A stretch of 64,000 bases of DNA from Candidatus Alkanophaga liquidiphilum. GTDB lineage: Archaea; Halobacteriota; Syntropharchaeia; Alkanophagales; B39-G2. Positions within the stretch are counted from its first letter, which is position 1, and the number at the start of each line of letters is the position of its first letter. The notes beneath the pieces are model-generated. The model saw nothing but the letters and a program-made list of their open reading frames with translations. It did not search any database and was not told the origin of the DNA. Below, one piece after another: positions 1 through 64,000 of the stretch. A program made the translations under genes and the position numbers. Location: positions 21,399 to 85,398 of the forward strand of contig JAPHEF010000001.1 in NCBI GenBank assembly GCA_029259535.1. The letters run 5' to 3'.

Positions 1-7
1 CTTGGGA

Positions 8-349
8 TTAGCAGCAACATCTTCCTAAAATTTCCTTAATCCTCCCCTCTGCGATTACGACGACGACACCGGCGTTCGTAAGGATTTCAAGCGCTCCTTT
101 TCTGATGCCGCCAGTGATGAGCATGCGCACGCCCGTGCGCACGAGGATTCTCGCCGTTCGTAGGTCTGAAATGTTCGGGCGGAGGGCGCCGCCGGCGCCG
201 AGGCTCGTGTTGCTTGTTATTTTCATATCGTTCATTTCGGGGTCGAGCATGAAGAAGTATATGCTTTTGCCCAGTTCCGGTGCTATTTCAGAATTGATGT
301 CCTTGGACAGCGCTGCTATGCATATCATCACGCTACACCTCGTCGGCAT
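8..349 (-). CDS. NifB/NifX-family (dinitrogenase FeMo-cofactor-binding fold) small protein
   Basis: The 113 aa sequence has a Gly-rich core (ILVRTGVRMLITGGIRKGALEILTNAGVVVVIAEG) typical of the NifX/NafY-like ~110 aa domain. It overlaps the next gene by 17 nt, consistent with an operon. Confidence 0.5.
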   Translation of the reverse strand: MPTRCSVMICIAALSKDINSEIAPELGKSIYFFMLDPEMNDMKITSNTSLGAGGALRPNISDLRTARILVRTGVRMLITGGIRKGALEILTNAGVVVVIAEGRIKEILGRCCC

Positions 350-1442
350 GCCTCCTGCCGCTGGCGGCGGCGCTCACAAGCTCCACAAATCTTAGTATGT
401 CTGCCTTATGTATTATGCCTTTAAAAGTACCATCAGCAAAAACTGCAAGCAGGCTCGTATTATGCTTCAGCATCTCTTTCAGCGCATTTATGGCGTCTTC
501 GTCCTCAGAAATTCGAGGAAGCGGCGTCATCACATCTCGAACTCTTAAGTGCGGACGACGCTCCACAGGCACCTTGCTCACGTCGGCAAACGAAACAAAG
601 CCCCGCACGCCACTATCGTCAGCAACAAGGTAGCCAAGCCGCCGCCCCCAGAACATAAGGTCGAGAAGCTCCGTAAGAGGGAGCTCCGGTGGCACCGCCT
701 CTAAGGCTTCGCTGCGCATCACGTGCTTGACCTTCAAGCCGTCAAGCGCTGCGTGTATGAGCGTGGCGCTTTCCTCCTCGCTAGCGCCGACGTAGATGAT
801 GAAAGCAATGATGATAAGCCAGGGGTTCAAAATTCCAACGAGCGCCATTGCGATGGCGAAAGCCTTGCCGACGAGCGCTGCTTTCTTCGTTGCCACCAGA
901 AACGAGTATTTCCTCGCAAGCATCGCTCTTAAGATGCGTCCGCCGTCCATCGGGAACGCCGGTATTAAATTGAACGCTGCGAGCACGACGTTCAGGTAAC
1001 CAACGCTTAAAATCAATAGCCCCAATGGCAAGTAAGAGCCAAAGCCCAAAATGCGGTAGAAGGCGAGGCACACGCCCCCAATCGCAAAACTCGCCGCAGG
1101 ACCGGCGAACGCAATCCTCGCCTCCTCCCTCGGCTCCTTTGGAATCTCTTCCATCATCGCAATTCCGCCGAAAATGAAGAGGACTATACTGTTTATCTTC
1201 GCTCCGTATTTCATTGCGACGGCGGAGTGCGAAAGCTCGTGCAAGAGGACTGAGGTGAAAAGCAGGATGGTGGCGGCGGTTGAAACCGCATACCTTAATG
1301 CAACGTCATTTATCTCAGCAAAGCCGAAGGGGCGGGGTTGCTGCGCAAAGAGCCACGCGAATAGGGGGAGGACCATAAGAAAAGTCACATGCAACTTCAC
1401 CGGTATTCCCATGACCCTAACGAGCTGTAAGGACGACTTCAT
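333..1442 (-). CDS. Site-2 protease family (M50) zinc metalloprotease with C-terminal CBS-domain pair
   Basis: An HExxH motif sits in a TM helix (LLHELSHS). The N-terminal half is multi-TM. The C-terminal ~120 aa has the CBS-domain pattern. Confidence 0.8.
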   Translation of the reverse strand: MKSSLQLVRVMGIPVKLHVTFLMVLPLFAWLFAQQPRPFGFAEINDVALRYAVSTAATILLFTSVLLHELSHSAVAMKYGAKINSIVLFIFGGIAMMEEIPKEPREEARIAFAGPAASFAIGGVCLAFYRILGFGSYLPLGLLILSVGYLNVVLAAFNLIPAFPMDGGRILRAMLARKYSFLVATKKAALVGKAFAIAMALVGILNPWLIIIAFIIYVGASEEESATLIHAALDGLKVKHVMRSEALEAVPPELPLTELLDLMFWGRRLGYLVADDSGVRGFVSFADVSKVPVERRPHLRVRDVMTPLPRISEDEDAINALKEMLKHNTSLLAVFADGTFKGIIHKADILRFVELVSAAASGRRHADEV

Positions 1443-1569
1443 TAAATTTCGCCTCAGTTCGATTTTGTTTTGGCATTGCTCGTAAATTAAACTTAGCGGC
1501 TCGAAGCTTTGCGGGTGGGAAGCTGCGAATCATTTTTTAAGCGAGAAGGAATGTTGTATAGAAAAGGAG

Positions 1570-2577
1570 ATGCAAGAGGATGAAATAGACCTTGAGCGTC
1601 TGGCTGAGAGCTTGCGGGATTTTGAGGGAGTGCAGCGGAAGAAGCCGATATATGATGTGGCAAGGCTTTTTGGGGACGCCGAGTATGTTGGCGGGCGCAC
1701 GGTGATGGGCTTTGGGGACGACGCCGCCGTGCTCGAGCTCGACGATGAGCGTTACGTGCTGCTTGCAATAGATGGTATTTGGGGGCGGCTGTTGGACGCC
1801 GACCCGTGGTGGGCAGGTTACTGTGCGGTGCTCGTGAACGTGAACGATATTGCGGCGATGGGCGGCGTGCCGGTGGCTATGGTGAACATGGCGGCGACGC
1901 AGAGCCGTGGCATTTGCGGCGAGCTCATCCGAGGCATGCGGGACGGCGTTCGGAAGTTCGGCGTGCCGATGGTCGGCGGACACATGCACCCTGACACGCC
2001 CTACGACTCTCTTGACGTCGCAATCGTCGGCGTAGTGAAAAAAGGTTGCGTCCTGCTTTCAAACGGAGCGAAGCCCGGCGACGCCCTCGTTGTTGGCATC
2101 GACGTGCATGGACGAATTTACCCGAAGTTCCCACTCGCATGGGATAGCACGACGCTCCGCTCCGCCGCAGAGGTGAGGAAGCAGCGGCTCTGCATGGCAG
2201 AGGTCGGCGAGAAATGCCTCGCAACCGCAGCAAAGGACATCAGCAACCCCGGAACTATCGGAAGCATCGGCATGCTCCTCGAAACCTCGGACGTCGGCGG
2301 CGTCGTTGACCTCAGGGCGATTCCAAGGGCTGAGAGCGTGCCGCTTGAACATTGGTTGAAAATGTATCCGGGCACCGGCTTCATACTCTCGACCGAGAGC
2401 GGAAACGACGCAGAGAAGTGCATAGAGATTTTCGAGGCTGCTGATGTGCGGGCAGCAGTTGTGGGAGAAGTTGACGGCAGTAAAAAGTTGAAAATATGCA
2501 ACGGCAACGACGAGGCGACCGTGTTCGACTTCGATAAGGAGATTATCACGGGTATAAAGAAGCCTGCGAGGCGGTAG
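1570..2577 (+). CDS. PurM-like (AIR synthase-related) ATP-binding protein; resembles the methanogen-marker-2 type
   Basis: GDDAAVL...IDGIW...NVNDIAAMGG motifs match the PurM/ThiL/HypE superfamily N-domain. Length is 335 aa. The stop codon is 1 nt before the start of the next gene. Confidence 0.65.
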   Translation: MQEDEIDLERLAESLRDFEGVQRKKPIYDVARLFGDAEYVGGRTVMGFGDDAAVLELDDERYVLLAIDGIWGRLLDADPWWAGYCAVLVNVNDIAAMGGVPVAMVNMAATQSRGICGELIRGMRDGVRKFGVPMVGGHMHPDTPYDSLDVAIVGVVKKGCVLLSNGAKPGDALVVGIDVHGRIYPKFPLAWDSTTLRSAAEVRKQRLCMAEVGEKCLATAAKDISNPGTIGSIGMLLETSDVGGVVDLRAIPRAESVPLEHWLKMYPGTGFILSTESGNDAEKCIEIFEAADVRAAVVGEVDGSKKLKICNGNDEATVFDFDKEIITGIKKPARR

Positions 2578-2578
2578 A

Positions 2579-4054
2579 ATGGCGTCGCTGATATATGCAA
2601 AGGATATACCCGAGGCTTACGCGCTGGCAAACAACGAGATACTGGTGAGGGGCGTGGAAGCGGCGTCGGAGCGGGGCAATGTCAAATTTATCAACGACCT
2701 GCTCGTCGTGGTGGAGCGACCGGAAGTGGCGCTCGCCGAAGGCTCGCCGCACGCCTCCCACTTCTCACTTCTTGCAGAGACGCCAAACGAAGTTTGGAGG
2801 ATAGGAGGAGTCACCGGCGTCTTCGAGCGTGAAGAGACTTATGCCGACCGCTTCAGAAAACCCTTAGACCAGATAGGCAAAGGCGTGGAACTAATAAGGA
2901 GGAAGCCGTATTCGAGGAGGTTTTGCGTGAGCGTCGCCCGCCCTTGGGACGTGCTGAGCAGGACTCCGCCCGCTCTCATGGAAATTTACGTGCAGGTTTT
3001 GGAGGCTGCCGACGCGGACGCCGTTGAGCAGGAGGACGGCGGAGGACGCAGACGGGAAGAGCGGAAAGAAGTGCACGTCACCGGCTTTTTCAGGAGCGTT
3101 GACGTTTTCAATTACTTAAATCTGAACCTCAACGGGCTGTGCGAGCTTCAGGAGCTTATTTGCAGGGAAACCGGCTACGAGAAAGGAAGCATCGCTGCCC
3201 ATCTCGTGAATGCCCACTACTACCTCAGGAACGAGCGGCAGGTAGAAAAGGTCACCAGCAGTGCGGAGGCGAGAGCTGCTACTAGGAAAAGTGAGAGAGA
3301 AGCGGTGCGGCTCGGCGGGTTAATAAAGACGGAGCATCTGCCGTCAGGCTGGCGTGAGACTCTTGAGCTCATTTACCGACAAGGACTGCAGACGGAGACT
3401 GAGTGGGGCGAGGTTTTCGAGAGAAAGCGGCGGGCAAAGTTCGCTCACAGGCTTCTTTTAGAAATAGAGCGCCCGTCGGAGGACATGGAGGACGATAAGG
3501 CGCCGTTCACAAGGAAATATCTGGAGGAATATGCGTTGCGTTACGTGCTCGGCACGACAAATTTGCCGGCGACGGAATCCGAAATCCTCTACGAAGAGGG
3601 CGAAGCCTACACCTACGCTTCGAGGGCGAGGTATGAGCCCGCCGACATGGGATTCTTCGAGCTTAAAAAGCCTGTAGACCAACTTTATCACGCCATAGAA
3701 CTTCTTAGGAAGGACAAGAGGACGAGGCGTGCCACAATCGTCATATCGAGACCGTGGGACATTTTGAGTGAAGATCCAGCGTGTTTAAGGGGCTACGTGT
3801 TCCATGCAGATCCGCAAGACCCCGAAGCTCTGAGGATAACGCTGTTCATGCGTTCTAACGACGCCTACGGAGCGACTCTCGCAAACCAGTTTGCGTTCAC
3901 GAGGCTTGCGGAGTTCGTCGCCGCGAAGACGGGCTTCGAGTCCGTGAAATTGACGTTACTGGCGGCGAACATGCACATTTATGAGGACGCTTTTGAATTT
4001 GTTGAAGGCTTGTTGAAGCCGAAGATGCCGTCGTTCGGAGAGTTTTTTAGTTAA
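2579..4054 (+). CDS. Tandem-duplicated thymidylate synthase (ThyA)-fold protein, fused pseudo-dimer
   Basis: The 491 aa protein is two ~245 aa ThyA-like halves. Both halves carry the phosphate-binding RR..W(D/P) motif (RRFCVSVARPWD and RRATIVISRPWD). Both carry the RS.D...N-like segment (RSVDVFNYLNLN and RSNDAYGATLANQF). Only the second half keeps the nucleophile context P-x-C (DPACL); the first has PPAL. Confidence 0.6.
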   Translation: MASLIYAKDIPEAYALANNEILVRGVEAASERGNVKFINDLLVVVERPEVALAEGSPHASHFSLLAETPNEVWRIGGVTGVFEREETYADRFRKPLDQIGKGVELIRRKPYSRRFCVSVARPWDVLSRTPPALMEIYVQVLEAADADAVEQEDGGGRRREERKEVHVTGFFRSVDVFNYLNLNLNGLCELQELICRETGYEKGSIAAHLVNAHYYLRNERQVEKVTSSAEARAATRKSEREAVRLGGLIKTEHLPSGWRETLELIYRQGLQTETEWGEVFERKRRAKFAHRLLLEIERPSEDMEDDKAPFTRKYLEEYALRYVLGTTNLPATESEILYEEGEAYTYASRARYEPADMGFFELKKPVDQLYHAIELLRKDKRTRRATIVISRPWDILSEDPACLRGYVFHADPQDPEALRITLFMRSNDAYGATLANQFAFTRLAEFVAAKTGFESVKLTLLAANMHIYEDAFEFVEGLLKPKMPSFGEFFS

Positions 4055-4323
4055 TTTTCGGTTTTACGATGTTGAATAACGTTCTGCGGTATGCGAAATC
4101 CTGAGCGAGGGCTTGAATGAGCGCCTGCGGGTCACGCTCCACACTGTTAACGATATGATAAAATTCGCATTTATTGCCGCTACAATTGTGCTTAAGAACA
4201 TAGATAAGCAAACCGACATAAAGTTTGGCTGAGGACAACGTGGGCGTGGTATCGGCGAAACTCGCATGTGGTGCCTACTGAAGTTAAAAATGAAGGAGCG
4301 GCGTGGGCGGTTCTGCGCAGGCT

Positions 4324-5451
4324 CTACTCTAAGACTATCTTCTCAAGTAACCTCCAAGACTCGGTATTAAGCTCTTTTGCCTTTAATATTTGGCGTTCGA
4401 GGTTTTCGAGGGCGATGTGGAAAGCGGCGTCGCCGCCGAAGCTCTCACCACGTCCTATGAAAAGTTTTCCGTCCGTCCTCATCCTAATCTTGCAGAAGAT
4501 AAGGGGATGCCTTTTGAAGCGTTCTCCATGTCGTTTGAAGTAAACGTGAACAACCCCCCGCTTCAAGAAGACTCCAAACTTCTCGACGAGCCGCCTTAGC
4601 TCCTTTTCCACGTGCGACCTGTCAAATCTAACGTCACCCGCTGTCAGCTCTAAGAGAAAATCTTCGTCCTTTTCGGCGCCTAACTTCGAAATCGCCTCTA
4701 AGATGTCAGTTTTCGTCACTATTCCGCTAATTTTGTCATCTCTCGTGACGACAAGTCCGGAAATGCCGTTGCTCACCATGAGCTCGACGGCTTTTCTCAC
4801 GACGACGTCCTCAGATATCGTAATGACGCTCTCGGTCATGATGTTTGTAACAGGAATGCCAAGCCTCGGCTTCTTCTCGGAAATAGCGCCTCTCGTGAGC
4901 CTCTTCTTCGGAATGATGGCCATGATGCAATCGTGCATGGTGACTATGCCGACAAGCTTGCCGTCTTTAACGACGGGCGCTCTTGAGATGCCGTGTTCTC
5001 TAAAGGTATTGAGCACGGCGGCGAGCGTGTCATCCTCGCCGACGGTGATGACGTCGGGACTCATAAGCTCGCGGACGGGCACGTCGCCGAACTCGGTATC
5101 CGCGACTGCGAGAAGCAGGGCTTCGTCAGTGACAACGCCGATGAGCTTGCCATTGTTGAAAACGGGCAGATGCTTAAGCTCGTTCTCAAACATGAGGCGA
5201 GCGGCGTCATGGATGCTCGTCTCAGGCGATATTTTCGGCGCCCTTTTTGCCAGGGTCTTTACCTTTGTCCTAGGGTCTCGAAACGCCCTCACGATTATGC
5301 GTTCCGTGAGGATTCCGATGTATTTACCGTCCTTGAAAACTATGAGCACGTCCACGTTGTCGTTCTCCCTGAACTTTGAAAGCGCCCTCGAAAGCGTCTC
5401 CTCAGCGTTTATACTCTCGTAATTCTCCGTGAGCAACTCCCGAACTTCCAT
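4324..5451 (-). CDS. CBS-domain (x4) protein with C-terminal ribosome-hibernation-factor (RaiA/HPF, S30AE)-like domain
   Basis: Four CBS-like repeats are followed by a ~100 aa tail. The tail reads HVYFKRHGE...CKIRMRTDGKLFIGRGESFGGDAAFHIALENLERQILKAKE and matches the HPF/RaiA pattern, including the conserved LERQ. Confidence 0.55.
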   Translation of the reverse strand: MEVRELLTENYESINAEETLSRALSKFRENDNVDVLIVFKDGKYIGILTERIIVRAFRDPRTKVKTLAKRAPKISPETSIHDAARLMFENELKHLPVFNNGKLIGVVTDEALLLAVADTEFGDVPVRELMSPDVITVGEDDTLAAVLNTFREHGISRAPVVKDGKLVGIVTMHDCIMAIIPKKRLTRGAISEKKPRLGIPVTNIMTESVITISEDVVVRKAVELMVSNGISGLVVTRDDKISGIVTKTDILEAISKLGAEKDEDFLLELTAGDVRFDRSHVEKELRRLVEKFGVFLKRGVVHVYFKRHGERFKRHPLIFCKIRMRTDGKLFIGRGESFGGDAAFHIALENLERQILKAKELNTESWRLLEKIVLE

Positions 5452-5561
5452 AACAAAGAGTGCGCCGATGGTATAATAAAAGCTATGTAGGGCTTTGAGG
5501 GAGATACACGCCCCTGCTCAACAAGCGCTTATCATTTGCCAAAACGCGAGCGAGCTGATAT

Positions 5562-6563
5562 TCAATATGCTTCCAAACACTCCCAGCGCAGCCCTGTCAG
5601 GACGCCCACGAGTTTTGCGACGTAGCTGCCAAGTGGCTCGTTACCAGCACGAGCGTCGATGATGGCGTTCTGCGTGCCCTTAAGCGCGTCGAACATCATT
5701 CGCTCTATGACCTCATTGAACTCCTCGACTGTGAGCCCCATGCCCACCGAGAACATGAAGGTGAGCGTTACGATGGCGCCGGCGGCGGCGTCGCTACGGG
5801 CTTTCAGCAACAGGTCCTGTTGTGATACGTAAATTTCGGTCTTCGTCAATCCGAATTTCAAAAACGGCACGCAAAGCCCCTTTAAAAGCTCCTTCGTCAG
5901 TTTGTAATGCGGGTTCACAAGGAATAAGGTCTCCGAAATGGCTTTTATGACGTCTGCGGCGATGGCGCTCGCCAGCCTGTGCCGTGGCAGCGGGACGTCC
6001 GGCACGTTTTCAAAAATTCTGCCCTCATCCAAGACGACGACGGCGTCTGCGCTCTCCCGTAGCTGTTCTATTTCTTTTTTGGCTAATTCCATCTTAAGAC
6101 CCTCGGAAGGGAGCGTGACGAAAGCAACGGCGGTGGCGCCTTGCTCCTTTGCAGCATCTAAGGCGACGGACGCCATGCTGGTATCAAGCTCGTGCGCTGC
6201 GTGTGCCGTGACAAAGACCACATCAAAGTTATCGAGATGTGGAACCAACCCCTCTTTCAAAGACCTGATGGCATTAGCGTAGCACGCCTCGGGCATGTTC
6301 TGCCGGAATAACGCCTTCTCAAGCCTTATATTCCTGTCGGCTTTCGTCTTCTTTAACTGACGCTTGTCGGCGATAGCGACGGTTTCCACGCATTTCGGCG
6401 TTCTCTCGATGATGCGGCGTAACGTTCTACAACCGGATTCTCCGCAGCCGACAACCGCCACTCTCGACACACCGAGCACCTCAGGGCGCTCCACCTCAGC
6501 GACGCTGTATCCCTCTTTGACGAAAAGCAGTCTTTTCGCCCCGAACATTTGCACCAGTATCAC
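5562..6563 (-). CDS. FtsZ/tubulin-superfamily paralog with degenerate GTP-binding (T4) and catalytic (T7) loops
   Basis: The T1-like loop VAVVGCGESG is present. Around the T4 position the sequence aligns with FtsZ [26 protein letters not shown] as FVTAHAAHELDTSMASVALDAAKEQG. The T7 NVDFADV region is replaced by LVNPHYKLT. Confidence 0.55.
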   Translation of the reverse strand: MILVQMFGAKRLLFVKEGYSVAEVERPEVLGVSRVAVVGCGESGCRTLRRIIERTPKCVETVAIADKRQLKKTKADRNIRLEKALFRQNMPEACYANAIRSLKEGLVPHLDNFDVVFVTAHAAHELDTSMASVALDAAKEQGATAVAFVTLPSEGLKMELAKKEIEQLRESADAVVVLDEGRIFENVPDVPLPRHRLASAIAADVIKAISETLFLVNPHYKLTKELLKGLCVPFLKFGLTKTEIYVSQQDLLLKARSDAAAGAIVTLTFMFSVGMGLTVEEFNEVIERMMFDALKGTQNAIIDARAGNEPLGSYVAKLVGVLTGLRWECLEAY

Positions 6564-6639
6564 CTGTTTCCCTTATCGCACTCTTACGATGAAAAATTTG
6601 ATGCGGTGAAAAATAAAATTTTCTAAAAGTAGTAGTGAG

Positions 6640-7968
6640 ATGGGGGAGCTCATCTTGCTCGTCGGCTTTTCGCTCGTAGGCACGCTCATCGGTTTCTTCA
6701 CAGGCCTAATTCCTGGCATTCACGTGAATAACGTTGCGTTCACGCTTCTGACGCTGTCCCCAGCTATTTTTCGCATCATTGAAGGCTCGCCGCTGCCGCA
6801 AGGCTTTTTGCCGTTGTGCGTCGCATCTTTGGTGATCTCGGCATCCGTCGCTCATACCTTCTTGAGCTTTATTCCCACCGCCTTCTTCGGCGCCCCCGAG
6901 GGAGACACAGCCCTTTCCCTCCTTCCTGCGCACCACATGCTCCTTGAGGGGCGTGGCTACGAAGCCGTGTCGCTATCCGCAGTTGGGAGCTTTTGCGCTG
7001 TCGTCTCGGCGTTTCTACTGCTTCTCCCCTTTAAGTTTGTGTTTTCGGCGCCTCTGCACTTTTACGGCATACTGGACGCCGTCCTACTCTTTCTCCTACT
7101 GGGAATCTCGGCATTGCTTATCCTGACTGAAAGCTTTAACGAAAGACTTATGCCGATGCAAGCGGTCCTTTTAGCGCTTCTCGTTTTCATGTTATCTGGA
7201 GCGTTAGGGTATTCGATTCTGAATACGGAGCTTATGAACATCAGCAACGGTCTTTTCAATTCTTATCGAGTTTCTCTGCTCTTCCCAGCCCTCACGGGGC
7301 TTTTCGGCGTTGCATCTTTGCTGTATTCAGCGGCGCACGCCCCAGACATACCGGCACAGGTGTTAAAGGAGCCTGAAATTAATAAAAGCGAGCTTACGAA
7401 GTCAATAGCGGCAGGCACGCTTTTCGGAAGCGTCGTTGGTTTTCTTCCGGGAATCACGGCGGCGCATGCGACGGTATTTGCGATGCTCGCCCGTCGTAAC
7501 AGAGCGCCGGAGCAAATAATTCTAACACTCAGCAGCGTTAATACCGCCAACGCGATTTTCTGCACCGCTGCACTCTTTTTAATTCTGAAGCCAAGAAGTG
7601 GTGCGCTCATTGCGGTGAGCGAGCTCATAAGCGTAGAGCCTTGGGGAGGGATAATTCCACCACTGAGCCTCTGCTACCTCCTCATCTCAGTTCTGGTGGC
7701 GAGCTTCTTTTCCTATTTCGCAACAATGCTCGTGGGTAGACGACTCTCCGCAATTTTCACAAGGCTACCATACCAGCTTGTGGTCTTTGGCATTCTGACG
7801 CTGCTTTTCGCTCTCGTTTTTTTGTTTAATGGTGTTTTTGGCATGCTTGTCATGCTCGTTGCGACGTGCATAGGTCTTGTGCCCATTTATTTGGGCGTGC
7901 GGCGTTCGCACTGCATGGGAGTGTTACTGCTGCCGATAATCTTGTTCTATGCTAATATTTCACTGTAA
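6640..7968 (+). CDS. TctA/DUF112-family polytopic membrane protein
   Basis: The protein is highly hydrophobic with two internal repeats carrying a G..TGLIPGI / GFLPGIT motif, typical of the TctA duplication. Confidence 0.5.
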   Translation: MGELILLVGFSLVGTLIGFFTGLIPGIHVNNVAFTLLTLSPAIFRIIEGSPLPQGFLPLCVASLVISASVAHTFLSFIPTAFFGAPEGDTALSLLPAHHMLLEGRGYEAVSLSAVGSFCAVVSAFLLLLPFKFVFSAPLHFYGILDAVLLFLLLGISALLILTESFNERLMPMQAVLLALLVFMLSGALGYSILNTELMNISNGLFNSYRVSLLFPALTGLFGVASLLYSAAHAPDIPAQVLKEPEINKSELTKSIAAGTLFGSVVGFLPGITAAHATVFAMLARRNRAPEQIILTLSSVNTANAIFCTAALFLILKPRSGALIAVSELISVEPWGGIIPPLSLCYLLISVLVASFFSYFATMLVGRRLSAIFTRLPYQLVVFGILTLLFALVFLFNGVFGMLVMLVATCIGLVPIYLGVRRSHCMGVLLLPIILFYANISL

Positions 7969-9104
7969 ACACCAAGCGTCATTTTTGCGACATTATCCCA
8001 AGAGAAGAACTTTGCGGCTTTTCTGCCGTTTTCGCCCATCCTGCGTGCATGTTCGAAATTTGAAAATATTTCTTTGATGCCCCAGCTTATTGATTGTGGA
8101 TTGTCGTAAACCCTAAGCCCATTGATGCCGTGCTTGACGTATTCGAAGCCGTTCTGCGTCACGATTATCGGCTTACGGGCAGCCCACGCTTCGAGGGCGA
8201 CTATGCCGAAGGGCTCATTCCTTGAAGGTATGCAGACGACATCGCACGCCTTATACCACTTCCCGAGGTAATCTTCAGAAACATAGCCAAGGAACCTCGT
8301 AGCGTGCGCCACGCCCAGCTCCCACGCCCGACGTTCGAGCCAAGGACGCATGTGCCCGTCGCCTATGAACACGAACTTTGCATCCGGGAATTCTATCAAG
8401 ACAGAGGGGACCGCCTCTAAGAGTAAATCAGGCCCCTTCTGCACGACCATCCTGCCGACAAACAAGCAGACCGGGTCCCAGACACCAATACTGAGCCACC
8501 TTTTGACCTCCCAAGGGTCAACAGGCACGTCAAACTTATGCAACGAGACGCCGTTTGGAATTACTGCAATTTTCCAATCTTCGAACTTATAAATGCGCTT
8601 TATTTCCTCTTTCAGCGTCTGCGACGTCGTAATTATCTTGTTGGCGACGAAGCCGCCATACCATTCCAAATTCCGGATATGCCATGATTGCCCCTCATGG
8701 AAGGCATTACCGCACCGCCCGTATTCTGTGGAGTGCAGCGTGAACACGGTCCTCTTTCCGCGGGCGTTTTTTATCTCTGCGAGCGCGTTTGCGGTCATCC
8801 AGTCGTGACCATGAATTATGTCGAAATGCCCTGCGATGTTTTCCGTTTCAAAGAAATGCCAAGCGAAAGAGCGGCACATGTTGTTCATCTCCCCCACGAA
8901 GTTGGAGTTCAAATCGAAAGGGCATCGGTGGTAATGGACGCGGTCAATGACCTCATACTGCGGCTGCCCGTGCCCCATCCTCGTAAACACGTGAACCTCG
9001 TTTCCCAGCCTTTCAAGCGCAGCAGCGAGCTCCGTCACGTGGACGGCGACGCCTCCAACTTTGATGGAATGTAAAGATTCCCAACTGAACATTGCGATTC
9101 TCAT
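7947..9104 (-). CDS. glgA: Glycogen synthase (GT5-type, archaeal GlgA)
   Basis: MRIAMFSWESLHSIKVGGVAVHV matches the glycogen/starch synthase N-terminal KVGGL motif. The start was chosen at ATG 9104 (MRIAMF) rather than the longer ORF start at 9305. This sits 17 nt downstream of the NDP-sugar pyrophosphorylase gene. Confidence 0.8.
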   Translation of the reverse strand: MRIAMFSWESLHSIKVGGVAVHVTELAAALERLGNEVHVFTRMGHGQPQYEVIDRVHYHRCPFDLNSNFVGEMNNMCRSFAWHFFETENIAGHFDIIHGHDWMTANALAEIKNARGKRTVFTLHSTEYGRCGNAFHEGQSWHIRNLEWYGGFVANKIITTSQTLKEEIKRIYKFEDWKIAVIPNGVSLHKFDVPVDPWEVKRWLSIGVWDPVCLFVGRMVVQKGPDLLLEAVPSVLIEFPDAKFVFIGDGHMRPWLERRAWELGVAHATRFLGYVSEDYLGKWYKACDVVCIPSRNEPFGIVALEAWAARKPIIVTQNGFEYVKHGINGLRVYDNPQSISWGIKEIFSNFEHARRMGENGRKAAKFFSWDNVAKMTLGVYSEILA

Positions 9105-9120
9105 TTCCAACCCTGACTTC

Positions 9121-10605
9121 CTAACCAGCTCTCGGCGTTGAGTCCCGAATCTCAGCATTCGCATCCACGGCTTCGTCTCTGACCGCAGCGGCGAGGCGTC
9201 TTCGTAGAATCTCGATGAGGAGCGTCCTCGCACGTTCGCCTTTAACGCCACGCACCGCCTCTGCCAGCTTTTTCTCGCCAAAGATATGGCAAATCCACTC
9301 AGCAAAATCGTTAGTGCTGTTCCTAAGATGGTATTTTATTGAGCGTTCGTCAATAATTTTGAGAATTTCGACCAGCTCCTCAATGCTGTATGCCACGAAT
9401 CCGGTGTGGCGGACGGTGCCGTCGTCGTCCTGCAAGTTGAAGTAGAAAGCTTCTTCTTCAGGAACTCGACGGAGGAGCTTGTTCTTAAGCGGGGTCTTCG
9501 GGCGGGCGTGCTCGAACCTGACGAAGCGTCGCAGCTCGCCCTTGAGCTTCGAACCGTAGGAGAGGCTGACAAACGGCCAAACCTTACCCTCAGCGAGGAC
9601 AGCATCGTAGATGCTGCAATAAGGACCGACGACCGAATCCACGACTCTGGCGCCACTCCTTACCATTGAGCTTTCGCCGATGATGCTGCACTTCACATAT
9701 GCGGAAGCGATTTCAGAATCTTCGAATAGCACAGATGCATGCAGCTCGGCGGACTCGACGACCGCACCCTCGCCGATGACGGTGGGTCCGTAAATAACGG
9801 CATCGGCAACAACTGCGCCCTCGCCTATGAAAACATCTCCGTATATCTCAGCGTCTCGCAGCTCTGCATCATCGACTGCGGCAACGGGAGTGCCGCCAGC
9901 ACGCTTTTTCAGGAGCCAAGCCACCGCCCGCATGTAGCCATCGGGCTTGCCGACGTCCACCCAGAAGCCCTTGACCTCGCAGCCGTAAAGTTCGCCTTCT
10001 TGTGCCAAAATCGGGAACAAGTCCTTTGAGAAATCAAAAGAACATCGCTCAGGCACATACTCCAAAACGTCGGGCTCAATCACGTAAAGCCCTGTGTTTA
10101 TCAGATTGCTAAAACACTCTTCGGGTCTGGGCTTCTCCTTAAACCTCTTTACTACGCCCTCCTCATCTATTTCCACAATCCCATAATGGTAAGGGTCGTC
10201 CACGTGCATCAGAGCTATCGTGGCGAGGCGTCCATGCTTCTTGTGGAACTTAATAAGCTCTTTTAAGTTTATATCGGTGATGTTGTCGCCTTGAATTATG
10301 ACGGCGGTCTCGTCGAGACCGGCATTCTTGACGGAGCCTGCAGTGCCCAGCGGCTCCGGCTCTTCAGGATACGAGAGTTTAAGGTTTTTTGCCTCCCCAC
10401 ATTTGCTAAGATGCTCAATTATCATCTCCCGTAGGTAGTTCGTAGTGATGGTTATGCTTTTTATGCCATGTATCTTCAGATACTTGACAATATGCTCTAA
10501 TATTGGCTTATCGACCAGCGGGAGCAGAGGCTTCGGCCTCGTGAATGTCAAGGGGCGAAGCCTCGTTCCAAAACCACCCGCGAGAATCACAGCTTTCGAC
10601 GTCAT
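9121..10605 (-). CDS. Sugar-1-phosphate nucleotidyltransferase (NDP-glucose pyrophosphorylase) with left-handed beta-helix and ~110 aa C-terminal extension
   Basis: The N-terminal AVILAGGFGTRLRPLT motif (G-x-G-T-R) is present. Hexapeptide-repeat region is present. An extra C-terminal domain has no obvious match. Adjacent to glgA. Confidence 0.8.
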   Translation of the reverse strand: MTSKAVILAGGFGTRLRPLTFTRPKPLLPLVDKPILEHIVKYLKIHGIKSITITTNYLREMIIEHLSKCGEAKNLKLSYPEEPEPLGTAGSVKNAGLDETAVIIQGDNITDINLKELIKFHKKHGRLATIALMHVDDPYHYGIVEIDEEGVVKRFKEKPRPEECFSNLINTGLYVIEPDVLEYVPERCSFDFSKDLFPILAQEGELYGCEVKGFWVDVGKPDGYMRAVAWLLKKRAGGTPVAAVDDAELRDAEIYGDVFIGEGAVVADAVIYGPTVIGEGAVVESAELHASVLFEDSEIASAYVKCSIIGESSMVRSGARVVDSVVGPYCSIYDAVLAEGKVWPFVSLSYGSKLKGELRRFVRFEHARPKTPLKNKLLRRVPEEEAFYFNLQDDDGTVRHTGFVAYSIEELVEILKIIDERSIKYHLRNSTNDFAEWICHIFGEKKLAEAVRGVKGERARTLLIEILRRRLAAAVRDEAVDANAEIRDSTPRAG

Positions 10606-10751
10606 GACAAAAAAAGTAGCGTCTTTATCCTATATAAACCTTCTACGCCCTTCCCATATGCAAAAATTTTTCCTACAAGCCCTCTTTAACTCGCTATATG
10701 CAGCAAAAAGTGCAAGTCTGCAGGTGAAACTTGGTGGAGTAGTATATTATC

Positions 10752-13259
10752 TCAGTCGTGCTGCTCGCCCTGTTCAAAATCTTCACAAAGTGTCCTGAAT
10801 TCGCAAAATCTGCAAAAGCGGCGGGTGCCCTCCGGCGGCTTGTTCGTCACGAGCGCTCGGTGCAGCGCGCTCGCAAGCGCTTCGTATCTGCGGAGCGTCA
10901 TCTCCGCGCTGCTTAAATCCACCTCGAAACACTTGAACTGCCCTGTTTCGAGCGTCGCCGCCACTCGCATGCGTATTTTTTCTGGCTGCAAGAAGTCGCT
11001 GAGCTGCGGCGTCGGCTGCAGCTCGTAGTATATCAAAAGCGCACGCTCGTAGCCGCCCGCCGCTGCGTAGAACCGCACTTGTTCCTCGTCTTCGTGCAGC
11101 GGACCGTTCCTCAGGACGTAAGAGAAACTTCTTGGGCTCTTGGACTTGAACTCCACGACCTTGTCCCCGTCCACAGCGTCTATGCGACCAGCAAGTGTCA
11201 GCACGCCGTCTTCGGCTGTAAATTCCCATGCCACAGGCACTTCTCTCATGAAATAGCTTTCTTCGACGATTTCGTGGAACAGCCGCCCGATGAAAAGGCG
11301 GAAAGCATCTCCAAGGGTCGGTTTCCGCAGCACCCGCCGCCGGAACCACGAACGACGAAGACAGCCGCCGAGCTCTGAGACGTAAATTCTTTCGTCTTTG
11401 TATTCGTGTTTGGCGTCCTGCGATAGGACTTGCTCCATGAATCGCTTGAAGGCTGCGACTTCGTCGTTCGCCCAGCGGCATTCCTTCCAGCCATAAACCG
11501 AATGGCGCTCAAGACAGTAGTCTACAAAACTCCCAAGAAGACCGTTCTTATACGCAGAAAGCACGTTCCCGACGACTACGAGCTTGTAAACTGGGCGTGT
11601 GAAGGCGACGTTCAACCGGTTCGGGTCGGCGGCGAAGCTCATGTCCTCGGTGCTCGTCACGCTGAAAATGATTACATCTTTCTGCCGCCCCTGGAAAGCG
11701 TCCACGGTGTCCACTTCTAAGCCCCTGCTCCCCGTCTTGGCAAGCATCAAGCCCGCATCTTCCGCCATCGCTCTTATAAGCGTCTTCTGAGCGTCATACG
11801 GCGTTATTATGGCGATGCGCTCTTCAGCGTTTTTAAGGCACGCGACAAACATTCTTGCGAGCTGCACGCACGCCTCGGCTTCCACAACGTTGAGCTTTGA
11901 GCCACCTTTTTGCAGCTCCTTGCCTTCGACGTGGACGAACACCACTGGCATCTCTGGACTCAGAACCTCGCCCCGTTCGAGGGTTTGCCAGCCGCCGACG
12001 TCAAGGCTGAGCGAGTGGCAGCGCTCTGCAGGCGTAATTCTGCCCTCGTAGAAGTGGCGTTGCGAGAAGCTGATGATTTCAGCGTGACTGCGGTAGTGTC
12101 GCTCAAGCCAGAGGCTCCGCCCCGGATATTTGCGTAGCAAGTGGTTAAAGGCGCTGTAGCGTTCCTGCCTGCGTTTTCCCCCTTGTCCCCTAAAGATGGG
12201 TAGCATTTGCTTGTGGTCGCCGATGAAGACCCATTTTTTCGCCTTAAGCGCGCCGAGGAGCGCCAACGGTATCGAAGCTTGGCTGCACTCGTCTATGAAC
12301 ACCGTATCGAACGTCACGTCGCGCAATGGAAAGAGTTGCGACTTTATGAGCGTCGCGCCGATGATTGGCGTCGTTGCGATGAGACGCTCGCTCTCTTCCC
12401 TAAGGAGGCGGCTGCGCTCTGAAAGCGTCCGGCTCAGCTCCTCGACGCTCGCCCACGATGAGATGCGACGCCGCAGCTCTTTCAAACGCCCGCCGAGCGC
12501 AGCCTCCACCCGCCTTCCCAACAAATATTCCTTGCGCAATACTTTTTCGGGGCGTCCGACCCGCAACGCCACGCTCAGCGGCAGGTTCTCGATGGCTGTG
12601 TCCACCGCCCTATTCGTATGCGACGTTATCAAAACCTTCTCGCCCCGCTTCGTAAGCTCGTAGGCAGCTTTAGCTATCACCTGAGTCTTCCCCGTCCCCG
12701 GCGGTCCTATTATCAAAATAAACTCGCCCTCAGCAAGCGAAAGGACACTTTCAACAGCTTTCACCTGCGAAGCGTCAAGAACGGCATCTGTAAGCTCTCC
12801 ACTCTTGAAAATACGCTTATCTTTTAGCGTCGTAGCTCTTTTCAGCTCAGAAAGCCTCAAATCACCAAACATCAGCTCGTAAAGGCGCCCTTCAATTTCA
12901 GTCCTGCCAGTCCAAACCCTCTGCAATGCCTCAAGCTGCAAATCATAGCTTATTAAGGACTCGGACTCGAAAATTTGGAGTTCATCGCCGACATGGAAGC
13001 CGGACGCCTCCATAAAGACGGCAAGCGTGTTCGGACGTGCTTCGACTACGACGCCCAACCTCTCCACGTCCTCGGAAGCGACGTAGCCGACGACGTCGCC
13101 GACGTCGAGCCGCAGACCGCCGCCGCACTCCAGCACGGCTACGCTCCCTGAAACCCCAGAAATCTTAGCAGGCGTCGCCTGCCGCAGCGCCCGCTCCCGT
13201 AACTCCCGCTCCGCAAGCCCCCGCTCCTCCTCAATTATCCTCGCAAGCTCCTCTAGCAT
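10752..13259 (-). CDS. Upf1/Dna2-like SF1B helicase fused to C-terminal Cas4/RecB-type Fe-S PD-(D/E)xK nuclease, with N-terminal barrel-like domain
   Basis: Helicase motifs are Walker A GPPGTGKT, motif II IDECSQ, GDHKQMLP, and VDAFQGRQKDVIIFS. The C-terminal nuclease domain is a DUF83-type Cys4 Fe-S PD-(D/E)xK module. It has SELGGC (Cys1), D...VVEFK, QVRFY and a terminal CRFCEFRTLC (CxxCx5C). Confidence 0.8.
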   Translation of the reverse strand: MLEELARIIEEERGLAERELRERALRQATPAKISGVSGSVAVLECGGGLRLDVGDVVGYVASEDVERLGVVVEARPNTLAVFMEASGFHVGDELQIFESESLISYDLQLEALQRVWTGRTEIEGRLYELMFGDLRLSELKRATTLKDKRIFKSGELTDAVLDASQVKAVESVLSLAEGEFILIIGPPGTGKTQVIAKAAYELTKRGEKVLITSHTNRAVDTAIENLPLSVALRVGRPEKVLRKEYLLGRRVEAALGGRLKELRRRISSWASVEELSRTLSERSRLLREESERLIATTPIIGATLIKSQLFPLRDVTFDTVFIDECSQASIPLALLGALKAKKWVFIGDHKQMLPIFRGQGGKRRQERYSAFNHLLRKYPGRSLWLERHYRSHAEIISFSQRHFYEGRITPAERCHSLSLDVGGWQTLERGEVLSPEMPVVFVHVEGKELQKGGSKLNVVEAEACVQLARMFVACLKNAEERIAIITPYDAQKTLIRAMAEDAGLMLAKTGSRGLEVDTVDAFQGRQKDVIIFSVTSTEDMSFAADPNRLNVAFTRPVYKLVVVGNVLSAYKNGLLGSFVDYCLERHSVYGWKECRWANDEVAAFKRFMEQVLSQDAKHEYKDERIYVSELGGCLRRSWFRRRVLRKPTLGDAFRLFIGRLFHEIVEESYFMREVPVAWEFTAEDGVLTLAGRIDAVDGDKVVEFKSKSPRSFSYVLRNGPLHEDEEQVRFYAAAGGYERALLIYYELQPTPQLSDFLQPEKIRMRVAATLETGQFKCFEVDLSSAEMTLRRYEALASALHRALVTNKPPEGTRRFCRFCEFRTLCEDFEQGEQHD

Positions 13260-13269
13260 TTTTACTAAT

Positions 13270-13308
13270 TTTTACAAAATGTCGCTAAGAAAGCTTATGG
13301 TTTTAACC
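13270..13308. repeat. Intergenic motif copy A (ttttacaaaatgtcgctaagaaagcttatggttttaacc)
   Basis: This copy lies between the CaCA gene end and the helicase-nuclease start. It is 33/39 identical to copy C. Confidence 0.5.
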
Positions 13309-13428
13309 ATGAGATGGTGGGGGTCACACGTCCCCAAAAAGAGTTTCTTGTTTCAAATTAATGTGTTAATTTCACCGCTTTTCTGCTGCTTTTCTGTTGG
13401 CAGCAAGGCAACTTGGTGACGCGTCAAA

Positions 13429-14355
13429 TCAAAACAGGACGTAATTGATGCAGATGAAGATGGCGTAAGTGGCTACAAGGGCGATGCCTTCGAGCCTGCT
13501 CAGCTCATGCTTAGTTCGGATGAAAATCAGGAGCAAAACGGCTGTGAAAAGCATCATGGGAATATTCCAGAAGAAAAGAGCGGTATCAACGCCAAGCGGG
13601 CGTATCAGGCTTGAAAGCCCGACCACTAATGCAGCGTTGAACGTGTTGCTGCCGAGGATGTTCCCGATGGAGATGCCGCCATGCCGTTTCACCGCTGCGT
13701 TTACTGAGACTGCGAGTTCGGGCGCGGAGGTTCCGAAGGCGACAAGCGTGCTGCCTATTACCGACTCAAGAATGTTGAAGGATACGGCAATGCTTACCGC
13801 AGAATCCACTAAAAGTTTTGCTCCCAAAAAGATGCCAAAACCCCCTAAACAAAGTTTCAAACACACCATCACGCAGTTAAACTCCATGTCTCTATCCCTC
13901 GCTACTACCCCGCCGCCCCCCCGCCGCCTGAGAGTTGCCATGTATAAGAGGAACACCGCGAGAAGGGCGCAGCCATCTAATCTTGAAATGCCTTGGAGAG
14001 ACAACGCCGTAAGCAGCGTAGAGATGCTGAGCATCACAAGCCCGTCTTTCACAACCCCTTCATCCGTCGCAAGCGGGATTATGGCGGCGCAGATGCCGAG
14101 GATGGCGACGTTCGTGATGTTGCTGCCGACAACTGTGCCGACGGCAATCCCGCTGCTGCCGACGGCAGCGGCGTAGAGCGATGTCGCAAGCTCCGGCGCC
14201 GAAGTCCCGAAGGCGACGAGCGTCAGCCCGATGACCATTTCCGAGATATTAAAACGTCTCGCAACCACCGTAGAAGATGCGACGAAGGCGTCCGCCGCCA
14301 GTATCAGCACGAAAAGCCCCACAAAAAGCAGAACGAAAGACACTACGACAGACAT
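13429..14355 (-). CDS. Ca2+/cation antiporter (CaCA family, YrbG-like) membrane protein
   Basis: Two alpha-repeat signatures are present (GSNITNVAILG and GNILGSNTFNAALVVG). About 10 TM helices. Confidence 0.8.
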   Translation of the reverse strand: MSVVVSFVLLFVGLFVLILAADAFVASSTVVARRFNISEMVIGLTLVAFGTSAPELATSLYAAAVGSSGIAVGTVVGSNITNVAILGICAAIIPLATDEGVVKDGLVMLSISTLLTALSLQGISRLDGCALLAVFLLYMATLRRRGGGGVVARDRDMEFNCVMVCLKLCLGGFGIFLGAKLLVDSAVSIAVSFNILESVIGSTLVAFGTSAPELAVSVNAAVKRHGGISIGNILGSNTFNAALVVGLSSLIRPLGVDTALFFWNIPMMLFTAVLLLIFIRTKHELSRLEGIALVATYAIFICINYVLF

Positions 14356-14411
14356 AGCTGTTATTATGACCTACTGGTTAAGCGTAAAGGATTGTGAGTA
14401 GTTCTTTTCCT

Positions 14412-14915
14412 TCAAAGCACCTGCACGCTCTTCACGCCCTTTGTCCTTCTTAATTCCTCTATCAAACGTCCTGGGACTTGCCCGTCTATAATTATTGTGA
14501 GCTTTGGCTCCTCCACGAAATAAGGGTCGTCGCTCACCGCTTGCCGAATGCTAAGCCCGTGTTTAGAGATTACTGTGGTGACCTCGCTGAGTATGCCTTT
14601 ATCCCTTGCATCCTTTGGGTATATTATCACAACGCCAAGATTAAGGAGCGGTGCTATGTTGTCAAGAAGCGGCACAGACCGCAGATTCTCAAACATCCTC
14701 CTCAAAGTATCATCAGCCATTATCGCCTTCACGGTCATGTCAACAACCCTGCGGTCAACACCAGCCTCCTTTGCAACTTGTGAATGCGGTATTCTTATAT
14801 TCCCTGAGGAAATCCGCCCTTCTGCGTCGATACGGAAGCCACGCTCCAGCAGTAAACGAACTACCTTCTTCTGCGACGGCGTCTTTTCAAATTTGCCCAT
14901 TATTTCTCCCCACAT
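14412..14915 (-). CDS. Predicted regulator with N-terminal HTH and C-terminal ACT-like domain (COG2150-like)
   Basis: An N-terminal helix-turn-helix segment (VVRLLLERGFRI) is followed by a ~70 aa ACT-like beta-alpha-beta-beta-alpha-beta tail. Confidence 0.45.
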   Translation of the reverse strand: MWGEIMGKFEKTPSQKKVVRLLLERGFRIDAEGRISSGNIRIPHSQVAKEAGVDRRVVDMTVKAIMADDTLRRMFENLRSVPLLDNIAPLLNLGVVIIYPKDARDKGILSEVTTVISKHGLSIRQAVSDDPYFVEEPKLTIIIDGQVPGRLIEELRRTKGVKSVQVL

Positions 14916-14995
14916 GTTCTCTCGTTTGTTGTAAGGGTTTAATTATTATCACGGTGTTCGGGAGCTATCTTAAATTTCCGAAAAAAAGATTCATT

Positions 14996-16153
14996 ATGAT
15001 TTCCGAAGTCTCAGGCGAAAATTTGAAAAAGCGGTTCGATGATGTTTTAAGGACGACAGTGCGTGTTTTAAGAGATTGCTCCGTCGAAAACGGAGCAATA
15101 GTTGCGGCGAACACAGACATGGACTATTACCCTAAGGACGCGTCGCCTTATAGGTTCGTTTGGATAAGGGACGCAGCTTACGTCTGTGTCGCCGCCGACA
15201 TCCTTGAGGAGCGTGGTGTTGCGAGTTTGAGGATACAGAAGAAGTTTTTTAAGTGGTGTCTTGAAAGACCGCAAAGCTTTTCAGGGGCTTCCGCCGAAAA
15301 CGGCGCCGTGTTCTCGCAGCGATATCACACAAACGGCGTCAGGGAGGGCTGGCAATTGCAGCCCGATCAGACAGGCACGCTGCTCTGGGCGCTCTGGCAT
15401 CACTTCCGCAAAAATCTGGTGCAGGCGCAGGAGTTCGAGACTCTCATAAGGAGGGCGGCAAACGGCATCTGTAAAATCTGGGGCGGCAAACACTTCACCA
15501 CGAGCACTTTCGACCTTTGGGAGGAGCGTGCGACGTTTCCAGACACTAAGGACAACCACACATACTCGCTGGCGGCATGCAGTAAGGGGCTGATGTGCGC
15601 CAGCGAGCTTGCGGAAGGCAGCGGCTACGCAAAGGCGGAAGAGGTTAAAAAATGGAGGAAATGCGCCTTAGAGATGGAGAGCGCGGCATTAGCTTCTTAT
15701 AGCGCCAATGAGGGATATTTTCTAAGGACTTCAGGCTTGCTTGATGATGACACCGTAGATGCGTCGCTGCTCGGCTTAGTTTATCCATTTGAGTTGCTTT
15801 CGGCGGGAGATGAGAGGATGGTCAATACCGTTAGGAAGATGGAAGAAAAAATAGTGCGAGGCGGCGGCGTTTACAGATACGAAAAAGATTTTTACGACGG
15901 CTGGGTGCGAGATGGCAGCCTTAGGTCCAAAGGGGCGGGAGCGTGGCCCCTCTTGAATTTCTGGATGAGCATTTATTATTCCGTAAAAGGAGATGCTGTG
16001 AGCGCAGAGAAATATTATACGTGGGTCCTACGGCGTGTTGACGGATACATACCTGAGCAGATATTTGAAAATGAGCTGCAAAAATCGGTGTATCCACTGG
16101 CGTGGGCGCATGCGATGTTCGTTCTCGCCTCTCACTTCTTGACTCTGCTGTGA
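14996..16153 (+). CDS. Glycoside hydrolase family 15 (glucoamylase-type) catalytic-domain protein
   Basis: GAIVAANTDMDYYPKDASPYRFVWIRDAAY matches the GH15 G-x-I-x-A-x...Y-x-Y-x-W-x-RD motif. The start was moved to ATG 14996 (MISEVSG) because the longer ORF from 14651 overlaps the opposite-strand regulator. Confidence 0.65.
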   Translation: MISEVSGENLKKRFDDVLRTTVRVLRDCSVENGAIVAANTDMDYYPKDASPYRFVWIRDAAYVCVAADILEERGVASLRIQKKFFKWCLERPQSFSGASAENGAVFSQRYHTNGVREGWQLQPDQTGTLLWALWHHFRKNLVQAQEFETLIRRAANGICKIWGGKHFTTSTFDLWEERATFPDTKDNHTYSLAACSKGLMCASELAEGSGYAKAEEVKKWRKCALEMESAALASYSANEGYFLRTSGLLDDDTVDASLLGLVYPFELLSAGDERMVNTVRKMEEKIVRGGGVYRYEKDFYDGWVRDGSLRSKGAGAWPLLNFWMSIYYSVKGDAVSAEKYYTWVLRRVDGYIPEQIFENELQKSVYPLAWAHAMFVLASHFLTLL

Positions 16154-17784
16154 CTTCTCTTTTTCCTCTCTTCTTCAATCCGCTCCTGAAGCACGTTTCC
16201 GTAGAGGATGTCGTCTGACCGCAGCACGATGAGCGCCGCCTCGTAAGCACCCTTTATCACCATTTCCTTCAGCCTCAGCGACTCTAAGATGCCGACTTCC
16301 ACGACGTCTCGTATTTCCCTCCCTCTCGCATCGTAGCCATAGTTCACATTACCGTTTGCGTGTTCTTTTCTCAGCTCAAGCAGGACGGAAAGCGGGTCTC
16401 TGCCGCTGTTCCTTGCAAGTATCTTTGGGATGGCTTCGAGGGCATCGGCGAATGCGAGGATGGCGAGCTGCCGCTTCGTGGCGTCGGACATTGCGAACTT
16501 CCGAAGACGTAACGCAAGCTCGACCTCGACGGCGCCGCCGCCGGGCAGAGCCTTCTTATTCAACGCTTTCGCCACCGCATATAAGCCATCGTTCACCGCC
16601 CTTGCAAAGTCGGAGAGCGTGTGCTGCGCACCGCCTCGCAGGAAAATCGTGACGCTTTTCGGGTTTGTGCCTTTTATGAAGACGAAGGTAGATTTGTCTG
16701 GAAACTTGACCTCCTCGACCCATTCCGCATACCCAAGATCGTTCTCGCTTATCTCGCTTACGTTCGTCACGATTCTTGCGTTCACAGCTTTCGCAATCCT
16801 CTCGAGTATTTGCCCAGTGGGGACGGCTTGGATTGCGACCATGCCGATTTTCAATAGCATCCTGCCGAGGCGCTTGTCTATGAGACGTCTTGAAATTATG
16901 ACATCGGCGCCTGCCCCTCTTATTCTCTCGACCTTCTCCCTGAGGATTTCACGCTCGTATTCCGCTTGCAGAAGCATGTCTTCAAGGCTTTTCACTCTTG
17001 TGGAGTAGAGATAATGAGAGGCGAACATGCCTTCTTCGGGCTTGACCGTAAGTGGAGCGTCAATAACCGCCACCCGGACATTTTCCACTCTTTTTGGCAT
17101 GTCCTCATGTAAGAAGCTTTTTTCGACGATTATACCTCTGAAGAGTGTAGTGGAAGCTGCTTCTTTACCACTTTTCCTTGCGATGTGCACGTCTTCGGGA
17201 TTTGCTTCCTTTTTCCCGCCGTCACTTATGATTTTCACTGCTTCTACAACGACTCTGGAAAGTTCCTCTGCCACTTCCAAGTATTTTGTGTCGATGGCTG
17301 TTCTCGCAACCTTGTAGAGAATTTCGTCGGTCGCCTCGAATGCTAACTCCTCCAAGATTTCCAGAGCTTTGTCCACAGCCATTTTGTAACCGTCGGCGAT
17401 GATGTTTGGATGTAATCCTACACCAACGAGTTTCCTTGCCTCGTTAAGAAGTTCGCCGGCGAGGACGACCGTCGTTGTCGTGCCGTCGCCAGCGTCGTAG
17501 TCCTGCGTCTTTGAAAGCTCTCTGAAAAGGATGGCGACGGGGTGCTTCGCTTTGAACTGCATGAGGTCAAAGCGTTGCATTATCGTTTTCCCGTCGCTGC
17601 TTATTATGAAATTGCGACCTTCGTCCTCGACAAGCATTTTTTGCAAACTCCGAGGTCCGAGCGTCGAAGCCAAGAAGTCAGAAAGCTCCTTCGCAACGAC
17701 AAAAGAGCTCTCACGCAGCTCCTCCGCGTGAATCCTCTCCGGCTCGCCCTGCAGGACTTTCAGCGGCAACTTGACTGGCTCCAT
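16132..17784 (-). CDS. ths: Thermosome (group II chaperonin) subunit
   Basis: GPRSLQKMLV is conserved. The ATP-binding motif GDGTTT is present. Length is ~550 aa. The start was set at ATG 17784 (MEPVKL); the ORF-track start is an upstream GTG at 17802. Confidence 0.9.
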   Translation of the reverse strand: MEPVKLPLKVLQGEPERIHAEELRESSFVVAKELSDFLASTLGPRSLQKMLVEDEGRNFIISSDGKTIMQRFDLMQFKAKHPVAILFRELSKTQDYDAGDGTTTTVVLAGELLNEARKLVGVGLHPNIIADGYKMAVDKALEILEELAFEATDEILYKVARTAIDTKYLEVAEELSRVVVEAVKIISDGGKKEANPEDVHIARKSGKEAASTTLFRGIIVEKSFLHEDMPKRVENVRVAVIDAPLTVKPEEGMFASHYLYSTRVKSLEDMLLQAEYEREILREKVERIRGAGADVIISRRLIDKRLGRMLLKIGMVAIQAVPTGQILERIAKAVNARIVTNVSEISENDLGYAEWVEEVKFPDKSTFVFIKGTNPKSVTIFLRGGAQHTLSDFARAVNDGLYAVAKALNKKALPGGGAVEVELALRLRKFAMSDATKRQLAILAFADALEAIPKILARNSGRDPLSVLLELRKEHANGNVNYGYDARGREIRDVVEVGILESLRLKEMVIKGAYEAALIVLRSDDILYGNVLQERIEEERKKRSHSRVKK

Positions 17785-17804
17785 CCGTTTTAAATTTCGC
17801 ACGT

Positions 17805-17816
17805 CGACTTATATGC
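17805..17816 (-). promoter_or_regulatory. Putative TATA box for thermosome gene (minus strand ATATAAG)
   Basis: On the minus strand the sequence reads GCATATAAGTCG, about 25-30 nt upstream of the ATG. This is consistent with an archaeal, near-leaderless promoter. Confidence 0.25.
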
Positions 17817-17918
17817 GTTGCGGTCCGCTGCAAACGGTTGATTCTCGCAACGCCACGGCGTCGCCTTACGCCTTAGCGGTATGACGAGTAAAAAATAAAA
17901 CCCAAAGGCTAGGTAGGG

Positions 17919-18296
17919 CTATGCACCCAGGATTTGGGACTCGCCGCCGGTGGCGATGCCAAGAGCTTCTCTTATCTGCTGCTGGAGCTGCTGGAAGCGT
18001 TTTTGCATCCGCTCTTCTTGCCGCTCAAGCGTCTTGAGTCGGAGGTCATAGGTCTCTTTCTTATCCGTCAAGTCCTCTTTCACCTCAGCCTTGCTCGCTT
18101 TTATCATGAGTTCGCCGACATTTCGGTAGATGATGGCATCATCGCTGAGCTTTTCTAACTCGTCCAGCGCGAACTCCACATCCTTGAGCATCGCCTCTAC
18201 CTGCATTTTCTGCCTCGCTATGGCTTGTAATTGCATCTGGAGCTGCTGGAGCTGCATCAGTTGATTTTGCACTTGCGGGGGCAATTCTGCGCTCAT
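17919..18296 (-). CDS. pfdB: Prefoldin beta subunit
   Basis: The 125 aa coiled-coil protein (QLMQLQQLQMQLQAI...) has the prefoldin-beta length and heptad pattern. It is adjacent to the thermosome gene. Confidence 0.8.
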   Translation of the reverse strand: MSAELPPQVQNQLMQLQQLQMQLQAIARQKMQVEAMLKDVEFALDELEKLSDDAIIYRNVGELMIKASKAEVKEDLTDKKETYDLRLKTLERQEERMQKRFQQLQQQIREALGIATGGESQILGA

Positions 18297-18424
18297 AACA
18301 ACTCTCCTACGCGGTTACACAGCTCCTTGCTTTGACAAGGAGCCTCTGACCAAAGGAATGCCTCCGTGATATATAAGGTTTGCGAGACGGCGCTGTGCAT
18401 TTCTAATGGCAAGACTTCATTATT

Positions 18425-19123
18425 TTGATGCGGCTGGGGGCGTTGTTCAGCTCGGGGAAAGATAGCACGCTCGCATTATACGAGGCGATGCGGCGGCGGG
18501 GCTATGAGGTAAAATGCCTTATCACTGTGGAGAGCGAGAATCCATACTCCTTCATGTTCCATACGCCGAATGTGCATCTTACGAGGTTGCAGGCTGAGGC
18601 GATGCGGCTGCCCCTCGTCGTAAGGGCAACCGTCGGTAGGGAAGAAGAAGAGCTTGAGGATTTGCGAGATGCGGTGCGAGCAGCTGTTGAAAACTTCGGG
18701 ATTGAAGGCGTGGTTGCGGGCGCTGTCCTTTCGAGTTATCAAAGGAAGCGGATTGAGGAAATATGTGAAGAGCTGTCTCTTGAAGCAGTTCTTCCTCTGT
18801 GGGGGAGAGACCAAAAAGAGCTGCTTGCGACCTTGCTCGATGAGGGTTTTGAAGTGATATTCACGGCGGTTGCCGCATACGGCTTCGACAAGAGTTGGCT
18901 CGGTGCGAGACTTGACGAGGAGCGGGTGCGGCGGCTTCTCGCCCTCAACGCCAAATATGGAGTGAGCATAGTCGGGGAGGGCGGAGAGTTCGAGACTCTC
19001 GTTCTCGATGCCCCGCCGTTCGAAAAGCGTCTCAAGATACTCGAATTTGAAATTCTTGAGGAAGGTGCGCACGCCGCAAGGCTCGTCGTCAAGAAAGCAA
19101 CATTGGTAGAAAGCCGTAGTTAG
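18425..19123 (+). CDS. dph6: PP-loop ATPase of the MJ0570/Dph6 (diphthine-ammonia ligase) family
   Basis: The N-terminal PP-loop ALFSSGKDS matches the SGGKDS type. Length is ~230 aa. Confidence 0.65.
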   Translation: MMRLGALFSSGKDSTLALYEAMRRRGYEVKCLITVESENPYSFMFHTPNVHLTRLQAEAMRLPLVVRATVGREEEELEDLRDAVRAAVENFGIEGVVAGAVLSSYQRKRIEEICEELSLEAVLPLWGRDQKELLATLLDEGFEVIFTAVAAYGFDKSWLGARLDEERVRRLLALNAKYGVSIVGEGGEFETLVLDAPPFEKRLKILEFEILEEGAHAARLVVKKATLVESRS

Positions 19124-19236
19124 CCGACGCCGTTAGAGCAAAGCTCTACAGCCGCTCCAGCTTTGCTTATTCCCGCCATTACCCACGCCCCCGCGACCAG
19201 GCTGCTCCACTCACCGCAGCATCGCTTATGCCGCCG

Positions 19237-19950
19237 CTACGCCAAGCCAACGGTTTCACAAGCTTTAACGATGTCCTTGCCCTCGATGAATACAAAACCG
19301 TGTTCAGCGGCGTAGGCTTTTGCGTCCTTTTTCGAGAGCGCCATGCCCGTGCTGGCATCAAGCATCTCACAAATCACCATCGCAGGCGTGACGCCCGCAA
19401 GCATCGCAAGCGCAACCGAAAGCTCGGTCTGCCCCTGCCGCTCTTTTACGAGGCGGTCTGCGGACCTTAAGATCGCAACGTGCCCTGGCGTCCTGAACTC
19501 CGCACTGAAGTCGTAGCGCTCGCCATTTAAGACGCTACGCACTGCCTCCCCTATCTTCCTAATAGTCAAAGCTCGGTCTCTATCGGTTATGCCCGTAAAC
19601 GTCGCTCTGTGGTTGACCCAGAGTGAAAACGAAGATCGTTTATCGTAGGGGACATCGCCCTCGCGCTCCACGAGCCGTTTCACCGCCAAAAACCTTTCAC
19701 CCACGCTACCCAACACGTCGCTCACAAAAGGAAGTCCCAGTCTCTCAGCGGCGCCGCCGTGAATCGCCACGCAGACCAATCCTCCACCGTCCCTGCGGAG
19801 GCGTGCCACATCGGCGGGCATCGTCGCCAGTGCCGGCAGCGCAAGATCGGTCTCGCCCTCGCGGTCGTCGGCGTCGTATATCAGCACCATCCTGCCCTCT
19901 CTTATGCTCTCGACAGCTGCCTTTACCACCTCAGGCAACCTCTTTGACAT
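19237..19950 (-). CDS. ribB: 3,4-dihydroxy-2-butanone 4-phosphate synthase
   Basis: LIYDADDREGETDLAL matches the RibB signature (D.REnEGDL). The start was set at ATG 19950 (MSKRLPE), which has a GGAGGT RBS 10 nt upstream. The longer ORF to 19989 is an alternative. Confidence 0.8.
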   Translation of the reverse strand: MSKRLPEVVKAAVESIREGRMVLIYDADDREGETDLALPALATMPADVARLRRDGGGLVCVAIHGGAAERLGLPFVSDVLGSVGERFLAVKRLVEREGDVPYDKRSSFSLWVNHRATFTGITDRDRALTIRKIGEAVRSVLNGERYDFSAEFRTPGHVAILRSADRLVKERQGQTELSVALAMLAGVTPAMVICEMLDASTGMALSKKDAKAYAAEHGFVFIEGKDIVKACETVGLA

Positions 19951-20000
19951 TTTACGTCTTACCTCCCACATGCCCTCTCCTTTTTCCATGCTTAACCCGC

Positions 20001-20687
20001 TCAGCTTAACATAATCTTCACTCGCAGCTCGTCGCCGTCTTCGAGTCCGAGTTTCTCCCTGAGATTGACTGGCGAGATGATTTCGACGACGTTATCGGGG
20101 TAGTGCGTCCGCTCAGGAATGACCACTGCGCACTGCACGCCGTCGCAGCCGTCCCGTAGAATCTCGCAGAAGAAGCACTTGCTGCCGCCAAACGTCCTGC
20201 CCTCAGCGGTGAAGCTCTCGATTTTTATCCCACTTCTGGCGTCGAGCCGCCGCCGCAGCACGACGCTCCCGTCCCTTAACAGCAAATTGAGCGTCCCGGG
20301 GTAGGGGACGAAGCCCAGCTTCTCCCTGAACTGCCGCACGTAGCCCTCCCGGGAGACGTAGTAGCGCCCCTCGCCCAGACCCGAAACCACGCTGCCAACA
20401 AGCTCCACACTCTCGTTGCCCTCCATCCCTGAGAATATCCTTTGATATTCTTCAAATTCGCTCTTCAAAAGGTCTATACCTTTTTCCGTCACAACGATCC
20501 ACTGCCCGTCGGCTACAATATCTCTACGTATTAGCCCTTCCCTTTCAAGCTCTTGTAATCTTCGTGAAGCGGTCTGCATGCTCGTCTCAAGCACCTTTGC
20601 GAACTCTGCCGATGAGATTTTCAGCGGGCGCTCCATGGCGCCGAGGAGCGCTAATTTCCTCAACGCTGCCGTCTTCCCCTCACCCAT
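20001..20687 (-). CDS. ribK: Archaeal CTP-dependent riboflavin kinase with N-terminal HTH
   Basis: An N-terminal winged HTH is followed by an MJ0056-type RibK domain (GYVPYPGTLNL, ERTHYPDNVVEI). Adjacent to ribB. Confidence 0.8.
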   Translation of the reverse strand: MGEGKTAALRKLALLGAMERPLKISSAEFAKVLETSMQTASRRLQELEREGLIRRDIVADGQWIVVTEKGIDLLKSEFEEYQRIFSGMEGNESVELVGSVVSGLGEGRYYVSREGYVRQFREKLGFVPYPGTLNLLLRDGSVVLRRRLDARSGIKIESFTAEGRTFGGSKCFFCEILRDGCDGVQCAVVIPERTHYPDNVVEIISPVNLREKLGLEDGDELRVKIMLS

Positions 20688-20777
20688 GGCCCCATCTCAG
20701 ATTTGAGATATATCCCAATTTTGGGGACTAATATTTAAAGCTTACTCTTTGAACTGGTTACCGCCGAGGCGTAACAT

Positions 20778-22007
20778 CTATGCAAGGCGGCGCCGCAGGT
20801 AATCCTCGACGACGAACGCTGCGAGGTTTTCGGGCTTTGCAAAGAAGACTCTACCGAGGCTCTCTCGTGCGAGCATTCTTGCGAGCCTTCTGAGGTGTGG
20901 TTTGTCGTCAAGCATGATGATGTCGAGCGAGATGTTTTCATCCCGGTATTTTGACGCCTCCCGCAGAACTCCTTTCACCGCACGCCTGAACCCGACGTAA
21001 ACGCCATCTTCGGTGTTAGGCTCGGAGTCCGTCAGCAAATATGCATGTTTTTCGCCACTTTCCCTGTGAGCGGCACGCCTGAAGGCGCTCATGCCCTCTG
21101 CCATGCCCGTATTGCCGCCAGCTCGCATCCGCACGAGCTCCCACGCTGGGATTTCCGTCGCAAATTCCGAAAACACGAAAATCTTGAGCGTGTCGGAGTG
21201 CTTTCGCATGAGTTCAGAAAGGGCTAAAGACGCCTCGATGGCAGCCATCATCTTCCTGTTGTAGTTCATCGAGCCGCTCTTGTCGATTATCAAGCCCGCG
21301 AAGACCTTTCTCTTGTGGGAAGTTTTGTGGACTATGAAGTCCTCTTCCCTCAGCTCCCGCAGGGAAAAATCCCGATGCATGGCATTGAGCAGCGTCTCTT
21401 CGATGGAAACGAGCTCGTAGTCATCACCGAACTCGTAGGGTCTTAAAGAGGTAGAGAGCTTCGAGCCGTGCCGCCCCGGCGGCGTCGGCATGCCGACGGC
21501 GCCGAAAACGCCACTGCGTCGCTCAAGCGCATCTTTCACTATGCGGCGGGCGAGTTTTCTTGCCCCTTTTGGTGTGATGCTCACGATGTCGCCTTCGATG
21601 CGTATGTAGCCCTTCTCTTCGAGGTCCTTTAGAACCCGCTCTACGTCCTCCCTTTTTATCCCGTAGTCCCAGATCAGCGAGGTTATCCTCTTTTCCCTCT
21701 TCCGCCGTTCTCTATCCTCCCTTATGCCCTCTACAAGCTCTTCAACTGACGCCCCTTCCATAATCTTGTCGATTACTGTGTAGGAAACTTCCTCGTCATA
21801 CTCCTTCAGCTCCTCCCTGCGTCTTTCTTTTTCTTCGTCCACCTCTTGCAGCCGTTCCGCCGCCACCTCCTCCGCCCGCCGTCGCATCACGTCATACTCG
21901 TGTATTCGCTGCGCTATCTCTTCTATGCTCCTCTGCGCCCCCCCCGCCATTTCTCTTAAAAGTTCAACCTCCTCAAGCACGTCCGCGGTGCAGTAGCGCA
22001 TCCTCAT
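20778..22007 (-). CDS. von Willebrand factor A (VWA) domain protein with N-terminal charged coiled-coil and winged-helix segment
   Basis: The MIDAS motif IIDKSGSMN is followed by conserved T and D positions. The N-terminal ~120 aa are E/R/K-rich. A wHTH-like segment (LKDLEEKGYIRIEGD) is present. Confidence 0.6.
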   Translation of the reverse strand: MRMRYCTADVLEEVELLREMAGGAQRSIEEIAQRIHEYDVMRRRAEEVAAERLQEVDEEKERRREELKEYDEEVSYTVIDKIMEGASVEELVEGIREDRERRKREKRITSLIWDYGIKREDVERVLKDLEEKGYIRIEGDIVSITPKGARKLARRIVKDALERRSGVFGAVGMPTPPGRHGSKLSTSLRPYEFGDDYELVSIEETLLNAMHRDFSLRELREEDFIVHKTSHKRKVFAGLIIDKSGSMNYNRKMMAAIEASLALSELMRKHSDTLKIFVFSEFATEIPAWELVRMRAGGNTGMAEGMSAFRRAAHRESGEKHAYLLTDSEPNTEDGVYVGFRRAVKGVLREASKYRDENISLDIIMLDDKPHLRRLARMLARESLGRVFFAKPENLAAFVVEDYLRRRLA

Positions 22008-22037
22008 AATAACATAAGAGTCAAATATGATAAGAAT

Positions 22038-22802
22038 ATGAGATTGGAAAACCTGATAAAAAGGGCGGCAAAGGACGTAGCAAAAGCGAAGAAGGTCGTA
22101 GCACTAACCGGCGCCGGCATTTCTGTGGAGAGCGGCATCGCGCCGTTCAGGGGCAAGGGCGGGCTCTGGGAGAAGTTCAACCCTGAGGAATATGCGCACA
22201 TCAACGCCTTCAGGCGGCATCCAGAGAAGGTATGGTCGGTGCTGCTAAAAGACATGTTCGAGGTCATCAAAAATGCGCAGCCAAATCCTGCGCATCTTGC
22301 GCTTGCGAGGCTTGAGAAGTTGGGGAAGTTACACTGCGTCATCACGCAGAACGTTGATGGGCTGCACCAGAAGGCTGGAAATACTGACGTCATCGAGTTT
22401 CATGGCACGCTCGCTTGGCTCGTCTGCTTGGACTGCGGGAAGCGGTTCAAGACTGAAGAATATAAGGTGAAAGAGATGCCGCCGAGGTGCGAATGCGGCG
22501 GCGTTCTGAAGCCGGACGCCGTATTCTTCGGCGAGCCGATACCCGTAGAGGCGCTGCGACGCTCACAGCACGAGGCGAGAACATGCGACGTCATGCTCGT
22601 CATCGGAACATCTGCCGTTGTTTACCCTGCGGCGAGCATCCCCATCATCGCAAAAAACGCAGGTGCCACCATCATCGAGATAAACCCCGAAGCGACACCT
22701 CTCACGGGCGTCGTCTCTGACTACATCATCGAAGGGAATGCTGGAGAAGTCCTGCCAAAAATCGTTGATGAAGTGGAGAAGCTTTTGAGGGCTCAGGAGT
22801 AG
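22038..22802 (+). CDS. cobB: NAD-dependent protein deacylase (sirtuin, Sir2/CobB)
   Basis: GAGISVESGIAPFRG, QNVDGLH and HG are present, with a Zn-ribbon CLDCG...CECGG. Confidence 0.85.
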   Translation: MRLENLIKRAAKDVAKAKKVVALTGAGISVESGIAPFRGKGGLWEKFNPEEYAHINAFRRHPEKVWSVLLKDMFEVIKNAQPNPAHLALARLEKLGKLHCVITQNVDGLHQKAGNTDVIEFHGTLAWLVCLDCGKRFKTEEYKVKEMPPRCECGGVLKPDAVFFGEPIPVEALRRSQHEARTCDVMLVIGTSAVVYPAASIPIIAKNAGATIIEINPEATPLTGVVSDYIIEGNAGEVLPKIVDEVEKLLRAQE

Positions 22803-22895
22803 TCTGACGAAAGAGCCGTCGTCAAAATAAGCGCCGAGCCCTTTAATTCGAACTCAAAAGAGATAAATACGAGAGTTACGTCCTCATTATCGCAG

Positions 22896-24575
22896 ATGCC
22901 CGGGCGTGCAGAAGAGATTTGGATTGAGAAATACCGCCCTAAGACGCTCGACGAGATTGTAGGGCAGGAGGAAATCGTCAGAAACCTCAAGTCCTACGTT
23001 AAAGCGGGAAACATGCCGCATCTCATCTTTTCAGGACCCGCAGGCGTCGGGAAGACGGCAGCGGCAGTAGCGCTCGCCAGGGAGTTTTTCGGCGACGCCT
23101 ACGAAGAGAACTTCACCGAATTAAATGCATCGGTGACGCCTGAGACCGTCTTAGTGCTGCGTGCCGGCGGCAATATAACGAGTTTGAGTTTCAAGGAGCT
23201 TGACAAGCTGATTTTTGGAGATGACAAGGAAGAAGAATATGCAATATTACAAGGGGTCGAAGTCCTCTCGGTGGCAGATTACAAAATCAAATTCATGCCC
23301 GTCTCGGCGGTTGCAAGGCACAAAGCCGAACGTATTTTGAGAATAAAGCACGAGGGCGGGGAAATAAGCGTCACCCCTGACCATTCTTTAATCGTAATCA
23401 CTGAGAGCGGAGCTCTCGCTTCAAAACCCGCCGCAGAAGTGGAAACTGGCTCGTTTCTGATCTCCTTCTGCGATGGCGGCGGCAAGCTCCCCGCAGAACC
23501 CCTCTTGAATTTCCTCAGGAACGCAAACGCTGTAAGTTGGCATTTGAGCAACGTATGCAGCGCCGCCGACACCATTGAGAAATCGAAGATGTTGGGTGCC
23601 ATTAGGTCGGTTAACGCTAAGGAACTACACGAGGGAGAACAAAAGACCTTTGAGACGCTTAGGAAGCTTGCAAGCTCTAAGCTTCACGTCTTAAAAGTCA
23701 AGGACGTGAAAGAGATGAGCTACGACGGCTGGGTTTACGACGTGGGCGTCCCACGCACCGAGATGTTTTGGGGTTTCGCCGCTAACGGCAGAGTCACGTC
23801 TGTGATGGCGCCGCCCGTTTTGCTGCATAATTCAGACGAACGGGGCATAGATGTCGTGCGCAACAACATAAAGAATTTTGCGAGGATGATGGCCGTCGGC
23901 GGGAAGTTTAAGATAATTTTCCTTGACGAGGCTGACGCTCTCACCGACGCCGCCCAGTCCGCCTTAAGAAGGACGATGGAGCGCTACTCCGCAACGTGCA
24001 GGTTCATCTTCAGCTGCAACTACTCTTCAAAGATAATAGAGCCGATACAGTCGAGGTGCGCAGTTTATCGATTCAAGGCACTCCCCTATGACGCCATAAA
24101 GAAAAGGCTTCTCTACATTGCAAAGCAGGAACGCCTTAAGATTTCGGAGGAGGTCATAAAGGCGATATATGACGTTGCGGGTGGCGACATGCGACGAGCG
24201 ATAAATGCGCTGCAGAGCGCCGCCGCAGTGAGCAAGGAAATAACGCCAGAAATCATATACAATATCACGGCGACGCCGAGTCCCGAGGTGGTGGAGGCGC
24301 TGATAAGAAAAGCGTTATATGAAGATTTCTTTGAAGCTCTTGAGATGCTTAACACGCTTCTGGACGAGAAGGGCGTGGCGCCCGACGAGTTGCTTACACA
24401 GATGCATAAAACACTTTTGAATATGGAAATACCACCCGAAAAGAAGGTTTATTTGATAGACAGGATAGGAGAAGTGGATTTTAGGATTGCGGAGGGGGCG
24501 AACGAGCGAATTCAGCTTGAGGGGCTGCTCGCATTCTTTCACCTTTATGGAGGGCAGCGAGCTGGGGGCGTTTGA
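22896..24575 (+). CDS. rfcS: Replication factor C small subunit containing an in-frame intein
   Basis: The exteins give the canonical RFC small subunit. Walker A GPAGVGKT precedes ELNA|(intein)|SDERGIDVVR. The downstream RFC boxes follow (DEAD-like FLDEAD, SRC). Extein length is ~325 aa. Confidence 0.85.
   Translation: MPGRAEEIWIEKYRPKTLDEIVGQEEIVRNLKSYVKAGNMPHLIFSGPAGVGKTAAAVALAREFFGDAYEENFTELNASVTPETVLVLRAGGNITSLSFKELDKLIFGDDKEEEYAILQGVEVLSVADYKIKFMPVSAVARHKAERILRIKHEGGEISVTPDHSLIVITESGALASKPAAEVETGSFLISFCDGGGKLPAEPLLNFLRNANAVSWHLSNVCSAADTIEKSKMLGAIRSVNAKELHEGEQKTFETLRKLASSKLHVLKVKDVKEMSYDGWVYDVGVPRTEMFWGFAANGRVTSVMAPPVLLHNSDERGIDVVRNNIKNFARMMAVGGKFKIIFLDEADALTDAAQSALRRTMERYSATCRFIFSCNYSSKIIEPIQSRCAVYRFKALPYDAIKKRLLYIAKQERLKISEEVIKAIYDVAGGDMRRAINALQSAAAVSKEITPEIIYNITATPSPEVVEALIRKALYEDFFEALEMLNTLLDEKGVAPDELLTQMHKTLLNMEIPPEKKVYLIDRIGEVDFRIAEGANERIQLEGLLAFFHLYGGQRAGGV
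23130..23831 (+). other. Intein (~234 aa) inserted in RFC small subunit between ELNA and SDERGID
   Basis: The intein begins with Ser (block A SVTPETVLVL) and has block B TPDH. It ends ...VLLHN followed by the Ser +1 extein residue. No clear LAGLIDADG motif was seen. Confidence 0.7.
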
Positions 24576-24632
24576 CGTTTTAACCAATTATACCCTGTGC
24601 GCACTTCCCACTCGTATGAGACTTCTTTTTCT

Positions 24633-24962
24633 TCACTTGCGCCGCCTTGGCGTCAGCCTAAACTTTATAAGCGTAAATATTTCGTTTTCGCCGAAGTTCC
24701 CGTAGAACCGCCTGAGGTCACGTTTGAGACTTTTCTTGCTGCGATAGCCTTCTTCCCTGATGGTCGCCTCGTCAACCTCATCGAACGTGATGTAGCGGAC
24801 GTCGGTGATGAGCGCCTCGCCAAGATACTCCTTGCCGCATATCACCTTGACGACCTCGCCCGCTTTGTATTTTTTCCTGCCACGGCGGAGCGTTGCGGTC
24901 TTACGCCCGCTCTTCAGCTTCTTCAGGAACTTTTCGTTGAAATTCAGAAATTTCCTCCCCAT
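24633..24962 (-). CDS. ASCH (PUA-like) domain protein
   Basis: LKSGRKTATLR matches the ASCH N-terminal GxKTxxxR motif. The 62-nt overlap with the tmcA 3' end makes the start uncertain. Confidence 0.55.
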   Translation of the reverse strand: MGRKFLNFNEKFLKKLKSGRKTATLRRGRKKYKAGEVVKVICGKEYLGEALITDVRYITFDEVDEATIREEGYRSKKSLKRDLRRFYGNFGENEIFTLIKFRLTPRRRK

Positions 24963-27432
24963 ACGAGCGCAACATCCCTCCTGCCTCTTCGACGAAGTTT
25001 TTCAGGATGATGCCGACCGCCTCTCGAAGCTCGTTGGCGCACGTCGTTATGCTCCGCCGCACGACGTCCGCGACGTCCTCCCAGCTCCGACCCTGCAGCA
25101 CCCTCAGAATAAGCAGCCGCTCCTGGAAGTTGCTTAGCTTCTTCTCCAAGCGCAGGAAGTAGAGACGGACAAAGTCCGCAATACAGTCCGCCACAGCCTC
25201 ATATTTCAGCGGTCCGTATGCGTAAATAATCGCACGCCGCCAGCTCAAATCGTCTATGCTCAAAAGCTTGCGCAGCCACACCTCTCGCCATACGTCGCCC
25301 AATGCCACGCCCTCAACCTCGTCCTCTCCCGCCTCTTCAGCCTTTTCGTCCCCCACTGACGCCGCAGTCGTAGCCGCGGCGGTAGCGGCAGCGATGGAGC
25401 CTACTAACGCCGGCTTCCCGCTGAGGACGTTCCTCAATATTCTTATTATCAGGTAGGAGAGCCCAATTTCCAAGTCATTGAGCGGTTCCCTCAAGAGCTT
25501 CAAGAACCTTTCAAAGAAAAGCGCCGCAATTTCTTGGAACGCAGAGCGGGCGACGTCGCTCAGCGGTTTCACAACGACGACGGAATACTCGCCGCTAACT
25601 TCATTACGGGCGGGCGAGATGTGTATGGGGAAGAAGCCGCTTCTTGCCCAGAAGCGTAGGAGCTCGGAGGTTGCGCCGAAGCTTGATCCGAGCCAGTCGA
25701 TGTTCTTGCAGCGTGCCTCCTTTTCGATCTCAGCCAGCATTTTCGTGCCGATGCCACGACGCATGATTTCGGGGTGCGTAGCGATTCTGACGATTCTCCA
25801 GCCGCAGAGCTTGCTGAGGTCGCGGCAGCGGTAGTGTTTGATGAAAATATCTGGGATTAAGTTTCCGGGCGGCGCATACCCGTAATACATGGCTTCGACG
25901 TCCTCGTCGAGCAGCCCCCCCTCCGCTGCGAGCTGCACCGAGCATATTACGTGGTGGTTGATCGTGAGCATCCTCACCTCTTGGTTCGGCGCGTCACATA
26001 AAATCGCAAAGTCGTTCGGATTGTTCTTGTAGTGGGCAAGCACCAGAATCCCAAAATACTCACGCAGCACCTCCTCACGCTCGAAAAGCTCCTCGACACG
26101 GGCCGTCACATATTCGCAGGCATCTAACTGAACCTCCTCGAGCTTCCCGAAAGAAAACGGCTCCGCATCCAGCAACAGCGTCTTGAAAACCCAGTCCTCA
26201 ATCGGGTCAGCCTCGCTGTATCTTATAGGCTCGGTCATCTCATATTCGACGACGCTCTCCTTGCTCTCCCGCAGCCTGCGGAGGAAGCGGACTGAGAAAC
26301 CACGCCCAGCGCCCTCATAGCCGTGGACCGTTGATGAGAATATAACACGGGGTGCTTGCCTTAAGATGCGAAAGAGTAACGGAATCGGAATGGCGGCAGC
26401 TTCGTCCACGACGACGACGTCGTAGCGTTCTGCTTTGCGGGCGGCGTCCATTGGGCCCCACCACTCAATCAGCGAGGCCCCGCTACGCAGCTCGAATGTG
26501 AAGCCCTTATGCTCTTTCGCCGTCACCTTACGCCCGACACGCTCAAGCCCGATTCTCGCAAACCTGAAAACTTCGGTGACGTTCTCAAGTTCCGGCGACG
26601 TTAAAAGCGCTTTTAGCGCCCTGTTGCGTCTGCCGCTTGCCTCCACGAGGGCGGCAAGTCCCAAACCTATGATGCTCGACTTCCCACGCCCCCGGTTTGC
26701 AGTGAGCACGAAAATCCTCTTCGTCCCCTTTTCCAGCTCCTCCAACACTTTCAACGCTTCAACCTGGTCTTGCGTCAGGCAAAGCTCGTAAAAAATCTTC
26801 TTGAATCTTGGGCTTTCGGGGAGTTTCGGCAGTGGTCTTCGCCGTCGCCTCTTAATTTTCGAAGCGAGCGGCTTCTTGTGGATTCTGCCGTCTGCAGTCG
26901 CTATTGCGACGCCGTCGTGCTCAAAAAGCTTCTGAACAAACCAGCGGAGGAAGTTGCGGCGGATATCCGCCTCGTCGTAAGGCGGCGTAAGCATGATGTG
27001 ACGGTGGAACTTCGTTACCATCTCCACGAACTCGTCGAGCGGCGGGACGAGCATGAAAACGAGCCCGCCACCCCGCACGAGCCCCGCGAGCCTTCCGAGG
27101 TCTGAAGGCACGAGCGTCCTGTGGAAATCAAGAAGCATCGCGTCGAACGTCATGCCCAGGACCTTGAGTGTGTCCTTGAACTCAATAACTTGGAAGTCAG
27201 GATGCCTCTCAGGCACGTCTTCAAGAAACGAAGTGGCAAGCAACACCTTTCTTGCATCAAGCTCCTTTTCGTCAATCCTTCGCTGCAGCAGCGAGAACGC
27301 AAGCTCGTAACACTTTTTTTGCTCTCCAGCGATCACGAGCAGTCTCCGCTGCCTGCTACGCTCCGCCTCCCTCCAAAGGCGGTTCACGAGACTCTGCAAC
27401 TCCCTAGGCGCCCCTTTCCGCATGCGTCCCAT
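24901..27432 (-). CDS. tmcA: tRNA(Met) cytidine acetyltransferase TmcA (Nat10/Kre33-like helicase-GNAT protein)
   Basis: The 843 aa protein has Walker A TANRGRGKSS, DUF699-like helicase and GNAT segments (RIVRIATHPEIMRRGIGTKM), and a tRNA-binding C-terminus. Confidence 0.85.
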   Translation of the reverse strand: MGRMRKGAPRELQSLVNRLWREAERSRQRRLLVIAGEQKKCYELAFSLLQRRIDEKELDARKVLLATSFLEDVPERHPDFQVIEFKDTLKVLGMTFDAMLLDFHRTLVPSDLGRLAGLVRGGGLVFMLVPPLDEFVEMVTKFHRHIMLTPPYDEADIRRNFLRWFVQKLFEHDGVAIATADGRIHKKPLASKIKRRRRRPLPKLPESPRFKKIFYELCLTQDQVEALKVLEELEKGTKRIFVLTANRGRGKSSIIGLGLAALVEASGRRNRALKALLTSPELENVTEVFRFARIGLERVGRKVTAKEHKGFTFELRSGASLIEWWGPMDAARKAERYDVVVVDEAAAIPIPLLFRILRQAPRVIFSSTVHGYEGAGRGFSVRFLRRLRESKESVVEYEMTEPIRYSEADPIEDWVFKTLLLDAEPFSFGKLEEVQLDACEYVTARVEELFEREEVLREYFGILVLAHYKNNPNDFAILCDAPNQEVRMLTINHHVICSVQLAAEGGLLDEDVEAMYYGYAPPGNLIPDIFIKHYRCRDLSKLCGWRIVRIATHPEIMRRGIGTKMLAEIEKEARCKNIDWLGSSFGATSELLRFWARSGFFPIHISPARNEVSGEYSVVVVKPLSDVARSAFQEIAALFFERFLKLLREPLNDLEIGLSYLIIRILRNVLSGKPALVGSIAAATAAATTAASVGDEKAEEAGEDEVEGVALGDVWREVWLRKLLSIDDLSWRRAIIYAYGPLKYEAVADCIADFVRLYFLRLEKKLSNFQERLLILRVLQGRSWEDVADVVRRSITTCANELREAVGIILKNFVEEAGGMLRSYGEEISEFQRKVPEEAEERA

Positions 27433-27441
27433 AAGACCCCC

Positions 27442-28170
27442 TCAGCTCGCACGCCGCCCTATAGGCACTACGTATAACGGTGCGTGGTCATCGGGCATGC
27501 TTAGGAGCTCACGCACGTCGTCATCGAGGAACGCACCGACGACCGTCATCCCGAGACCGAGAGCCGTCGCCTGCAAATACAAGTTTTGTGCAGCGTGCCC
27601 CGCCTCCATGAAGACGTAACGCTCGCCTCGCTCCCCGTATTTCGCCTCCGTCCTCTCGAAAACTGCCGCAATCACAATGCTGACCGGCGCCGCTCGCACC
27701 CACGTCTGCCCGACGGCGGCTGCACAAAGCTCGTCACGCACGTCCCCGCTCTTAACCTTAGATAAACTGTGCTCGTGCGGCGAATAATGGAAGACGCCGG
27801 CGACAAGCTCGGAAACGCCGCTCTCGCCGACCGCCACATATATCTCAAGCGGGTATGTCATACCGGCGCTCGGCACCGCCCTTTTTCCAGCTTCAGGGTC
27901 AGTGATGCCCTGTGCTGCCCAGAGCAACTGCGAGAGCTCCTGAAGCGTCAAGGGCTCGTTTGCAAATCTACGAACTGACCGGCGCAGCGCAATTGTTTCC
28001 TCCACCGACATCTCGCCGGTGGTGCGTGGTGATGGCAGTTCTATTTCGTCAGGCGACGGCGTAACGTCGCTGACGGCGCGCATCTCTAAAATCACTGCGA
28101 CGCTGGCAAGCGCTGCGAGCACCGCTATCGTTACAAGGAGCATCCATTTCCGCCCAGCTCTCAACGGCAT
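27442..28170 (-). CDS. Nitroreductase-fold (SagB-type dehydrogenase-like) protein with N-terminal membrane anchor
   Basis: An N-terminal TM helix is followed by a nitroreductase-like core (PSAGMTYPLEIYV, FMEAGHAAQNLYLQATALGLG). Confidence 0.55.
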   Translation of the reverse strand: MPLRAGRKWMLLVTIAVLAALASVAVILEMRAVSDVTPSPDEIELPSPRTTGEMSVEETIALRRSVRRFANEPLTLQELSQLLWAAQGITDPEAGKRAVPSAGMTYPLEIYVAVGESGVSELVAGVFHYSPHEHSLSKVKSGDVRDELCAAAVGQTWVRAAPVSIVIAAVFERTEAKYGERGERYVFMEAGHAAQNLYLQATALGLGMTVVGAFLDDDVRELLSMPDDHAPLYVVPIGRRAS

Positions 28171-28213
28171 TCAAAAGGTTTATTTAAAATTAAATCATTT
28201 TAGAGTTTGGTGG

Positions 28214-28618
28214 ATGACCATGGCGAAAATGCCAAAGGAAGTAATGGACTTGTTTAATGATGCACAGGCTGCGAAGGTTTTGGCGACGGTGAACGCCGAC
28301 GGCGTCCCAAACGTCGTTCCTGTAGGGACGCTCGCCGCCGTGAATGAGGAGATGATAGCGTTTGCCGATATTTTCCTCGGGAAGACGAAAAGCAATCTCG
28401 AAGCCACCAAAAAAGTGGCAGCCGCCGCATATAAGGGTCTTGACGGTTATCAGATAAAAGGGACGTTCCAAGGTTTCCAGACCTCCGGGCCGCTCTTCGA
28501 GCAGATGAGCAAGACTGTTAAGGAAACACTGAAGCTCGAAACGAAGGCTGTCGGCACGATAAAGGTCGAAGAGGTCTATTCTGTGGGCGTGAAAGCTCCC
28601 GGAAAGAAAATAGCTTAA
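28214..28618 (+). CDS. Pyridoxamine 5'-phosphate oxidase-like FMN-binding split-barrel protein
   Basis: VLATVNADGVPNVVPVG...MIAFAD is the classic PNPOx-like N-terminal strand pattern. The start was chosen at ATG 28214 within the longer ORF. Confidence 0.55.
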   Translation: MTMAKMPKEVMDLFNDAQAAKVLATVNADGVPNVVPVGTLAAVNEEMIAFADIFLGKTKSNLEATKKVAAAAYKGLDGYQIKGTFQGFQTSGPLFEQMSKTVKETLKLETKAVGTIKVEEVYSVGVKAPGKKIA

Positions 28619-28647
28619 TTTTTTACTTTTTCTCATCTCGTTGCATC

Positions 28648-29085
28648 ATGCCGAGGCAGAAACAAAGAAGACGCAAAGGCAAACGGAATTACCTCGTTTA
28701 CAAGGAGCTTGAGTTTATAGTCGAGGAGATGAATCGTGAAGTAGATGCAGTTATCGTCGAGGGTTCTCACGACAGGACGGCGTTGGAGTTGCTGGGTTTC
28801 AGAAAAGACATGCTCTTGTATTCAGAGTCGAAGCTCTCGGATGGCGACTTCGTCGAGCTCGTCAGCCAGAAGTATGAGCGTGTTGTCATCCTCACCGATT
28901 ACGACAGAGACGGAAAAAGCTTTAACAAAAAACTTTCAGAACGCCTCCAGAGGCGTGGAGTCTGCATCGAGCGCACATATCGAGATAAAATAGGCAAATT
29001 GCTGGGACAGTGCGGCATCAAGGACATAGAATCAATATCCGCACTCAAAAAGCGAGTTTTCGACTTTTGCTACGAGATGCCTTAA
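28648..29085 (+). CDS. Small Toprim-domain protein (COG1658-like, RNase M5/primase-like Toprim)
   Basis: VIVEGSHDRTAL (the E in the first motif) and ILTDYDRDGK (DxD) match Toprim catalytic motifs. Confidence 0.65.
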   Translation: MPRQKQRRRKGKRNYLVYKELEFIVEEMNREVDAVIVEGSHDRTALELLGFRKDMLLYSESKLSDGDFVELVSQKYERVVILTDYDRDGKSFNKKLSERLQRRGVCIERTYRDKIGKLLGQCGIKDIESISALKKRVFDFCYEMP

Positions 29086-29102
29086 ATCTTAACAACAAAT
29101 GC

Positions 29103-29130
29103 TTACAGAATGTCGCTAAGAAAGCTCATA
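29103..29130. repeat. Intergenic motif copy B (ttacagaatgtcgctaagaaagctcata)
   Basis: This copy lies in the convergent gap after the Toprim gene. It shares aatgtcgctaagaaagct with copy A. Confidence 0.5.
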
Positions 29131-29133
29131 CCT

Positions 29134-29505
29134 TTAGGGTTGAGATAGGGGAGGGAGTTTGGGAGTTGAGTTTTTATATTGCCCGTAATCCGCAGTTGTT
29201 TCTATTTCTGCTATAAACACATTAGAGGCATCTTCGTGCTTCATAAAGGCGATATTTGGCGGTCCTGGCGGCTCCTCGCTGGTGCCAAAGTAATATATGA
29301 GGTGCCCTTCTACCTCTTCTGCGCCACTTGCCTCTAAGGTATATGCCGTGATGGTTATTGTTGTACCGCCGTCCACATCTGCAGTAACCATGTAGATGTC
29401 TTCTTTTGGGTCTATGGGCGTTGGCTTCTCAGCCATCGCTGACGAGAGCAGAAGCGGGAGTAGCAACCCCAGCACTAACAACGTTACGGACGCATCCCTA
29501 CTCAC
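29134..29505 (-). CDS. Hypothetical secreted protein (signal peptide)
   Basis: The N-terminal LLVLGLLLPLLLSSAMA resembles a signal peptide. No recognisable domain was found. Confidence 0.35.
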   Translation of the reverse strand: MSRDASVTLLVLGLLLPLLLSSAMAEKPTPIDPKEDIYMVTADVDGGTTITITAYTLEASGAEEVEGHLIYYFGTSEEPPGPPNIAFMKHEDASNVFIAEIETTADYGQYKNSTPKLPPLSQP

Positions 29506-29602
29506 AGTGCTCCCTCCTCTTCTTGATGCCGCATGGGGGGATTTCCCCTTTGGAATTCAACTCCAAGTGCATAAAAATGAATCCAAAATCGAAAACAAAT
29601 TT

Positions 29603-31519
29603 TCACTTCGGCAGCGTGAAGAAGAAACGGCTGCCCCTACCCACTTCGCTCTCAGCCCATACGCGTCCGCCATGTGCCTCCACGACGCTCCGCACGACGA
29701 AAAGCCCAACCCCCATGCCCTTTTTATGAGATAAGTAGCTGCCAACCTCGTAAAAAGCCTCAAATATTCTGTCAAGCTTGTCCTTTGGGATGCCGACGCC
29801 GCTGTCGGCGACGCAAAACCTCACGTAGTCCTTTCCGCTCTCGGAAATTTCTTCGACGGTTATTTCTATGCTACCGCCTTCAGGCGTAAATTTTATGGCG
29901 TTTTCGAGGAGGTTGAAAATGGCGCTTTTTATTTTTTCCCCGTCGCATACTACCTTCACATCTGGGACGCTCACACGCAACACGTGCCCTCTCTGCCTTA
30001 GAAGGGCGTTTAAATCCCTCACAACATCGTAAACCAGCGTTTTTGTCGAGTGCTCTTTCTTGTCAAGACGTAGCTGCCCCTCTTTTATCGTCATCACTGT
30101 CCTTAAGTCGTCCAAAAGCTTTATCAGCCTATTTACACTTTCGCTGATCACGAGCAGCCGCTCTTGCTGCTCATAACTCAGCTCGCCGAAGACGCCGCTG
30201 AGAAGCATGTCCATGTTGCCTCGGATTATCGTGAGCGGCGTTCCCAGTTCATGAATGGCAATCATCATAAAGTTATCTTTCATCTCGTCCAGCTCTTTTA
30301 ACCGCTCGTAAGCTTCCGCAAGTTCCCTCTTCGAGGCATCAACGTCCTCAAGGATGTTTAATAATGCCTTCCTTGCATCCATTAGCTCCCTCACCGTCGC
30401 CTTTAGCTCCTCCGTCTGCCGCTCAAGGGCTCTCGTTTTCTCCTCAAGCTCTTTCTCTCTCGCAACAAGCTTTGAAATGTCTCGAAGCTCTATCAAATGC
30501 CCGAGCAGTGCGTCCTTGAACATTATTGGCGAAACTATGACCTCTAAGACGCCACTCGGTAGCTCCACGGGCTTCCTAAGCTCTTTCAGCTCGCTAACAA
30601 TCCTGATAAGCTCCTTCGCCTCGTCCTTAACCATTACTTCTAGATCTTTGAGAGGCTTTCCCACAATTTTCTTGGATTCGACGCCAAAAAGCTCTTCAAC
30701 GGGCTCATTGGCGAGCTGTATCCTGCCGAAGCGGTCAATAACTATAAATCCGTCCTCGATACTCTTCACGAGATTATTGAGCATGACCTCAGAGGGAAGA
30801 AACCTGTATTTCAGAAGCACGCAAGCTACGACTGTGGCGCCGGCGACGGTGAACGCCGAGGCTAATGGGGGCACCTGCACACTCGTGAGCGGGATGAAGT
30901 TTTTGTTAAGCGGAAGGAGTATGTCGGTGAATACGCTAAGCGCCACTACGACGAGAGCGGTGGATGCCACCGCCCGCACTTGCAGAAATTCAAACCTGTC
31001 GTCCTTTGAAAATTTATATGATCTGAGAAACTCGAAGGCGACAACGAACATGACGCCGATGAAATAAAATAAAAATGCCGTTAGCAGGGGCGTTCCCACA
31101 TATTCGTAGCCCCAGAAGCGGAGTTCCACGCCGCTTATCAACTTGCCCTTGAGAAGGAGGGGGAGAAATGCGATGGAAATGCAGTAAAAGGCGGCCAAGA
31201 GGTATTTCTGCGACGCTCGTTTTAGTTTCAGTCTTGTGTTCTCGGGGAACGCCGTCGCAAAGTGGTAGAACGTGGGGGGTATAAAGAGCACACCCATACA
31301 CTCCACCATGCTCCAGAATAACGGGTCGTCGAGGCGTAGGCGACGCATTAACTCGCCCACATCCCATATAATAAGCGAGATGAAGAGCAACACGAGCGTC
31401 TTGCCAACGGTATTTTTTCTCTCGGTTACCGATACAAAAATTACTAAGAGGATATTGATAAGAAGTGCGATTGCGGATATCAAAACATATATGTTTGTCA
31501 TATCTACTTCTTTTTTCAT
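29603..31519 (-). CDS. Sensor histidine kinase (multi-TM N-terminal sensor, PAS-like, HisKA, HATPase_c)
   Basis: The H-box is HELGTPLTIIRGN. N, G1 and G2 boxes are present (LLENAIKF, VADSGVGIP, GMGVGL). About 6-7 N-terminal TM helices. No adjacent response regulator. Confidence 0.8.
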   Translation of the reverse strand: MKKEVDMTNIYVLISAIALLINILLVIFVSVTERKNTVGKTLVLLFISLIIWDVGELMRRLRLDDPLFWSMVECMGVLFIPPTFYHFATAFPENTRLKLKRASQKYLLAAFYCISIAFLPLLLKGKLISGVELRFWGYEYVGTPLLTAFLFYFIGVMFVVAFEFLRSYKFSKDDRFEFLQVRAVASTALVVVALSVFTDILLPLNKNFIPLTSVQVPPLASAFTVAGATVVACVLLKYRFLPSEVMLNNLVKSIEDGFIVIDRFGRIQLANEPVEELFGVESKKIVGKPLKDLEVMVKDEAKELIRIVSELKELRKPVELPSGVLEVIVSPIMFKDALLGHLIELRDISKLVAREKELEEKTRALERQTEELKATVRELMDARKALLNILEDVDASKRELAEAYERLKELDEMKDNFMMIAIHELGTPLTIIRGNMDMLLSGVFGELSYEQQERLLVISESVNRLIKLLDDLRTVMTIKEGQLRLDKKEHSTKTLVYDVVRDLNALLRQRGHVLRVSVPDVKVVCDGEKIKSAIFNLLENAIKFTPEGGSIEITVEEISESGKDYVRFCVADSGVGIPKDKLDRIFEAFYEVGSYLSHKKGMGVGLFVVRSVVEAHGGRVWAESEVGRGSRFFFTLPK

Positions 31520-31550
31520 CGCAACTTAATAATATGACTTATGGGAGACC

Positions 31551-32876
31551 ATGTTCGGACTTTTAGAGCGGGCGTTGGAAACGGCACTGAAGGATTGTGA
31601 GCAGGCTGAAATTTATGCGGAGCGAAGCAGAGTTCTGAGCATTGATTTTGAAAAAGGTAAAGTGAAGCGGGGGAAAGTCGGCGAGAACCTAGGGATTGGT
31701 ATCAGAGTGGTGCTTTCAAAAAAGGTGGGGTTCTCTTATACAACATCGGCAGAGCGTCTTGAGGAGTGCATTGCCGCCGCCATAAGGCAGGCGAAAGCTT
31801 CCGAGACTGATGAAGCATTTGAGGGTTTGCCACAGCCTTCGAGGGGCTACTCGACTCCGGAGAGGACATTTGATGAGGCGGTAGTTGCGTTAAGCGCTGG
31901 AGCGGCTGTGGAGCTTTGCGAGAGCATGATTTCAGCGGCGTTAGAAAAAGGCGTGAAGACGGTGGAAGGCGGTTTCTCTGCGGGTTACGATGAAGTTTTT
32001 GTGCTGAGCTCCGAGGGTGTGAAAACGCAAGACAGGGCGACCTTTGTCTCTGGTAGTTTGACGGCGATTGCGAGTTCAGCGGGCGGTGAGGAGGTTGCGG
32101 CGTGGGAAGGCACGGTGTCGCATTTTCTGCAGGATTTCGACGCGGAATTCGTCGGGCGGGAGGCGGCGAGCGTCGCAGTCGCAAGCCTGGGCGGCGAGCG
32201 TTGCGAGACGAGGAAGATGCCAGTAGTGCTGACGCCGAAATCGCTGCAAAGCCTCCTGCCTTACACAACGATTGCGCAATTGAACGCTGAAAATGTGCAG
32301 AAGAAACAGTCTCCCTACTACAAAAAAAAGAACGAGAGTATTGCAAGTGAAATTTTAACCATCTTGGACGACGGCACGCTCCCTGGAGGCTTGAACACGA
32401 GAAAGATGGACGGCGAGGGTATCGCCTCGCAGAAAACCATGCTTGTGGAGTGCGGCGTCCTTAAAAATTTTCTCTACGACTCATATACGGCAACAAAAGA
32501 CAACGTGGAGAGCACGGGGAACGCCGTTCGCAGCTACGACACGCTGCCAAGGGTCGGCGCCACGAACTTCGTGCTGACTGCTGAAGAGCTTTTGAAAAAG
32601 GAAGAGTTGCTTGGAGAGATCAAGGAGGGTTTGCTCGTCCACGACCTCATCGGTGCACACACGGCATCACGGGCATCTGGCGAGTTTTCAGTGGTCGCAT
32701 ACAATGCCTTCATCGTCCGCAGGGGTGAACTCCGTCCTGCTAAGAACGTCATGCTCGCCGGCGCCTCCACCGAAATTTTAAAGAACGTCGTGGCGCTCGC
32801 CGATGATGTCCGGCAGCTCGGCAGCGTCGTCTCACCGTCAATCCTCGTCAAAAACATACAAGTGGTCTCGGCGTAG
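31551..32876 (+). CDS. TldD/PmbA-family (peptidase U62) protein
   Basis: The 441 aa protein has the family length and the conserved C-terminal Gly-rich region (GEFSVVAYNAFIVRRGE). Confidence 0.7.
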   Translation: MFGLLERALETALKDCEQAEIYAERSRVLSIDFEKGKVKRGKVGENLGIGIRVVLSKKVGFSYTTSAERLEECIAAAIRQAKASETDEAFEGLPQPSRGYSTPERTFDEAVVALSAGAAVELCESMISAALEKGVKTVEGGFSAGYDEVFVLSSEGVKTQDRATFVSGSLTAIASSAGGEEVAAWEGTVSHFLQDFDAEFVGREAASVAVASLGGERCETRKMPVVLTPKSLQSLLPYTTIAQLNAENVQKKQSPYYKKKNESIASEILTILDDGTLPGGLNTRKMDGEGIASQKTMLVECGVLKNFLYDSYTATKDNVESTGNAVRSYDTLPRVGATNFVLTAEELLKKEELLGEIKEGLLVHDLIGAHTASRASGEFSVVAYNAFIVRRGELRPAKNVMLAGASTEILKNVVALADDVRQLGSVVSPSILVKNIQVVSA

Positions 32877-32879
32877 CTC

Positions 32880-33150
32880 GACGTGACAGTGCCGTATCAG
32901 AGTGGCTAAGCGAGGGGCATGGAGGCACGAGCATGGTCATTAGCGGGTTCCACAAAGAGACTTCTATCCCGCTTTGCGCATTAAGATGTGTTAGATTGAG
33001 ACTACCGGTCAAGGCTAGTCGTCCCTTTTACGGCGTGGGAGAATCCTTGACCTCCACAGGAATGCTCACGGGGACGACCCTTAAAAACAAAGCTCTCGGA
33101 TTTTAGACATTATTGGTAAGTAGTAATGATTTAAAGAGGGGCATCCGAAC
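32880..33150. ncRNA. Candidate structured non-coding RNA (unclassified) in 280-nt ORF-free gap
   Basis: Several 6-8 bp complementary segments are present. They include AGCGGG/CCCGCT (32942-32947 / 32969-32974). They also include GGTCAAGG/CCTTGACC (33007-33014 / 33044-33051) and GTCGTCCC/GGGACGAC (33017-33024 / 33070-33077), which interleave in a pseudoknot-like order. No RNase P or SRP hallmark motifs were recognised. Confidence 0.2.
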
Positions 33151-33183
33151 AGTAAGTTGCACAGTGCGCAGGACGGGTCTGCG

Positions 33184-34698
33184 ATGAAAGAAGAACATAA
33201 ATATCTTCTCATAATTGCAGTGGTATTCGCTCTGGTTATCGGAGGGATTCTTTCTGTGCCGTATGACCCACAAGCAGACATTGTTGATGCGGTTTCAATT
33301 GATACATGGGCGCACCTATATATTGACGGTATATACAAGATGCCCCTATATGAGTTTCTGGAAAAGTATCCTAGAGCGTTACAGAGCGGTGTGATCGAAG
33401 AAGACGGCGAGTATTATGTTGTGACGGAGAAGGGAATTGGTTATGTTTTATTCTACGCATTGATGATAGCATTGGGCATTCAACGATTTACGGGGACAAT
33501 TCTCGCTTTGATTGCCGTAGTATCTACCTACATCCTTTCAAGAAGGCTTTTTGGCGTGAGATGTGCTGCGTTATCCACCATACTGCTTCTTACGACAGGA
33601 ATTGCGATGATTATGACTTATCGTTATGCATGGGTCGATTACGGGACGATGGCGTTCCTTGTGCTTTCAATCTGCCTCTTTATAGAGGGTGTTGCTCGAA
33701 AGAGTTCGGTGCTATGTCTTTTGTCGGGGTCTGTCTTCTCTGTGGCTGTATCGACCCGCTACCCGGTGGGGCTGCTCGTTGTTCTCCCATTTGTTTACCT
33801 ACTGGTAAAAGAGGCTCCAAGGATGAAGCTTATAGTGGCATTCTGTATCGGGCTTTTAATACTCTTAACACCTCTCCTGTGGTATAACACCATTACCTAT
33901 GGTGGCCCTTTCAAGTCGGGCTATGATGTTCGCCGTCTTGGCGACTTCGTGCGTGGTGAACATGAAATTGAGTTGGGAGAGGGGGAGGGGGCGTCAAAAT
34001 ACTGGAGCATCGAAGGTGCGGTTGATAATCTTACAGACGTTCCGCAGATGTTTCTTATCGCAATGCCAGTCTTTTATCTAGCGTTTTTCGGGCTTTACAG
34101 GTCTTATAAGGATAATAAAGCTGGGTTTTACCTTTTATTTTCCTGGATAACACTTACAATGATTCTTTACTTCCCGATGGGGCATCTTGGAGGTGTGGGG
34201 TTACAAGCACTTCAGCAAGTGCGGTATTTCCTCCCGATGCTTCCAGCACTCTGCATCTTCGGGGCAAATGCACTTTCAGGTCTTTTTTCAAAGGGAAAAT
34301 ATGGAGGAATTCTTGTGGCGGCTCTGCTGATAATATTGGCTGGAGTAGGTGTCTCTGCAACAATATGGAATATGCATACATGGGATGCGACTGGAAGGTT
34401 TAAAGAGATTGACGTAGACCTTAAATCCCTATATGAGAACCCATCAGCCTTTAACAACGGGATCGTCACCTTAAGGCACTTGATCGTGATTAAATATGTG
34501 AGAGGTGGCTTAATCGTAAAAGATTCTACCACATTCGAGGATATGCTTCTTTGTTTCCCCAGACCACCTCCACAGAGCGTGAAGGAGCTTGATAGAATCA
34601 CAGGTAAGTTCATCTGGAAGGATCGAAATCAGAATGGGAGTATGGAGAGAGGAGAAGGTGTTATTATGGTAAAGGAGATTCGCTGGGTGCTCCCATGA
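33184..34698 (+). CDS. Polytopic membrane protein, GT-C-type glycosyltransferase-like (ArnT/PMT-like), putative
   Basis: About 11 TM helices in the N-terminal two-thirds, with a soluble C-terminal domain. The architecture is like ArnT/PMT-type membrane glycosyltransferases. No diagnostic catalytic motif was verified. Confidence 0.4.
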   Translation: MKEEHKYLLIIAVVFALVIGGILSVPYDPQADIVDAVSIDTWAHLYIDGIYKMPLYEFLEKYPRALQSGVIEEDGEYYVVTEKGIGYVLFYALMIALGIQRFTGTILALIAVVSTYILSRRLFGVRCAALSTILLLTTGIAMIMTYRYAWVDYGTMAFLVLSICLFIEGVARKSSVLCLLSGSVFSVAVSTRYPVGLLVVLPFVYLLVKEAPRMKLIVAFCIGLLILLTPLLWYNTITYGGPFKSGYDVRRLGDFVRGEHEIELGEGEGASKYWSIEGAVDNLTDVPQMFLIAMPVFYLAFFGLYRSYKDNKAGFYLLFSWITLTMILYFPMGHLGGVGLQALQQVRYFLPMLPALCIFGANALSGLFSKGKYGGILVAALLIILAGVGVSATIWNMHTWDATGRFKEIDVDLKSLYENPSAFNNGIVTLRHLIVIKYVRGGLIVKDSTTFEDMLLCFPRPPPQSVKELDRITGKFIWKDRNQNGSMERGEGVIMVKEIRWVLP

Positions 34699-34699
34699 T

Positions 34700-34738
34700 T
34701 TTTACAAGATTTCGGCGAGAAAGCTTATGGTTTGAACC
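34700..34738. repeat. Intergenic motif copy C (ttttacaagatttcggcgagaaagcttatggtttgaacc)
   Basis: This copy lies immediately 3' of the GT-C gene stop, in a convergent gap before valS. Confidence 0.5.
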
Positions 34739-34916
34739 GAATCGCCGTTAGGTTTATATATTGTTTGCAATTTTGTTATTAGCGAGGCTGCGGGTATATC
34801 CTGCAGTCAGGGGCTGCGGTGAGCCAGCCCCGTCGTGAAGCTCGGCTCCGGAGCGGTGCTCCTCAAGGAGTCTGGGCGGAGAGGCGTGAAGCTCCCGGCT
34901 TTAGCCGTGGAGTAGC

Positions 34917-37586
34917 TCACCTCTTCCGTTCCACGACCACGACGGTGCCGTTCCCCCCAGGACTGCTTACCTCAAGGATGTCCACAGCCTTGCCGCTCAA
35001 CATGAAGCTCCGTTCAACCTCGACACACTCGTCATCGAGTTCGAGGGGCTCGCCGCCGACGGTGATGACGAATTTCCCGTGTTTTTGCAGTTGTTCGTCC
35101 ACGATTTTGGGGTCTGCTTGCGCCAGGGCTTTGAGCAGGTCTTTGGTCTTTGCCCTGAATCTCGGACCGATGATGTTGGGCTTCGGAACCACTCGCACAG
35201 GCAGAAGCTCAGCCTTTACCGACGCTCGCTTAAGCTCGATTTCAGCAACTGTAACGCTTGCAAGGTCGTCCAGCTCGCTCTTATCAATAACATCACTGTA
35301 AAGCTCAAGCCGCCCGAGTGGAGCGTTCAGTGGCATGCCCCTTTCCGCCTTGTATTTCCGAACGGCGGCGGCGACGGCATTCAGCACGTCGCCTTTGCGT
35401 TCGGCGTCGTCGTCGTAGAGCAGCGGCGATGGCCACCTCTCAAGATGCACGCTCCGCCGCCCCTTATCTTGAGTAACTCTTGAATACATTTCCTCCGCAA
35501 AGAACGGCGTGAACGGCGCAAGCAAGATGGAGACTGTCTTCAGCGTGATGTAGAGCGCCGTCCTTGCGGAGTTTCTGGCGACGTCTCCGAAACGCCCGTA
35601 GAGCCGAGCCTTCACAAGTTCAATGTAGCTGTCGGCGAGGACGCCCCAGCAGAACGTTCTGATGCGCCGCATCGCCTCGTCGAACTTGAAGGCATCCATG
35701 CACTCGGTGACGTCGGCAACGAGCTTGCTGAGCTTCACGAGCAGCCACCTGTCAACGGTGCGCAGCGTCTTAACGTCGTCCTCAGGCGGCGTGAAGTCTT
35801 CAAGGTGCGGCAGCGAGAACCGCAGGATGCTCCAAAGCTTCTGCAGGAAGCGGCGGGCAGCGACCACGTCCTTCCAGCGGAACTGCACGTCGCTACCGAC
35901 GGCGCCACCGATTGCTGCCCACTGCCTGAAGGCGTCGGCGCCGTATTTCTCAATAACCTCCTCAGGCGCCACGATGTTGTTTCTCGATTTGCTCATCTTG
36001 TAGCCGTCCTCGCCGAGAACCATGCCGTTTATGACTATCGTCTCCCAGGGCATCTCGTTGGTGAGGAGAAGGGTCCTTAGAATCGTGTAGAACGCCCACG
36101 TTCGTATGATGTCGTGCCCTTGCGGGCGGAGCGCTGTTGGCTTGAACTTGCTGCTGTTGCTATCATCGCCATTGCCTGCCCAAGGGCGCCAGCCGCCGAC
36201 CCAAAGCGCCGTCACGGAGGAGTCCATCCAAGTGTCGAGCACGTCCGTCTCGCCTTCGAACTCTGTGGAGCCACAGCGTTCACAAGCGACACGAGGCGGA
36301 TGCTCTAACGGGTCAATAGGGAGTTCTTCGTAGCTCGCCACGACGACATTACCGCATTTCTTGCAATACCAGATTGGGATGGGCGTTGCGAAGATGCGTT
36401 GCCGTGAGATGCACCAATCCCACTCCAGCGACTCCGCCCAGTTTTTCAGACGCAAGAAGAAGTGCTCAGGCACCCACCTCACACGCCTCGCGGCATCTAC
36501 GACGCGCTCGCTATCTACCTTCAAAAACCACTGCTCCGTGGAAAGGATTTCAATGGGTGTCTTGCAACGCCAGCAGACGCCGACGCTCTGCTGAAGCCGC
36601 TCCTGCTTCGTGAGCAAGCCGTGCGCCCGCAAGTCCTCTATGATCTGGCAGCGAGCCTCCTCCACGCTTAGCCCCTTGTATTCACCCGCGAGCTCTGTCA
36701 TTTTTCCTTGCTCGTCTATGGAGCGGCGTAGCGGAAGCTCATGCTCTTTCCACCAGCGGACGTCCTGCCTGTCGCCGAACGTGCAAATCATCACGACGCC
36801 CGTTCCAAAGGAGGGGTCTACGCTCTCGTCTGCGAAAATGCGGACGACTTGCGAGAATATCGGCACCTCCACCTCCTTGCCCACCAAAGCTCTATATCGT
36901 TCGTCATTGGGGTGGACAGCAACGGCGACACAACTTGGTAGAAGCTCAGGACGCGTAGTCGCAATCTCTACGTAGTTGCCGTCTAAAAGCTTAAATTTCA
37001 AGTAATTCAAAAAAGTCTCCCTATCATCATATTCAACCTCTGCAAATGCAATTGCGGTCTCACAGCGGGGGCACCAGTTCACAGGGTGCTCTGTTTTATA
37101 AATAAGCCCTTCTTTGAACAGCTTGACGAATGTGTGCTGCACGAACTTTTTGTAGTAGTCTTCCATAGTGATGTATTCTTGGCTCCAGTCGATGCTCATG
37201 CCAAGCCGTCGCATCGTCTCCTTCATCTTTTTGATGTTTTCGAGCGTGAGCTCTCGGCATAGCCGCCGGAACTCCGCACGGGAGACCTGATTTTTTGTGA
37301 TGCCGTGCCGCTCCTCAACTTTAACCTCAGTCGGCAGCCCGTGGCAATCCCAGCCTTGCGGAAACATGACGTTGTAGCCTCGCATCCTCTTGTAGCGGGC
37401 TATGAAATCAATATAACACCAATTCAACGCATTCCCGATGTGAAAATCGCCCGTCGGGTAGGGCGGCGGGGTATCTATGATATAAGGCTCCGCCTCCGAC
37501 GTGCGGTCGAAATAATAAATAGAGTCATCCCAACGCTCCAACCACTTCTTCTCAATTTCTCCATGCTCGTATTCCTTCTTTAGCAT
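34917..37586 (-). CDS. valS: Class I aminoacyl-tRNA synthetase of the Val/Ile/Leu family, most consistent with valyl-tRNA synthetase
   Basis: HIGH-type motif is [13 protein letters not shown]; KMSKS is present ([10 protein letters not shown]). [10 protein letters not shown] is present. The 889 aa length fits archaeal ValRS better than IleRS or LeuRS. Confidence 0.65.
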
Positions 37587-37620
37587 CGTTCCTCCCTTGC
37601 GTTTTTAAGTGTTGCTCCTT

Positions 37621-37642
37621 ATAAGAATGTCGCTTAGCGAGC
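37621..37642. repeat. Intergenic motif copy D (partial; ataagaatgtcgcttagcgagc)
   Basis: This copy lies in the valS/thiDN divergent intergenic region. It shares agaatgtcgct-agc with copies A and B. Confidence 0.35.
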
Positions 37643-37644
37643 CG

Positions 37645-37671
37645 CACATTAAGTTACGCACATTAAGTTAC
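37645..37671. repeat. Tandem direct repeat cacattaagttac x2 (1-nt spacer) in divergent promoter region
   Basis: An exact 13-nt duplication lies between valS (minus) and thiDN (plus), just upstream of an AT-rich TATA-like stretch. Confidence 0.5.
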
Positions 37672-37687
37672 AGTCATAAATTATATC

Positions 37688-39052
37688 ATGCAAGCGGTGA
37701 TGAGCATCGCCGGTTCTGACAGTAGTGGCGGCGCTGGCGTGCAGGCGGACCTTCGGACATTTGCGGCGCTCGGCGTTTATGGCACTGCCGTGATAACGTC
37801 GGTGACAGCGCAGGATTCCGAGGGCGTGCGGCGTAGGGAAGACGTGAGTGTGGGGCTCGTGCGTGAGCAGATAGAGGCAGTTGTTGAGGACATAGGCGTG
37901 GATTTTGCAAAGACGGGCATGCTTGCGTCTTCGGCAATCGTGGAGTGCGTTGCGGAGGCGTTGCGTCGTTACGACGTGCCGTTCGTTCTTGATCCCGTGC
38001 TCGAAGCTGGCGCCGGCGGCACGCTCCTCGATGAAAGCGCCCTACCGACGCTCGTTGAGAAACTCCTGCCGCTCGCTGCTGTAACGACGCCGAACGTTGC
38101 GGAGGCGAGTGTTATTTCAGGCATTGAAATAACGGATGAAAAGAGCATGCGGGCGGCGGCGCTCCGCATCTACGAGCTTGGCGTTGAAGCCGTCGTGATA
38201 ACGGGGGGGCATTTCAACCGCAAAGGCGCCGACTTGCTCTACGACGGCGAGTTTTTAGAGCTACGAGGCGAAATCATACAAACCGCCGAGAGAATACACG
38301 GGGCAGGCTGCACGTTCTCAGCGGCGCTCGCTGCGGAACTTGCAAAGGGGCGAAGCCTACGAGAAGCAGTGGCAGCCGCAAAACGGTTTGTCACTACAGC
38401 AATCTCGGGGGGCTGGCAGCGTGTCGGTAGACGCGAAATGCTCGTCGTAGACCAGCTTTTCACGCTGCGAAAAGCAGAAAGCAAGCTTGATGCCATTAAG
38501 AGCGTTAAGACCGCTGTTAAGATGCTACGGCGCAGCGGGAGCTTCGTCAAACTCATACCCGAGGTCGGCGTTAACGTTGGGATGGCGGCAGTCGGCGCAG
38601 AGAGTGCGGCAGATGTCGCTGCTGTCTGCGGCAGGATACGACGGTGCGGCAACGAGATGGCGGCGGGCTGTGTGGAGCTCGGCGCCAGCGAGCACGTCGC
38701 AAGAGTCATACTGGCGGCGATGGAATTCAACGCTGAAATCAGGGCGGCGATGAACGTCCGCCTTTCTTCAGAAATTCTGGAGGCATGCCGCCAGCTTGGT
38801 TTAAAGCTCGCAAGCTTCTCAAGAGCTGAAGAGCCTACAGGCGTGAAAACTCTCGACTGGGGCGTCAGGGAGGCTGCTCGCCGCTGGCTTGCGTCGCAAC
38901 CGCAGACCACAACGAACTTCCCAGATGCCGTTTACGATTGGGGCGCTGAGGGCAAAGAGCCGATGCTGAGACTTTTTGGAAAGAACGCCGTCGAGGTTGC
39001 AGAAAGGGCTCTAAAGCTTTCCGAGATGCTCAGCCACGACAGAAAAACTTAA
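37688..39052 (+). CDS. thiDN: Bifunctional ThiD (HMP/HMP-P kinase) / ThiN (thiamine-phosphate synthase) fusion
   Basis: The N-terminal ThiD signature is MSIAGSDSSGGAGVQADLRT. The C-terminal ~180 aa form an archaeal ThiN-type domain. Confidence 0.8.
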   Translation: MQAVMSIAGSDSSGGAGVQADLRTFAALGVYGTAVITSVTAQDSEGVRRREDVSVGLVREQIEAVVEDIGVDFAKTGMLASSAIVECVAEALRRYDVPFVLDPVLEAGAGGTLLDESALPTLVEKLLPLAAVTTPNVAEASVISGIEITDEKSMRAAALRIYELGVEAVVITGGHFNRKGADLLYDGEFLELRGEIIQTAERIHGAGCTFSAALAAELAKGRSLREAVAAAKRFVTTAISGGWQRVGRREMLVVDQLFTLRKAESKLDAIKSVKTAVKMLRRSGSFVKLIPEVGVNVGMAAVGAESAADVAAVCGRIRRCGNEMAAGCVELGASEHVARVILAAMEFNAEIRAAMNVRLSSEILEACRQLGLKLASFSRAEEPTGVKTLDWGVREAARRWLASQPQTTTNFPDAVYDWGAEGKEPMLRLFGKNAVEVAERALKLSEMLSHDRKT

Positions 39053-39200
39053 CGAGAACAGGCTTGTGAGTCTTGCGAAGAAGGCTTCACCGCGCGAGTT
39101 GGATTGGAGCGACCATAGGCAAACATTCAGGCGTGCGTGAGGAGCGCTGTCGTGATGGGATAGTTTTTTAAATCTCGAGGTAAAAAGCAGAGAGCGTGAG

Positions 39201-39560
39201 ATGCCTTATAAATGGGACATCCAATGGGGGAAGAGTATGGAAGTCAGGGACATTTTGTTCTCGGCAGTTATGATATTTTCGGTATTCGTGCTGACATTCA
39301 GACTACTTTCGAAATACCACGACAAGGACGCTGTCGTCATACTTTCGGCGATGATGCTTATAACGATGCTGGCGCTGTTGCTCCTGAGCATAAGTGTGCA
39401 GCTAAGGAGGATGGAGGAGACGATAAATGCAAAGGAGCGCTCTTTAAGAACGAATGTAAGAAGCGTCGAGGAAAGCGTCGAGAAGCGACTGGACGCCGTC
39501 GTCGAAAGAGTAAACAGAGCTGTGGAAAAGATGGAGAGGGAAAGGAGATTTTATCGTTGA
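39201..39560 (+). CDS. Hypothetical small membrane / coiled-coil protein
   Basis: Two predicted TM helices are followed by a charged helical tail. No recognisable domain was found. Confidence 0.3.
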   Translation: MPYKWDIQWGKSMEVRDILFSAVMIFSVFVLTFRLLSKYHDKDAVVILSAMMLITMLALLLLSISVQLRRMEETINAKERSLRTNVRSVEESVEKRLDAVVERVNRAVEKMERERRFYR

Positions 39561-40894
39561 TCCGCCACTCTTGCATTTTCGGCAGCTTGCATGATGTGGT
39601 AAAATGCGGGGGGCGCCGTTAAAAGCGGATGCGTACCCACCTGCGCAGTCGCAGCTTCGTCCACCGTCATTCTTTTTCTTATCATTGTCCCTATAATGTT
39701 TGCGATCTCGCCCACCACGTAGCCACCGCTCAGCTGCCCGCCGATGACCGTCTCGGTCTTCGCATCGAACAGTAGCTTCATCCTTATCCTTTTTATCCCC
39801 GGCATCGTCGGCGGATGCTTGTCTGGAATTTCAACGCTGCCCACTACATATTTTATACCTTCTGCCTCTGCAGCCTTCTCGGTAAGACCCGAAACTGCGA
39901 GCGCAAGGTCGCCTATCGCCGTCGAAAACGTTCCTATGACGCCTTCGTTCCTCCTACGGAGCTTGAAGAGATTGGCGCCGGCAATCCTCGCCTCATAAGA
40001 ACCTATAGGTGCAAGCATCAGCATCGAAGGTTTATTAGTGAAGAAAGAGCGTTTGAATGCGCAGTCACCTACCGCAAATATGTCTTCGTCGCTCGTTCTC
40101 TGATATTCGTCAACGACGACGCCATAACGCTCGTCCACTTCGAGTCCTGCGTCCGTTGCGAGGCTGACTTCTTTCTTCAAACCAACAGTCACGACAACGA
40201 CATCCGCCTCCAGAACCTCGCCGCTGTCGAGTTTCACGCCTCTGACCCTACTCATCTCATCTCCCAAGATGCTCTCGACCTTACAGCCCGTGAAGACTTT
40301 TATGCCACGTTCTTTTAGCTTACTCTCTGCAAGCTCGCAGAATTCGTCGTCAAAAGCTGTTTGTAAGCAGTGTGGCATGAGCTCCACGATTGAGACCTCT
40401 AAGCCACGCTTGCGCAGCTCGTCGCCGAGCTCTACTCCCACGAAGCCCCCGCCTATTATCACAGCCTTCTTCTTCCCGCTTAACGCTTCCAGAAATCTCT
40501 TTATATACTCGTAGTTCTTCTCCACGAAGAAGACGTTCTTGAGGTCTGATCCCTCTATGGGTGGTTTTATAGGGGAGGAGCCAGTTGCGAGCACGAGCTT
40601 GTCATAGCTTATCTCCCTACCACCTGCTGTCTTCACAACTTTACGTTCTCGGTCTATTTTTGTCGCTGCGTCTATGACGAGGGACAAGCCCCGCTTCTTA
40701 TAACGCTCGTTGGAGAAAACGTCGTCATCCACACCTTTCAGCGTCCCGAAGATGTAAGGTATGCCGCAGGGCACCAGTGTCTTCTCCTCCCTCTTTACCA
40801 GCGTAACAGAGGCGTCCTTGTAGAAAATTTTAGCTGTAAATGCCGCCGGCGCCCCTGCCGCCGAACCCCCACCGATCACAACCACTCTTTTCAT
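39551..40894 (-). CDS. FAD-dependent pyridine nucleotide-disulfide oxidoreductase (NADH oxidase / CoA-disulfide reductase family)
   Basis: The N-terminal FAD motif is VVVIGGGSAAG. The single redox Cys context is LVPCGIPY. A second Rossmann motif is AVIIGGGFVG. Length is 447 aa. Confidence 0.75.
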   Translation of the reverse strand: MKRVVVIGGGSAAGAPAAFTAKIFYKDASVTLVKREEKTLVPCGIPYIFGTLKGVDDDVFSNERYKKRGLSLVIDAATKIDRERKVVKTAGGREISYDKLVLATGSSPIKPPIEGSDLKNVFFVEKNYEYIKRFLEALSGKKKAVIIGGGFVGVELGDELRKRGLEVSIVELMPHCLQTAFDDEFCELAESKLKERGIKVFTGCKVESILGDEMSRVRGVKLDSGEVLEADVVVVTVGLKKEVSLATDAGLEVDERYGVVVDEYQRTSDEDIFAVGDCAFKRSFFTNKPSMLMLAPIGSYEARIAGANLFKLRRRNEGVIGTFSTAIGDLALAVSGLTEKAAEAEGIKYVVGSVEIPDKHPPTMPGIKRIRMKLLFDAKTETVIGGQLSGGYVVGEIANIIGTMIRKRMTVDEAATAQVGTHPLLTAPPAFYHIMQAAENARVADQR

Positions 40895-40949
40895 GCTACT
40901 ACATAGTTTTTACAGAAAAAGAATTAGCTTCCCACGACTCGCTTTTTTC

Positions 40950-41640
40950 GCTGAGAGCAATGCACGGGTCAGCCATGTATTCATTGCAAAAGCCAATCTT
41001 CTTCATAAACTTTGAAGCGAGGGACAACCACCGTGGTGGAGGAATGCCGCTCTCACTTCCGTTATTAATGCACCTCGACATAGATGTGAGTTGCAAAAAG
41101 CGTAACGGTGAAGGTTTCGCCGAAGATTAACGTGCCCATTCCTGCCGTCTTAAATTTTTTACAACAGCAGTTAGGCGCTTGCTCGCCTCTACTACGCTTA
41201 CGTGCTTGAGCGTGGCTTGCACGAGCGGCGAGATCGCTGCTAAAGACGTGAAGAGCATTCTGCACGAGGCGCTTTACGAGCAAGTGCGGGAGACTTTTTG
41301 CCTTGGGAGTCAGAGCGTCTAGGAAATCAGGGACGTGGTCGTAGAAGCTTTCAACTCATGGACGCTGCTTCACAGGAAGTGTCGAATTTGCGATTGAGCA
41401 CGACGCCATGATTGCTCTCGAACGCTTTGATATCAAGCCAAAAAGGGGCGTGCTGGGAAGGATTTACGTTAGAATGGTGTCAGCGAGCCGGACTCCGAGC
41501 GCTGCCGTTTCTGTGAGGCGGAAGGTTTGCGGCGAGGGGCGATTTTCAAGTGCTGCCGCTGCGGACGCGCCTACGATGCCGACTTTAATGCAGCGTGTAA
41601 ACCCGCCCTCGGGCGAACGCCCGTAAAGCCATCGGTTTCA
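40950..41640 (+). mobile_element. Decayed IS200/IS605-family TnpB (OrfB) remnant, with multiple frameshifts and truncation
   Basis: Fragments in different frames match TnpB. The RuvC-II region is ...HDAMIALE.. and the C-terminal zinc finger with RuvC-III is FKCCRCGRAYDADFNAA. No intact ORF, TnpA or obvious ends were found. Confidence 0.5.
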
Positions 41641-41713
41641 ACAGGTGGTTGTTTGCTTGCCAAAGTTTTGCATTATCCCGGCAACGCATACGCTTGCTCT
41701 TATCTAAATTCTC

Positions 41714-43447
41714 GTGCTCAATTATGAGTTAAGGATGAATGTCATCATACTTGACGGCTATGTGGACGAGCCAACATGCCTGGGAGTGCCACCATATATT
41801 AGTCCTTATGTGCGTTACGCCGCCGGCGCCGCTCTGAAAACTGCCAAAGAGCTTTGTTTAGACTTAAAACTTTTATACTTCACGATCGACCAGCTACGGA
41901 GCGGCGTGGGCTTTAAAGAGATTATAAAAGCTGACTTGCTTGTAGTCATTTGCGGAACGGCGGTTCCGGGCAAGTATTTAGGTGGGACGCCAGCGTCCTC
42001 CTCAGAGCTTGCGAGGCTATTGAGCGGCGTGGAGCGTCCCGTGAAAGTGCTGGGCGGTCCTGCTGCGAAGTTCGGCTTTGGGACAGGGGGCGGGCGGCGT
42101 GCTGCCGCCGTTCCAGAGGGCGTGTTCGACATCGTTGCGACCGGCGACGTCGAGTTCGTCATTTCGCAACTCATTGCAGAGCGCCTGAGCGTGGAGCGTG
42201 TGGCGCCCGAAGAACATCGTGAAAGCGTCTCACAAATAAGAAATTTTGCTATTTACGGCGCCGAAATAGTAAGGCAGCACCCGAACTTTCCGCACATCAT
42301 CGCAGAGCTTGAGACGTATCGGGGCTGCGCCCGCTCGCTCGTCGGTGGCTGTTCCTTTTGCGTGGAGCCGAACAAGGGGTTACCAGATTTCAGACCCGTA
42401 GAGGACGTCGTTGACGAAGTCGCAGCGCTTTACAAAGTGGGCGTGCGGCACTTCCGCTTTGGGAGCCAGCCATGTTTGTTTTCATATATGGCAGAAGGCG
42501 TCGGCGAGCTTGAGTTCCCTAAGCCCAACTCTGAGGCGTTGGAGCGTCTTTACAGGGGAATAAGAGCCGTGGCGCCAAAGCTCAGAACGCTGCACATGGA
42601 CAACGCAAATCCCGGAACGCTCGCTGCATATCCCGAAGAGTGTCGAAGAATTGCAAAAATCATCGTGAAATACCACACAGCGGGAGATGTCGTCGCTCTC
42701 GGCGTTGAAAGCGCTGACCCCGAGGTCGTTCGTAGAAACAACCTTAAAGCAATGCCTGAGGACTGCATGAAAGCGATTGAGTTGCTGAATGAGGTTGGCG
42801 CACGAAGGGGTGAGAATGGGCTTCCTGAGCTTTTACCTGGTGTTAATTTCGTTTTTGGACTGCTTGGCGAGACGAAAAAAACTTATGAGCTTAACTATGA
42901 GTTTTTACGTGAGGTTTTGGAGAGGAGGTTGCTGCTACGCCGCATAAACCTGCGTCAGGTGATGATTTTCCCGACGACGCGGATGGCGAAGGTCGGCGAT
43001 AGGATAATGCGGCGGCACAAGCGCCTGTTCAGGAGCTTCAAGCGGCGGGTGCGTGAGGAGATAGACCGGGAGATGCTAAAGCGGGTCGTGCCTCGTGGCG
43101 TCGTCCTGCGGGACGTGCTGACTGAAATGCATGAAGGTAAAACGACCTTCGGGCGGCAACTCGGCACTTACCCCCTCCTCGTGGGCATTCCTGGCGTTTA
43201 CGAGCTGCGCCGCTTCCTCGATGTGAAAGTTGTAGATTACGGCTTCAGGTCGATCACCGCCGTTCCGTTCCCGCTGGACGTGAATACCGCACCAAAAGAG
43301 ACTTTAATGGCGCTACCCGGCGTCGGCGAGCGCAGGGCGGCTGCTATCGAGCGGAAAAGACCGTTTAAAAGCGTAGAGGATTTTGTGAGCGCCTTTGATG
43401 ACAAAGCCGTAGGTGAAAAGCTGCGGGAATACGTGAAGGTGCTTTAA
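41714..43447 (+). CDS. Radical-SAM-like protein with N-terminal Rossmann-like domain, non-canonical Cys motif and C-terminal helix-hairpin-helix
   Basis: The Cys triad is GCARSLVGGCSFC (Cx7Cx2C) rather than Cx3Cx2C. The C-terminal HhH is LMALPGVGERRAAAIERKRPFKSVEDF. Confidence 0.45.
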   Translation: MLNYELRMNVIILDGYVDEPTCLGVPPYISPYVRYAAGAALKTAKELCLDLKLLYFTIDQLRSGVGFKEIIKADLLVVICGTAVPGKYLGGTPASSSELARLLSGVERPVKVLGGPAAKFGFGTGGGRRAAAVPEGVFDIVATGDVEFVISQLIAERLSVERVAPEEHRESVSQIRNFAIYGAEIVRQHPNFPHIIAELETYRGCARSLVGGCSFCVEPNKGLPDFRPVEDVVDEVAALYKVGVRHFRFGSQPCLFSYMAEGVGELEFPKPNSEALERLYRGIRAVAPKLRTLHMDNANPGTLAAYPEECRRIAKIIVKYHTAGDVVALGVESADPEVVRRNNLKAMPEDCMKAIELLNEVGARRGENGLPELLPGVNFVFGLLGETKKTYELNYEFLREVLERRLLLRRINLRQVMIFPTTRMAKVGDRIMRRHKRLFRSFKRRVREEIDREMLKRVVPRGVVLRDVLTEMHEGKTTFGRQLGTYPLLVGIPGVYELRRFLDVKVVDYGFRSITAVPFPLDVNTAPKETLMALPGVGERRAAAIERKRPFKSVEDFVSAFDDKAVGEKLREYVKVL

Positions 43448-43455
43448 TAAGTGGG

Positions 43456-44916
43456 ATGGGGTTACTTACATGCGCTCTTGCCACTGGAGAACAAATAGCA
43501 AGTAAGATTCTCATGAAGCAAAAAGGTTACCTAATGCTTTCAGGATTTTTCGAGCCGCGGGGCGTAGTTGTCGTCGGGGCTTCGAGGAATCCGGGGAAGG
43601 GCGGCTACACTGTCGTCGAAAATTTCGTCAAAACTGGATTCAAGGACAAAGTCTTCCCGATAAACCCGCACGCCTCCGAAATTCTTGGCGTCCGTGCGTA
43701 TAAAAGCGTCAAAGACGTCCCTAAGGGCGTAGCCGACCTTGCTTTAATCCTCGTGCCTGCGGAAGCCGTGCCAACGGCGTTACATGAGTGTGGAGAGTGT
43801 GGCATTAAGAACGTGATTATCGAGTCGGGCGGCTTTGCCGAAGTCGGCAACCACGAACTCGAAAGGGAAGTCGTAAGCACTGCAAAGCGCTACGGCATAC
43901 GAGTCATGGGCCCCAATAGCATAGGCGTCGTGAACACGAGCAGCGGGCTTTTCACACCATACGTCTCGCTTCTGCAAATTAGAGGGGGCGGCGTTGCGTT
44001 CGTCGGACAAACAGGGCTTTTCGCAAGCGTCTTCTTGGAATATTTCAACGAGCGTCACATCGGCATCAGCAAAATCGTCTGCCTTGGGAACAAGTGCGAC
44101 GTGGACGAAGCTGACCTCCTCGAATATCTCGGCAACGACCCTGAAACGAAGGTTATCTGTATGTATATAGAGGGGGTGCGGGATGACAGGAGACTTATGA
44201 CGCTCGCCAAGAGAATCTCAAAGCAGAAGCCTATAATTGTTTTAAAAGCCGGCAGAACGGAGCTCGGGCGGAAGGCGGCGGCGTCGCACACCGGCACGCT
44301 GGCAGGCGACGACAAAATCTACGACGCGGCGTTCAAACAATGCGGCATCATCAGAGTCTCGTATTTCGAGGAACTTTTCGACGTTGCGAAGGCGTTTGCG
44401 TCGCAGCCGCTACCAAACGGGAAAAACGTTGGAATCATCACCGTAACGGGCGCCGGGGGCGTCACCGCCGCCGATTATTGCATGGAACGCGGGCTGGAGC
44501 TACCCTCACTCTCGAAGAGAACTTTAGAGGGGGTAAAAAGAGTGTTTCCGGAATGGGCAAGCCTAGGAAACCCGCTGGACGTGTGGGTTGCCGTGGAGGC
44601 AAGTGGCATGGAGCGGACATACGAGGCTACGACGAGGGCTTTAGTCGAGGACGAAAATGTGGACGCGTTAATAGTGGTGCTGGCGGCTGTAAGTTGGACT
44701 GCTACCGACGTGAAAATATTTAAGAACTTGGGCGAGGAATGCATGCGTCGCGGCAAGTCCTTCCTATTTGTGTCGCTCCTCGGCGAGTATCAGATTTTTA
44801 AGCGGTGCGTGGAGACGCTTGAGCCCGAAATACCCGTTTTTCCGACCGTGGAAAGAGCGGTGCGCGCCTTGGCGGCGCTCGTCGAATACAGGGATTACGT
44901 CATGGCGTCACGCTAA
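43456..44916 (+). CDS. acdA: Acetyl-CoA synthetase (ADP-forming) alpha subunit / CoA-binding domain protein
   Basis: The CoA-binding N-terminal is PRGVVVVGASRNPGKGGY. A succinyl-CoA-synthetase-like flavodoxin domain is present. Length is ~460-485 aa. The exact start is ambiguous. Confidence 0.75.
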   Translation: MGLLTCALATGEQIASKILMKQKGYLMLSGFFEPRGVVVVGASRNPGKGGYTVVENFVKTGFKDKVFPINPHASEILGVRAYKSVKDVPKGVADLALILVPAEAVPTALHECGECGIKNVIIESGGFAEVGNHELEREVVSTAKRYGIRVMGPNSIGVVNTSSGLFTPYVSLLQIRGGGVAFVGQTGLFASVFLEYFNERHIGISKIVCLGNKCDVDEADLLEYLGNDPETKVICMYIEGVRDDRRLMTLAKRISKQKPIIVLKAGRTELGRKAAASHTGTLAGDDKIYDAAFKQCGIIRVSYFEELFDVAKAFASQPLPNGKNVGIITVTGAGGVTAADYCMERGLELPSLSKRTLEGVKRVFPEWASLGNPLDVWVAVEASGMERTYEATTRALVEDENVDALIVVLAAVSWTATDVKIFKNLGEECMRRGKSFLFVSLLGEYQIFKRCVETLEPEIPVFPTVERAVRALAALVEYRDYVMASR

Positions 44917-44985
44917 CGCGGTTGGGAAAAGCAACGAATCGCAACGAGCACAATTTTTTTAAGCACCGCTGCGAATGGATGATTA

Positions 44986-45459
44986 ATGACGACGGTGTAT
45001 GATGTTCCGCAAGACAAGCTCGTTCAGTTAGCAGCGGAAAAACTGAAGAGGGGGAAGGGAATAGCGCCGCCGAAGTGGGCAGCGTTCGTCAAAGGCGGCA
45101 TCTCCAACGAGTTACCACCACAGCAGGAGGACTGGTGGTGGACACGTTGCGCCTCGGTGCTCCGGCAGATTTACATCCACGGTCCGGTAGGTGTTTCTCG
45201 CCTCCGCACTTATTACGGCGGAAAACGTCGCAGAGGCGTCAAACCCCCACATTTCAGAAAAGGCTCCGGGAAAATCGTGAGAGAAGTGCTGCAGCAGCTC
45301 GAAAGAGCGGGACTCGTGATAAAAACCAAGAAGGGCAGGAAAATCTCGCCGAAGGGGCAGGCTTTCCTTGACAACGTCGCCTACGAGCTTAAGCTGATGC
45401 TTGAGACTGAAGGGGCAAAGACCGTCGAGAAGGCTGAGGCGGTGGCAGGTGAGGCGTGA
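44986..45459 (+). CDS. rps19e: Ribosomal protein eS19 (S19e)
   Basis: The sequence is an S19e-like basic protein, [11 protein letters not shown]....[21 protein letters not shown]. Confidence 0.85.
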
Positions 45460-45794
45460 TGTCCGACGAAGAACTCGAGCTCCTGCGACGGCAAAGGATG
45501 CAGCGTCTCATGCAGGCGCAGATAGAGGCTCAGCGGGAAGAAGAGGCTCGTAAGGAGTTTGAAGAACGAAAACGCCTCATCCTGCGGCAAATATTAACAT
45601 CGAGCGCTAGAGAGCGACTTAACACCATAAGAATGACACGCCCAGAGCTCGTCGAGCACATAGAAAATCAGTTAGTGCTCCTAGCGCAGAGTGGCAGGAT
45701 AAGGGGGATGATAAATGACGAGCAGCTGAAGGAAATATTGCGTCAACTAATGCCGAAAAAGCGAGAAATAACCATTAGGAGAATAAGTAAGTGA
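45456..45794 (+). CDS. PDCD5/TFAR19-like double-stranded DNA-binding protein
   Basis: The 112 aa sequence ([19 protein letters not shown]...[24 protein letters not shown]...) matches the MTH1615/PDCD5 family. It overlaps rps19e by 4 nt, a gene pairing that is conserved. Confidence 0.7.
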
Positions 45795-47341
45795 AAATGA
45801 CTGAATTTAACCTCGAAAAGTATGAGCCAATTCCTGTGGTTTATGAGTTGAGGTATTCGATTCTGAAGAGATTGAGAGCGGGAGAGGACGTTCTGAGCCT
45901 GATTCCCGACATCGACGGCAGAGAGGAGACGAAAAGGGATGTGATACGAGCTATATTATCGGGAGCGAGTCCCTTTTTGGTTTCTGAAGAGGGAACTGGT
46001 AAGACGAGGCTCGCGAAGTCCTTAACGAAGCTCCTTTACAAGGTGCCTGCGATAAAGGGCTGCCCGTATCACGACGACCCGAAGTGGAGCAAGGAGTGGC
46101 TCTGCCCTCGCTGCGCAGAGAGCGAAAATCCGGCGGAGGAGTTCGGTATAGAATTTATATCACCGGAGGAGCGGTTTTCGAGAATTCAAGGCAATGAATA
46201 CACAAATTTCGCAAAAATACTCGGCGTCAAGGACATTCAGGTGATAAGGGAGGGGAAAAGTCCGACAGACCCTAAGGTGTTTACGGGAACTGGCATATTC
46301 AGGGGGAACCGTGGCATCGTCTTTGTGGACGAGCTACCAGCAATCCCGACGAACGTCCAAGTCCTCTTCCACCCCATCTTAGAAGAAGGCAAGGTAATAC
46401 TGGAAGAATTTAACCTTGTGAAGCCCGTGGATATTTTTTTGGTAGCTACAGGCAACCCGGAAGGCTTCGCTCATGTTAATAAGATTCCAAGACCGCTCCT
46501 TGACCGCCTTGAGATGATTTACATGGGGTTGCCTGAGGAGGAAGTCGAAAAGGAGATAATGCTAAAGGAGAAGTTTAGGGTGGTTCCCGAATACTACACC
46601 CAAACTATCTGGGGGGAAGATGAGAAAGAGGTAATTTCTGCGGACGTGCGTGAGTTGGAGCGTGACGCTGCGCTGCCGTGGTGGATAATTGAAGTCATAA
46701 AGAAGACAGTGAGTTACACGAGGAAGTGTCCGAACCTCGAAAAGGGCGTGAGCATCCGTGGCGGCAAGCGGGCAATAGACCACGCATATGCGAGCGTGGA
46801 GATGCGGTGTGGAGAGGTTGCAAACCTTCGAGATGCTTGCGACGGGCTTAAGCTCTCGCTACGTGGTAGGATTTTTGTTCGCCCCGACTTAATAGATGTG
46901 GAGGGGGAGACGCAAAAATCCTTTGAGAGGATTGACCTGATAGTCGAAGACATAATGAAGTATGCGGTAGGGAGCGTTAGCGCTGAAATCTGGGAGAAAA
47001 TTCAGGACCTGAGCATGTGGTTGCAGGATGAAATTATCCAAGTTGCTAAAGGTCTCGTTACGAGGAACACTCCTCTCTTAAGCTCCTTGGAGCAGTGCGA
47101 CGCCCTCGGAGAGGCGGTGCAGCGGCTTAGCTCCCTCGCCGTCGGCAGGGTGGACGAGACGCTCCTCAATGAAAAAGAGCGTATGCTTGTGTATAGGGCG
47201 AAGACGCTCAGCGGACGGCTTGCCGACGAGTATCTCTTCTCCGCCGTCGAGTTCTTAGCGAACGTCGCCGCCATGCACGGGCTCGTTGAAGAAAACGAGA
47301 TCTTGGAGGCTTTCTTCGTGCCGAGAAGCTTCAAGCTTTAG
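45791..47341 (+). CDS. AAA+ ATPase of the Mg-chelatase ChlI/BchI-like (MoxR-related) family with Cys4 insertion
   Basis: Walker A is [14 protein letters not shown], followed by a Cys insert [18 protein letters not shown] as in ChlI. Walker B is IVFVDELP. It overlaps the PDCD5-like gene by 4 nt. Confidence 0.6.
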
Positions 47342-47346
47342 CCGCC

Positions 47347-47895
47347 ATGCCGCAGTATAAAATCATAGAGCTCGGCAAAGAAGACGCCGAAGATTTGGAG
47401 CGGCTTTTCAAAGAGGTCTGGCCACGAGCTTACGAGTATCCTGAGGGCTGGCGACGGAAACGCACGATGAGCGCCGAGCAGATAAAAAAGGAAATGGACG
47501 AAGGTTACCACTATTTCGGCGTCAGGGTCGGCGGGCGGCTCGTAGGCGCCTACAAAGCTAAAATCACGGAGCGTGGCTGCTTCGGCGAGCAGCAATCCGT
47601 CCTCCCTGAGTTTTGCGGCAAGGGTGTTGCGTCTGCCATGTATGAGCAGTTCATCGAGTTCGCCCGCTGCAACAAGTGCAAGGTGAATTACGTGAACATT
47701 CTTGTCGGGCAGAAGTCCGGAGAGCGGCTCGTCCAAAAGTTCGGCTTCCGCCGCGTCGGAGAACCTTACGAGCAGTATCCGGGGATGCTCGTCCAGATGT
47801 GGGAGCGGGAGGTCGAAGGCGTCGTCGATGACGAAGCGGCAGCGAGCGCAGAAGCCGGTGCTGCGGTGTCGGGGGCAACGCATGAAAAAACGTGA
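47347..47895 (+). CDS. GNAT-family N-acetyltransferase
   Basis: The acetyl-CoA binding motif A-like segment is VLPEFCGKGVASAMYEQFIEFAR. Length is ~180 aa. Confidence 0.65.
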   Translation: MPQYKIIELGKEDAEDLERLFKEVWPRAYEYPEGWRRKRTMSAEQIKKEMDEGYHYFGVRVGGRLVGAYKAKITERGCFGEQQSVLPEFCGKGVASAMYEQFIEFARCNKCKVNYVNILVGQKSGERLVQKFGFRRVGEPYEQYPGMLVQMWEREVEGVVDDEAAASAEAGAAVSGATHEKT

Positions 47896-47896
47896 G

Positions 47897-48913
47897 ATGA
47901 AGATGTTTGACAAAATTCCAGAAGTCCCCGCCGCCGAAGAGCTTGTGGAGCGGGCGCTTAGGCGTGCTGTCAAGGCGAAAAAGGCTTTACGAGACAAAAG
48001 GGGAAAAGAGCGTGTCCTGGTAACAACAGCCGCAAACATTTTTGCAGATACTTTTAAAAACGTCGTCCGTGGCTTCCCAAACTTTGACGAAGTCCATCCT
48101 TTCTATCGTGAGACTTTAGACGTTTTAATAGGCGTTGATGCTGTGCGTTCGGCATTAGCCTCGCTCGATTGGGCAGCTGCAAAGATTAGAGCTTTGTCGC
48201 AGGAGTATTCACGCAAGATGAGACGGGCGACGGAGCGGGAAGCTGTGGCGCTGCGGAAAGAAGCTCTCGGCAGGATAATTTCTGTGGTAGAGAGGGTGGA
48301 GCGCCGGCTGGAGGTCCTGAAGGAGGCACGGCGGCTGTTGCGTCGCCTGCCAATCGTCAGCGGGGATGAAGTTGCGGCGGTCGTCGCAGGCTACGCAAAC
48401 GTCGGGAAGTCGAGCTTCGTTGCAAGAATGAGCACGGCAAAGCCCGAAGTAGCAACCTACCCCTTCACAACGAAAAACGTGAGCGTCGGGCACATCTTCA
48501 ACGGAAACGAACGCTATGTCGTCATTGACACGCCTGGACTCCTTGATAGACCGTTCTCCGAACGCAACAAGATAGAGCTGCAAGCAATCTCCGCACTAAA
48601 ACACTTGGCGGACGTCATCGTCTTCATCCTTGACCCCTCAGAGACCTGCGGCTACTCCGTAGAGCGGCAACTCAAGCTGCTGCGAGAAATACGGGTGGAG
48701 TTCAAAGTGCCAATGCTCGTCATCCTGAACAAAATGGACCTCCTCGAGACGCCACTTGGCGCAAGCATAAAGACAAACGTTGAAAAGATACGTTCGGAGG
48801 TACAAGAATTCTACGAAGTTTCGACCTTCACCGGGAAGAATTTGGACGCCGTAAGGGAGAAACTCTTGGGGATGTTATGGGCTGCGAGGCGGACTGCCTT
48901 TGCCGTAGCTTAG
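47897..48913 (+). CDS. NOG1/Obg-type GTP-binding protein (archaeal Nog1 homolog)
   Basis: G1 is AGYANVGKSS and G2/G3 is TTKNVSVGH...VIDTPGLLDR, with the N-terminal NOG1 helical region. The start is ambiguous between ATG 47882, 47897 and 47903. The start was chosen just after the GNAT stop. Confidence 0.75.
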   Translation: MKMFDKIPEVPAAEELVERALRRAVKAKKALRDKRGKERVLVTTAANIFADTFKNVVRGFPNFDEVHPFYRETLDVLIGVDAVRSALASLDWAAAKIRALSQEYSRKMRRATEREAVALRKEALGRIISVVERVERRLEVLKEARRLLRRLPIVSGDEVAAVVAGYANVGKSSFVARMSTAKPEVATYPFTTKNVSVGHIFNGNERYVVIDTPGLLDRPFSERNKIELQAISALKHLADVIVFILDPSETCGYSVERQLKLLREIRVEFKVPMLVILNKMDLLETPLGASIKTNVEKIRSEVQEFYEVSTFTGKNLDAVREKLLGMLWAARRTAFAVA

Positions 48914-48937
48914 GTAGCGAGTTGGAGCTTGCCGCAA

Positions 48938-49438
48938 TCAAAGCTGCTCCATCACGTCATCCAAGTCCATCATGCGCTCGCAGTATGCGCAGCGGAAGCG
49001 GAGCCTGCTGCGCACCTCTTCGCCCTCGCCGCCGGCGCCGCTCTCGACGACTTGAAACTTCGAACGCACCGGCTCGTTAGTATTCGAGATGCAGCTTGGA
49101 TTCGCACACCTTATTACACCTTCTATCTCCGTAGGCAAGAAGACTTTGTGCTTCTCCACAACCTCGTAATCCCTTATTATGTTTATCGTGGCGTTCGGCG
49201 CTATCAACGCAATTTTATCCACCTCTTCTGGCTTCAACTCCCTGTTTTCTACCTTCACGATGTCCTTTTTCCCCATTTTTCCGCTGCGCACGTTCATTAC
49301 GACGCTCACTACCTCTTTCGTCCCTGGTTTTATCTCTAAAATCTTTAGGACGTTCAAGGCTTGCCCCGCGGTTATATGGTCTATCACGGTGCCATCCTTT
49401 ATCGGTTGAACCTTTAACTCACGCTTCATGCCTTTCAC
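48938..49438 (-). CDS. pyrI: Aspartate carbamoyltransferase regulatory chain
   Basis: The N-terminal allosteric domain is [10 protein letters not shown]. The C-terminal Zn domain is CANPSCISN...CAYC. Confidence 0.8.
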
Positions 49439-49457
49439 AGCCTAATTCCTTTCCCGC

Positions 49458-50270
49458 TTAATCAAGCCCCACGAATATTTTTACAAGCTTCGCGAGCTTA
49501 AAGGCAACGGCGTGCATCTCCTCGTCGTAAAATTTCGCGGGCACGCTTACATTTCTCGGCGTTTCGGGCTCGTATTTCTTCGAGCCTACGACAAAACTCC
49601 ACAAGCCAAGATACGAAGGGACGGGAGCAACATAAATTCTCACTATGGGGAAAAACTTAGAAGTTCCAGAGAGAGCCTTGCGGAGCACGTCGGGCTGGTG
49701 CACGGGCGAGCCGCTCTGCGTCACGAACACGCCGTCGTCATTGAGCCTTTCGAACGCCGTTCTGTAAAAGTCTTCGGAGAAGAGCTTCTCAGCCTCGCCA
49801 ATGGGGTCTGTCGAGTCCACGAGAATCACGTCGAAACGCTCCTCGCAGCCCTTAAGGAAATCAAAAGCGTCCATGAAAACAATCTCCACGCTCGCGTCAT
49901 CCAAGGCGCCGCCGTCTATCCCGAAATTCTCCTTGCAAACGCTCACGACTTCCTCGTCGATCTCCACGAGCTTTACGGAAACACCGTGCTTCAGCGCCTC
50001 TCTGATGCAGCCGCCGTCGCCCCCACCGATTATCAAAACGCTCTTCGGGCTTCTGTGCGCTGCGAGCGGGACGTGCGTCAGCATTTCGTGGTAAAGGAAC
50101 TCATCAAGCTCGCTCGCCTGAATCTTGCCGTCGAGGGCCAGCACCTTCCCGAAAGCCTCGTTCTCGAAAACCTCGATTTTTTGATACTTCGACTCACTCG
50201 TGCACAACACCTTTGCAACCTTGAACGTTATCCCTACGCTCTCGCTCATGAACTCAGTGAACGTCAGCAT
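49458..50270 (-). CDS. speE: Polyamine aminopropyltransferase (spermidine synthase)
   Basis: VLIIGGGDGGCIRE and VKLVEIDEEVV are present, with conserved D positions and a ~270 aa length. Confidence 0.85.
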   Translation of the reverse strand: MLTFTEFMSESVGITFKVAKVLCTSESKYQKIEVFENEAFGKVLALDGKIQASELDEFLYHEMLTHVPLAAHRSPKSVLIIGGGDGGCIREALKHGVSVKLVEIDEEVVSVCKENFGIDGGALDDASVEIVFMDAFDFLKGCEERFDVILVDSTDPIGEAEKLFSEDFYRTAFERLNDDGVFVTQSGSPVHQPDVLRKALSGTSKFFPIVRIYVAPVPSYLGLWSFVVGSKKYEPETPRNVSVPAKFYDEEMHAVAFKLAKLVKIFVGLD

Positions 50271-50333
50271 CAGCCACTATTTTGTCCAAACTTGTTAAAT
50301 TCGTGTTCCACATCGCCACTGCTACTCTACGAA

Positions 50334-50868
50334 TTAAAACCTCTTTAAGAAGTCCTCGATGACTTGCAAGTAGCTTTTGTCCAACCCATACAATTCGTGA
50401 ACGAGGGCGTCGGTTTCGCCTCAAGTCCTCGCAATCACATCGCTTTTAGGACGAGAAAAGTCTCAAACTTTTTCCTCTCTTCGCACGTCGCTCCCACAAC
50501 GCCGCTGCCACGTCCTCGGCTTTCATTCGTAGTTCGCCCCGCTCCATATCAAGGGTTCACACCCGTTAGGGGGCACTTCGAACTTCGTTCGCAGCGGCAC
50601 ACGTCATCATGGTTTGCCTCTTGAACTCTACGACAAAGACGCCGTTCCCATATTCGTCGAAGGCGAGCAGGTCGCTCCGCTTATACCCTGCACGTCTTTT
50701 TCAAATCTCACGTTCCCCAACTCGCCCTCGTAGCCGAGCGCCTCAAGAACGCCACTCCTGATGAATGCTCTTTAAATCCCAGAGTTTCAGGAGGTATCTG
50801 AAAATACGCGATCGATGCCTTCTTTACGATGCTTTCGGCAGGAGGACTCTCATCAACGCTCTTCACTC
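50334..50868 (-). pseudogene. Multiply frameshifted remnant of a PD-(D/E)xK nuclease-like gene (restriction-enzyme / NucS-HsdR_N-like core, ELYGL-type C-terminus)
   Basis: No intact ORF exists in ~550 nt. Minus-strand fragments in three frames include ...IRSGVLEALGYEGELGNVRFEKDVQG and YKRSDLLAFDEYGNGVFVVEFKRQ, which carries the D...EFK PD-(D/E)xK motif. A further fragment is a C-terminal ...TDALVHELYGLDKSYLQVIEDFLKRF-stop. Confidence 0.4.
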
Positions 50869-50926
50869 CTTTTTTAAAGCTGCTTTGTGGTCGTCGTAAT
50901 TAATAGAAAAGAGACAATATACACAG

Positions 50927-51250
50927 ATGCACGACGCAATCCTCCAAATACGGACGGAAACCCGCAGGAAGCTTGCGGAAAACGAACGGAGGTCGCTAAG
51001 GAACATAATAGAGCGATATAAGGGGCGAAGCGAGTGCATTCCGCTTTACGAAGATGAGCGTAGCCTTGATTTTTACGTGACGAGCGTGAACGATGCACGG
51101 CACATCGCCTCGAAAATTCTGAGGGTGCTTGGTGGAAGGAAGAAAGAAAGCACGAGTTTCCTTAGGGTTGAGCGTGGAAAACCTGTTTACAGGTTCACGA
51201 TTTGCATTACACTGCTTGAAAATCCTTCGAGGGCGAAATATGGATTTTAG
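50927..51250 (+). CDS. Hypothetical protein
   Basis: The 107 aa ORF has no recognisable domain. It lies beside the pseudogene remnant. Confidence 0.25.
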   Translation: MHDAILQIRTETRRKLAENERRSLRNIIERYKGRSECIPLYEDERSLDFYVTSVNDARHIASKILRVLGGRKKESTSFLRVERGKPVYRFTICITLLENPSRAKYGF

Positions 51251-51447
51251 TTGTGCTTTTGTTAGCTACTGCTCTTGCGTGGCGTTTGCGTTTAAGTGGA
51301 GCAAGCTTTGACAAATGAGAGCGTCAAGACGGACTGTAGCAAGTAACACGCAAAGCTTTAAGCTTTTTGGGCGTCTTATGCCTCTCTGGGATGCTGATGC
51401 GTCTCTTTAGAATGCTCTGAGGCATTCCTTTTCTATCTTGAACACCC

Positions 51448-52056
51448 TCAACCTTTCAAGCCAAAATACTTCTCAAGGACCTTTTTCTGACCACGTCTTA
51501 GAATTTCGGAGAGGGTCGAGGAAGCGATGCCGAAGTAATCTGCGAGTTCTTCTAGCTTAATCCTCTTCGGAAAGTCGAAGTATCCCCTCTCTAAAGCCAG
51601 CCTCAAAATCTCTTCCTCCCTGTAGGTCACCTCAGACTCTTTTTCCGGCTCGCCCTTGTAGACGATTTCGAAATCGATTTCGCTCTCTTCTAACCCTCTA
51701 ATGAGGTTTAGAAACGCCTCGTCCTCGCAAACTATGCTCCAAATCACTTTTCTCTCATCTATTTCCGCGTCGGTGATTATGCAGCCCGCTTCGAGTATTG
51801 AGAGAGCGACGAAACACGTGTGCTCCCTGACCAATACCTTCGCCTCCTGCGACGACACGGCGACGCCCTCGCAGTATGCAGGCAGGTCGGCGAGAATGTC
51901 CTTCACCTTGTTCGCTTTGACCCTCAGCAAGGCTTTCACGTTCTTATCGATCATCATCAGCCCCTCGATCTTCATGACCGAGTTCCTCAATATTTCTTTC
52001 ACGGCGCCGAAAACACAAGATTCCGGCAGAGATGTCCTTATTTGAACTTTGAGCAT
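51448..52056 (-). CDS. HTH_10 (Bat-type) family transcriptional regulator
   Basis: The C-terminal segment ALERGYFDFPKRIKLEELADYFGIASSTLSEILRRGQKK matches the HTH_10 signature. It is divergent from cooS. Confidence 0.6.
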   Translation of the reverse strand: MLKVQIRTSLPESCVFGAVKEILRNSVMKIEGLMMIDKNVKALLRVKANKVKDILADLPAYCEGVAVSSQEAKVLVREHTCFVALSILEAGCIITDAEIDERKVIWSIVCEDEAFLNLIRGLEESEIDFEIVYKGEPEKESEVTYREEEILRLALERGYFDFPKRIKLEELADYFGIASSTLSEILRRGQKKVLEKYFGLKG

Positions 52057-52193
52057 GCGCCTTACTTCGTCAAAGCTTGAGATAAGCTTTTTGGAAGCCG
52101 CTCCGCTTATCTTCGTCGTTTTGTTATGAGCCTATGTGGAGCCCGAATATTTTAGGGAAAAACAATAACTTTGACCTCTAAGAAGCCATAATC

Positions 52194-54056
52194 ATGACCG
52201 ATGAGAGGGTCAGCTACCACGAAAGCATAAACGAGCAGTATCGGAGGGTGAAGGCTGACGGCGTGACGAACGTCATCGACCGTTTCAACGCCCAAGGGGC
52301 GAGATGCAAGTTCGGCGAGCGAGGTCTCTGCTGCCAGCTTTGCAGCATGGGTCCCTGCCGGATATCTGGAAAAGCCCCTTACGGCGCCTGCGGGATCGAC
52401 GCCGCGGGAATGGCGGTTCGGAATTTTGTCCATAAGAACTTATTGGGCACGATGGCTTACGCCCACCATGCTGTCGAAGCAGCAAAGACGTTAAAAGCCA
52501 CAGCCGAGGGAAAGACTCCTTTTGAGATCAAGGACGAAGAGAAGCTGAGATGGCTCGCTTCCCAGCTGGGAATTGATGGTGACGACGTTCAAGAACTCGC
52601 AAGGAAAGTTGCGGACTTCATACTTGAGGACATCAGCTCGCACGAGCCGAGCAAGCTTGTTGAGATATTTGCGCCCGAAAAGAGGAAGGAGCTCTGGCAG
52701 AAACTCGGAATCTTTCCGAGAGGGGTTTTCTACGAGCTTCTCGTCACAGGCACATCGGCGATGACGAATGTGGACTCCGACCATGTCTCTCTAGCGAAGA
52801 AGAGCATGCGGATGGGCATTGCAACATGTATGGCGGCGCAACTCTCCTTAGAGCTGGTCCAAGACATCCTCTTCGGCACGCCGATGCCGCACGAGAGCGA
52901 AGCCGACTTGGGCATCCTCGACCCCGAATACGTGAATATCGCCGTTGACGGCCACGAGCCCTTCGTCGCAGCCGCTCTAATTAAGCTCGCCGAGAGCGAA
53001 GAGGTTCAAAAGAGGGCGAGAGATGCCGGCGCAAAGGGTCTCCGTATTGTTGGCTTCATTGAAACCGGTCAGGAAATCCTGCAGCGCTCCGATAGCCCAG
53101 TCTTTGTGGGCATTGTTGGAAACTGGATCGTTCAAGAGTTTGCCCTTGCGACGGGCGCCGTCGATGTTTTTGCGGCGGACGTGAATTGCGCACTGCCGTC
53201 CCTTCCTGAATATCAGAAATACGGCGTCAGAATAGTGCCCGTGAGCGAGCTTGTGAGGCTCAAAGGTATCGACAAATGCTTAAATTACGAGCCTGATGCT
53301 GCTGAGGAGGTTGCGAGAGAGGTCATCGCCATCGCCATCGAAAACTTCAAGCAGAGGGGTAAAGCGGGCGTCCACAAAGTCGAAAAGAAGCAAAAGATCG
53401 TTGTAGGCTTCTCGCCAGAGGCGATTCTCAAGGCTCTCGGTGGGAAGCTCGACGCCCTGCTCGAAGCGATAAAAAGCGGCGACGTGAAGGGGGTTGTAGC
53501 CCTTGTGAGCTGCACGACGCTGAAGAATGGGCCGCATGACGTGAACACTGTAACTGTAGCAAGAGAATTGATAAAAAGGAACATTCTCGTGCTTTCGATG
53601 GGTTGCGGGAACGCCGCCCTGCAGCAGGCGGGCTTGACCTCGATGGACACTCTTGAACTCGCAGGCGAGCGCCTGAGGGCGGTCTGCGAAAAGCTCGGAA
53701 TTCCACCCGTTCTCAGTTTCGGGACATGCACCGACACCGGAAGATGTGCTTACTTGGTGAGGCTCGTCGCCGACGCCCTTGGCGTGGACGTTCCCGACCT
53801 GCCGGTGGCGGTCACCGCTCCCGAATACATGGAGCAGAAAGCCACGATCGATGCGGTGTTCGCAGTCGCATACGGGCTTACGACACACGTCTCGCCCGTT
53901 CCGCCGATAACCGGTAGCGAGGAAGCCGTTAAGCTTTTCACCGAGGACGTTGAGAAGCTCACCGGCGGAAAAGTAATAGTTGAGGAGGAGCCCGTGAAGG
54001 CGGCGGAGCTTCTGGAAAAAGTCATTGAAGAGAAGAGGGCGAAGCTGGGCATCTAA
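52194..54056 (+). CDS. cooS: Anaerobic carbon-monoxide dehydrogenase catalytic subunit
   Basis: N-terminal Cys clusters CKFGERGLCCQLCSMGPCRI ... GACGID are present. Conserved Ni-Fe-S cluster C ligands are present throughout. Length is 620 aa. Confidence 0.9.
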   Translation: MTDERVSYHESINEQYRRVKADGVTNVIDRFNAQGARCKFGERGLCCQLCSMGPCRISGKAPYGACGIDAAGMAVRNFVHKNLLGTMAYAHHAVEAAKTLKATAEGKTPFEIKDEEKLRWLASQLGIDGDDVQELARKVADFILEDISSHEPSKLVEIFAPEKRKELWQKLGIFPRGVFYELLVTGTSAMTNVDSDHVSLAKKSMRMGIATCMAAQLSLELVQDILFGTPMPHESEADLGILDPEYVNIAVDGHEPFVAAALIKLAESEEVQKRARDAGAKGLRIVGFIETGQEILQRSDSPVFVGIVGNWIVQEFALATGAVDVFAADVNCALPSLPEYQKYGVRIVPVSELVRLKGIDKCLNYEPDAAEEVAREVIAIAIENFKQRGKAGVHKVEKKQKIVVGFSPEAILKALGGKLDALLEAIKSGDVKGVVALVSCTTLKNGPHDVNTVTVARELIKRNILVLSMGCGNAALQQAGLTSMDTLELAGERLRAVCEKLGIPPVLSFGTCTDTGRCAYLVRLVADALGVDVPDLPVAVTAPEYMEQKATIDAVFAVAYGLTTHVSPVPPITGSEEAVKLFTEDVEKLTGGKVIVEEEPVKAAELLEKVIEEKRAKLGI

Positions 54057-54062
54057 AAGAGG

Positions 54063-54407
54063 GTGATCATGAAAATAATAGACGTAGAGAAGACGGAAGT
54101 CACTCCAAATCCGCATGGCGTCGCCGCCCGCAAGATATATGACGCAGAAAGCGCCCAGATAGTCCACATAACACTGAAGCCGGGGAAGCGGTTGAAGAAG
54201 CACGTGACGCCTGTCGACGTTGCCTTTTACGTGCTCGAAGGGAAAGGAATCATTGAGATCGGCGATGAGCGTAAAGAAGTAGGGCAGGATACGCTCATCG
54301 AAAGTCCGGCAGGAATTCCGCACTGCTGGTATAACGAGAGCAATGGTGTCCTCCGCGTCCTCGTCGTCAAAGCGCCGAGACCATCGAAGCCGACGAGAAT
54401 TCTATAA
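54063..54407 (+). CDS. Cupin-domain protein
   Basis: The 114 aa protein has cupin motifs (ITLKPGKRLKKH...H ; GIPHCWYNE). Confidence 0.6.
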   Translation: MIMKIIDVEKTEVTPNPHGVAARKIYDAESAQIVHITLKPGKRLKKHVTPVDVAFYVLEGKGIIEIGDERKEVGQDTLIESPAGIPHCWYNESNGVLRVLVVKAPRPSKPTRIL

Positions 54408-54472
54408 TTCCTGGAGCTTATGAGACCCTTGCACCCGTAAAGCGTAAATTCACCGACGACGGAAACCGAAAC

Positions 54473-55393
54473 ATGCAAAGTGTGGAGCTTTTAGTAGTGG
54501 GTGCCGGACCTGCAGGGCTAACTGCTGGGCTCTACGGCGTGCGTTCGGAGCTTAAGACGCTCGTGCTCGAAGCCGCCGCCCCCGGAGGGCAAATGGCGAC
54601 CGCCCCGAAGATCGAAAACTATCCCGGCTTCCCCGACGGCATCCCGGGCATGGAGCTCGCAGAACGCATGGAAGCGCAAGCAAGGAACGCAGGCGTCGAG
54701 ATTCGTAACTTTGAAAGTGTGGAAAGTGTCAGGAAGGAAGGGGGCGTCTTCGTCGTGGAGACCTCCGAAAACAGGTATGAGAGCGTTGCTGTCATAGTCG
54801 CTTCCGGGCTTTCGCACAAGAAGCTCGGCGTGCCGGGCGAAGCTGAGCTCCTAGGACGTGGCGTCTCGTATTGCGCAACGTGCGACGCCCCGCTCTTTAA
54901 GGGCAAAAGGGTGGCGGTCGTCGGCGATGGGACGGCGGCGGCGAATGCCGCGCTCACGCTCAGCGAGCTTGCTGACGTCAAAATGCTGGTCGGCGGCGAC
55001 GCCGTGCGAACTGCCGAAAAAATCATAGAGCGTCGCTTGAAAAAAAGCGGAGTGGAAATTCTGAAAAACGTTAAGGTCTTGGAAATTCTCGGCAAGAACC
55101 TCGTAAGCGGCGTGCGCGTGCTGAACACAGAAACTGGCGAGGAGTTCCTGCTGGAAATGGATGGCATTTTCATCGAAGTCGGGAAAGTGCCGAGCACCGG
55201 GTTTCTAAGGCTTGACGTGCAGCTCGACGAAAAAGGCTACATAATCGTGGATTCAAAGCAGCAAACCAGCGTCGAGGGCTTGTTCGCCGCCGGCGACGTC
55301 ACGTCTGGCGGCGTGAAGCAGGTGGTGACGGCGGTGGCGCAAGGGGCAATCGCCGCTCTCAATGCTTATGAATACGTGCGGAGTTGGGGCTAA
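54473..55393 (+). CDS. trxB: Thioredoxin-reductase-like FAD/NAD(P) flavoprotein
   Basis: The FAD motif is LLVVGAGPAGLTAG. The redox-active disulfide is CATCDAPLF. The NAD(P) motif is VAVVGDGTAA. The C-terminal motif is GDVTSGG. Confidence 0.8.
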   Translation: MQSVELLVVGAGPAGLTAGLYGVRSELKTLVLEAAAPGGQMATAPKIENYPGFPDGIPGMELAERMEAQARNAGVEIRNFESVESVRKEGGVFVVETSENRYESVAVIVASGLSHKKLGVPGEAELLGRGVSYCATCDAPLFKGKRVAVVGDGTAAANAALTLSELADVKMLVGGDAVRTAEKIIERRLKKSGVEILKNVKVLEILGKNLVSGVRVLNTETGEEFLLEMDGIFIEVGKVPSTGFLRLDVQLDEKGYIIVDSKQQTSVEGLFAAGDVTSGGVKQVVTAVAQGAIAALNAYEYVRSWG

Positions 55394-55405
55394 CATCTAC
55401 AAAAA

Positions 55406-56200
55406 ATGGAACTTGAGTTCTTATACAGCGGCGATTTTGGCAACGTCGTCATCGGCAACCTCGTGAATTATTCGACGTTCTGCCGAGCATGTGGGGAAGC
55501 GTGCGTAGAATGCCGAGTGGGCTGGAGCCATGCAGATAGCATCACGGCTGCCGTGAGCCTGCCGCCGCCCGAGAGCCTGCCCCATTTCTTAGACGCTCCC
55601 GAGAGCTTCTTGCTCGACTTAATCCCGGCAGACGTGCTCATAGCGATAAACATCCATCCTGACGTGCTCTTAAGTTTACCCAAACGTCTTGAGGAGCTTG
55701 GCGTTTGCGCTTTGATAGTTCCTGCTGAGAGCCCAAGGGAGCTGCCCGTGGGCGTCAGGCAGCAGCTAAAGGACGCTTGCGAGATGCATGGTGTCGAATA
55801 CGCCTTTCCGAAGCCGTTCTGCGCCTTAGACCCCAGGGACCCTGTAGTCAGCCGCTTTAAAACCGTGAGGCGCTTCGTCGAAGACTTTGGCGTCGGCAAG
55901 CCGGAACTGCGGATCTCGTTAAAAAGCGGAGCTATAAGCAGCGCTGAGGTCCTGCGGAGCGCCCCCTGCGGCTCTACATGGTTTGTCGCTCGGAAAATAA
56001 TAGGATTTAGGGCGCCGACCGACGCCGACGACGCTGCATTGCGCGAGCTGTTTGACGCGATTTCAAAAGCGCATCATTCTTACCCTTGCACGGCGAGCAT
56101 GGAGCTCGACAAGGAGCTCGGAGATACTGTCCTTCACAAAGCTGGATATCTGATTAGAGAAGCTATCCTTAAGGCCTTAAACGTAGAAATGCCCCTTTGA
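55406..56200 (+). CDS. Hypothetical Cys-rich protein (compact CxxCx3CxxC motif; possibly DUF166-like)
   Basis: An N-terminal FCRACGEACVEC cluster is present. No other recognised motifs were found. This is the last gene of the cooS-linked, same-strand run. Confidence 0.4.
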   Translation: MELEFLYSGDFGNVVIGNLVNYSTFCRACGEACVECRVGWSHADSITAAVSLPPPESLPHFLDAPESFLLDLIPADVLIAINIHPDVLLSLPKRLEELGVCALIVPAESPRELPVGVRQQLKDACEMHGVEYAFPKPFCALDPRDPVVSRFKTVRRFVEDFGVGKPELRISLKSGAISSAEVLRSAPCGSTWFVARKIIGFRAPTDADDAALRELFDAISKAHHSYPCTASMELDKELGDTVLHKAGYLIREAILKALNVEMPL

Positions 56201-56265
56201 CATCCGAGAGGTAAACCTAAAATTTTTATATTTTAGTTATCCCAACAAAACAAGGGGGAGGGAGT

Positions 56266-56583
56266 ATGTACACGTCTTTCCTGCAATATGACCCCAGAGT
56301 TGTTCGCTCCTTGAAACGGAGCAGGGTCAGGGTTGCTATTTTATTATATCTCAACAAAATATACCCGAACATGTCTTATCCGGCGGAAATCGCTCGGAAT
56401 ATAGGAATCGACGCGACGAACGTGCTCGGCGGGCTCAGGGGCATGGGCAGTAGATATAACGGCTCCAGCTCCCTCGTGGAGCTCGGGCTTGTTGATAAGG
56501 TAGATATAAACGGCGTCAGTTATTACAAGCTCTCGAAAATAGGCAAGCAGGTCGTAGACATCTTAGAGTCCTCTCTATTTTAA
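56266..56583 (+). CDS. Small winged-helix DNA-binding protein (putative regulator)
   Basis: The 105 aa protein has a wHTH-like core (YPAEIARNIGIDATNVLGGLRGM...LVELGLVD). It lies in the low-GC island. Confidence 0.4.
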   Translation: MYTSFLQYDPRVVRSLKRSRVRVAILLYLNKIYPNMSYPAEIARNIGIDATNVLGGLRGMGSRYNGSSSLVELGLVDKVDINGVSYYKLSKIGKQVVDILESSLF

Positions 56584-56593
56584 GGGATGCGCT

Positions 56594-57535
56594 ATGAATA
56601 AGTTAATAACCGATATTGGCAACAGTATTGAAGCTGCTACGAGATTCGTTAAAGGCTATATAATATCTATAGGCTCTGTCACCAATATTTTCAGTGCTAT
56701 AGAAAACAACATACAAACGGTTGACGACATCGCTGAGGAATATGGCTATAGGAACAAGAGGCTCCTAAAGTTGTATTTGGATATTTTGTGCTCGTATTCC
56801 ATATTGAAAAAGGAAAATTCGAAATACTTCTTGGTCGATGGTGTGAATATAAGATTGGAGAAGCGAGATTTCATGCTCGATAAGATGAAAGAAGATCTCA
56901 TAAGCTTTTTTATGTCTTTGATAAACGTTTTTCCCCATCTGCTCATCGACCCGAACAACCCACTTGCCACCACCGACTTCGAAAGAGATGCTAATATCTG
57001 GAGCATTTGGTTGGAAAATGATTGGTTCAAGTCAGTAAGGTGGGCTATAACAGAAATAGGAAGAATAGGCAAGAGAGATTACATCTTGGACATGGGCAGC
57101 GGCTCCGTTTCCCCGCTATACTTTGCAGAAATCGTTGGTGAGAATGGGAGGGTTACAGGGCTGGACAAGTCCAAAAAAATGGTGGAAATCGCAAGGACGA
57201 AGATAGAAAACCGGGGGTATTCATGGGTCGAGATGGAGCACTGCGATATCGAAAACGATGTGGGGTTGGACGAAGAATACGACATCGTTATTCTTTCGAT
57301 GGTATTAGAATACGTGCATAATATGGAAAAAGTTATCGAAAATGCATACAACGCCCTGAAGGACGGCGGTAGGCTGATAATATTTAAAATGCCAGACAAT
57401 CCCATCATAAATTTTACAGAAGCACTAATACCGCAATTTGTTAAGCTGCGGACCACGAGAGAGATAAAAGAAGTTTTGACAAAAGTCATAGTCAAAGAGT
57501 ATGGAGACCTACTTATAGTTGCTCATAAGTATTAA
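56594..57535 (+). CDS. Class I SAM-dependent methyltransferase with N-terminal winged-helix/dimerisation domain (O-methyltransferase-like)
   Basis: Motif I is ILDMGSGSVSPL, with an acidic residue after beta2 (VTGLD) and motif IV (DIVILSMV). The N-terminal ~170 aa are a helical/wHTH domain. GC is ~38%. Confidence 0.7.
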   Translation: MNKLITDIGNSIEAATRFVKGYIISIGSVTNIFSAIENNIQTVDDIAEEYGYRNKRLLKLYLDILCSYSILKKENSKYFLVDGVNIRLEKRDFMLDKMKEDLISFFMSLINVFPHLLIDPNNPLATTDFERDANIWSIWLENDWFKSVRWAITEIGRIGKRDYILDMGSGSVSPLYFAEIVGENGRVTGLDKSKKMVEIARTKIENRGYSWVEMEHCDIENDVGLDEEYDIVILSMVLEYVHNMEKVIENAYNALKDGGRLIIFKMPDNPIINFTEALIPQFVKLRTTREIKEVLTKVIVKEYGDLLIVAHKY

Positions 57536-57621
57536 TAATTTATGTATATACAACATGCATATACGCCTACATATTCACTTATACATCTCGTTTTATCAGA
57601 TACAGCCCTCTAAGAGCGTTT

Positions 57622-58209
57622 GTGATAGGGCTTGGGCTGTTGAATACACCACAGCATTACACTGTTATTACTTTTGCAGCTATTGGTGCAGGACTTAAAT
57701 TCATAGACGATACTTTCGATGAAAACGTTTTTGACAAGAGGTTTGCGGGCGTCGTTGCTCCTGCGCTGGTAATAATGGCGTTAATCATGTCCGCAAACGA
57801 TACGGCAGCTGCGACCCTCCTACTTTCAATACTTCTAGCGGTTATTTTTGCGGGCAAGGTCGATAATTTGGTATTCAAGGTTAATGCTTTTGTTTTTTTG
57901 GTGTTGTTCTGCGTCACTGCCTCTTTTAACCTACTATGGTTTCATTTAGCTATTTTAACCGCCGCAGGCATCATTGATGAAAGAGGCAATGATTATATTG
58001 ATTCCCAACATGATACGTCCAAATTTTTGAGGGCATTCTTTGCTCATAGGTGCATGATGAAGGTCAGCATGCTGCTTTTATGCGCTTTTTCACCGCTTTC
58101 GTGGCTTTATTTCTTTGCACTTTTAGCTTTTGACGCGGCTTATGATTCTGTGAAATGGCTTTCTGACTGTAAAAAGGAGAGAAAAGGCGTTACAGCTACG
58201 GAGTCTTGA
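57622..58209 (+). CDS. Hypothetical polytopic membrane protein
   Basis: There are 5-6 TM helices and no recognisable domain. It lies in the low-GC island and ends 6 nt from the tRNA-Ala 3' end. Confidence 0.4.
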   Translation: MIGLGLLNTPQHYTVITFAAIGAGLKFIDDTFDENVFDKRFAGVVAPALVIMALIMSANDTAAATLLLSILLAVIFAGKVDNLVFKVNAFVFLVLFCVTASFNLLWFHLAILTAAGIIDERGNDYIDSQHDTSKFLRAFFAHRCMMKVSMLLLCAFSPLSWLYFFALLAFDAAYDSVKWLSDCKKERKGVTATES

Positions 58210-58214
58210 ATCTA

Positions 58215-58286
58215 TGGACCGGTCGGGATTTGAACCCGAGGCCTCTCGCACGCCAAGCGAGCGATCTTCCGCTGATCTACCGGCCC
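58215..58286 (-). tRNA. tRNA-Ala (anticodon GGC)
   Basis: The minus-strand sequence is GGGCCGGTAGATCAGCGGAAGATCGCTCGCTTGGCGTGCGAGAGGCCTCGGGTTCAAATCCCGACCGGTCCA. It folds as a cloverleaf with 7-bp acceptor, D and T arms (GGTTCAAATCC). The anticodon loop is TTGGCGT and the G3:U70 Ala identity pair is present. CCA is not encoded. Confidence 0.85.
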
Positions 58287-58451
58287 GTGTGGGCGTTATC
58301 AATCACACTTCGCCGCTTATCGTTTAAAAATTTAACGATTGCAAAAAGTATTTGTCCGACATCCGACCCAAATACGACGAAGGCAAATTCTCTTTTCCTT
58401 TCTTAAACAAGTTTTTATAGGGTCTGAGCGTCTTTTATACTGGGGTTGTGA

Positions 58452-59504
58452 ATGCCAGAGGAGATGAGTCATAGGGAGAGGTTGTTTGCGGCGTTCGAGC
58501 GGAGTTCTTATGACCGGGCGCCGTGTCCGGGGATTACGCAGACCGGGACGGTCGAGCTGATGGAGGCGAGCGGCGCTTTCTTCCCGGAGGTGCATTGGGA
58601 CGCTGAGAAGATGGCGAAGCTGGCGTGGGCGGCTTTCGAACATGCCGGACTCGAAGGCATCCGTGTCCCGTTCATCATTTACACCGAAGCGCTCGCCGTC
58701 GGCACTGAGCTTTTCAAATGGGAGAAGGACAACATGCCGATGGTGAAAAAATACCCATTCAGTAGCGTCGAGGAGGCTGCCGAGAAGTTAGAAGTCCCGA
58801 ATCCGAGAGAAGCTGAGAGCATGCGGGTTGTGCTGGACGCCATCGAGCTCTTAAAGCCAAAATGCGATGCTGAGAAGCTACCGCTGACCGGGCACGCCGT
58901 TGGCGCATTCCTCTTAGCCTTTGGCGTCGTGGATTTCATGAACGCCATGATAGCATTCAAGAAGAGCCCTGAAAGCTTTAGGGAAATCTGGGAGAAGACA
59001 AAAGAGCTTGTAATAACGTGGTCGGAGGCAATGATTGACGCCGGCGCCGACGTCATTTTTTACAACTGCGCAGCGCTCGGCAACTTCAGACCCGACGACT
59101 ACGAAAAACACGGGTTTTCTATTGACCGGGAGTGCATACGGAAAATAAAGGAAAAGGGGGCTTATGTGCTGGTCCACGTCTGTTCGGACATAAGGCCGGT
59201 GCTGGACCACGTGGTGAAGTTAGGGGCGGATGCTATTTCCGTGTCGGAAGTGGTGAAGATGGAGGATATTAGGAAGCGGGTCGGCGACGACGTCACGCTG
59301 ATGGGGAACGTGAACCAAGTATTCACGCTGATAAAGAGGGGGCCTGAGGAGGTCATGGCGGAGGCGAAGGCGTGTATAGAGGCGGGGACGGACATTCTGG
59401 CGCCGGGGTGCGGTTTCGGGACGAAGACGCCGCTCGCAAACATGCGTGCGATGGTGGATGCGGCTAAGAAATATGGGCACCTCGCCAGACTCGCTGGGAA
59501 ATAA
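58452..59504 (+). CDS. MtaA/MtbA-like methylcobamide methyltransferase (MT2; uroporphyrinogen-decarboxylase fold, Zn-dependent), paralog 1
   Basis: The 350 aa protein has URO-D-like N-terminal RERLFAA...RAPCPGITQTGTVELMEA. Zn-ligand contexts are VHVCSD (H-x-C) and APGCGFG. Confidence 0.75.
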   Translation: MPEEMSHRERLFAAFERSSYDRAPCPGITQTGTVELMEASGAFFPEVHWDAEKMAKLAWAAFEHAGLEGIRVPFIIYTEALAVGTELFKWEKDNMPMVKKYPFSSVEEAAEKLEVPNPREAESMRVVLDAIELLKPKCDAEKLPLTGHAVGAFLLAFGVVDFMNAMIAFKKSPESFREIWEKTKELVITWSEAMIDAGADVIFYNCAALGNFRPDDYEKHGFSIDRECIRKIKEKGAYVLVHVCSDIRPVLDHVVKLGADAISVSEVVKMEDIRKRVGDDVTLMGNVNQVFTLIKRGPEEVMAEAKACIEAGTDILAPGCGFGTKTPLANMRAMVDAAKKYGHLARLAGK

Positions 59505-59546
59505 TGCGGAAGAATTAAAACAGCGTCAGAATAAACAGGTGGTTGT

Positions 59547-60605
59547 ATGCCAGAGGAGATGAGTCATAGGGAGAGGTTGTTTGCGGCGTTCGAGCGGAGT
59601 TCTTATGACCGGGCGCCGTGTCCGGGGATTACGCAGACCGGGACGGTCGAGCTGATGGAGGCGAGCGGCGCTTTCTTCCCGGAGGTGCATTGGGACGCTG
59701 AGAAGATGGCGAGGCTGGCGTGGGCGGCTTTCGAACATGCCGGACTCGAAGGCGTCCGTGTCCCGTTCATCATTTACACCGAAGCGCTCGCCGTCGGTGT
59801 CGAGCTTGAGAAGTGGGCGAAGGACAACATGCCGATGGTCAAGAAGTTCGCGTTCGACAGTGTTGAGGAAATAGCCGAGAGGATGGAGATACCAGACCCG
59901 CAGACGGCGCCAAGCATGAAAGTCGTGCTGGATGCCATTAAGATTTTAAAGCCGAAGTGCGACGATGCGAAGCTTCCGATAACCTGCCACGTCGGCAGTG
60001 CGTTCGTTGGCGCCTTCCTCGGCATCGTGGACATGATGAAAGCCATGATAACATTCAAGAAGAACCCTGAGGTCTTCGGCGGCGTCTTCGAGAAGACGAA
60101 GCAATTGGCACTGACGTGGGCGGAAGCCGCTATCGAGGCGGGGAGCGATGTTATTTTCTACAACTGTGCTCCGCTTGGCAACTTTAGACCCACCGACTAT
60201 GAGAAATATGGGCTTCCTGTGGACAAGGAGTGCGTAAAGAAAATAAAGGACATGGGCGCCTACGTCGTCGTGCACGTCTGTTCGGACATAAGGCCGGTGC
60301 TGGACCACGTGGTGAAGTTAGGGGCGGATGCCATTTCCGTGTCGGAAGTGGTGAAGATGGAAGATATTAGGAAGCGGGTCGGCGACGACGTCACGCTGAT
60401 GGGGAACGTGAACCAAGTATTCACGCTGATAAAGAGGGGGCCTGAGGAGGTCATGGCGGAGGCGAAGGCGTGTATAGAGGCGGGGACGGACATTCTGGCG
60501 CCGGGGTGCGGTTTCGGGACGAAGACGCCGCTCGCAAACATGCGTGCGATGGTCGAGGCGGCTAAGAAATATGGGCACCTCGCCAGACTCGCTTCGGGGG
60601 CGTAA
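59547..60605 (+). CDS. MtaA/MtbA-like methylcobamide methyltransferase (MT2), paralog 2
   Basis: The first ~330 nt and last ~340 nt are near-identical at the DNA level to paralog 1. The central ~380 nt are divergent. Confidence 0.75.
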   Translation: MPEEMSHRERLFAAFERSSYDRAPCPGITQTGTVELMEASGAFFPEVHWDAEKMARLAWAAFEHAGLEGVRVPFIIYTEALAVGVELEKWAKDNMPMVKKFAFDSVEEIAERMEIPDPQTAPSMKVVLDAIKILKPKCDDAKLPITCHVGSAFVGAFLGIVDMMKAMITFKKNPEVFGGVFEKTKQLALTWAEAAIEAGSDVIFYNCAPLGNFRPTDYEKYGLPVDKECVKKIKDMGAYVVVHVCSDIRPVLDHVVKLGADAISVSEVVKMEDIRKRVGDDVTLMGNVNQVFTLIKRGPEEVMAEAKACIEAGTDILAPGCGFGTKTPLANMRAMVEAAKKYGHLARLASGA

Positions 60606-60607
60606 AA

Positions 60608-61663
60608 ATGGGAGATGAGATGAATTATAGGGAGCGGCTATTTGCCGCTTTAGACCAGAATCCGGTGGACCGGGCGCCGTGTCCGGGGATTACGCAGACC
60701 GGGACGGTCGAGCTGATGGAGGCGAGCGGCGCCTTCTTCCCGGAGGCGCATAAGGACGCTGAGAAGATGGCGAAGTTGGCGTGGGCGGCTTTCGAACATG
60801 CCGGACTCGAAGGCATCAGAATTCCTTTTATTGTTTATACCGAGGCGAGTGCGCTTGGCACAAGGCTTTACAAGTGGAAGAAAGACACGCAGCCCATGGT
60901 TGAAGAAGTTCCAATAAAGAGCCCAGAGGACATAGACAAGCTGGAAATTCCAGACCCGAGAGATGCGGAGTTGCCGTCTGTGGTGTTAAAGGCGATTGAG
61001 ATTTTGAAGCCGAAGTGCAACGCCGCAAAGCTGCCGCTGACTGTCATGGTGATAGCGCCGGCGACGATGTCGCTCGGTGGTGCTTTGGTTGACATAATGA
61101 AGGTGATGATGTGGGTGAAGACGAACATAGATGACACGGTGAAGCTTGCCAAAAAAGTAAGCGAGATGAGTCTCGCATTCGCTGAGGCAGTCGTGGACGC
61201 CGGCGCCGACGTCATCTTCTACAACGTTGGCATTTCCAGCAGGGTGAAAGAGTATCCTGAGGTCTTCTTCCCCATAGACAAAGAGGTCGCAGGCAAAATA
61301 CGGAAGATGGGCGTTTACATGGTTGCGCACCACTGCTCAGATCCAAGGCGGATAATAAACGAGCTTGCGAGTCTCGGCGCTCACGGATTGTCCATCCCGG
61401 AGCCGCAGATGATTCCCGTGCGGGAGGCACGTGAGCTCGTCGGCGACCGTGTGGCGCTCGTCGGCGGACTGGACCAGTTGCACACCCTGATAAAGAAGAG
61501 CCCAGAGGATGTGATGGAACAAGCAAAGACGGCGATAGAAGAGGGTATAGACGTGCTGGCGCCGGGGTGCGGTTTCGGGACGAAGACGCCGCTCGCAAAC
61601 ATGCGTGCGATGGTGGAGGCGGCTAAGAAATATGGGCACCTCGCCAGACTCGCTAAGAAGTAG
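60608..61663 (+). CDS. MtaA/MtbA-like methylcobamide methyltransferase (MT2), paralog 3 (more divergent)
   Basis: It shares identical ~80-nt (60661-60740) and ~100-nt (61558-61655) terminal blocks with paralogs 1 and 2. HHCSD and APGCGFG zinc contexts are retained. It starts 2 nt after the paralog 2 stop. Confidence 0.75.
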   Translation: MGDEMNYRERLFAALDQNPVDRAPCPGITQTGTVELMEASGAFFPEAHKDAEKMAKLAWAAFEHAGLEGIRIPFIVYTEASALGTRLYKWKKDTQPMVEEVPIKSPEDIDKLEIPDPRDAELPSVVLKAIEILKPKCNAAKLPLTVMVIAPATMSLGGALVDIMKVMMWVKTNIDDTVKLAKKVSEMSLAFAEAVVDAGADVIFYNVGISSRVKEYPEVFFPIDKEVAGKIRKMGVYMVAHHCSDPRRIINELASLGAHGLSIPEPQMIPVREARELVGDRVALVGGLDQLHTLIKKSPEDVMEQAKTAIEEGIDVLAPGCGFGTKTPLANMRAMVEAAKKYGHLARLAKK

Positions 61664-61696
61664 CAGGCATACCGTTGTATTTGGTTCGAACAATGT

Positions 61697-63400
61697 TCAT
61701 CCTACGACAAGGCTTACGAGCTTGAAAGCTTCGACGTCCACGAGCCCCTTGTCCGTGATTTTAAGCTTTGGGATGACGGGGAGTGCGAGGAACGACATCG
61801 TGATGAACGGCGAACGCAGCTTACAACCCAACTTCCTTACACTTTTTTCCAACGCTTCGAGCCTTGAGATAACTTCTTCGAGCGGCTTGTCGCTCATGAG
61901 TCCGGCAATGGGCAACGGGAGCTCCGCGACGATACGGCGGTCGCAGATGACAATCCCGCCGCCGAGCTCCCGAAGGCGGTTGCACGCCAACGCCATATCC
62001 TCGTCATTCGTGCCGACCGTTACGATGTTATGAGAGTCATGGGCTACTGAGGACGCAACTGCGCCCCGCTTCAGCCCGAAGCCGTAAACGAAGCCCAAGC
62101 CGATATTCCCGTCGGTGCGTCCGTGCCGCTCCAGCACCGCAATTTTCAAAACGTCGGCGTCCACATCCACGCCTTCTACCTCTTTGATTATCTCGTCGGT
62201 CAAAATTTCCCCTTCAATAATCCCTATGACCCTAACTTTCCTCCTGCCGTTCAAATCTATGTGGAAGTCCGCAGGCGTCACTTCTTTGATGCGGACAGTT
62301 TTTGTTGCGTGTTCCGGGTATTTAAACATCGTTTTGAAGCTTGCGGGCGAAATCGGTTTCCCGTCAATTATAACCCGCTCAACCTCGAAACGCTCCAAGT
62401 TCCGCAGCAAAACGATATCCGCGACCATGCCCGGCGTCAACGCCCCGATGCCCGGATGAACGTCAAGCCCGAAATAGGCGGCGACGTTAATCGTGCACAT
62501 CTGCACCGCCCGCACAGGGTCAACTCCCTCTTCAATCGCCCTTCGCAGCACGTAATCTAGATAACCTTGCTCCTTCAAGTCCTTAGGCGTGCGGTCGCCA
62601 TCAGTGACGAGCAATAAGTTCCGTCCGTCCTTTTCTCTGAGCAGAGGTGCAATCGATTTGAGATTCCTTGCGGCAGAGCCCTCTCGCACCATCACCCGCA
62701 GCCCAAGACGCAGCTTTTCAAGCGCCTCCTCGTAACTCGTGTTTTCATGGTCAGACCTTATTCCGGCGGCGACGTAAGCGTTCAACTCCTTCCCACTCAG
62801 TAAAGGAGCGTGCCCGTCCACCGGACGCCGAAGCGCACGAGCGGCAGCAATCTTCGCAAGGACACTTTCATCCTTAGAGAGGACGCCGGGGAAATTCATC
62901 ATCTCCGCAACGCCGAGCACCCCCGCTGTCTTGAGGAGCTCTTGAATCTCAGCGACGCCTATTTCCGCACCTGCCGTTTCGAGGGATGTCGCCGGCACGC
63001 AGGACGGCGCCATGCAGAAGACCTTAAGCGGCGTGCGTTTCGCTTCCTCAAGGAGCAGGCGAACGCCTTCTACGCCGAGCACGTTCGCAATCTCGTGCGG
63101 GTCGGCAACAACCGCCGCCGTCCCTCTCGGAACGACGACACGGGCGAACTCGGAGACAGAGAGCATGCTCATCTCAATGTGCGTGTGCCCGTCTATTAAG
63201 CCCGGAACGGCATAAAACCCTCTTGCGTCCATTTCTTCCCTGCCTGAATATTTTCCCAAGCCGGCTATTTTGCCATCGCAAACGGCAATGTCCGCCTCGT
63301 GAATCTCACCACTCATCACGTTGACGACGTTCACGCCCTTTATCACGAGGTCGGCGCTCTCTTCGCCCAGAGCCACGTCTATAAGTTTCATATCAACCAC
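61697..63400 (-). CDS. ade: Adenine deaminase
   Basis: The amidohydrolase metal motif is GLIDGHTHIEMSML. Length of 567 aa and C-terminal domain are typical of Ade. Confidence 0.85.
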   Translation of the reverse strand: MVDMKLIDVALGEESADLVIKGVNVVNVMSGEIHEADIAVCDGKIAGLGKYSGREEMDARGFYAVPGLIDGHTHIEMSMLSVSEFARVVVPRGTAAVVADPHEIANVLGVEGVRLLLEEAKRTPLKVFCMAPSCVPATSLETAGAEIGVAEIQELLKTAGVLGVAEMMNFPGVLSKDESVLAKIAAARALRRPVDGHAPLLSGKELNAYVAAGIRSDHENTSYEEALEKLRLGLRVMVREGSAARNLKSIAPLLREKDGRNLLLVTDGDRTPKDLKEQGYLDYVLRRAIEEGVDPVRAVQMCTINVAAYFGLDVHPGIGALTPGMVADIVLLRNLERFEVERVIIDGKPISPASFKTMFKYPEHATKTVRIKEVTPADFHIDLNGRRKVRVIGIIEGEILTDEIIKEVEGVDVDADVLKIAVLERHGRTDGNIGLGFVYGFGLKRGAVASSVAHDSHNIVTVGTNDEDMALACNRLRELGGGIVICDRRIVAELPLPIAGLMSDKPLEEVISRLEALEKSVRKLGCKLRSPFITMSFLALPVIPKLKITDKGLVDVEAFKLVSLVVG

Positions 63401-63506
63401 TCATAGAAACAAATTCTTTAAATTGCCATAAGTTATTTATACAAAGTATTCCTTAGTTTATACGGGTTAAGATGGAGCGAGAACGCACTCTATGGAGGGA
63501 TGAATT

Positions 63507-63746
63507 TTGAATTCTGTTTTTCATGCAAAAGTAGAAGAGGAAGAAGTAGTAGAGGTTGAGGAGAAGAAGGCTGAGGAGAAGGAATACGAACATACGAAGA
63601 AGGAAGAGCTTGCGGCACTTGCTGCGAGGTTAGAGACGCATAAGAAAAAAGAGAAGGCAGCAGACTTGATAAATAAGCTGAAAGGCAAGAAGAGAGTAAA
63701 CAAAAAAATAATGCCTTACGAGATTTACGCAACGTCTGGCGAATAA
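63507..63746 (+). CDS. Hypothetical Lys/Glu-rich small protein (low-complexity)
   Basis: The 79 aa ORF has KEKE-like composition and lies in an AT-rich stretch. It may be spurious. Confidence 0.2.
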   Translation: MNSVFHAKVEEEEVVEVEEKKAEEKEYEHTKKEELAALAARLETHKKKEKAADLINKLKGKKRVNKKIMPYEIYATSGE

Positions 63747-63786
63747 CGAGCAGATAAGTCAGAGTATATCCCAGTTTCCTTTCAAC

Positions 63787-64000
63787 TTATTCGATGAAGT
63801 ATATTGTTGTGTTTTCTCCCTCCTTTTCAAAAACCTTTATTGGGAAATGTATGTCCCACGAATGAAAATCTATTTCTGGAAGGCTTTTGCGCTCGCCATC
63901 TTCCAGTAAATATATGGGAACATATTTGCCATCGTATTGAGCGCTCCCATGCAACACGCTGCCGTAGATTGTCATGCCGCCTTTGCAGTCTCTAAGGAAA
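63787..64000 (-). CDS. Hypothetical protein, 5'-truncated by window end
   Basis: An open frame runs to the window edge on the minus strand. No recognisable domain was found. Confidence 0.2.
   Translation of the reverse strand, partial: FLRDCKGGMTIYGSVLHGSAQYDGKYVPIYLLEDGERKSLPEIDFHSWDIHFPIKVFEKEGENTTIYFIE

Follow-up and report, generated by a model that had tools for sequence, protein, structure and literature searches.

What is the short sequence that recurs between genes in a 64,000-nt stretch of the Candidatus Alkanophaga liquidiphilum genome (the window), and does it serve the genes beside it? An earlier sequence-only reading had described a motif of about 35 nt in four copies (A to D), had ruled out a simple promoter, with which we agree, and had favored a terminator-associated element, a small RNA, a binding site or a dispersed miniature repeat. 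A repeat search of the window placed A, B and C in one co-oriented family on the plus strand (13264-13323, 29095-29154 and 34694-34753), with a repeat of 60 nt rather than 35 nt, and direct reading bore out the three copies as described, including the identity of 33/39 between A and C. Their conservation is not a product of chance, as had been proposed, since the exact 18-mer AATGTCGCTAAGAAAGCT common to A and B is present at two places in the window, where 0.05 occurrences would be expected, and AAAGCTTATGGTTT[T/G]AACC, common to A and C with one mismatch, has a window expectation of 0.03. A profile built from A, B and C and run over all 64,000 nt found no additional significant copy; the three fit their own profile by construction, and their scores in it carry no evidential weight.

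The proposed fourth copy, D (37621-37642), placed in a divergent promoter, had to be dropped. It scores E = 6.8 with the A/B/C profile, matches A at 23/60 positions in register, and has neither the TTAC, the AAAG nor the hairpin described below, while its shared core, CTTATAAGRRTGTCG, also occurs at the orthologous ValRS promoter of a sister species (locus L056). To judge from these comparisons, D is ordinary promoter DNA with a chance resemblance inside a conserved ValRS promoter, leaving three of the four claimed copies as genuine members.

The family has a defined layout. On the top strand, 5' to 3', a TTAC flank is followed by 18-19 nt of conserved left end (LE; ..ATGTCGCTAAG), AAAG, a hairpin, a G-rich tract and an archaeal TATA box. 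In A, B and C, and in 11 of the 13 further distinct left ends in the alignment, TTAC precedes ATGTCGC by 3-4 nt, and AAAG lies immediately 5' of the hairpin in all copies. The left boundary is sharp, with homology between independent copies starting just after TTAC and the upstream flanks being unrelated. The hairpin, an imperfect 8-bp stem with a TTTA loop, folds in A and B and is degenerate in C. Across 16 LE sequences, 92% of cells are paired compared with 35-48% in slid controls, two pairs switch in a compensatory manner (A-U/G-C/C-G and A-U/U-A/C-G), and the covariation score, based on about four variants among related sequences, was reached by 0 of 500 shuffles. One further LE variant, at L059, has an unrelated stem between identical flanks.

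IS200/IS605 elements encode a Y1/HUH transposase (tnpA), in some cases together with an RNA-guided nuclease (tnpB). In IS608 the recognition code comprises TTAC 19 nt 5' of IP_L, AAAG as G_L, GAAT as G_R and TCAA as C_R (PMC3201880; PMC5934647). Because the LE recognition code here is the same and the hairpin is maintained by compensatory changes, the motif is very probably the LE of an IS200/IS605-family (TnpA/TnpB) insertion sequence, with the guide and cleavage pairs (AAAG/TTAC; GAAT/TCAA) agreeing at the level of sequence. Identity with the ends of a known MITE or IS, which the earlier reading had listed as the finding that would count against it, is thus what emerged. Two of the three window copies retain little more than this end:

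13272-13275, plus strand: TTAC target and left cleavage site (C_L) of copy A, by direct reading.
13276-13323, plus strand: copy A, an LE-only relic, by direct reading, repeat search and hairpin folding.
29103-29106, plus strand: TTAC target and left cleavage site of copy B, by direct reading.
29107-29178, plus strand: copy B, an LE and promoter remnant of an element, by comparison with L069.

Copy A contains AAAG at 13290-13293 and the hairpin CTTATGGT/ACCATGAG at 13294-13313, and lies 16 nt upstream of the start codon of a helicase-nuclease gene in opposite orientation. No RE (right end), tnpA or tnpB was found 3' of it, and 13318-13432 matches no other element. Every A. liquidiphilum assembly seen contains copy A, whose right boundary is not fixed because no empty-site allele was found. 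Copy B comprises AAAG (29121-29124), the hairpin (29125-29144), the G-rich tract and the TATA box TTTTTATA (29171-29178). At the same site, the assembly L069 matches it up to TTTTTATA, save for a 1-nt indel (GAGTTGAG in the window, GAGTTGG there); beyond that point, L069 runs on into the N-terminal part of a tnpB, which shares 47-52% identity with the TnpB of L009. By this comparison, copy B is the LE and TATA box remaining after internal deletion of an element; the remnant encodes the final 14 codons and stop of the minus-strand ORF 29134-29505.

Relatives elsewhere link the motif directly to transposition genes. Motif scans of the sequence collection returned no true homologue outside the archaea of this clade; those found were in Alkanophagales, ANME-1 and 'Methanosarcinales' MAGs, where the motif starts right after TTAC, is closely followed by an archaeal TATA box and tnpA/tnpB or their deleted remnants, and belongs to elements that terminate in a conserved hairpin and TCAA. 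At 11 of 12 independent loci with enough downstream sequence, tnpA/tnpB or remnants and a right end lie 3' of the motif. Downstream of it we observed intact tnpA and tnpB (L050), a frameshifted tnpA with tnpB (L009), tnpB (L011, L028 and L055), a tnpB C-terminal remnant with RE (L039, L049 and L044), and a nested IS630 followed by tnpA (L041); tnpA and tnpB are also intact in the L057 strain, of the same species. Full-length REs read GAAT-hairpin-AGTGTCAA, with GAAT...TCAA in L009, L011, L039, L049 and L050. These homologies place the element lineage in circulation among Syntropharchaeia archaea, namely Ca. Alkanophaga, ANME-1 and relatives. Within the window, tblastn found no tnpA or tnpB adjoining A, B or C, none of which encodes a Y1/HUH TnpA, and a search for a second RE beyond that of C, described below, found none; on its own, the window therefore gives no evidence of an active element, and its copies read as three transposase-less, non-autonomous ends or relics.

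A role for the flanking genes, as a terminator-associated sequence, small-RNA gene or transcription-factor site, would agree with the hairpin and with the location of B and C between convergent gene ends, which we confirmed, as we did that of A ahead of the helicase-nuclease gene (on its other side a Na/Ca exchanger gene ends). However, the sequence following the hairpin (ATGGTGGGG in A, ATAGGGGAGG in B, GCCGTTAGG in C) holds no oligo-T tract in any of the three copies, an Rfam search of the motif regions gave no gathering-level match and no meaningful family match for A or B, the flanking genes are functionally unrelated, the motif is missing from orthologous sites in L057 and the sister species, and elsewhere it precedes tnpA/tnpB. 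Contradicted by an empty-site allele, described below, and by the transposase-gene link, a host cis-element is very unlikely, and the terminator, small-RNA and host binding-site proposals are not upheld. With the element's TATA box downstream of it, the motif also falls outside the transcript predicted for that element. It is a common sort of mobile-DNA debris and no host regulatory signal.

Attachment sites bounding integrated elements at 13.3-29.1 kb and 29.1-34.7 kb would likewise account for three direct repeats in one orientation, and GC content dips slightly around 28-32 kb. This explanation is scarcely credible, as no copy has a tRNA gene, the copy-flanking genes scanned with Pfam have ordinary host functions and include no integrase, the intervening genes checked against relatives (prefoldin, thermosome, GH15, exchanger) are syntenic, and the repeat has an IS608-type end structure.

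With the copies taken as transposon ends, C stands apart from A and B in extending from LE to RE:

34702-34705, plus strand: TTAC target and left cleavage site of copy C, by direct reading and the L057 empty-site allele TTTAC/CTCTCC.
34706-34920, plus strand: copy C, a complete non-autonomous PATE-like mini-element of 215 nt, LE to RE, bounded by comparison with L057 and homologous mini-elements.
34706-34752, plus strand: LE of element C, by direct reading and folding.
34753-34760, plus strand: archaeal TATA box TTTATATA, read from the sequence, a putative promoter.
34781-34920, plus strand: GC-rich structured segment, omega-RNA/HgcC-like by folding and homology.
34888-34912, plus strand: right-end guide GAAG and RE hairpin, by folding and comparison with relatives.
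34917-34920, plus strand: right cleavage site TCAC (C_R), the last 4 nt of element C, by comparison with L057.

In the LE of C, AAAG (34720-34723) precedes the degenerate hairpin (34724-34743), which is enclosed by an alternative stem, CGGCGA/TCGCCG (34714-34719/34742-34747). About 21 nt separate the TATA box from the GC-rich part downstream, and the box corresponds in place to ..AAGTTTAAATA, which precedes tnpA/tnpB in full-length relatives. At the RE, GAAG (34888-34891) is followed by the hairpin CTCCCGGC-TTTA-GCCGtGGAG (34892-34912), with a bulged T, which recurs in L009, L039, L049 and L050 with a compensatory change from GAC/GTC to GGC/GCC. GAAG...TCAC, a matched change at position 4, occurs in five copies (C in the window, L072, L048 and two L057 elements). 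Subterminal imperfect palindromes thus occupy the place of terminal inverted repeats, at the LE in A and B and at the RE in C and the full-length relatives.

Comparison between strains defines the insertion. L057 is 99.5% identical to the window over 34919-41703, lacks element C and reads TTTAC/CTCTCC at its site, where the window reads TTAC-[element]-CTCTTCC; the homology ends exactly at 34919/34920, and there is no target-site duplication. The mini-elements homologous to C in L072, L048 and L057 each terminate with TCAC, beyond which the flanks are unrelated, and C-type elements occupy other flanks in L048 and L072. Conversely, L057 carries a related HgcC-like mini-element at 41703, where the window is empty. 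Element C and its L072 homologue are identical at 130/130 positions up to 34828 and at 83/98 beyond, and the different right flanks together with this break in identity indicate recombination between two copies. The empty site, the strain-specific insertion and the recombinant element argue that the family was recently active.

Palindrome-associated transposable elements (PATEs) have been described alongside 'terminal-only' IS605-type remnants in haloarchaea (Dyall-Smith et al. 2011, PMC3119063). Like them, C is too short for a transposase gene, lacks inverted terminal repeats, is not flanked by a target duplication, shares near-terminal palindromes with IS605-type elements, and would have originated by core deletion. 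A strain-specific insertion, such as PATEs show, is seen for the related L057 mini-element, and C itself may have been mobilised in this way. It differs in belonging to another archaeal class (a thermophilic alkane oxidiser), in its unrelated sequence, and in retaining, beyond the fused ends, roughly 140 nt of structured sequence and a putative promoter inside the element. Only C has both near-terminal palindromes and is too short for a transposase; A and B, with an LE and without an RE, are one-ended remnants similar to the haloarchaeal deletion stumps and strictly not PATEs. The 'dispersed miniature repeat' of the earlier reading comes close to this.

The GC-rich segment of C folds strongly (MFE -78.9 kcal/mol, z = -3.95), its first stem shows compensatory changes across 5 homologues, and its 3' part is homologous to the tnpB-3'/RE region of full-length elements (L050, L039 and L049, z = 7.5-13.8). 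The segment is probably an RNA, omega-RNA/HgcC-like. HgcC has been tied to IS1341 right ends (Gomes-Filho et al. 2015, PMC4615843), and C resembles HgcC (RF00062), IS1341 sotRNAs and TnpB omega-RNA (reRNA) in its GC-rich structured 3' segment derived from the tnpB 3'/RE region and in an RE hairpin with a U-rich tetraloop followed by GGAG.AG.TCA. By the Rfam criterion, however, C is not a member of HgcC, the RF00062 covariance model scoring it at 16.8 bits (E = 0.089 over the 311 nt searched), where the gathering score is 50 bits; the model matched nothing in a search of the whole window, and the HgcC-like L057 element, at 27.5 bits, is also below the gathering score. Unlike omega-RNA, C has no adjacent TnpB, and its transcript and guide role are predicted.

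These features raise the question of whether the relics have been put to use. C could be a stand-alone, promoter-driven guide-RNA gene of omega-RNA/HgcC type whose transcript runs through the RE into antisense of the ValRS 3' end; a TnpB from another locus might use this transcript in trans, or it might have an antisense or regulatory role, and A and B may give regulatory or coding sequence to their neighbors. The consensus TATA box ahead of the strongly folding segment, the covariation in its first stem, the transcription of PATE-derived and HgcC RNAs in other archaea (PMC4615843; PMC4247193), the ValRS stop codon supplied by the RE of C, the C-terminus that the LE remnant of B encodes and the intact L057 transposition genes all speak for such use. 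Nevertheless, we consider exaptation unlikely, since the match to HgcC falls well short of the gathering score and the degenerate LE and recombinant structure of C fit decay better than selection; it would in any case add to the transposon-end explanation and not replace it. Equally doubtful is the specific form in which C and its relatives in L048, L072, L059 and L057 would be self-promoted, tnpB-less guide-RNA genes for homing in trans or antisense ValRS regulation. If correct, an archaeal promoter within the PATE would drive expression of an omega-RNA/HgcC-like scaffold with a 3' guide reading into the flanking ValRS 3' end, and either TnpBs elsewhere in this ~70 °C archaeon would home non-autonomous elements through that scaffold or C would be an antisense regulator of ValRS.

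For the transposon ends themselves, IS608 of Helicobacter pylori, with the 'peel-and-paste' transposons of the IS200/IS605 family, provides the closest framework. Shared are insertion 3' of TTAC without target duplication, left cleavage 18-19 nt 5' of the subterminal hairpin (19 nt in IS608), the AAAG guide at the hairpin foot, an RE with a GAAT guide, bulged-T hairpin and TCAA cleavage site, and a tnpA (Y1/HUH) and tnpB pair in autonomous copies (L050). The present family differs in its archaeal host and archaeal BRE/TATA promoter after the LE, in LE and RE hairpins that are unlike each other (nearly identical in IS608), in an RE cleavage site 8 nt rather than 10 nt from the hairpin foot, in its GAAG/TCAC sub-lineage, and in that the window holds only transposase-less relics. 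By analogy, TnpA would bind the single-stranded LE hairpin, AAAG would pair with TTAC and set the cleavage position, and the element would move as a single-strand circle inserting 3' of TTAC without target duplication. The TATA box after the LE would drive tnpA/tnpB in full-length elements, and mini-element RNA may be transcribed and used by TnpB. Bacterial REP/REPIN sequences are comparable in being short, hairpin-bearing intergenic repeats from IS200/IS605-type ends mobilised in trans by a Y1 transposase, the TnpA-like RAYT. They differ in that here no RAYT-type domesticated gene and no paired inverted REP doublets were seen, the copies are few, and full-length parents can still be recognised.

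The gene-end location of the copies probably reflects where insertions are tolerated and the complementarity of TTAC to G+TAA stop contexts. In the strain without element C, ValRS ends in AGG TAA, GTAA being the reverse complement of TTAC. Insertion of C would have swapped, through its terminal TCAC, the ValRS stop TAA for TGA, and in the window that TGA lies within the element end, at 34917-34919 on the minus strand.

Copies A (13270-13308), B (29103-29130) and C (34700-34738) carry the sequences that the sequence-only reading described, and A and C are identical at 33 of 39 positions, exactly as it had counted. The window contains two occurrences of the 18-mer common to A and B (0.05 expected), and the 19-mer common to A and C is found with one mismatch (0.03 expected). 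A repeat search lengthens the repeat beyond the extent first described, to a single 60-nt family at 13264-13323, 29095-29154 and 34694-34753, all on the + strand, and a search with a profile made from A, B and C returned no further significant copies in the 64 kb. Copy D (37621-37642), originally counted as a fourth member, did not survive this analysis: its profile E-value is 6.8, its in-register match to A is 23/60, and the shared core is conserved in the orthologous ValRS promoter of the sister species. The same three observations rule out a decayed left end (LE) at this position. D is promoter DNA with an 11-nt resemblance due to chance, and dropping it leaves three copies. Beside it, in the divergent ValRS/ThiDN promoter region, is an exact tandem duplication of GCACATTAAGTTAC (two units, 37643-37670, + strand).

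The identity of the three remaining copies is indicated by their homologues. Degenerate forms of the motif were used in one reference-genome scan, which did not return the genome of A. liquidiphilum itself, and one metagenome scan, where most matches were chance but the true homologues form a coherent set, all in relatives: Ca. Alkanophaga volatiphilum, the ANME-1 archaeon Ca. Methanoxibalbensis, an uncultured 'Methanosarcinales' MAG, Ca. Wukongarchaeum and hydrothermal metagenomes. In viral contigs, all matches were chance. In the relatives' loci homology begins abruptly 3-4 nt upstream of ATGTCGC, immediately past TTAC and next to unrelated upstream flanks, and runs on through the hairpin to ..GAGATGAATTAGGGGAGG.. 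and a canonical archaeal box (CGATAAGTTTAAATA). A promoter reading of GAAAGCTTATGG as a BRE/TATA box was rejected, as the homologues have a canonical TATA box further downstream. Among the 12 independent loci with enough downstream sequence, IS200/IS605 components follow the motif in 11, the Wukongarchaeum copy being the only solitary one.

Sequence downstream of the motif in loci from other assemblies
L050: intact tnpA (Y1_Tnp, HUH and Tyr motifs) and tnpB
L009: frameshifted tnpA and tnpB
L011, L028, L055: tnpB only
L039, L049, L044: tnpB C-terminal remnant and right end
L041: nested IS630, then tnpA
L048: mini-element, 257 nt

The nested insertion in L041, an IS inserted into an IS, is an IS630-type (DDE_3) transposase gene at 429-1493 between the LE motif and tnpA; L041 and L047 have their left flank and LE in common and diverge downstream. 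A locus of Ca. Alkanophaga volatiphilum (L059, 7533-7750) carries an LE variant, TTAC followed by AGAATGTCGCTACGGAAG-CCCCCCGGTGGGG-AGATGAAGTAGGGGAGG, and then a TATA box and a C-type GC-rich segment. This variant has an unrelated GC stem within the same flanks and was missed by the search patterns, so the family is wider than the patterns used. Thermophilic TnpB/omega-RNA pairs might be obtained from the linked full-length copies.

The motif is laid out as TTAC, 18-19 nt, AAAG and a hairpin, and the full-length elements terminate in GAAT-CTCCCGAC-TTTA-GTCGtGGAG-AGTG-TCAA, beyond which the flanks diverge. [quoted passage not shown] All four tetranucleotides recur at the corresponding positions in the archaeal family, though its right cleavage site sits 8 nt from the hairpin foot instead of 10 nt. 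In a sub-lineage comprising C, L072, L048 and two elements of L057 (a strain contig without element C), GAAG is paired with TCAC, a change that is matched between guide and cleavage site, at position four of each. Covariation supports the LE hairpin: among 16 distinct LE sequences, paired cells make up 92%, versus 35-48% in slid controls, two pairs switch among A-U, G-C/U-A and C-G, and the covariation score was reached by none of 500 shuffles. Folded as single-stranded DNA, A and B form the expected hairpins, and so does the right end (RE) of C, bulged T included. This anatomy accounts for the long identical blocks remarked on initially, with ATGTCGCTAAG-AAAG corresponding to the LE spacer and guide and CTTATGGTTTTAACCATGAG to the hairpin. 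The window copies have the structural features that define IS200/IS605 ends but do not encode TnpA. Judged from sequence, uncultured thermophilic archaea that oxidise alkanes or methane appear to use the IS608-type end code (TTAC/AAAG, TCAA/GAAT) without change.

Copy C is a complete PATE-like mini-element of 215 nt (34706-34920), with the structure that defines these palindrome-associated transposable elements. Its RE is the sole match to GTGGAGNAGCTCAC in the window, where AGTCGTGGAGAGTGTCAA, the right-end sequence, was not found with up to 3 mismatches.

Parts of element C
34753-34760: TATA box
34781-34920: GC-rich segment
34888-34891: GAAG
34892-34912: RE hairpin CTCCCGGCTTTAGCCGTGGAG
34913-34920: TAGC-TCAC

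The GC-rich segment is far more stable than shuffles (-78.9 kcal/mol, z = -3.95). Pairing in its first stem is kept through compensatory changes in five homologues, and this stem alone is convincingly supported in the consensus fold of the five sequences. The RE region shows significant similarity to tnpB-linked elements. No Rfam family matches any copy at gathering level: C matches HgcC at 16.8 bits, below the threshold of 50, while a related L057 element reaches 27.5 bits, and a twister-P3 match at A (17 bits, E = 0.73) was set aside as a chance hit. In other archaea HgcC and PATE-derived RNAs are transcribed, and they have been tied to IS1341/tnpB right ends (PMC4615843; PMC4247193). The promoter within C may drive a guide or antisense RNA, a role that adds to the transposon-end reading and is not an alternative to it.

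Comparison with L057, which matches the window at 99.5% identity over 34919-41703, places the boundary of C precisely, as the match ends exactly at the RE boundary. The ValRS gene of L057 ends AGG TAA, GTAA being the complement of TTAC, whereas that of the window ends AGG TGA with its stop supplied by the terminal TCAC of the element. The empty-site sequence is TTAC followed by CTCTTCCGTTCC, and L057 is an empty site without target duplication. The sequence-only reading had favoured a host terminator, small RNA or binding site, drawing on the position of copies at gene 3' ends. That proposal is contradicted by the existence of the empty-site allele, by neighbouring genes that have unrelated functions, by the absence of a T-tract and by the linkage of the motif to transposase genes; the position itself is probably explained by the tolerance of intergenic insertions and by TTAC being the complement of the G+TAA stop context. 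Attachment sites are excluded, as there is no tRNA gene at any copy and no integrase among the flanking genes scanned with Pfam.

C is also a recombinant, or a gene-conversion product, of two copies: over the left flank and the initial 130 nt of the element the MAG contig L072 agrees with the window without a difference, whereas the remainder is 83/98 identical to window C and the right flank is different. An inter-strain synteny breakpoint coincides with the element.

Under the IS608 paradigm, a TnpA dimer would bind the LE and RE hairpins on single-stranded DNA, the guide tetranucleotides would pair with TTAC and TCAA/TCAC and so place the cuts, the top strand would exit as a circle and re-insert 3' of another TTAC, and TnpB with an RE-derived RNA would bias retention. 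As the window copies lack genes, C would be mobile only given TnpA in trans; A and B are immobile debris. An IS605-type element of the same species (L057, 8689-10400) could be such a source. It has an intact tnpA (166 aa, Y1_Tnp); its tnpB is probably truncated, since the annotated 293-aa product lacks a TNB-domain match. Its LE and RE hairpins are alike (CCCTTGCG.GCGAGGG), and it has the GAAG...TCAC right end in common with C but a different LE hairpin. Another tnpB remnant follows this element.

At copy B, a contig of the same species (L069, NCBI GCA_053996935.1) is identical to the window through the LE to TTTTTATA except for a 1-nt indel. Past the LE it continues into a frameshifted tnpB N-terminus, 47-52% identical to the TnpB of L009, whereas the window enters the 3' end of ORF 29134-29505. 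On this comparison B is a stump of LE and TATA box (29107-29178) left by an internal deletion. Alternatively, L069 could be a join through a twin LE. Under either reading, a tnpB element with exactly the LE variant of copy B is present in the population. The final 14 codons and the stop of the ORF are encoded by LE remnant B; the ORF (- strand) specifies a hypothetical 123-aa protein with a signal-peptide-like N-terminus, no Pfam match and YKNSTPKLPPLSQP as its last 14 residues. Several assemblies stop within a few hundred bases of the copy B repeat, and in several independent ones (L067-L071) the contigs end 80-600 nt past the Toprim gene, at or just beyond the LE repeat, which appears to break short-read assemblies.

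For copy A, only ~48 nt of LE are recognisable (13276-13323). The 100 nt past it match no element in any fetched locus, and no RE or transposase remnant was found there. Every A. liquidiphilum assembly seen carries A as a fixed copy. In the sister species (A. volatiphilum and relatives) synteny breaks exactly at A and the downstream neighbour differs, leaving no clean empty-site comparison. We read A as a one-ended relic with an uncertain right limit. In the sister species (L058-L063) the place of A, ~200 nt downstream of the exchanger gene, is taken by another intergenic region, which holds a tiny, very basic ORF (MRKHKLKKRRKKMRHKK), and by a CNNM/CBS gene.

The closest described systems are IS608 and IS200/IS605 ends, PATEs and the 'terminal-only' deletion products of haloarchaeal IS605-type elements (PMC3119063), and HgcC, sotRNA and omega-RNA. 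The finding is well explained and is useful chiefly for annotation, and as evidence that transposons have recently driven rearrangement in Ca. Alkanophaga: what had been a candidate 'new regulatory motif' gives way to three transposon relics with boundaries, and two host genes are flagged whose ends now come from transposon sequence. That these elements are recent agents of genome change follows from the empty site, a strain-specific insertion, the recombinant element at a synteny break and the contigs of several assemblies that end at B.

The strain-specific insertion is an HgcC-like mini-element in L057 (1-157, RE CCCCCGACTTTATCGGGGGAGGAGGTCAC), at a site that is uninterrupted in the window at 41703 (GCTCTTAT joined to CTAAATTC) and hence an insertion polymorphism. 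Close to it, and also in L057, is a probable decayed IS605-type element (41159-41641, + strand), which starts with TTAC (41159-41162) followed by AACAGCAGTTAGGCGCTTGC.. and ends with ..GGTTTCAA at 41641. It contains a TnpB Zn-finger/RuvC-III remnant at 41479-41613 (..CRFCEAEG..CCRCGRAYDADFNAAC.., tblastn E = 8e-4), the only trace of tnpA or tnpB that tblastn detected in the window.

The window is archaeal, as illustrated by a ThiD-ThiN fusion. For its Na/Ca exchanger (13429-14355), identity is 100% with a protein of 'Candidatus Alkanophagales archaeon MCA70_species_2' and 99% with the annotated Ca. Alkanophaga liquidiphilum copy; this organism oxidises alkanes, is thermophilic and comes from the Guaymas Basin (PMC10322722). 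The window also holds a replication factor C-like gene (22896-24575, + strand, 559 aa) whose Pfam matches include an intein splicing domain (L038 gene table), and three tandem paralogous genes of ~350 aa (58452-59504, 59547-60605 and 60608-61663) within 58449-61663 (+ strand), in repeat units of ~1.06-1.10 kb with 76-96% identity.

Follow-up and report, generated by a model that had tools for sequence, protein, structure and literature searches.

A probable pseudogene of a single-chain type IIG restriction-modification enzyme upstream of speE in an uncultured archaeon

RM.BpuSI, a type IIG restriction-modification (R-M) enzyme with a crystal structure, consists of an N-terminal PD-x15-ExK nuclease, a helical connector, an N6-adenine methyltransferase and a recognition domain (PMC3185434). 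In the MmeI family (type IIL/IIG), a single chain has its nuclease at the N-terminus, its methyltransferase in the center and recognition at the C-terminus (PMC2582602, PMC2731913). In the 64-kb stretch of archaeal DNA analyzed here (the window), positions 50334 to ~50866 of the minus strand very probably represent a non-functional pseudogene of a ~1230-aa single-chain type IIG R-M enzyme, as judged from comparison with intact relatives. A preliminary description of this DNA had proposed an inactivated and partly deleted gene for a restriction-enzyme-like PD-(D/E)xK nuclease, involved in defense or repair. The main part of that proposal is borne out by HSDR_N_2 homology, by the retained codons of the catalytic D, E and K and by the lesions that we mapped. 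Where the proposal named defense or repair, the enzyme can be specified further as type IIG R-M; its relatives combine HSDR_N_2 with N6_Mtase/Eco57I and TaqI_C.

The relatives were reached through the N-terminus. A fragment stitched from the N-terminal pieces of the relic matches six proteins at 66-76% identity (E=2e-12 to 2e-8), among them P0003, which lies above the gathering score of the Pfam family HSDR_N_2; the closest relatives score 32.3, 28.2 and 44.6 bits against this model (gathering score 25). An exhaustive HMMER search with P0003 yielded 100 relatives, 36 of which are full length (1150-1400 aa). The closest intact relative found is P0008, a protein of 1229 aa from the metagenomic locus L013, with HSDR_N_2 at aa 25-118, N6_Mtase/Eco57I at 394-765 and TaqI_C at 890-1053. 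Full-length relatives score as REase_MTase_IIG in PADLOC (6e-55), and the N-termini of the family match HSDR_N_2 in 19 of 21 cases and HSDR_N in 12 of 21. The catalytic residues D62, E77 and K79 (P0008 numbering) are invariant in 36/36 full-length relatives, while position 61 is a proline in 18 of the 36.

The intact relatives share their domain order with RM.BpuSI, with (P)D-x14-ExK where BpuSI has PD-x15-ExK, and by analogy RM.BpuSI is most likely the model for how the ancestral enzyme would have worked. The resemblance seen is one of architecture, since no BpuSI chain is among the PDB sequence matches of P0008 at E<=1e-3; the best of these matches are the methyltransferases BseCI (7qw5) and 7lni/8cxz. 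The methyltransferase region of the intact relatives is matched far better by Eco57I (E=6.5e-30) than by Pfam MmeI_Mtase (E=1e-10), with N6_Mtase at 1e-16, and no MmeI chain in the PDB matched the tail or nuclease profiles of the family. P0008 is also related to PglX in its methyltransferase and recognition regions (PADLOC PglX, 3e-54 over aa 658-1033), but it is not a PglX by the NCBIfam cut-offs, with 168 bits against 400 for BREX-2 and 69.5 against 500 for BREX-1. The best stretches that the NCBIfam and PADLOC PglX models reach lie within aa 432-1033 of P0008 and not in the HsdR_N nuclease region; PglX proteins are not known to have a nuclease domain. No BREX partner genes were found beside P0008 in L013 or beside the relatives inspected, and none near the relic. 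With type I HsdR the intact relatives have only the HSDR_N-type domain in common: they are devoid of ResIII, DEAD and Helicase_C and carry a methyltransferase and TaqI_C instead.

The profiles of the family N-terminus and C-terminus gave no significant match to PDB sequences. The assignment of the nuclease segment to an HsdR_N/NucS-type domain, made in the preliminary description, holds for HsdR_N, whereas NucS was reached by the N-terminal profile at sub-threshold level only (2vld, E=0.61) and over the D...E-x-K segment alone, which suggests a shared superfamily at most and not membership. Modeling this domain of P0003 with AlphaFold, from an alignment of 16 sequences, gave an unusable structure (pLDDT 46.9).

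The relic lies in a gap of 656 bp between speE and the next called gene. Its pieces, the lesions that separate them and the flanking features are given below, following the minus strand from the NMD3-like gene to speE.

50927-51250, plus strand: 107-aa NMD3-like gene, the divergent flank, called in 8/8 assemblies
50782..50866, minus strand: degenerate 5' end, presumed codons ~1-26, since its distance from the first codon of clear homology is as expected
50685..50781, minus strand: codons ~27-58, ...DLK/AFIRSGVLEALGYEGELGNVRFEKDVQG, HSDR_N_2 domain, first half, with the LGY motif
50768-50685, minus strand: fragment ...AFIRSGVLEALGYEGELGNVRFEKDVQG, verbatim in one frame
50679..50684, minus strand: 2-nt insertion (frameshift) between codons 58 and 59, with AAGCGGAGC in the relic and AA--GAAGC in homologues
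50608..50682, minus strand: codons 59-83, KRSDLLAFDEYGNGVFVVEFKRQT, predicted catalytic core, (P)D-x14-E-x-K (tblastn and profile)
50685-50614, minus strand: fragment YKRSDLLAFDEYGNGVFVVEFKRQ, verbatim in another frame
50597..50607, minus strand: 38-nt deletion (frameshift) at ~50601, codons ~84-96 (alignment with nine intact genes)
50531..50596, minus strand: codons ~100-121, PLRTKFEVPPNGCEPLIWSGAN (homologues: KPLKARYGLLTDGLELLLYERIN), end of the nuclease domain (Smith-Waterman and DNA alignment)
50525..50539, minus strand: junction of the ~3.06-kb deletion, codons ~122-1143 lost; the N- and C-terminal homologies meet within ~15 nt
50453..50535, minus strand: codons 1144-1170, ELRMKAEDVAAALWERRAKRGKSLRLF (tblastn, shuffle test and clear DNA alignment)
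50430..50452, minus strand: 1-nt insertion in a T-rich run (~50452), then codons 1171-1178 (DNA alignment)
50418..50429, minus strand: 59-nt deletion (~50429) and 1-nt deletion (~50418) (alignment with nine intact genes)
50334..50417, minus strand: codons ~1203-1229, conserved C-terminal tail (E)TDALVHELYGLDKSYLQVIEDFLKRF and stop (profiles, blastn and DNA alignment)
50420-50334, minus strand: fragment GETDALVHELYGLDKSYLQVIEDFLKRF followed by TAA, verbatim in a third frame
50300-50295: TATA-like ATTTAA, ~27 nt upstream of the speE ATG, a candidate element by its sequence
49458-50270, minus strand: speE (spermidine synthase), intact ORF with Pfam Spermine_synth, on the strand of the relic and directly downstream of it

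The three minus-strand fragments quoted in the preliminary description are all present verbatim, each in a different frame. The gap had been said to lack any ORF. Indeed, no gene is called inside it in any of eight independent assemblies, although a mechanical ORF of 86 aa with a TTG start runs antisense to the relic (50364-50624); it is never called as a gene and has no match in Pfam. The GC skew over 50300-50900 is negative, as in the adjoining minus-strand genes, which fits a former coding region on that strand. Scans with Rfam and for tRNAs found no RNA family or tRNA in the gap, and an RNA gene is therefore rejected as its explanation. The neighboring 107-aa gene matches Pfam NMD3 (E=2.6e-12) at profile positions 146-243 of 243, that is, in the C-terminal half only. 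A plus-strand reading, in which the gap would hold the lost N-terminus of NMD3 upstream of this ORF, was discarded: there are no Cys-rich frames, and an in-frame stop lies 9 codons upstream.

Lesions were mapped by aligning the DNA of the relic with nine intact genes, which located each indel. The start of the pseudogene is uncertain, with GTG at 50866 and ATG at 50853 as candidates. Over its first ~26 codons there is no significant similarity to the family at the protein level; the DNA shows patchy similarity to the 5' ends of homologues, and near 50795-50770 it has either ~26 additional nt or a deletion of 2 nt combined with divergence. From there on the pieces are collinear with the family. 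Tblastn with P0008 aligns aa 31-58 to 50768-50685 at 71% identity, and blastn to intact genes extends this N-terminal match back to 50779; aa 59-80 follow at 50682-50617 with 86% identity. Between these two pieces the homologues run through VRGKRSD in a single frame, and since P0003 and the other relatives of the stitched fragment read straight through ...VRFEQRVRGKRSDLLAFDDY... without a frame break, the change of frame at VQG/YKRSD is a real lesion.

The relic thus still encodes ...SDLLAFDEYGNGVFVVEFKR, a segment of a predicted N-terminal PD-(D/E)xK nuclease fold with its D...E-x-K. The second of the quoted fragments had been recognized as the D-(x)n-E-x-K nuclease core, and the three residues that are invariant in the full-length relatives all have their codons in the relic (D at 50673-50671, E at 50628-50626, K at 50622-50620). 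Past the 38-nt deletion, PLRTKFEVPPNGCEPLIWSGAN aligns by Smith-Waterman to aa 100-122 in 4/4 homologues, with p=0.01-0.09 for three of them and 0.72 for P0021; this piece, in frame 0, is collinear with the others, and the DNA alignment continues unbroken across it. The ~3.06-kb deletion that comes next takes out the helical connector, the methyltransferase and the TaqI_C recognition domain. Accordingly, no six-frame piece matches profile positions 82-1143, where the central gamma-class N6-adenine methyltransferase would lie, and aa 890-1053 of P0008, its TaqI_C domain, fall within the deleted part. Since the methyltransferase is absent, the relic is a derivative of the type IIG family and not a functional member of it.

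Downstream of the junction, aa 1144-1169 of P0008 align to 50535-50458 with 42% identity, in an HSP linked to that of the tail, and this piece scores above 300/300 shuffles against P0008. Placing AEDVAAALWERR at the N-terminal FAQLWERY had been considered and was rejected, as tblastn and the DNA alignment put it at codons 1144-1169. Codons 1171-1178 read RPKSDVIA in the relic and IPKSDAIV in homologues. The tail, aligned by tblastn to aa 1188-1228 of P0008 (50462-50340, 41% identity), ends ...TDALVHELYGLDKSYLQVIEDFLKRF-stop where the relatives end ...INELVYKLYGLNEEDVKVIEDFLRRF-stop, with the stop at the equal place: the ancestral TAA at 50336-50334 is kept and aligns with the stops of the homologues. 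By blastn the tail is 70-72% identical to L102, L113 and L111 at their 3' ends, stop included, and the position of the tail in the relic (...LVY.LYGL....VIE.FL..F-stop) is identical to that of the tails of 16 full-length relatives. The third fragment had been described as a helix closing type IIG/MmeI-like and PglX-like enzymes. That it is the tail of a type IIG enzyme is supported by the like ending of the full-length relatives; its MmeI- or PglX-like character is not, as the tail profile matches none of the R-M or PglX chains of the PDB and PglX scores stay far below the cut-offs.

In all, then, the relic has the D-x14-E-x-K motif, the C-terminal tail and the stop position of P0008, an Eco57I-family type IIG protein, and differs from it in the loss of codons ~122-1143 and in at least five further indels. 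No single uninterrupted reading frame is left across its three frames. The damage goes beyond the two frameshifts and a stop given in the preliminary description: the frameshifts exist, but they are part of at least six indels, the ~3.06-kb deletion included, and the TGA at 50423-50421 is no nonsense mutation because it lies out of frame between two compensating indels.

The homology of both ends has statistical support within the window as a whole. In tblastn of P0008 against all 64 kb, the two N-terminal pieces are matched at E=9e-14 and the two C-terminal ones at 6e-6, a significant similarity to an R-M family, and no other match in the window is better than E=0.2. For profile searches the window was cut into 2926 six-frame pieces. 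A profile built from the 36 full-length relatives ranks the three fragments at the top of these pieces, at positions 32-58, 59-86 and 1210-1236 of 1236, the tail at E=4.8e-3. With a profile of a 12-sequence subfamily, only four pieces match at E<=10, each inside the gap and in collinear order, at positions 30-57 (4e-8), 57-81 (5.7e-8), 1144-1167 (~10) and 1202-1228 of 1228 (1.4e-4). By this measure the piece at codons 1144-1167 is weak (E~10), although both P0008 and the DNA alignment show it clearly. These searches found no further pieces of the ancestral gene in the window outside the gap. In shuffle tests with four homologues, none of 300 shuffles reached the score of fragment A, B or C against the three closer ones; with the remaining homologue, P0025, the same held for B and C, and one shuffle reached the score of A (p=0.007). 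Pfam recognized no R-M or nuclease family in the raw fragments, single or stitched, because they are too short, and a word-indexed protein search with the C-terminal fragment returned no candidates. The tail was identified only once full-length relatives had been reached via the N-terminus.

Twenty-two public contigs encode an identical speE protein; we read eight of them, from eight samples, in ENA, NCBI (GCA_053996935.1) and Logan. Over these eight contigs the 656-bp gap is 99.1-100% identical and has the same frameshifts and deletions; the copies differ by 2-3 SNPs and one 3-bp indel. The relic is fixed in the sampled population. Its nucleotide identity to the intact relatives is only ~70%, and no close intact orthologue is therefore known. 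The G+C content of the relic is 51.6%, against 52.9% in the host window and ~40% in the intact relatives, which together with the ~70% identity suggests either long residence in this genome or an unsampled, G+C-richer donor. A genome scan with speE and a metagenome scan with the family alignment found no intact syntenic orthologue, and in none of the 45 metagenome loci that hold relatives does one lie beside speE. The ancestral state at the locus is therefore deduced and not observed, as no intact orthologue occupies the same genomic position.

On the evidence of its relatives, the ancestor would have consisted of an HsdR_N-type PD-(D/E)xK nuclease, a helical connector, an Eco57I-family gamma-class N6-adenine methyltransferase, a TaqI_C-type domain and a short conserved tail. 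By analogy with characterized type IIG enzymes, it would have recognized an asymmetric site via its recognition domain and methylated an adenine there, while the N-terminal nuclease would have cut unmethylated DNA at a fixed distance. At one stroke, the ~3.06-kb deletion would have ended recognition and methylation and, with them, cleavage. Such a loss is presumably not lethal to the host, as a single chain carries both activities and both rely on one recognition domain. The smaller indels (+2, -38, +1, -59 and -1 nt) and the scrambled 5' end would have accumulated around the large deletion. What remains is most likely without function, save perhaps for a speE promoter in its last ~40 bp.

Metagenome-type data are prone to homopolymer errors and collapsed assemblies, and one of the lesions, the +1 nt, sits in a T-rich run. 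The gene could accordingly be intact in the organism, with frameshifts or deletion arisen in silico, but to this we give virtually no credence. Eight contigs from eight samples, processed by three pipelines (ENA, NCBI MAG and Logan), show the same structure at the identity given above, and lesions shared by eight independent assemblies are not sequencing errors; nor are deletions of 3 kb, 38 nt and 59 nt errors of base calling. We consider it highly improbable that the N-terminal pieces come from a stand-alone HsdR_N-type nuclease of ~130-220 aa, like P0003 and P0007, with a merely coincidental similarity at the C-terminus. Many database relatives of the N-terminus are in fact short (89-220 aa), some of them on long contigs. 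These short proteins are, however, truncations of the long gene, in which the match ends at codons 74, 128 or 174 and gives way to unrelated tails, and the relic also keeps codons 1144-1178 and 1203-1229 with the stop, in the right order and orientation.

A reading that is compatible with a pseudogene is that the relic has been co-opted, with its 3' end as the promoter or leader of speE and its 5' end as the promoter of the NMD3-like gene, or as a regulatory RNA. The relic stop is just 63 nt upstream of the speE start, which leaves the relic or its immediate surroundings as the place of the speE promoter. The TATA-like ATTTAA stands before speE, and TAATTAATAG ~25 nt upstream of the NMD3-like ATG; similarity to the upstream region of speE in the sister species begins at 50293, just downstream of ATTTAA; and the remnant is kept in 8/8 assemblies. 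We nevertheless regard co-option as unlikely. The promoter elements are look-alikes by consensus only, the gap contains no Rfam family, and the polymorphism of the relic among the eight near-identical copies (0.3-0.5% plus the 3-bp indel) is no lower than that of the flanking genes, hence no sign of special constraint. A wider version of this idea, which we hold to be quite improbable, is that stubs of the type IIG gene persist through reuse: here as promoter or leader for speE and the NMD3-like gene, in other archaea as a landing pad, the 5' stub and the DNA upstream of it staying in place while another defense gene replaces the gene body. The loci L009-L011 show such a pattern, with codons 1-75 of the family gene followed directly by an HKD+SNF2 gene. 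If stub reuse were true, decay of this type IIG family would mark a hotspot of cassette exchange and not random erosion.

The relic itself, as the pseudogene of a type IIG enzyme, sits among housekeeping genes and not in a defense island. Around it are genes for a hybrid-cluster protein, an HTH_10 regulator, a cupin, EarA, methyltransferases, URO-D paralogues and adenine deaminase, and Pfam searches of ten ORFs (the HTH_10 gene beside the gap and nine at 54.0-63.4 kb) gave housekeeping-type matches or none. The closest species representative in the genome scan is Ca. Alkanophaga volatiphilum (described in PMC10322722), whose speE is 85% identical. Synteny with this species covers speE through pyrI, NOG1 and onward at 79-84% nucleotide identity. 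It ends at 50293, only 23 nt before speE starts, and the relic therefore adjoins a breakpoint in gene order. In place of the relic, Ca. Alkanophaga volatiphilum has LarB, Bax1 and XPB upstream of speE.

The relic is an ordinary feature, a pseudogene from an already known class of enzymes that has become fixed in an uncultured archaeon. It provides a worked example of the erosion of an R-M gene and has little import beyond annotation. It accounts for an otherwise puzzling gene-free gap of 656 bp and marks the divergence in gene order from the sister species. An uncultured, alkane-oxidizing archaeal lineage related to Ca. Alkanophaga would once have had a type IIG R-M enzyme and then lost it, first by one large internal deletion and afterwards by small indels, and together with other degraded metagenomic copies the relic points to a quick turnover of the family in sediment archaea. 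The intact relatives (such as P0008 and L094-L106) are uncharacterized, and new specificities could be defined by expressing them, but this prospect belongs to the family and not to the relic.

Degraded copies are often found in the family of type IIG restriction-modification enzymes to which the relic beside speE, the spermidine synthase gene, belongs. Truncation at codon 128 is seen in one locus (L012), a truncation at codon 174 is common to three others on contigs of 40-45 kb (L139-L141), and the full-length copies of L111 and L113 carry frameshifts.

Truncated type IIG copies
L012 1237-1644, truncated at codon 128
L139 8001-8663, truncated at codon 174
L140 4195-4857, truncated at codon 174

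When 45 metagenome loci with type IIG relatives were classed by a rough automatic sort, 19 held an unbroken ORF 1150 aa or longer (including one distant relative of 24% identity and one that reaches the contig end), 7/45 had a gene disrupted within the contig, and in 19 the gene reached the contig end. Three of the loci sorted as contig-end cases (L131, L133 and L135) look in fact truncated inside the contig.

On three archaeal metagenome contigs (L009, L010 and L011), only codons 1-75 of the type IIG gene are left, with an additional remnant of codons ~209-217 (FDLERSKFL) retained in L009 and L010.

Type IIG 5' stubs
L009 4641-4910
L010 245-514
L011 49-342

Within ~55-75 nt of each stub comes a gene for a 1263-aa HKD(PLD)+SNF2 helicase, which matches PADLOC C3a139 (E=8e-157). 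The body of the type IIG gene appears to have been swapped here for another defence gene, with the 5' stub left behind.

Several contigs also encode, 4 nt upstream of the type IIG gene or stub, a conserved protein of ~200 aa that carries a CxxC...C..H motif and has no family in Pfam. It may be a conserved partner of the enzyme or merely a conserved neighbour.

Genes for the ~200-aa protein
L009 4035-4637
L012 631-1233
L139 7388-7996

At the relic locus itself, synteny with the sister species Ca. Alkanophaga volatiphilum ends at window position 50293, 23 nt upstream of speE. In the sister species LarB, Bax1 and XPB are located upstream of speE (L014 6078-9931), and none of the three is present anywhere in the 64-kb window. 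Among the eight assemblies carrying the relic, the sole length polymorphism within it is a 3-bp AGC insertion at 50770, present in L001, L004, L006 and L008 and adjoining the scrambled 5' region; four SNPs were detected (50718, 50554, 50467 and 50426).

Beside the relic lies a short NMD3-like ORF.

Window 50927-51250, plus strand, 107-aa NMD3-like ORF (Pfam NMD3, E=2.6e-12)

Its Pfam match is confined to profile positions 146-243 of 243, the C-terminal half; the ORF has no match in NCBIfam and is preceded by no leftover of the N-terminal zinc-binding half. Its nucleotide sequence is 100% identical across 8/8 assemblies, while adjacent genes vary. Either the ORF encodes a short NMD3-like protein that stands on its own, or the gene has been truncated.

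Elsewhere in the window, just past tRNA-Ala(GGC) (58215-58286), three tandem paralogues match the URO-D family (uroporphyrinogen decarboxylase/MtaA-like methyltransferase fold) at E=5e-64 to 2e-57.

Window 58452-59504, plus strand, URO-D paralogue
Window 59547-60605, plus strand, URO-D paralogue
Window 60608-61663, plus strand, URO-D paralogue

Follow-up and report, generated by a model that had tools for sequence, protein, structure and literature searches.

Mosaic identity and probable gene conversion in a tandem array of three MtaA-like methyltransferase genes of Candidatus Alkanophaga

Partial-gene concerted evolution is known in tandem or duplicated genes of prokaryotes, such as tufA/tufB and the rRNA operons. 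In the 64-kb stretch of archaeal DNA analysed here (the window), three tandem genes are closely similar at their ends and very different in their middles, which raises the questions of what enzymes they encode, how such a mosaic arose, and what the differing middles are for. We give a probability of roughly 0.75 to the explanation that best fits the locus overall, namely a probable operon of three MtaA/CmuA-family paralogues with old cores and with ends that have been overwritten by gene conversion. The evolutionary process is already known; the locus provides a clean example of it in an enzyme family of these archaea.

The window derives from Candidatus Alkanophaga, a genus placed in the class Syntropharchaeia, and from a species other than A. 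volatiphilum; the flanks of the array are syntenic with the Ca. A. volatiphilum MAG JAPHEE010000017 and 79-80% identical to it in nucleotide sequence. Alkanophaga is an Acr-dependent alkane oxidiser and not a methylotrophic methanogen (PMC10322722). The array was compared with one locus of the same species (L001) and four A. volatiphilum-like loci (L002-L005), all of them from short-read metagenome assemblies. Identity matrices and bootstrapped neighbour-joining trees were made separately for an N block (aa 21-80), a C block (aa 243-346) and the core.

The array and its protein family

Gene 1 (58452..59504, 350 aa), gene 2 (59547..60605, 352 aa) and gene 3 (60608..61663, 351 aa) are tandem open reading frames on the plus strand, with exactly the coordinates that the earlier note gave. 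Each encodes a predicted MtaA-like zinc methyltransferase, and their central regions are referred to here as core types A, B and C, respectively. A putative archaeal promoter and leader was recognised by inspection of the sequence at 58411..58451 (plus strand). It has a TTTTTATA box some 34-41 nt ahead of the gene 1 ATG and then GGGG(T)TGTGA; both species conserve the GGTTTTTATA and TTTATACTGGGGTT motifs in front of the first gene of the array. No comparable promoter-like element was found before genes 2 and 3, and so the three genes likely form one operon. A 42-nt spacer outside the repeat (59505..59546, plus strand) precedes the type B gene and is homologous to the 46-48-nt spacer that precedes type B in L002 and L004, where type C is upstream, and gene 3 starts 2 nt past the stop codon of gene 2.

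All three proteins match Pfam URO-D, with E values of 1e-56 to 1e-64. Against the curated NCBIfam cutoffs they score above that of NF004889 (PRK06252, the methylcobalamin:CoM methyltransferase subfamily; 264-278 bits, cutoff 244), just under that of TIGR01463 mtaA_cmuA (212-227 bits, cutoff 235.4), and below those of the equivalog models for MtaA (NF040654; 246-268 bits, cutoff 400) and MtbA (NF041608; 196-200 bits, cutoff 600). The name of the Pfam family, and the fact that UROD structures are the next-best structural matches, could suggest that the proteins are true uroporphyrinogen decarboxylases (HemE), but the hemE equivalog model TIGR01464 gives 46-55 bits against a cutoff of 303, and MtaA is the best match by both sequence and structure. 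MtaA 4AY7 is the closest solved structure by sequence (E 2.5e-47), and an AlphaFold2 model of the gene 1 product (pLDDT 92.6, pTM 0.92), which has a URO-D-type (beta/alpha)8 barrel, matches 4AY7 better than any other PDB entry (TM 0.90/0.94, rmsd 1.8 A) and UROD structures with a TM of only about 0.8. In the family alignment, His242, Cys244 and Cys320 (gene 1 numbering) are invariant in 15/15 clade members and align with the H-I-C and PGCG motifs of 4AY7. This zinc HxC...C motif also speaks against HemE, as UROD is not known to have it. The proteins are thus best classified, as the earlier note proposed, as zinc methyltransferases of the MT2 type, in the MtaA/CmuA family, and their identity as HemE is hardly conceivable. 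They group in a Syntropharchaeia-specific clade. Members of this clade are also present in methanotrophic ANME-1c.

MtaA of Methanosarcina (methylcobamide:coenzyme M methyltransferase, MT2-A; PDB 4AY7/4AY8) resembles the window proteins in its URO-D-type TIM-barrel fold, its length of about 340-350 aa and its His-x-Cys...Cys zinc ligands, and its gene stands alone, without an adjacent corrinoid protein gene. The window proteins, however, are only 31-36% identical to it, with no more than 38% identity to any characterised MtaA, and they have Ser or Pro at the position of the first Glu in 'SVEE' of MtaA, which serves as a zinc ligand in the resting state. The window genes also differ in being tandemly triplicated, with partial concerted evolution, and in belonging to an alkane oxidiser with Acr (PMC10322722).

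Homogenised ends and the comparison of two species

The nucleotide alignment of genes 1 and 2 has two end tracts of about 99% identity on the plus strand, a 5' tract of 251 nt with 2 mismatches (58452-58702 = 59547-59797) and a 3' tract of 321 nt with 4 mismatches (59175-59495 = 60273-60593). The first codon of the 3' tract in gene 1 is precisely that of His242 (59175-59177), in the HxC zinc motif, and the tract includes Cys244 (59181-59183) and the third zinc ligand, Cys320 (59409-59411). Between the tracts lies the divergent core, which is of type A in gene 1 (58703..59174, plus strand), with 55-77% nucleotide identity to type B and 53-60% to type C; on the same strand it corresponds to 59798-60272 of gene 2 and, roughly, to 60818-61555 of gene 3. 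The near-identical ends and differing middles of genes 1 and 2 were correctly described in the earlier note, but its 5' tract of about 330 nt has to be shortened to 251 nt, beyond which identity decays. It was also right to limit gene 3 to short shared blocks, of which there are three. A run of 65 nt is exact in all three genes (58512-58576 / 59607-59671 / 60668-60732), a second run is exact over 41 nt with gene 1 (58621-58661 = 60777-60817) and over 38 nt with gene 2 (59716-59753 = 60777-60814), and a 3' block of 99 nt is common to the three genes with 1 mismatch (59397-59495 / 60495-60593 / 61556-61654, plus strand). The first two are sub-matches within a 5' shared block of gene 3 (60668..60817, plus strand), the equivalent of which in strain L001 is an unbroken 150-nt identity. 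The 5'-UTR, on the other hand, is not duplicated, the genes having in common just 3 nt before the ATG and a GGTTGT Shine-Dalgarno-like motif, and the antisense ORFs that had been called identical have one mismatch (alignment nt 167), differ outside the block, and are merely the reverse strand of the common 5' block.

Chance is very far from explaining this mosaic identity. When variable sites were shuffled in a Sawyer-type permutation, the observed identity run was reached in 0/20000 shuffles for genes 1 and 2 and in 11/20000 for genes 1 and 3, and for the A/B pair the result was 0/20000 in each of the two species.

The segment trees are mutually incongruent. The N block of all three paralogues groups by genome or species (bootstrap 93 and 100) and the C block of types A and B by species (bootstrap 98 and 99), whereas the cores group by paralogue type (bootstrap 100, 100 and 100 for A, B and C). 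Type A has an orthologue in L002, type B has orthologues in L002, L003, L004 and L005, and type C groups with genes of L002-L004 and with homologues of other Syntropharchaeia and ANME-1c, each with a bootstrap of 100. Since every core type is represented by orthologues in the second species, the core trees place the duplications before the split of the two Alkanophaga species, and they place the split of C from A/B before the divergence from the other Syntropharchaeia and ANME-1c lineages. The ends behave in the opposite way. Identity in the N block is 99-100% (A/B) or 92-95% (A or B vs C) within a genome and 83-88% between species, and the synonymous difference (pS) in the end blocks is 0-0.04 within a genome vs 0.31-0.51 between orthologues. 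For genes 1 and 2 it is 0.00 over aa 21-80 (orthologues 0.31) and 0.04 in the 3' tract (orthologues 0.43-0.51), and over aa 316-346, the 3' block common with gene 3, it is 0.00-0.04.

These comparisons bear on two other accounts of the mosaic. The end blocks are the most conserved protein regions throughout the clade, and very strong purifying selection on conserved protein segments might by itself keep them alike. Protein-level selection, however, is unable to yield the contrast at synonymous sites, which is found in the very same codons, and this account can be virtually dismissed. The genes might instead be young duplicates with ends that have not yet diverged and with middles imported from divergent donors by horizontal transfer or as cassettes. 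Such core replacement fits the mosaic of a single genome equally well, and the order of the cores varies between species, which means that cores do move. Against it, the second species has orthologues of all three types and relatives of C occur in other Syntropharchaeia, while the ends are species-specific and shared among paralogues at a pS of 0-0.04, compared with 0.3-0.5 for orthologues. Ends of this kind require homogenisation after speciation, independently in both lineages and with different tract end points (the 5' tract ends at 251 nt in the window and at 287 nt in L002). We consider core replacement very unlikely.

The clustering of end blocks by genome and of cores by type, the greater similarity of paralogues than of orthologues at the ends, and the incongruence of the trees show partial-gene concerted evolution by gene conversion, and the recurrent conversion of gene ends that the earlier note proposed is upheld. 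Homologous recombination within the array repeatedly overwrites the ends, homogenising A and B in a 5' stretch of about 250-290 nt and a 3' stretch of about 320 nt, and all three genes in shorter sub-blocks (aa ~21-70 and aa ~316-346). Conversion would stop at the cores, which are probably too diverged to recombine and which, if converted, would presumably lose a selected function. Between two strains that are ~99% identical, genes 1 and 2 covary at the SNP positions 126, 140, 145, 146, 822, 879 and 882 of the nucleotide alignment. This strain-level covariation could be an effect of assembly.

As in tufA/tufB and the rRNA operons, paralogues of one genome resemble each other more than orthologues of different genomes do, homogenisation comes in discrete tracts, and the same repeats drive changes of copy number through unequal crossing-over. 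The array differs in being homogenised at both gene ends only, with the central 40-45% exempt, so that three distinct conserved 'cassettes' are held in a common frame. It is an unusually clean two-species case of partial-gene concerted evolution in an uncultured archaeon, with three old, conserved central cassettes inside a continually homogenised frame and with the same repeats altering order and copy number.

Gene order, copy number and assembly

The array reads A-B-C in the window and in L001, A-C-B in L002, and ?-C-B in L003; L004 has C-B with an A/C hybrid head, and L005 a single hybrid gene. The units '[spacer+B]' and '[tight junction+C]' are conserved and their order is swapped between the species. 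Gene order and copy number thus vary between species and strains, which points to the shared blocks as likely sites of unequal crossing-over as well, although some of the loci may have been collapsed in short-read assembly. Such assembly can collapse or mis-join exact repeats of 250-320 nt, and some of the copy-number variants could be assembly effects; L005 has one N inside the common block and 600 Ns in the locus.

It might be supposed that the identical blocks, or the whole array, are themselves artefacts of assembly, in which repeats or mixed strains were collapsed or joined into chimeras. The related loci all come from short-read metagenome assemblies, repeats of 251 and 321 nt are longer than typical k-mers, the reference MAG of A. 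volatiphilum contains one hybrid gene with an N inside the common block, and no two of three volatiphilum-like assemblies agree in copy number. For the window's species, however, A-B-C was recovered in two independent assemblies, with intact ORFs and different SNPs, and for the other species the order C-B-adenine deaminase is common to three independent assemblies. Inside the block common to all, TTTG (genes 1 and 2) and CCAA (gene 3) are kept apart, so the window copies are phased, and the window has 0 ambiguous bases. Moreover, collapse cannot make dozens of species-specific substitutions that are common to paralogues with 55-75% identical cores. An origin of the mosaic in assembly is accordingly given very little credence, and we take the array to be a real and neat example. 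Short-read MAG assembly is evidently confused by these repeats, as the published A. volatiphilum MAG has 1 hybrid gene where other assemblies have 2-3, and paralogue counts of the MtaA-like family in alkane-oxidising archaea are for this reason probably underestimated.

Divergent cores, partners and substrates

The earlier note had the central region under diversifying selection, a claim that the comparison of orthologues does not support. Orthologue cores have a pN of 0.06-0.09 and a dN/dS of 0.04-0.10, and each core type is conserved between species; between paralogues pS is about 0.7 (saturated), pN is 0.15-0.39, with 0.20-0.39 for the divergent core of the window array, and dN/dS, where estimable, is about 0.1-0.2. 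The cores are thus old and under purifying selection. In the gene 1 model the core corresponds to barrel strands beta2-beta4 with their loops and helices, and the fixed type-specific residues form clusters, one in beta3 with the loop and helix after it (aa 145-160) and the others at aa 168-194 and aa 222-235. In the AlphaFold2 model these clusters lie at or near the C-terminal (catalytic) face of the barrel, a position that would suit ongoing positive selection on an acceptor or specificity determinant as the force that keeps the cores different. With dS saturated between paralogues, dN above dS nowhere seen, each type stable between species, and type A absent from some volatiphilum-like assemblies, so that retention of the three types is not absolute, such selection is nevertheless unlikely. 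It is plausible that the conserved cores are specificity determinants. The three enzymes would have in common a catalytic and zinc module (beta5-beta8, with His242, Cys244 and Cys320) and an N-terminal helical module, and would differ in strands beta2-beta4 and the catalytic-face loops, which most likely set the substrate or partner.

No B12-binding, MtaB, MttB or other MT1 domain was found among the ~40 window ORFs scanned against Pfam, and no corrinoid protein, MT1 or RamA-type activase is encoded in the 64-kb window or beside clade members in ~10 other genomic contexts. The lack of a corrinoid partner noted earlier for the window thus extends to these contexts of the clade. In Methanosarcina, mtaA is likewise unlinked to mtaCB, and for this reason a missing corrinoid neighbour is not in itself remarkable. 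The chemistry is most likely MtaA-like, with a zinc-activated thiol(ate) or thioether reacting with a methyl-corrinoid, and would rely either on a corrinoid protein from another part of the genome or on free cobamide. MtoA, the methyl-corrinoid:H4MPT methyltransferase of methoxydotrophy, is MtrH-like and pterin-binding (PMC8630106), which makes the phylogenetic comparison with MtoA suggested earlier inapplicable. Membership of the window proteins in the MtoA family was rejected, as they match URO-D only. Because MtoA is MtrH-like and not URO-D-like, and the three thiol-activating zinc ligands are invariant in the window proteins, a pterin acceptor is unlikely.

The step from alkyl-CoM to acyl-CoA is explicitly unsolved (PMC10322722), and one may speculate that the paralogues are not methylotrophy enzymes but the missing alkyl-CoM-processing enzymes of Acr-dependent alkane oxidisers. 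The zinc thioether enzymes would then remove the alkyl group of alkyl-CoM or relocate it to a corrinoid or other acceptor, toward acyl-CoA, and each of the three conserved cores would suit a different chain length or attachment position, paralleling the three Acr enzymes per Alkanophaga genome. The restriction of the clade to Syntropharchaeia, the unsolved step itself (PMC10322722) and the mcr/acr-related genes, which adjoin 3 of ~11 genomic contexts of the clade, may be taken in favour. Against this role are the presence of the clade in methanotrophic ANME-1c, an alkane-oxidising Hadarchaeon without mtaAC genes (PMC10811742), and the argument of Zehnle et al. (2023) that methyltransferase-mediated alkyl transfer is unlikely for the C5-C14 alkanes of Alkanophaga, with their long alkyl groups. 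We regard the role as improbable.

A hypothesis of Laso-Perez et al. (2016; cited in PMC6703427, PMC10811742 and PMC10322722) has butyl-CoM as the target of the MtaA-like proteins of Ca. Syntrophoarchaeum. Their genes are dispersed and not tandem, with no one-to-one match to types A, B and C. They are otherwise similar to those of the window in falling in the same Syntropharchaeia-specific clade (44-52% identity), in occurring as several paralogues per genome, and in having no adjacent corrinoid protein in the loci examined, and some of the copies adjoin mcr-related genes.

Array layout and protein family

The three MtaA-like genes lie in tandem on the plus strand as gene 1 (58452-59504; 350 aa, core type A), gene 2 (59547-60605; 352 aa, core type B) and gene 3 (60608-61663; 351 aa, core type C), where core denotes the divergent middle of each gene, and the spacers measure 42 nt between genes 1 and 2 and 2 nt between genes 2 and 3. 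The array is flanked on one side by a minus-strand tRNA-Ala(GGC) gene (58215-58286) and on the other by a convergent adenine deaminase gene (61697-63400). Mechanically called ORFs at 58206-58406 (plus strand) and 58332-58643 (minus strand) coincide in part with the tRNA-Ala gene or run antisense to gene 1, and are almost certainly not genes. A TTTTTATA box, kept in the second Alkanophaga species, lies approximately 34-41 nt upstream of the first ATG, and inspection of the sequence upstream of genes 2 and 3 found nothing similar; for this reason we infer that the three genes would form a single operon. A sigma-70 and terminator scan was uninformative, the host being an archaeon.

All three products match the Pfam URO-D family end to end (E 1e-56 to 1e-64) and pass NCBIfam NF004889, the methylcobalamin:CoM methyltransferase subfamily, with 264-278 bits (cutoff 244). 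They narrowly miss TIGR01463 mtaA_cmuA (212-227 bits against a cutoff of 235.4) and fall well below the cutoffs for the MtaA equivalog (246-268 bits against 400), the MtbA equivalog (196-200 against 600) and hemE (46-55 against 303). The only closely related solved structure is 4AY7, the MtaA of Methanosarcina mazei (E 2.5e-47), onto which the AlphaFold2 model of gene 1 (pLDDT 92.6) superposes with TM scores of 0.90/0.94, compared with approximately 0.8 for UROD structures. His242, Cys244 and Cys320 (gene 1 numbering, used throughout) correspond in the alignment to MtaA's H-x-C and PGCG motifs and are invariant in the clade. From the profile scores, the match to 4AY7 and the zinc motif, therefore, the products are MT2-like zinc methyltransferases and are not orthologues of MtaA or MtbA; the same evidence rules out the alternative raised in the earlier note, that they are true HemE proteins. 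Its suggested comparison with MtoA was dropped as irrelevant, MtoA being an MtrH-like protein (PMC8630106), and a pterin is unlikely as the acceptor for a zinc-thiolate enzyme of this fold. The closest proteins (45-98% identity) come from metagenomes and from Ca. Syntropharchaeia, Syntrophoarchaeum and ANME-1c, whereas Methanosarcina MtaA shares only 34-36% identity with the window proteins. Neither the protein family nor the kind of evolution at work in it is new; what is new is the Syntropharchaeia-specific subfamily, together with an architecture of cassettes set in a common frame, whose order and copy number vary.

Shared ends and divergent cores

Codon-aligned comparison of the three genes confirmed the mosaic identity. 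Genes 1 and 2 share a 5' tract of 251 nt with 2 mismatches (58452-58702 and 59547-59797), about 80 nt shorter than the ~330 nt first described, and a 3' tract of 321 nt with 4 mismatches (59175-59495 and 60273-60593), while the region between the tracts is 55-77% identical. In a Sawyer-type permutation of variable sites, the run observed between genes 1 and 2 was reached in 0/20000 shuffles. Only three blocks of gene 3 are shared with the other two: 65 nt exact against both (60668-60732); 41 nt exact against gene 1 (60777-60817), or 38 nt exact against gene 2 (60777-60814); and 99 nt with 1 mismatch (61556-61654). The permutation test for genes 2 and 3 was not significant (9044/20000) because blocks identical in all three genes hold no variable sites, and their homogenisation was covered instead by comparison between species. 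The 3' shared block begins exactly at the His242 codon, so types A and B share one zinc/catalytic half. The reported duplication of the 5'-UTR proved mistaken, since the repeat starts only 3 nt before the ATG, and the 'identical antisense ORFs' are merely the other strand of the shared 5' block.

When genomes were scanned at one per GTDB species, the best match was the MAG of Ca. Alkanophaga volatiphilum (JAPHEE010000017; locus L005), whose flanks are syntenic with the window at 79-80% nucleotide identity. No recorded protein is identical to the gene 1 product; the window is assigned to a Ca. Alkanophaga species other than volatiphilum, perhaps A. liquidiphilum. Three further loci, L002, L003 and L004, are 94-99% identical to L005 and hence volatiphilum-like, and L001 (an ENA contig of 416 kb), which shares about 99% identity with the window, is thus from the window's species.

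All three core types are found in both species, and different segments of the genes give different histories (nucleotide identities; bootstrap values from segment trees). In the N block (aa 21-80), types A and B are 99-100% identical within a genome, and 92-95% identical to C, against 83-88% between species, and the tree clusters by genome (bootstrap 93 and 100). The C block (aa 243-346), for A and B only, behaves likewise, with 99-100% identity within a genome, 85-87% between species and clustering by genome (bootstrap 98 and 99). In the core (aa 85-240), however, identity within a genome is 69-74% between A and B and 53-60% between either and C, against 78% (A), 80-82% (B) and 80-84% (C) between species, and the tree clusters by type with bootstrap 100 each. 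Homologues from other Syntropharchaeia and ANME-1c fall into one group with type C, and the sister of type B is another homologue, P0005 (bootstrap 85), so that the duplications are old. Conversion rather than conservation of the ends is settled by synonymous differences (Nei-Gojobori), pS being 0.00-0.04 in the blocks within a genome and 0.31-0.51 at the same codons between orthologues. Because the 5' tract ends at 251 nt in the window and at 287 nt in L002, homogenisation has been recurrent and independent, with no fixed module boundary. The gene conversion proposed earlier for the ends is thus strongly supported by the segment trees, the pS contrast and the differing tract end points.

Comparison of L001 with the window shows SNPs at alignment nt 126, 140, 145, 146, 822, 879 and 882 that co-vary in genes 1 and 2, which suggests conversion after the strains split, with the caveat that short-read assemblers may assign one consensus to two repeat copies; the window copies are phased, since four of these sites separate gene 3 from the other two genes. 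Relative to L001, genes 1 and 2 carry four clustered changes (window 58512-58661) that replace Ala47 with Val and Lys49 with Trp (PEAHKD to PEVHWD) within a block that is conserved apart from them. The ancestral PEAHKD is retained in gene 3, in strain L001 and in the other species, and the PEVHWD patch looks like the product of a single origin or import followed by copying into the second gene. GC3, computed for 58452-58702, 59175-59495, their partners and the L002 equivalents, is 0.75-0.84 in homogenised blocks, compared with 0.60-0.73 in the cores and 0.62-0.70 in ten other window genes; in L002 it is 0.62 in the unconverted type C 3' part and 0.83 in the converted A and B blocks. The raised values fit GC-biased gene conversion.

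Between orthologous cores pN is 0.06-0.09 and dN/dS 0.04-0.10; in paralogous cores pN is 0.15-0.39 and pS is saturated at about 0.7. Core divergence is old and under purifying selection, and diversifying selection is not detectable. The mosaic described in the earlier note is real and its reading of conversion at the ends well supported; diversifying selection on the central region and duplication of the UTR are not supported. Type-specific fixed residues cluster at aa 145-160, which in the gene 1 model is strand beta3 with the next loop and helix, and at aa 168-194 and 222-235, which are mainly helical; type C also differs near beta4, where it has a 2-residue deletion. As the loops after beta3 and beta4 lie on the C-terminal, catalytic face of the TIM barrel, it is reasonable to suppose from the model that the cores may help to choose the substrate or partner.

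Order and copy number of the arrays

The window and L001 carry the arrangement A-B-C, L002 carries A-C-B and L003 ?-C-B. L004 has C-B, its first gene being an A-like head on a C core, and the published MAG at L005 has one gene with the same A-like head on a B core. The spacer preceding type B and the tight junction preceding type C are kept despite the swapped order. The variation is consistent with unequal crossing-over within the shared blocks. Assembly collapse may account for part of it, as the L005 locus contains 600 Ns and, in the shared block, a single N, but B-C is agreed by two assemblies in one species and C-B by three in the other. The single L005 gene (9739-10794 of JAPHEE010000017) is a hybrid of an A/C-like head and a B core, with an N at 9825 in the shared block; in its place the remaining volatiphilum-like assemblies show two or three genes. 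It is probably a collapsed repeat, and for that reason counts of this MtaA-like family in MAGs may be too low, a new warning for gene counts based on MAGs.

Partners and genomic context

A Pfam scan of the approximately 40 window ORFs found no B12-binding, MtaB, MttB or other MT1 domain, bearing out the lack of a corrinoid or MT1 partner reported earlier, and scans of the neighbours of clade members in Syntrophoarchaeum and other Syntropharchaeia found no such domains either. In Methanosarcina mtaA is likewise not known to be linked to mtaCB, and the absence of a neighbouring partner is therefore weak evidence. One ANME-1c homologue has cobalamin-biosynthesis genes 2-4 kb away, which we treat as coincidence. 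Three clade-member contexts in other Syntropharchaeia lie near mcr/acr-related genes: 3.7 kb from an mcrBGA-type operon (mcrB-G-...-A with inserted genes; L085 14807-20507), two genes from mcrD (L087/L009; L087 7166-7555) and next to an McrC-like gene (L008 11185-11868). A functional link to CoM-thioether metabolism is possible, but such proximity is, roughly estimated, only marginally more frequent than expected by chance.

At 70 °C, Ca. Alkanophaga uses alkyl-CoM reductases to oxidise C5-C14 alkanes (PMC10322722). For Ca. Syntrophoarchaeum, butyl-CoM has been suggested as a substrate of MtaA-like enzymes (as cited in PMC6703427, PMC10811742); Zehnle et al. considered such action unlikely for the long alkanes of Alkanophaga and the step from alkyl-CoM to acyl-CoA in need of more investigation (PMC10322722). 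The supplements of Zehnle et al. 2023, expression tables included, have no uroporphyrinogen, methylcobamide or mtaA entry. Our best estimate is MtaA-like zinc-thiol chemistry with the corrinoid supplied in trans; a link between the array and alkyl-CoM metabolism is speculative.

In both Alkanophaga species the array is immediately preceded by a conserved low-GC stretch (56266-58209; GC 0.36-0.47 and GC3 0.41-0.50, against ~0.56 and 0.65 in neighbouring genes) encoding an EarA-like regulator, a class I SAM methyltransferase and a 195-aa membrane protein without a Pfam match. Also upstream in both species is a conserved cluster (52194-56200) of a CooS-type CO dehydrogenase, a small cupin, a thioredoxin-reductase-like flavoprotein and a DUF166 protein, preceded in L002 and L004 by a further Pyr_redox_2 flavoprotein, an HMP-family (PF07849) protein and a rubrerythrin. 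Elsewhere in the window, an intein (Intein_splicing domain, aa 123-293) interrupts the replication factor C small subunit gene (22896-24575). A 491-aa protein (2579-4054) matches thymidylate synthase in its C-terminal part only, and a similar 473-aa protein (L087 3737-5158) is encoded near the MtaA-like gene of a Syntrophoarchaeum MAG.
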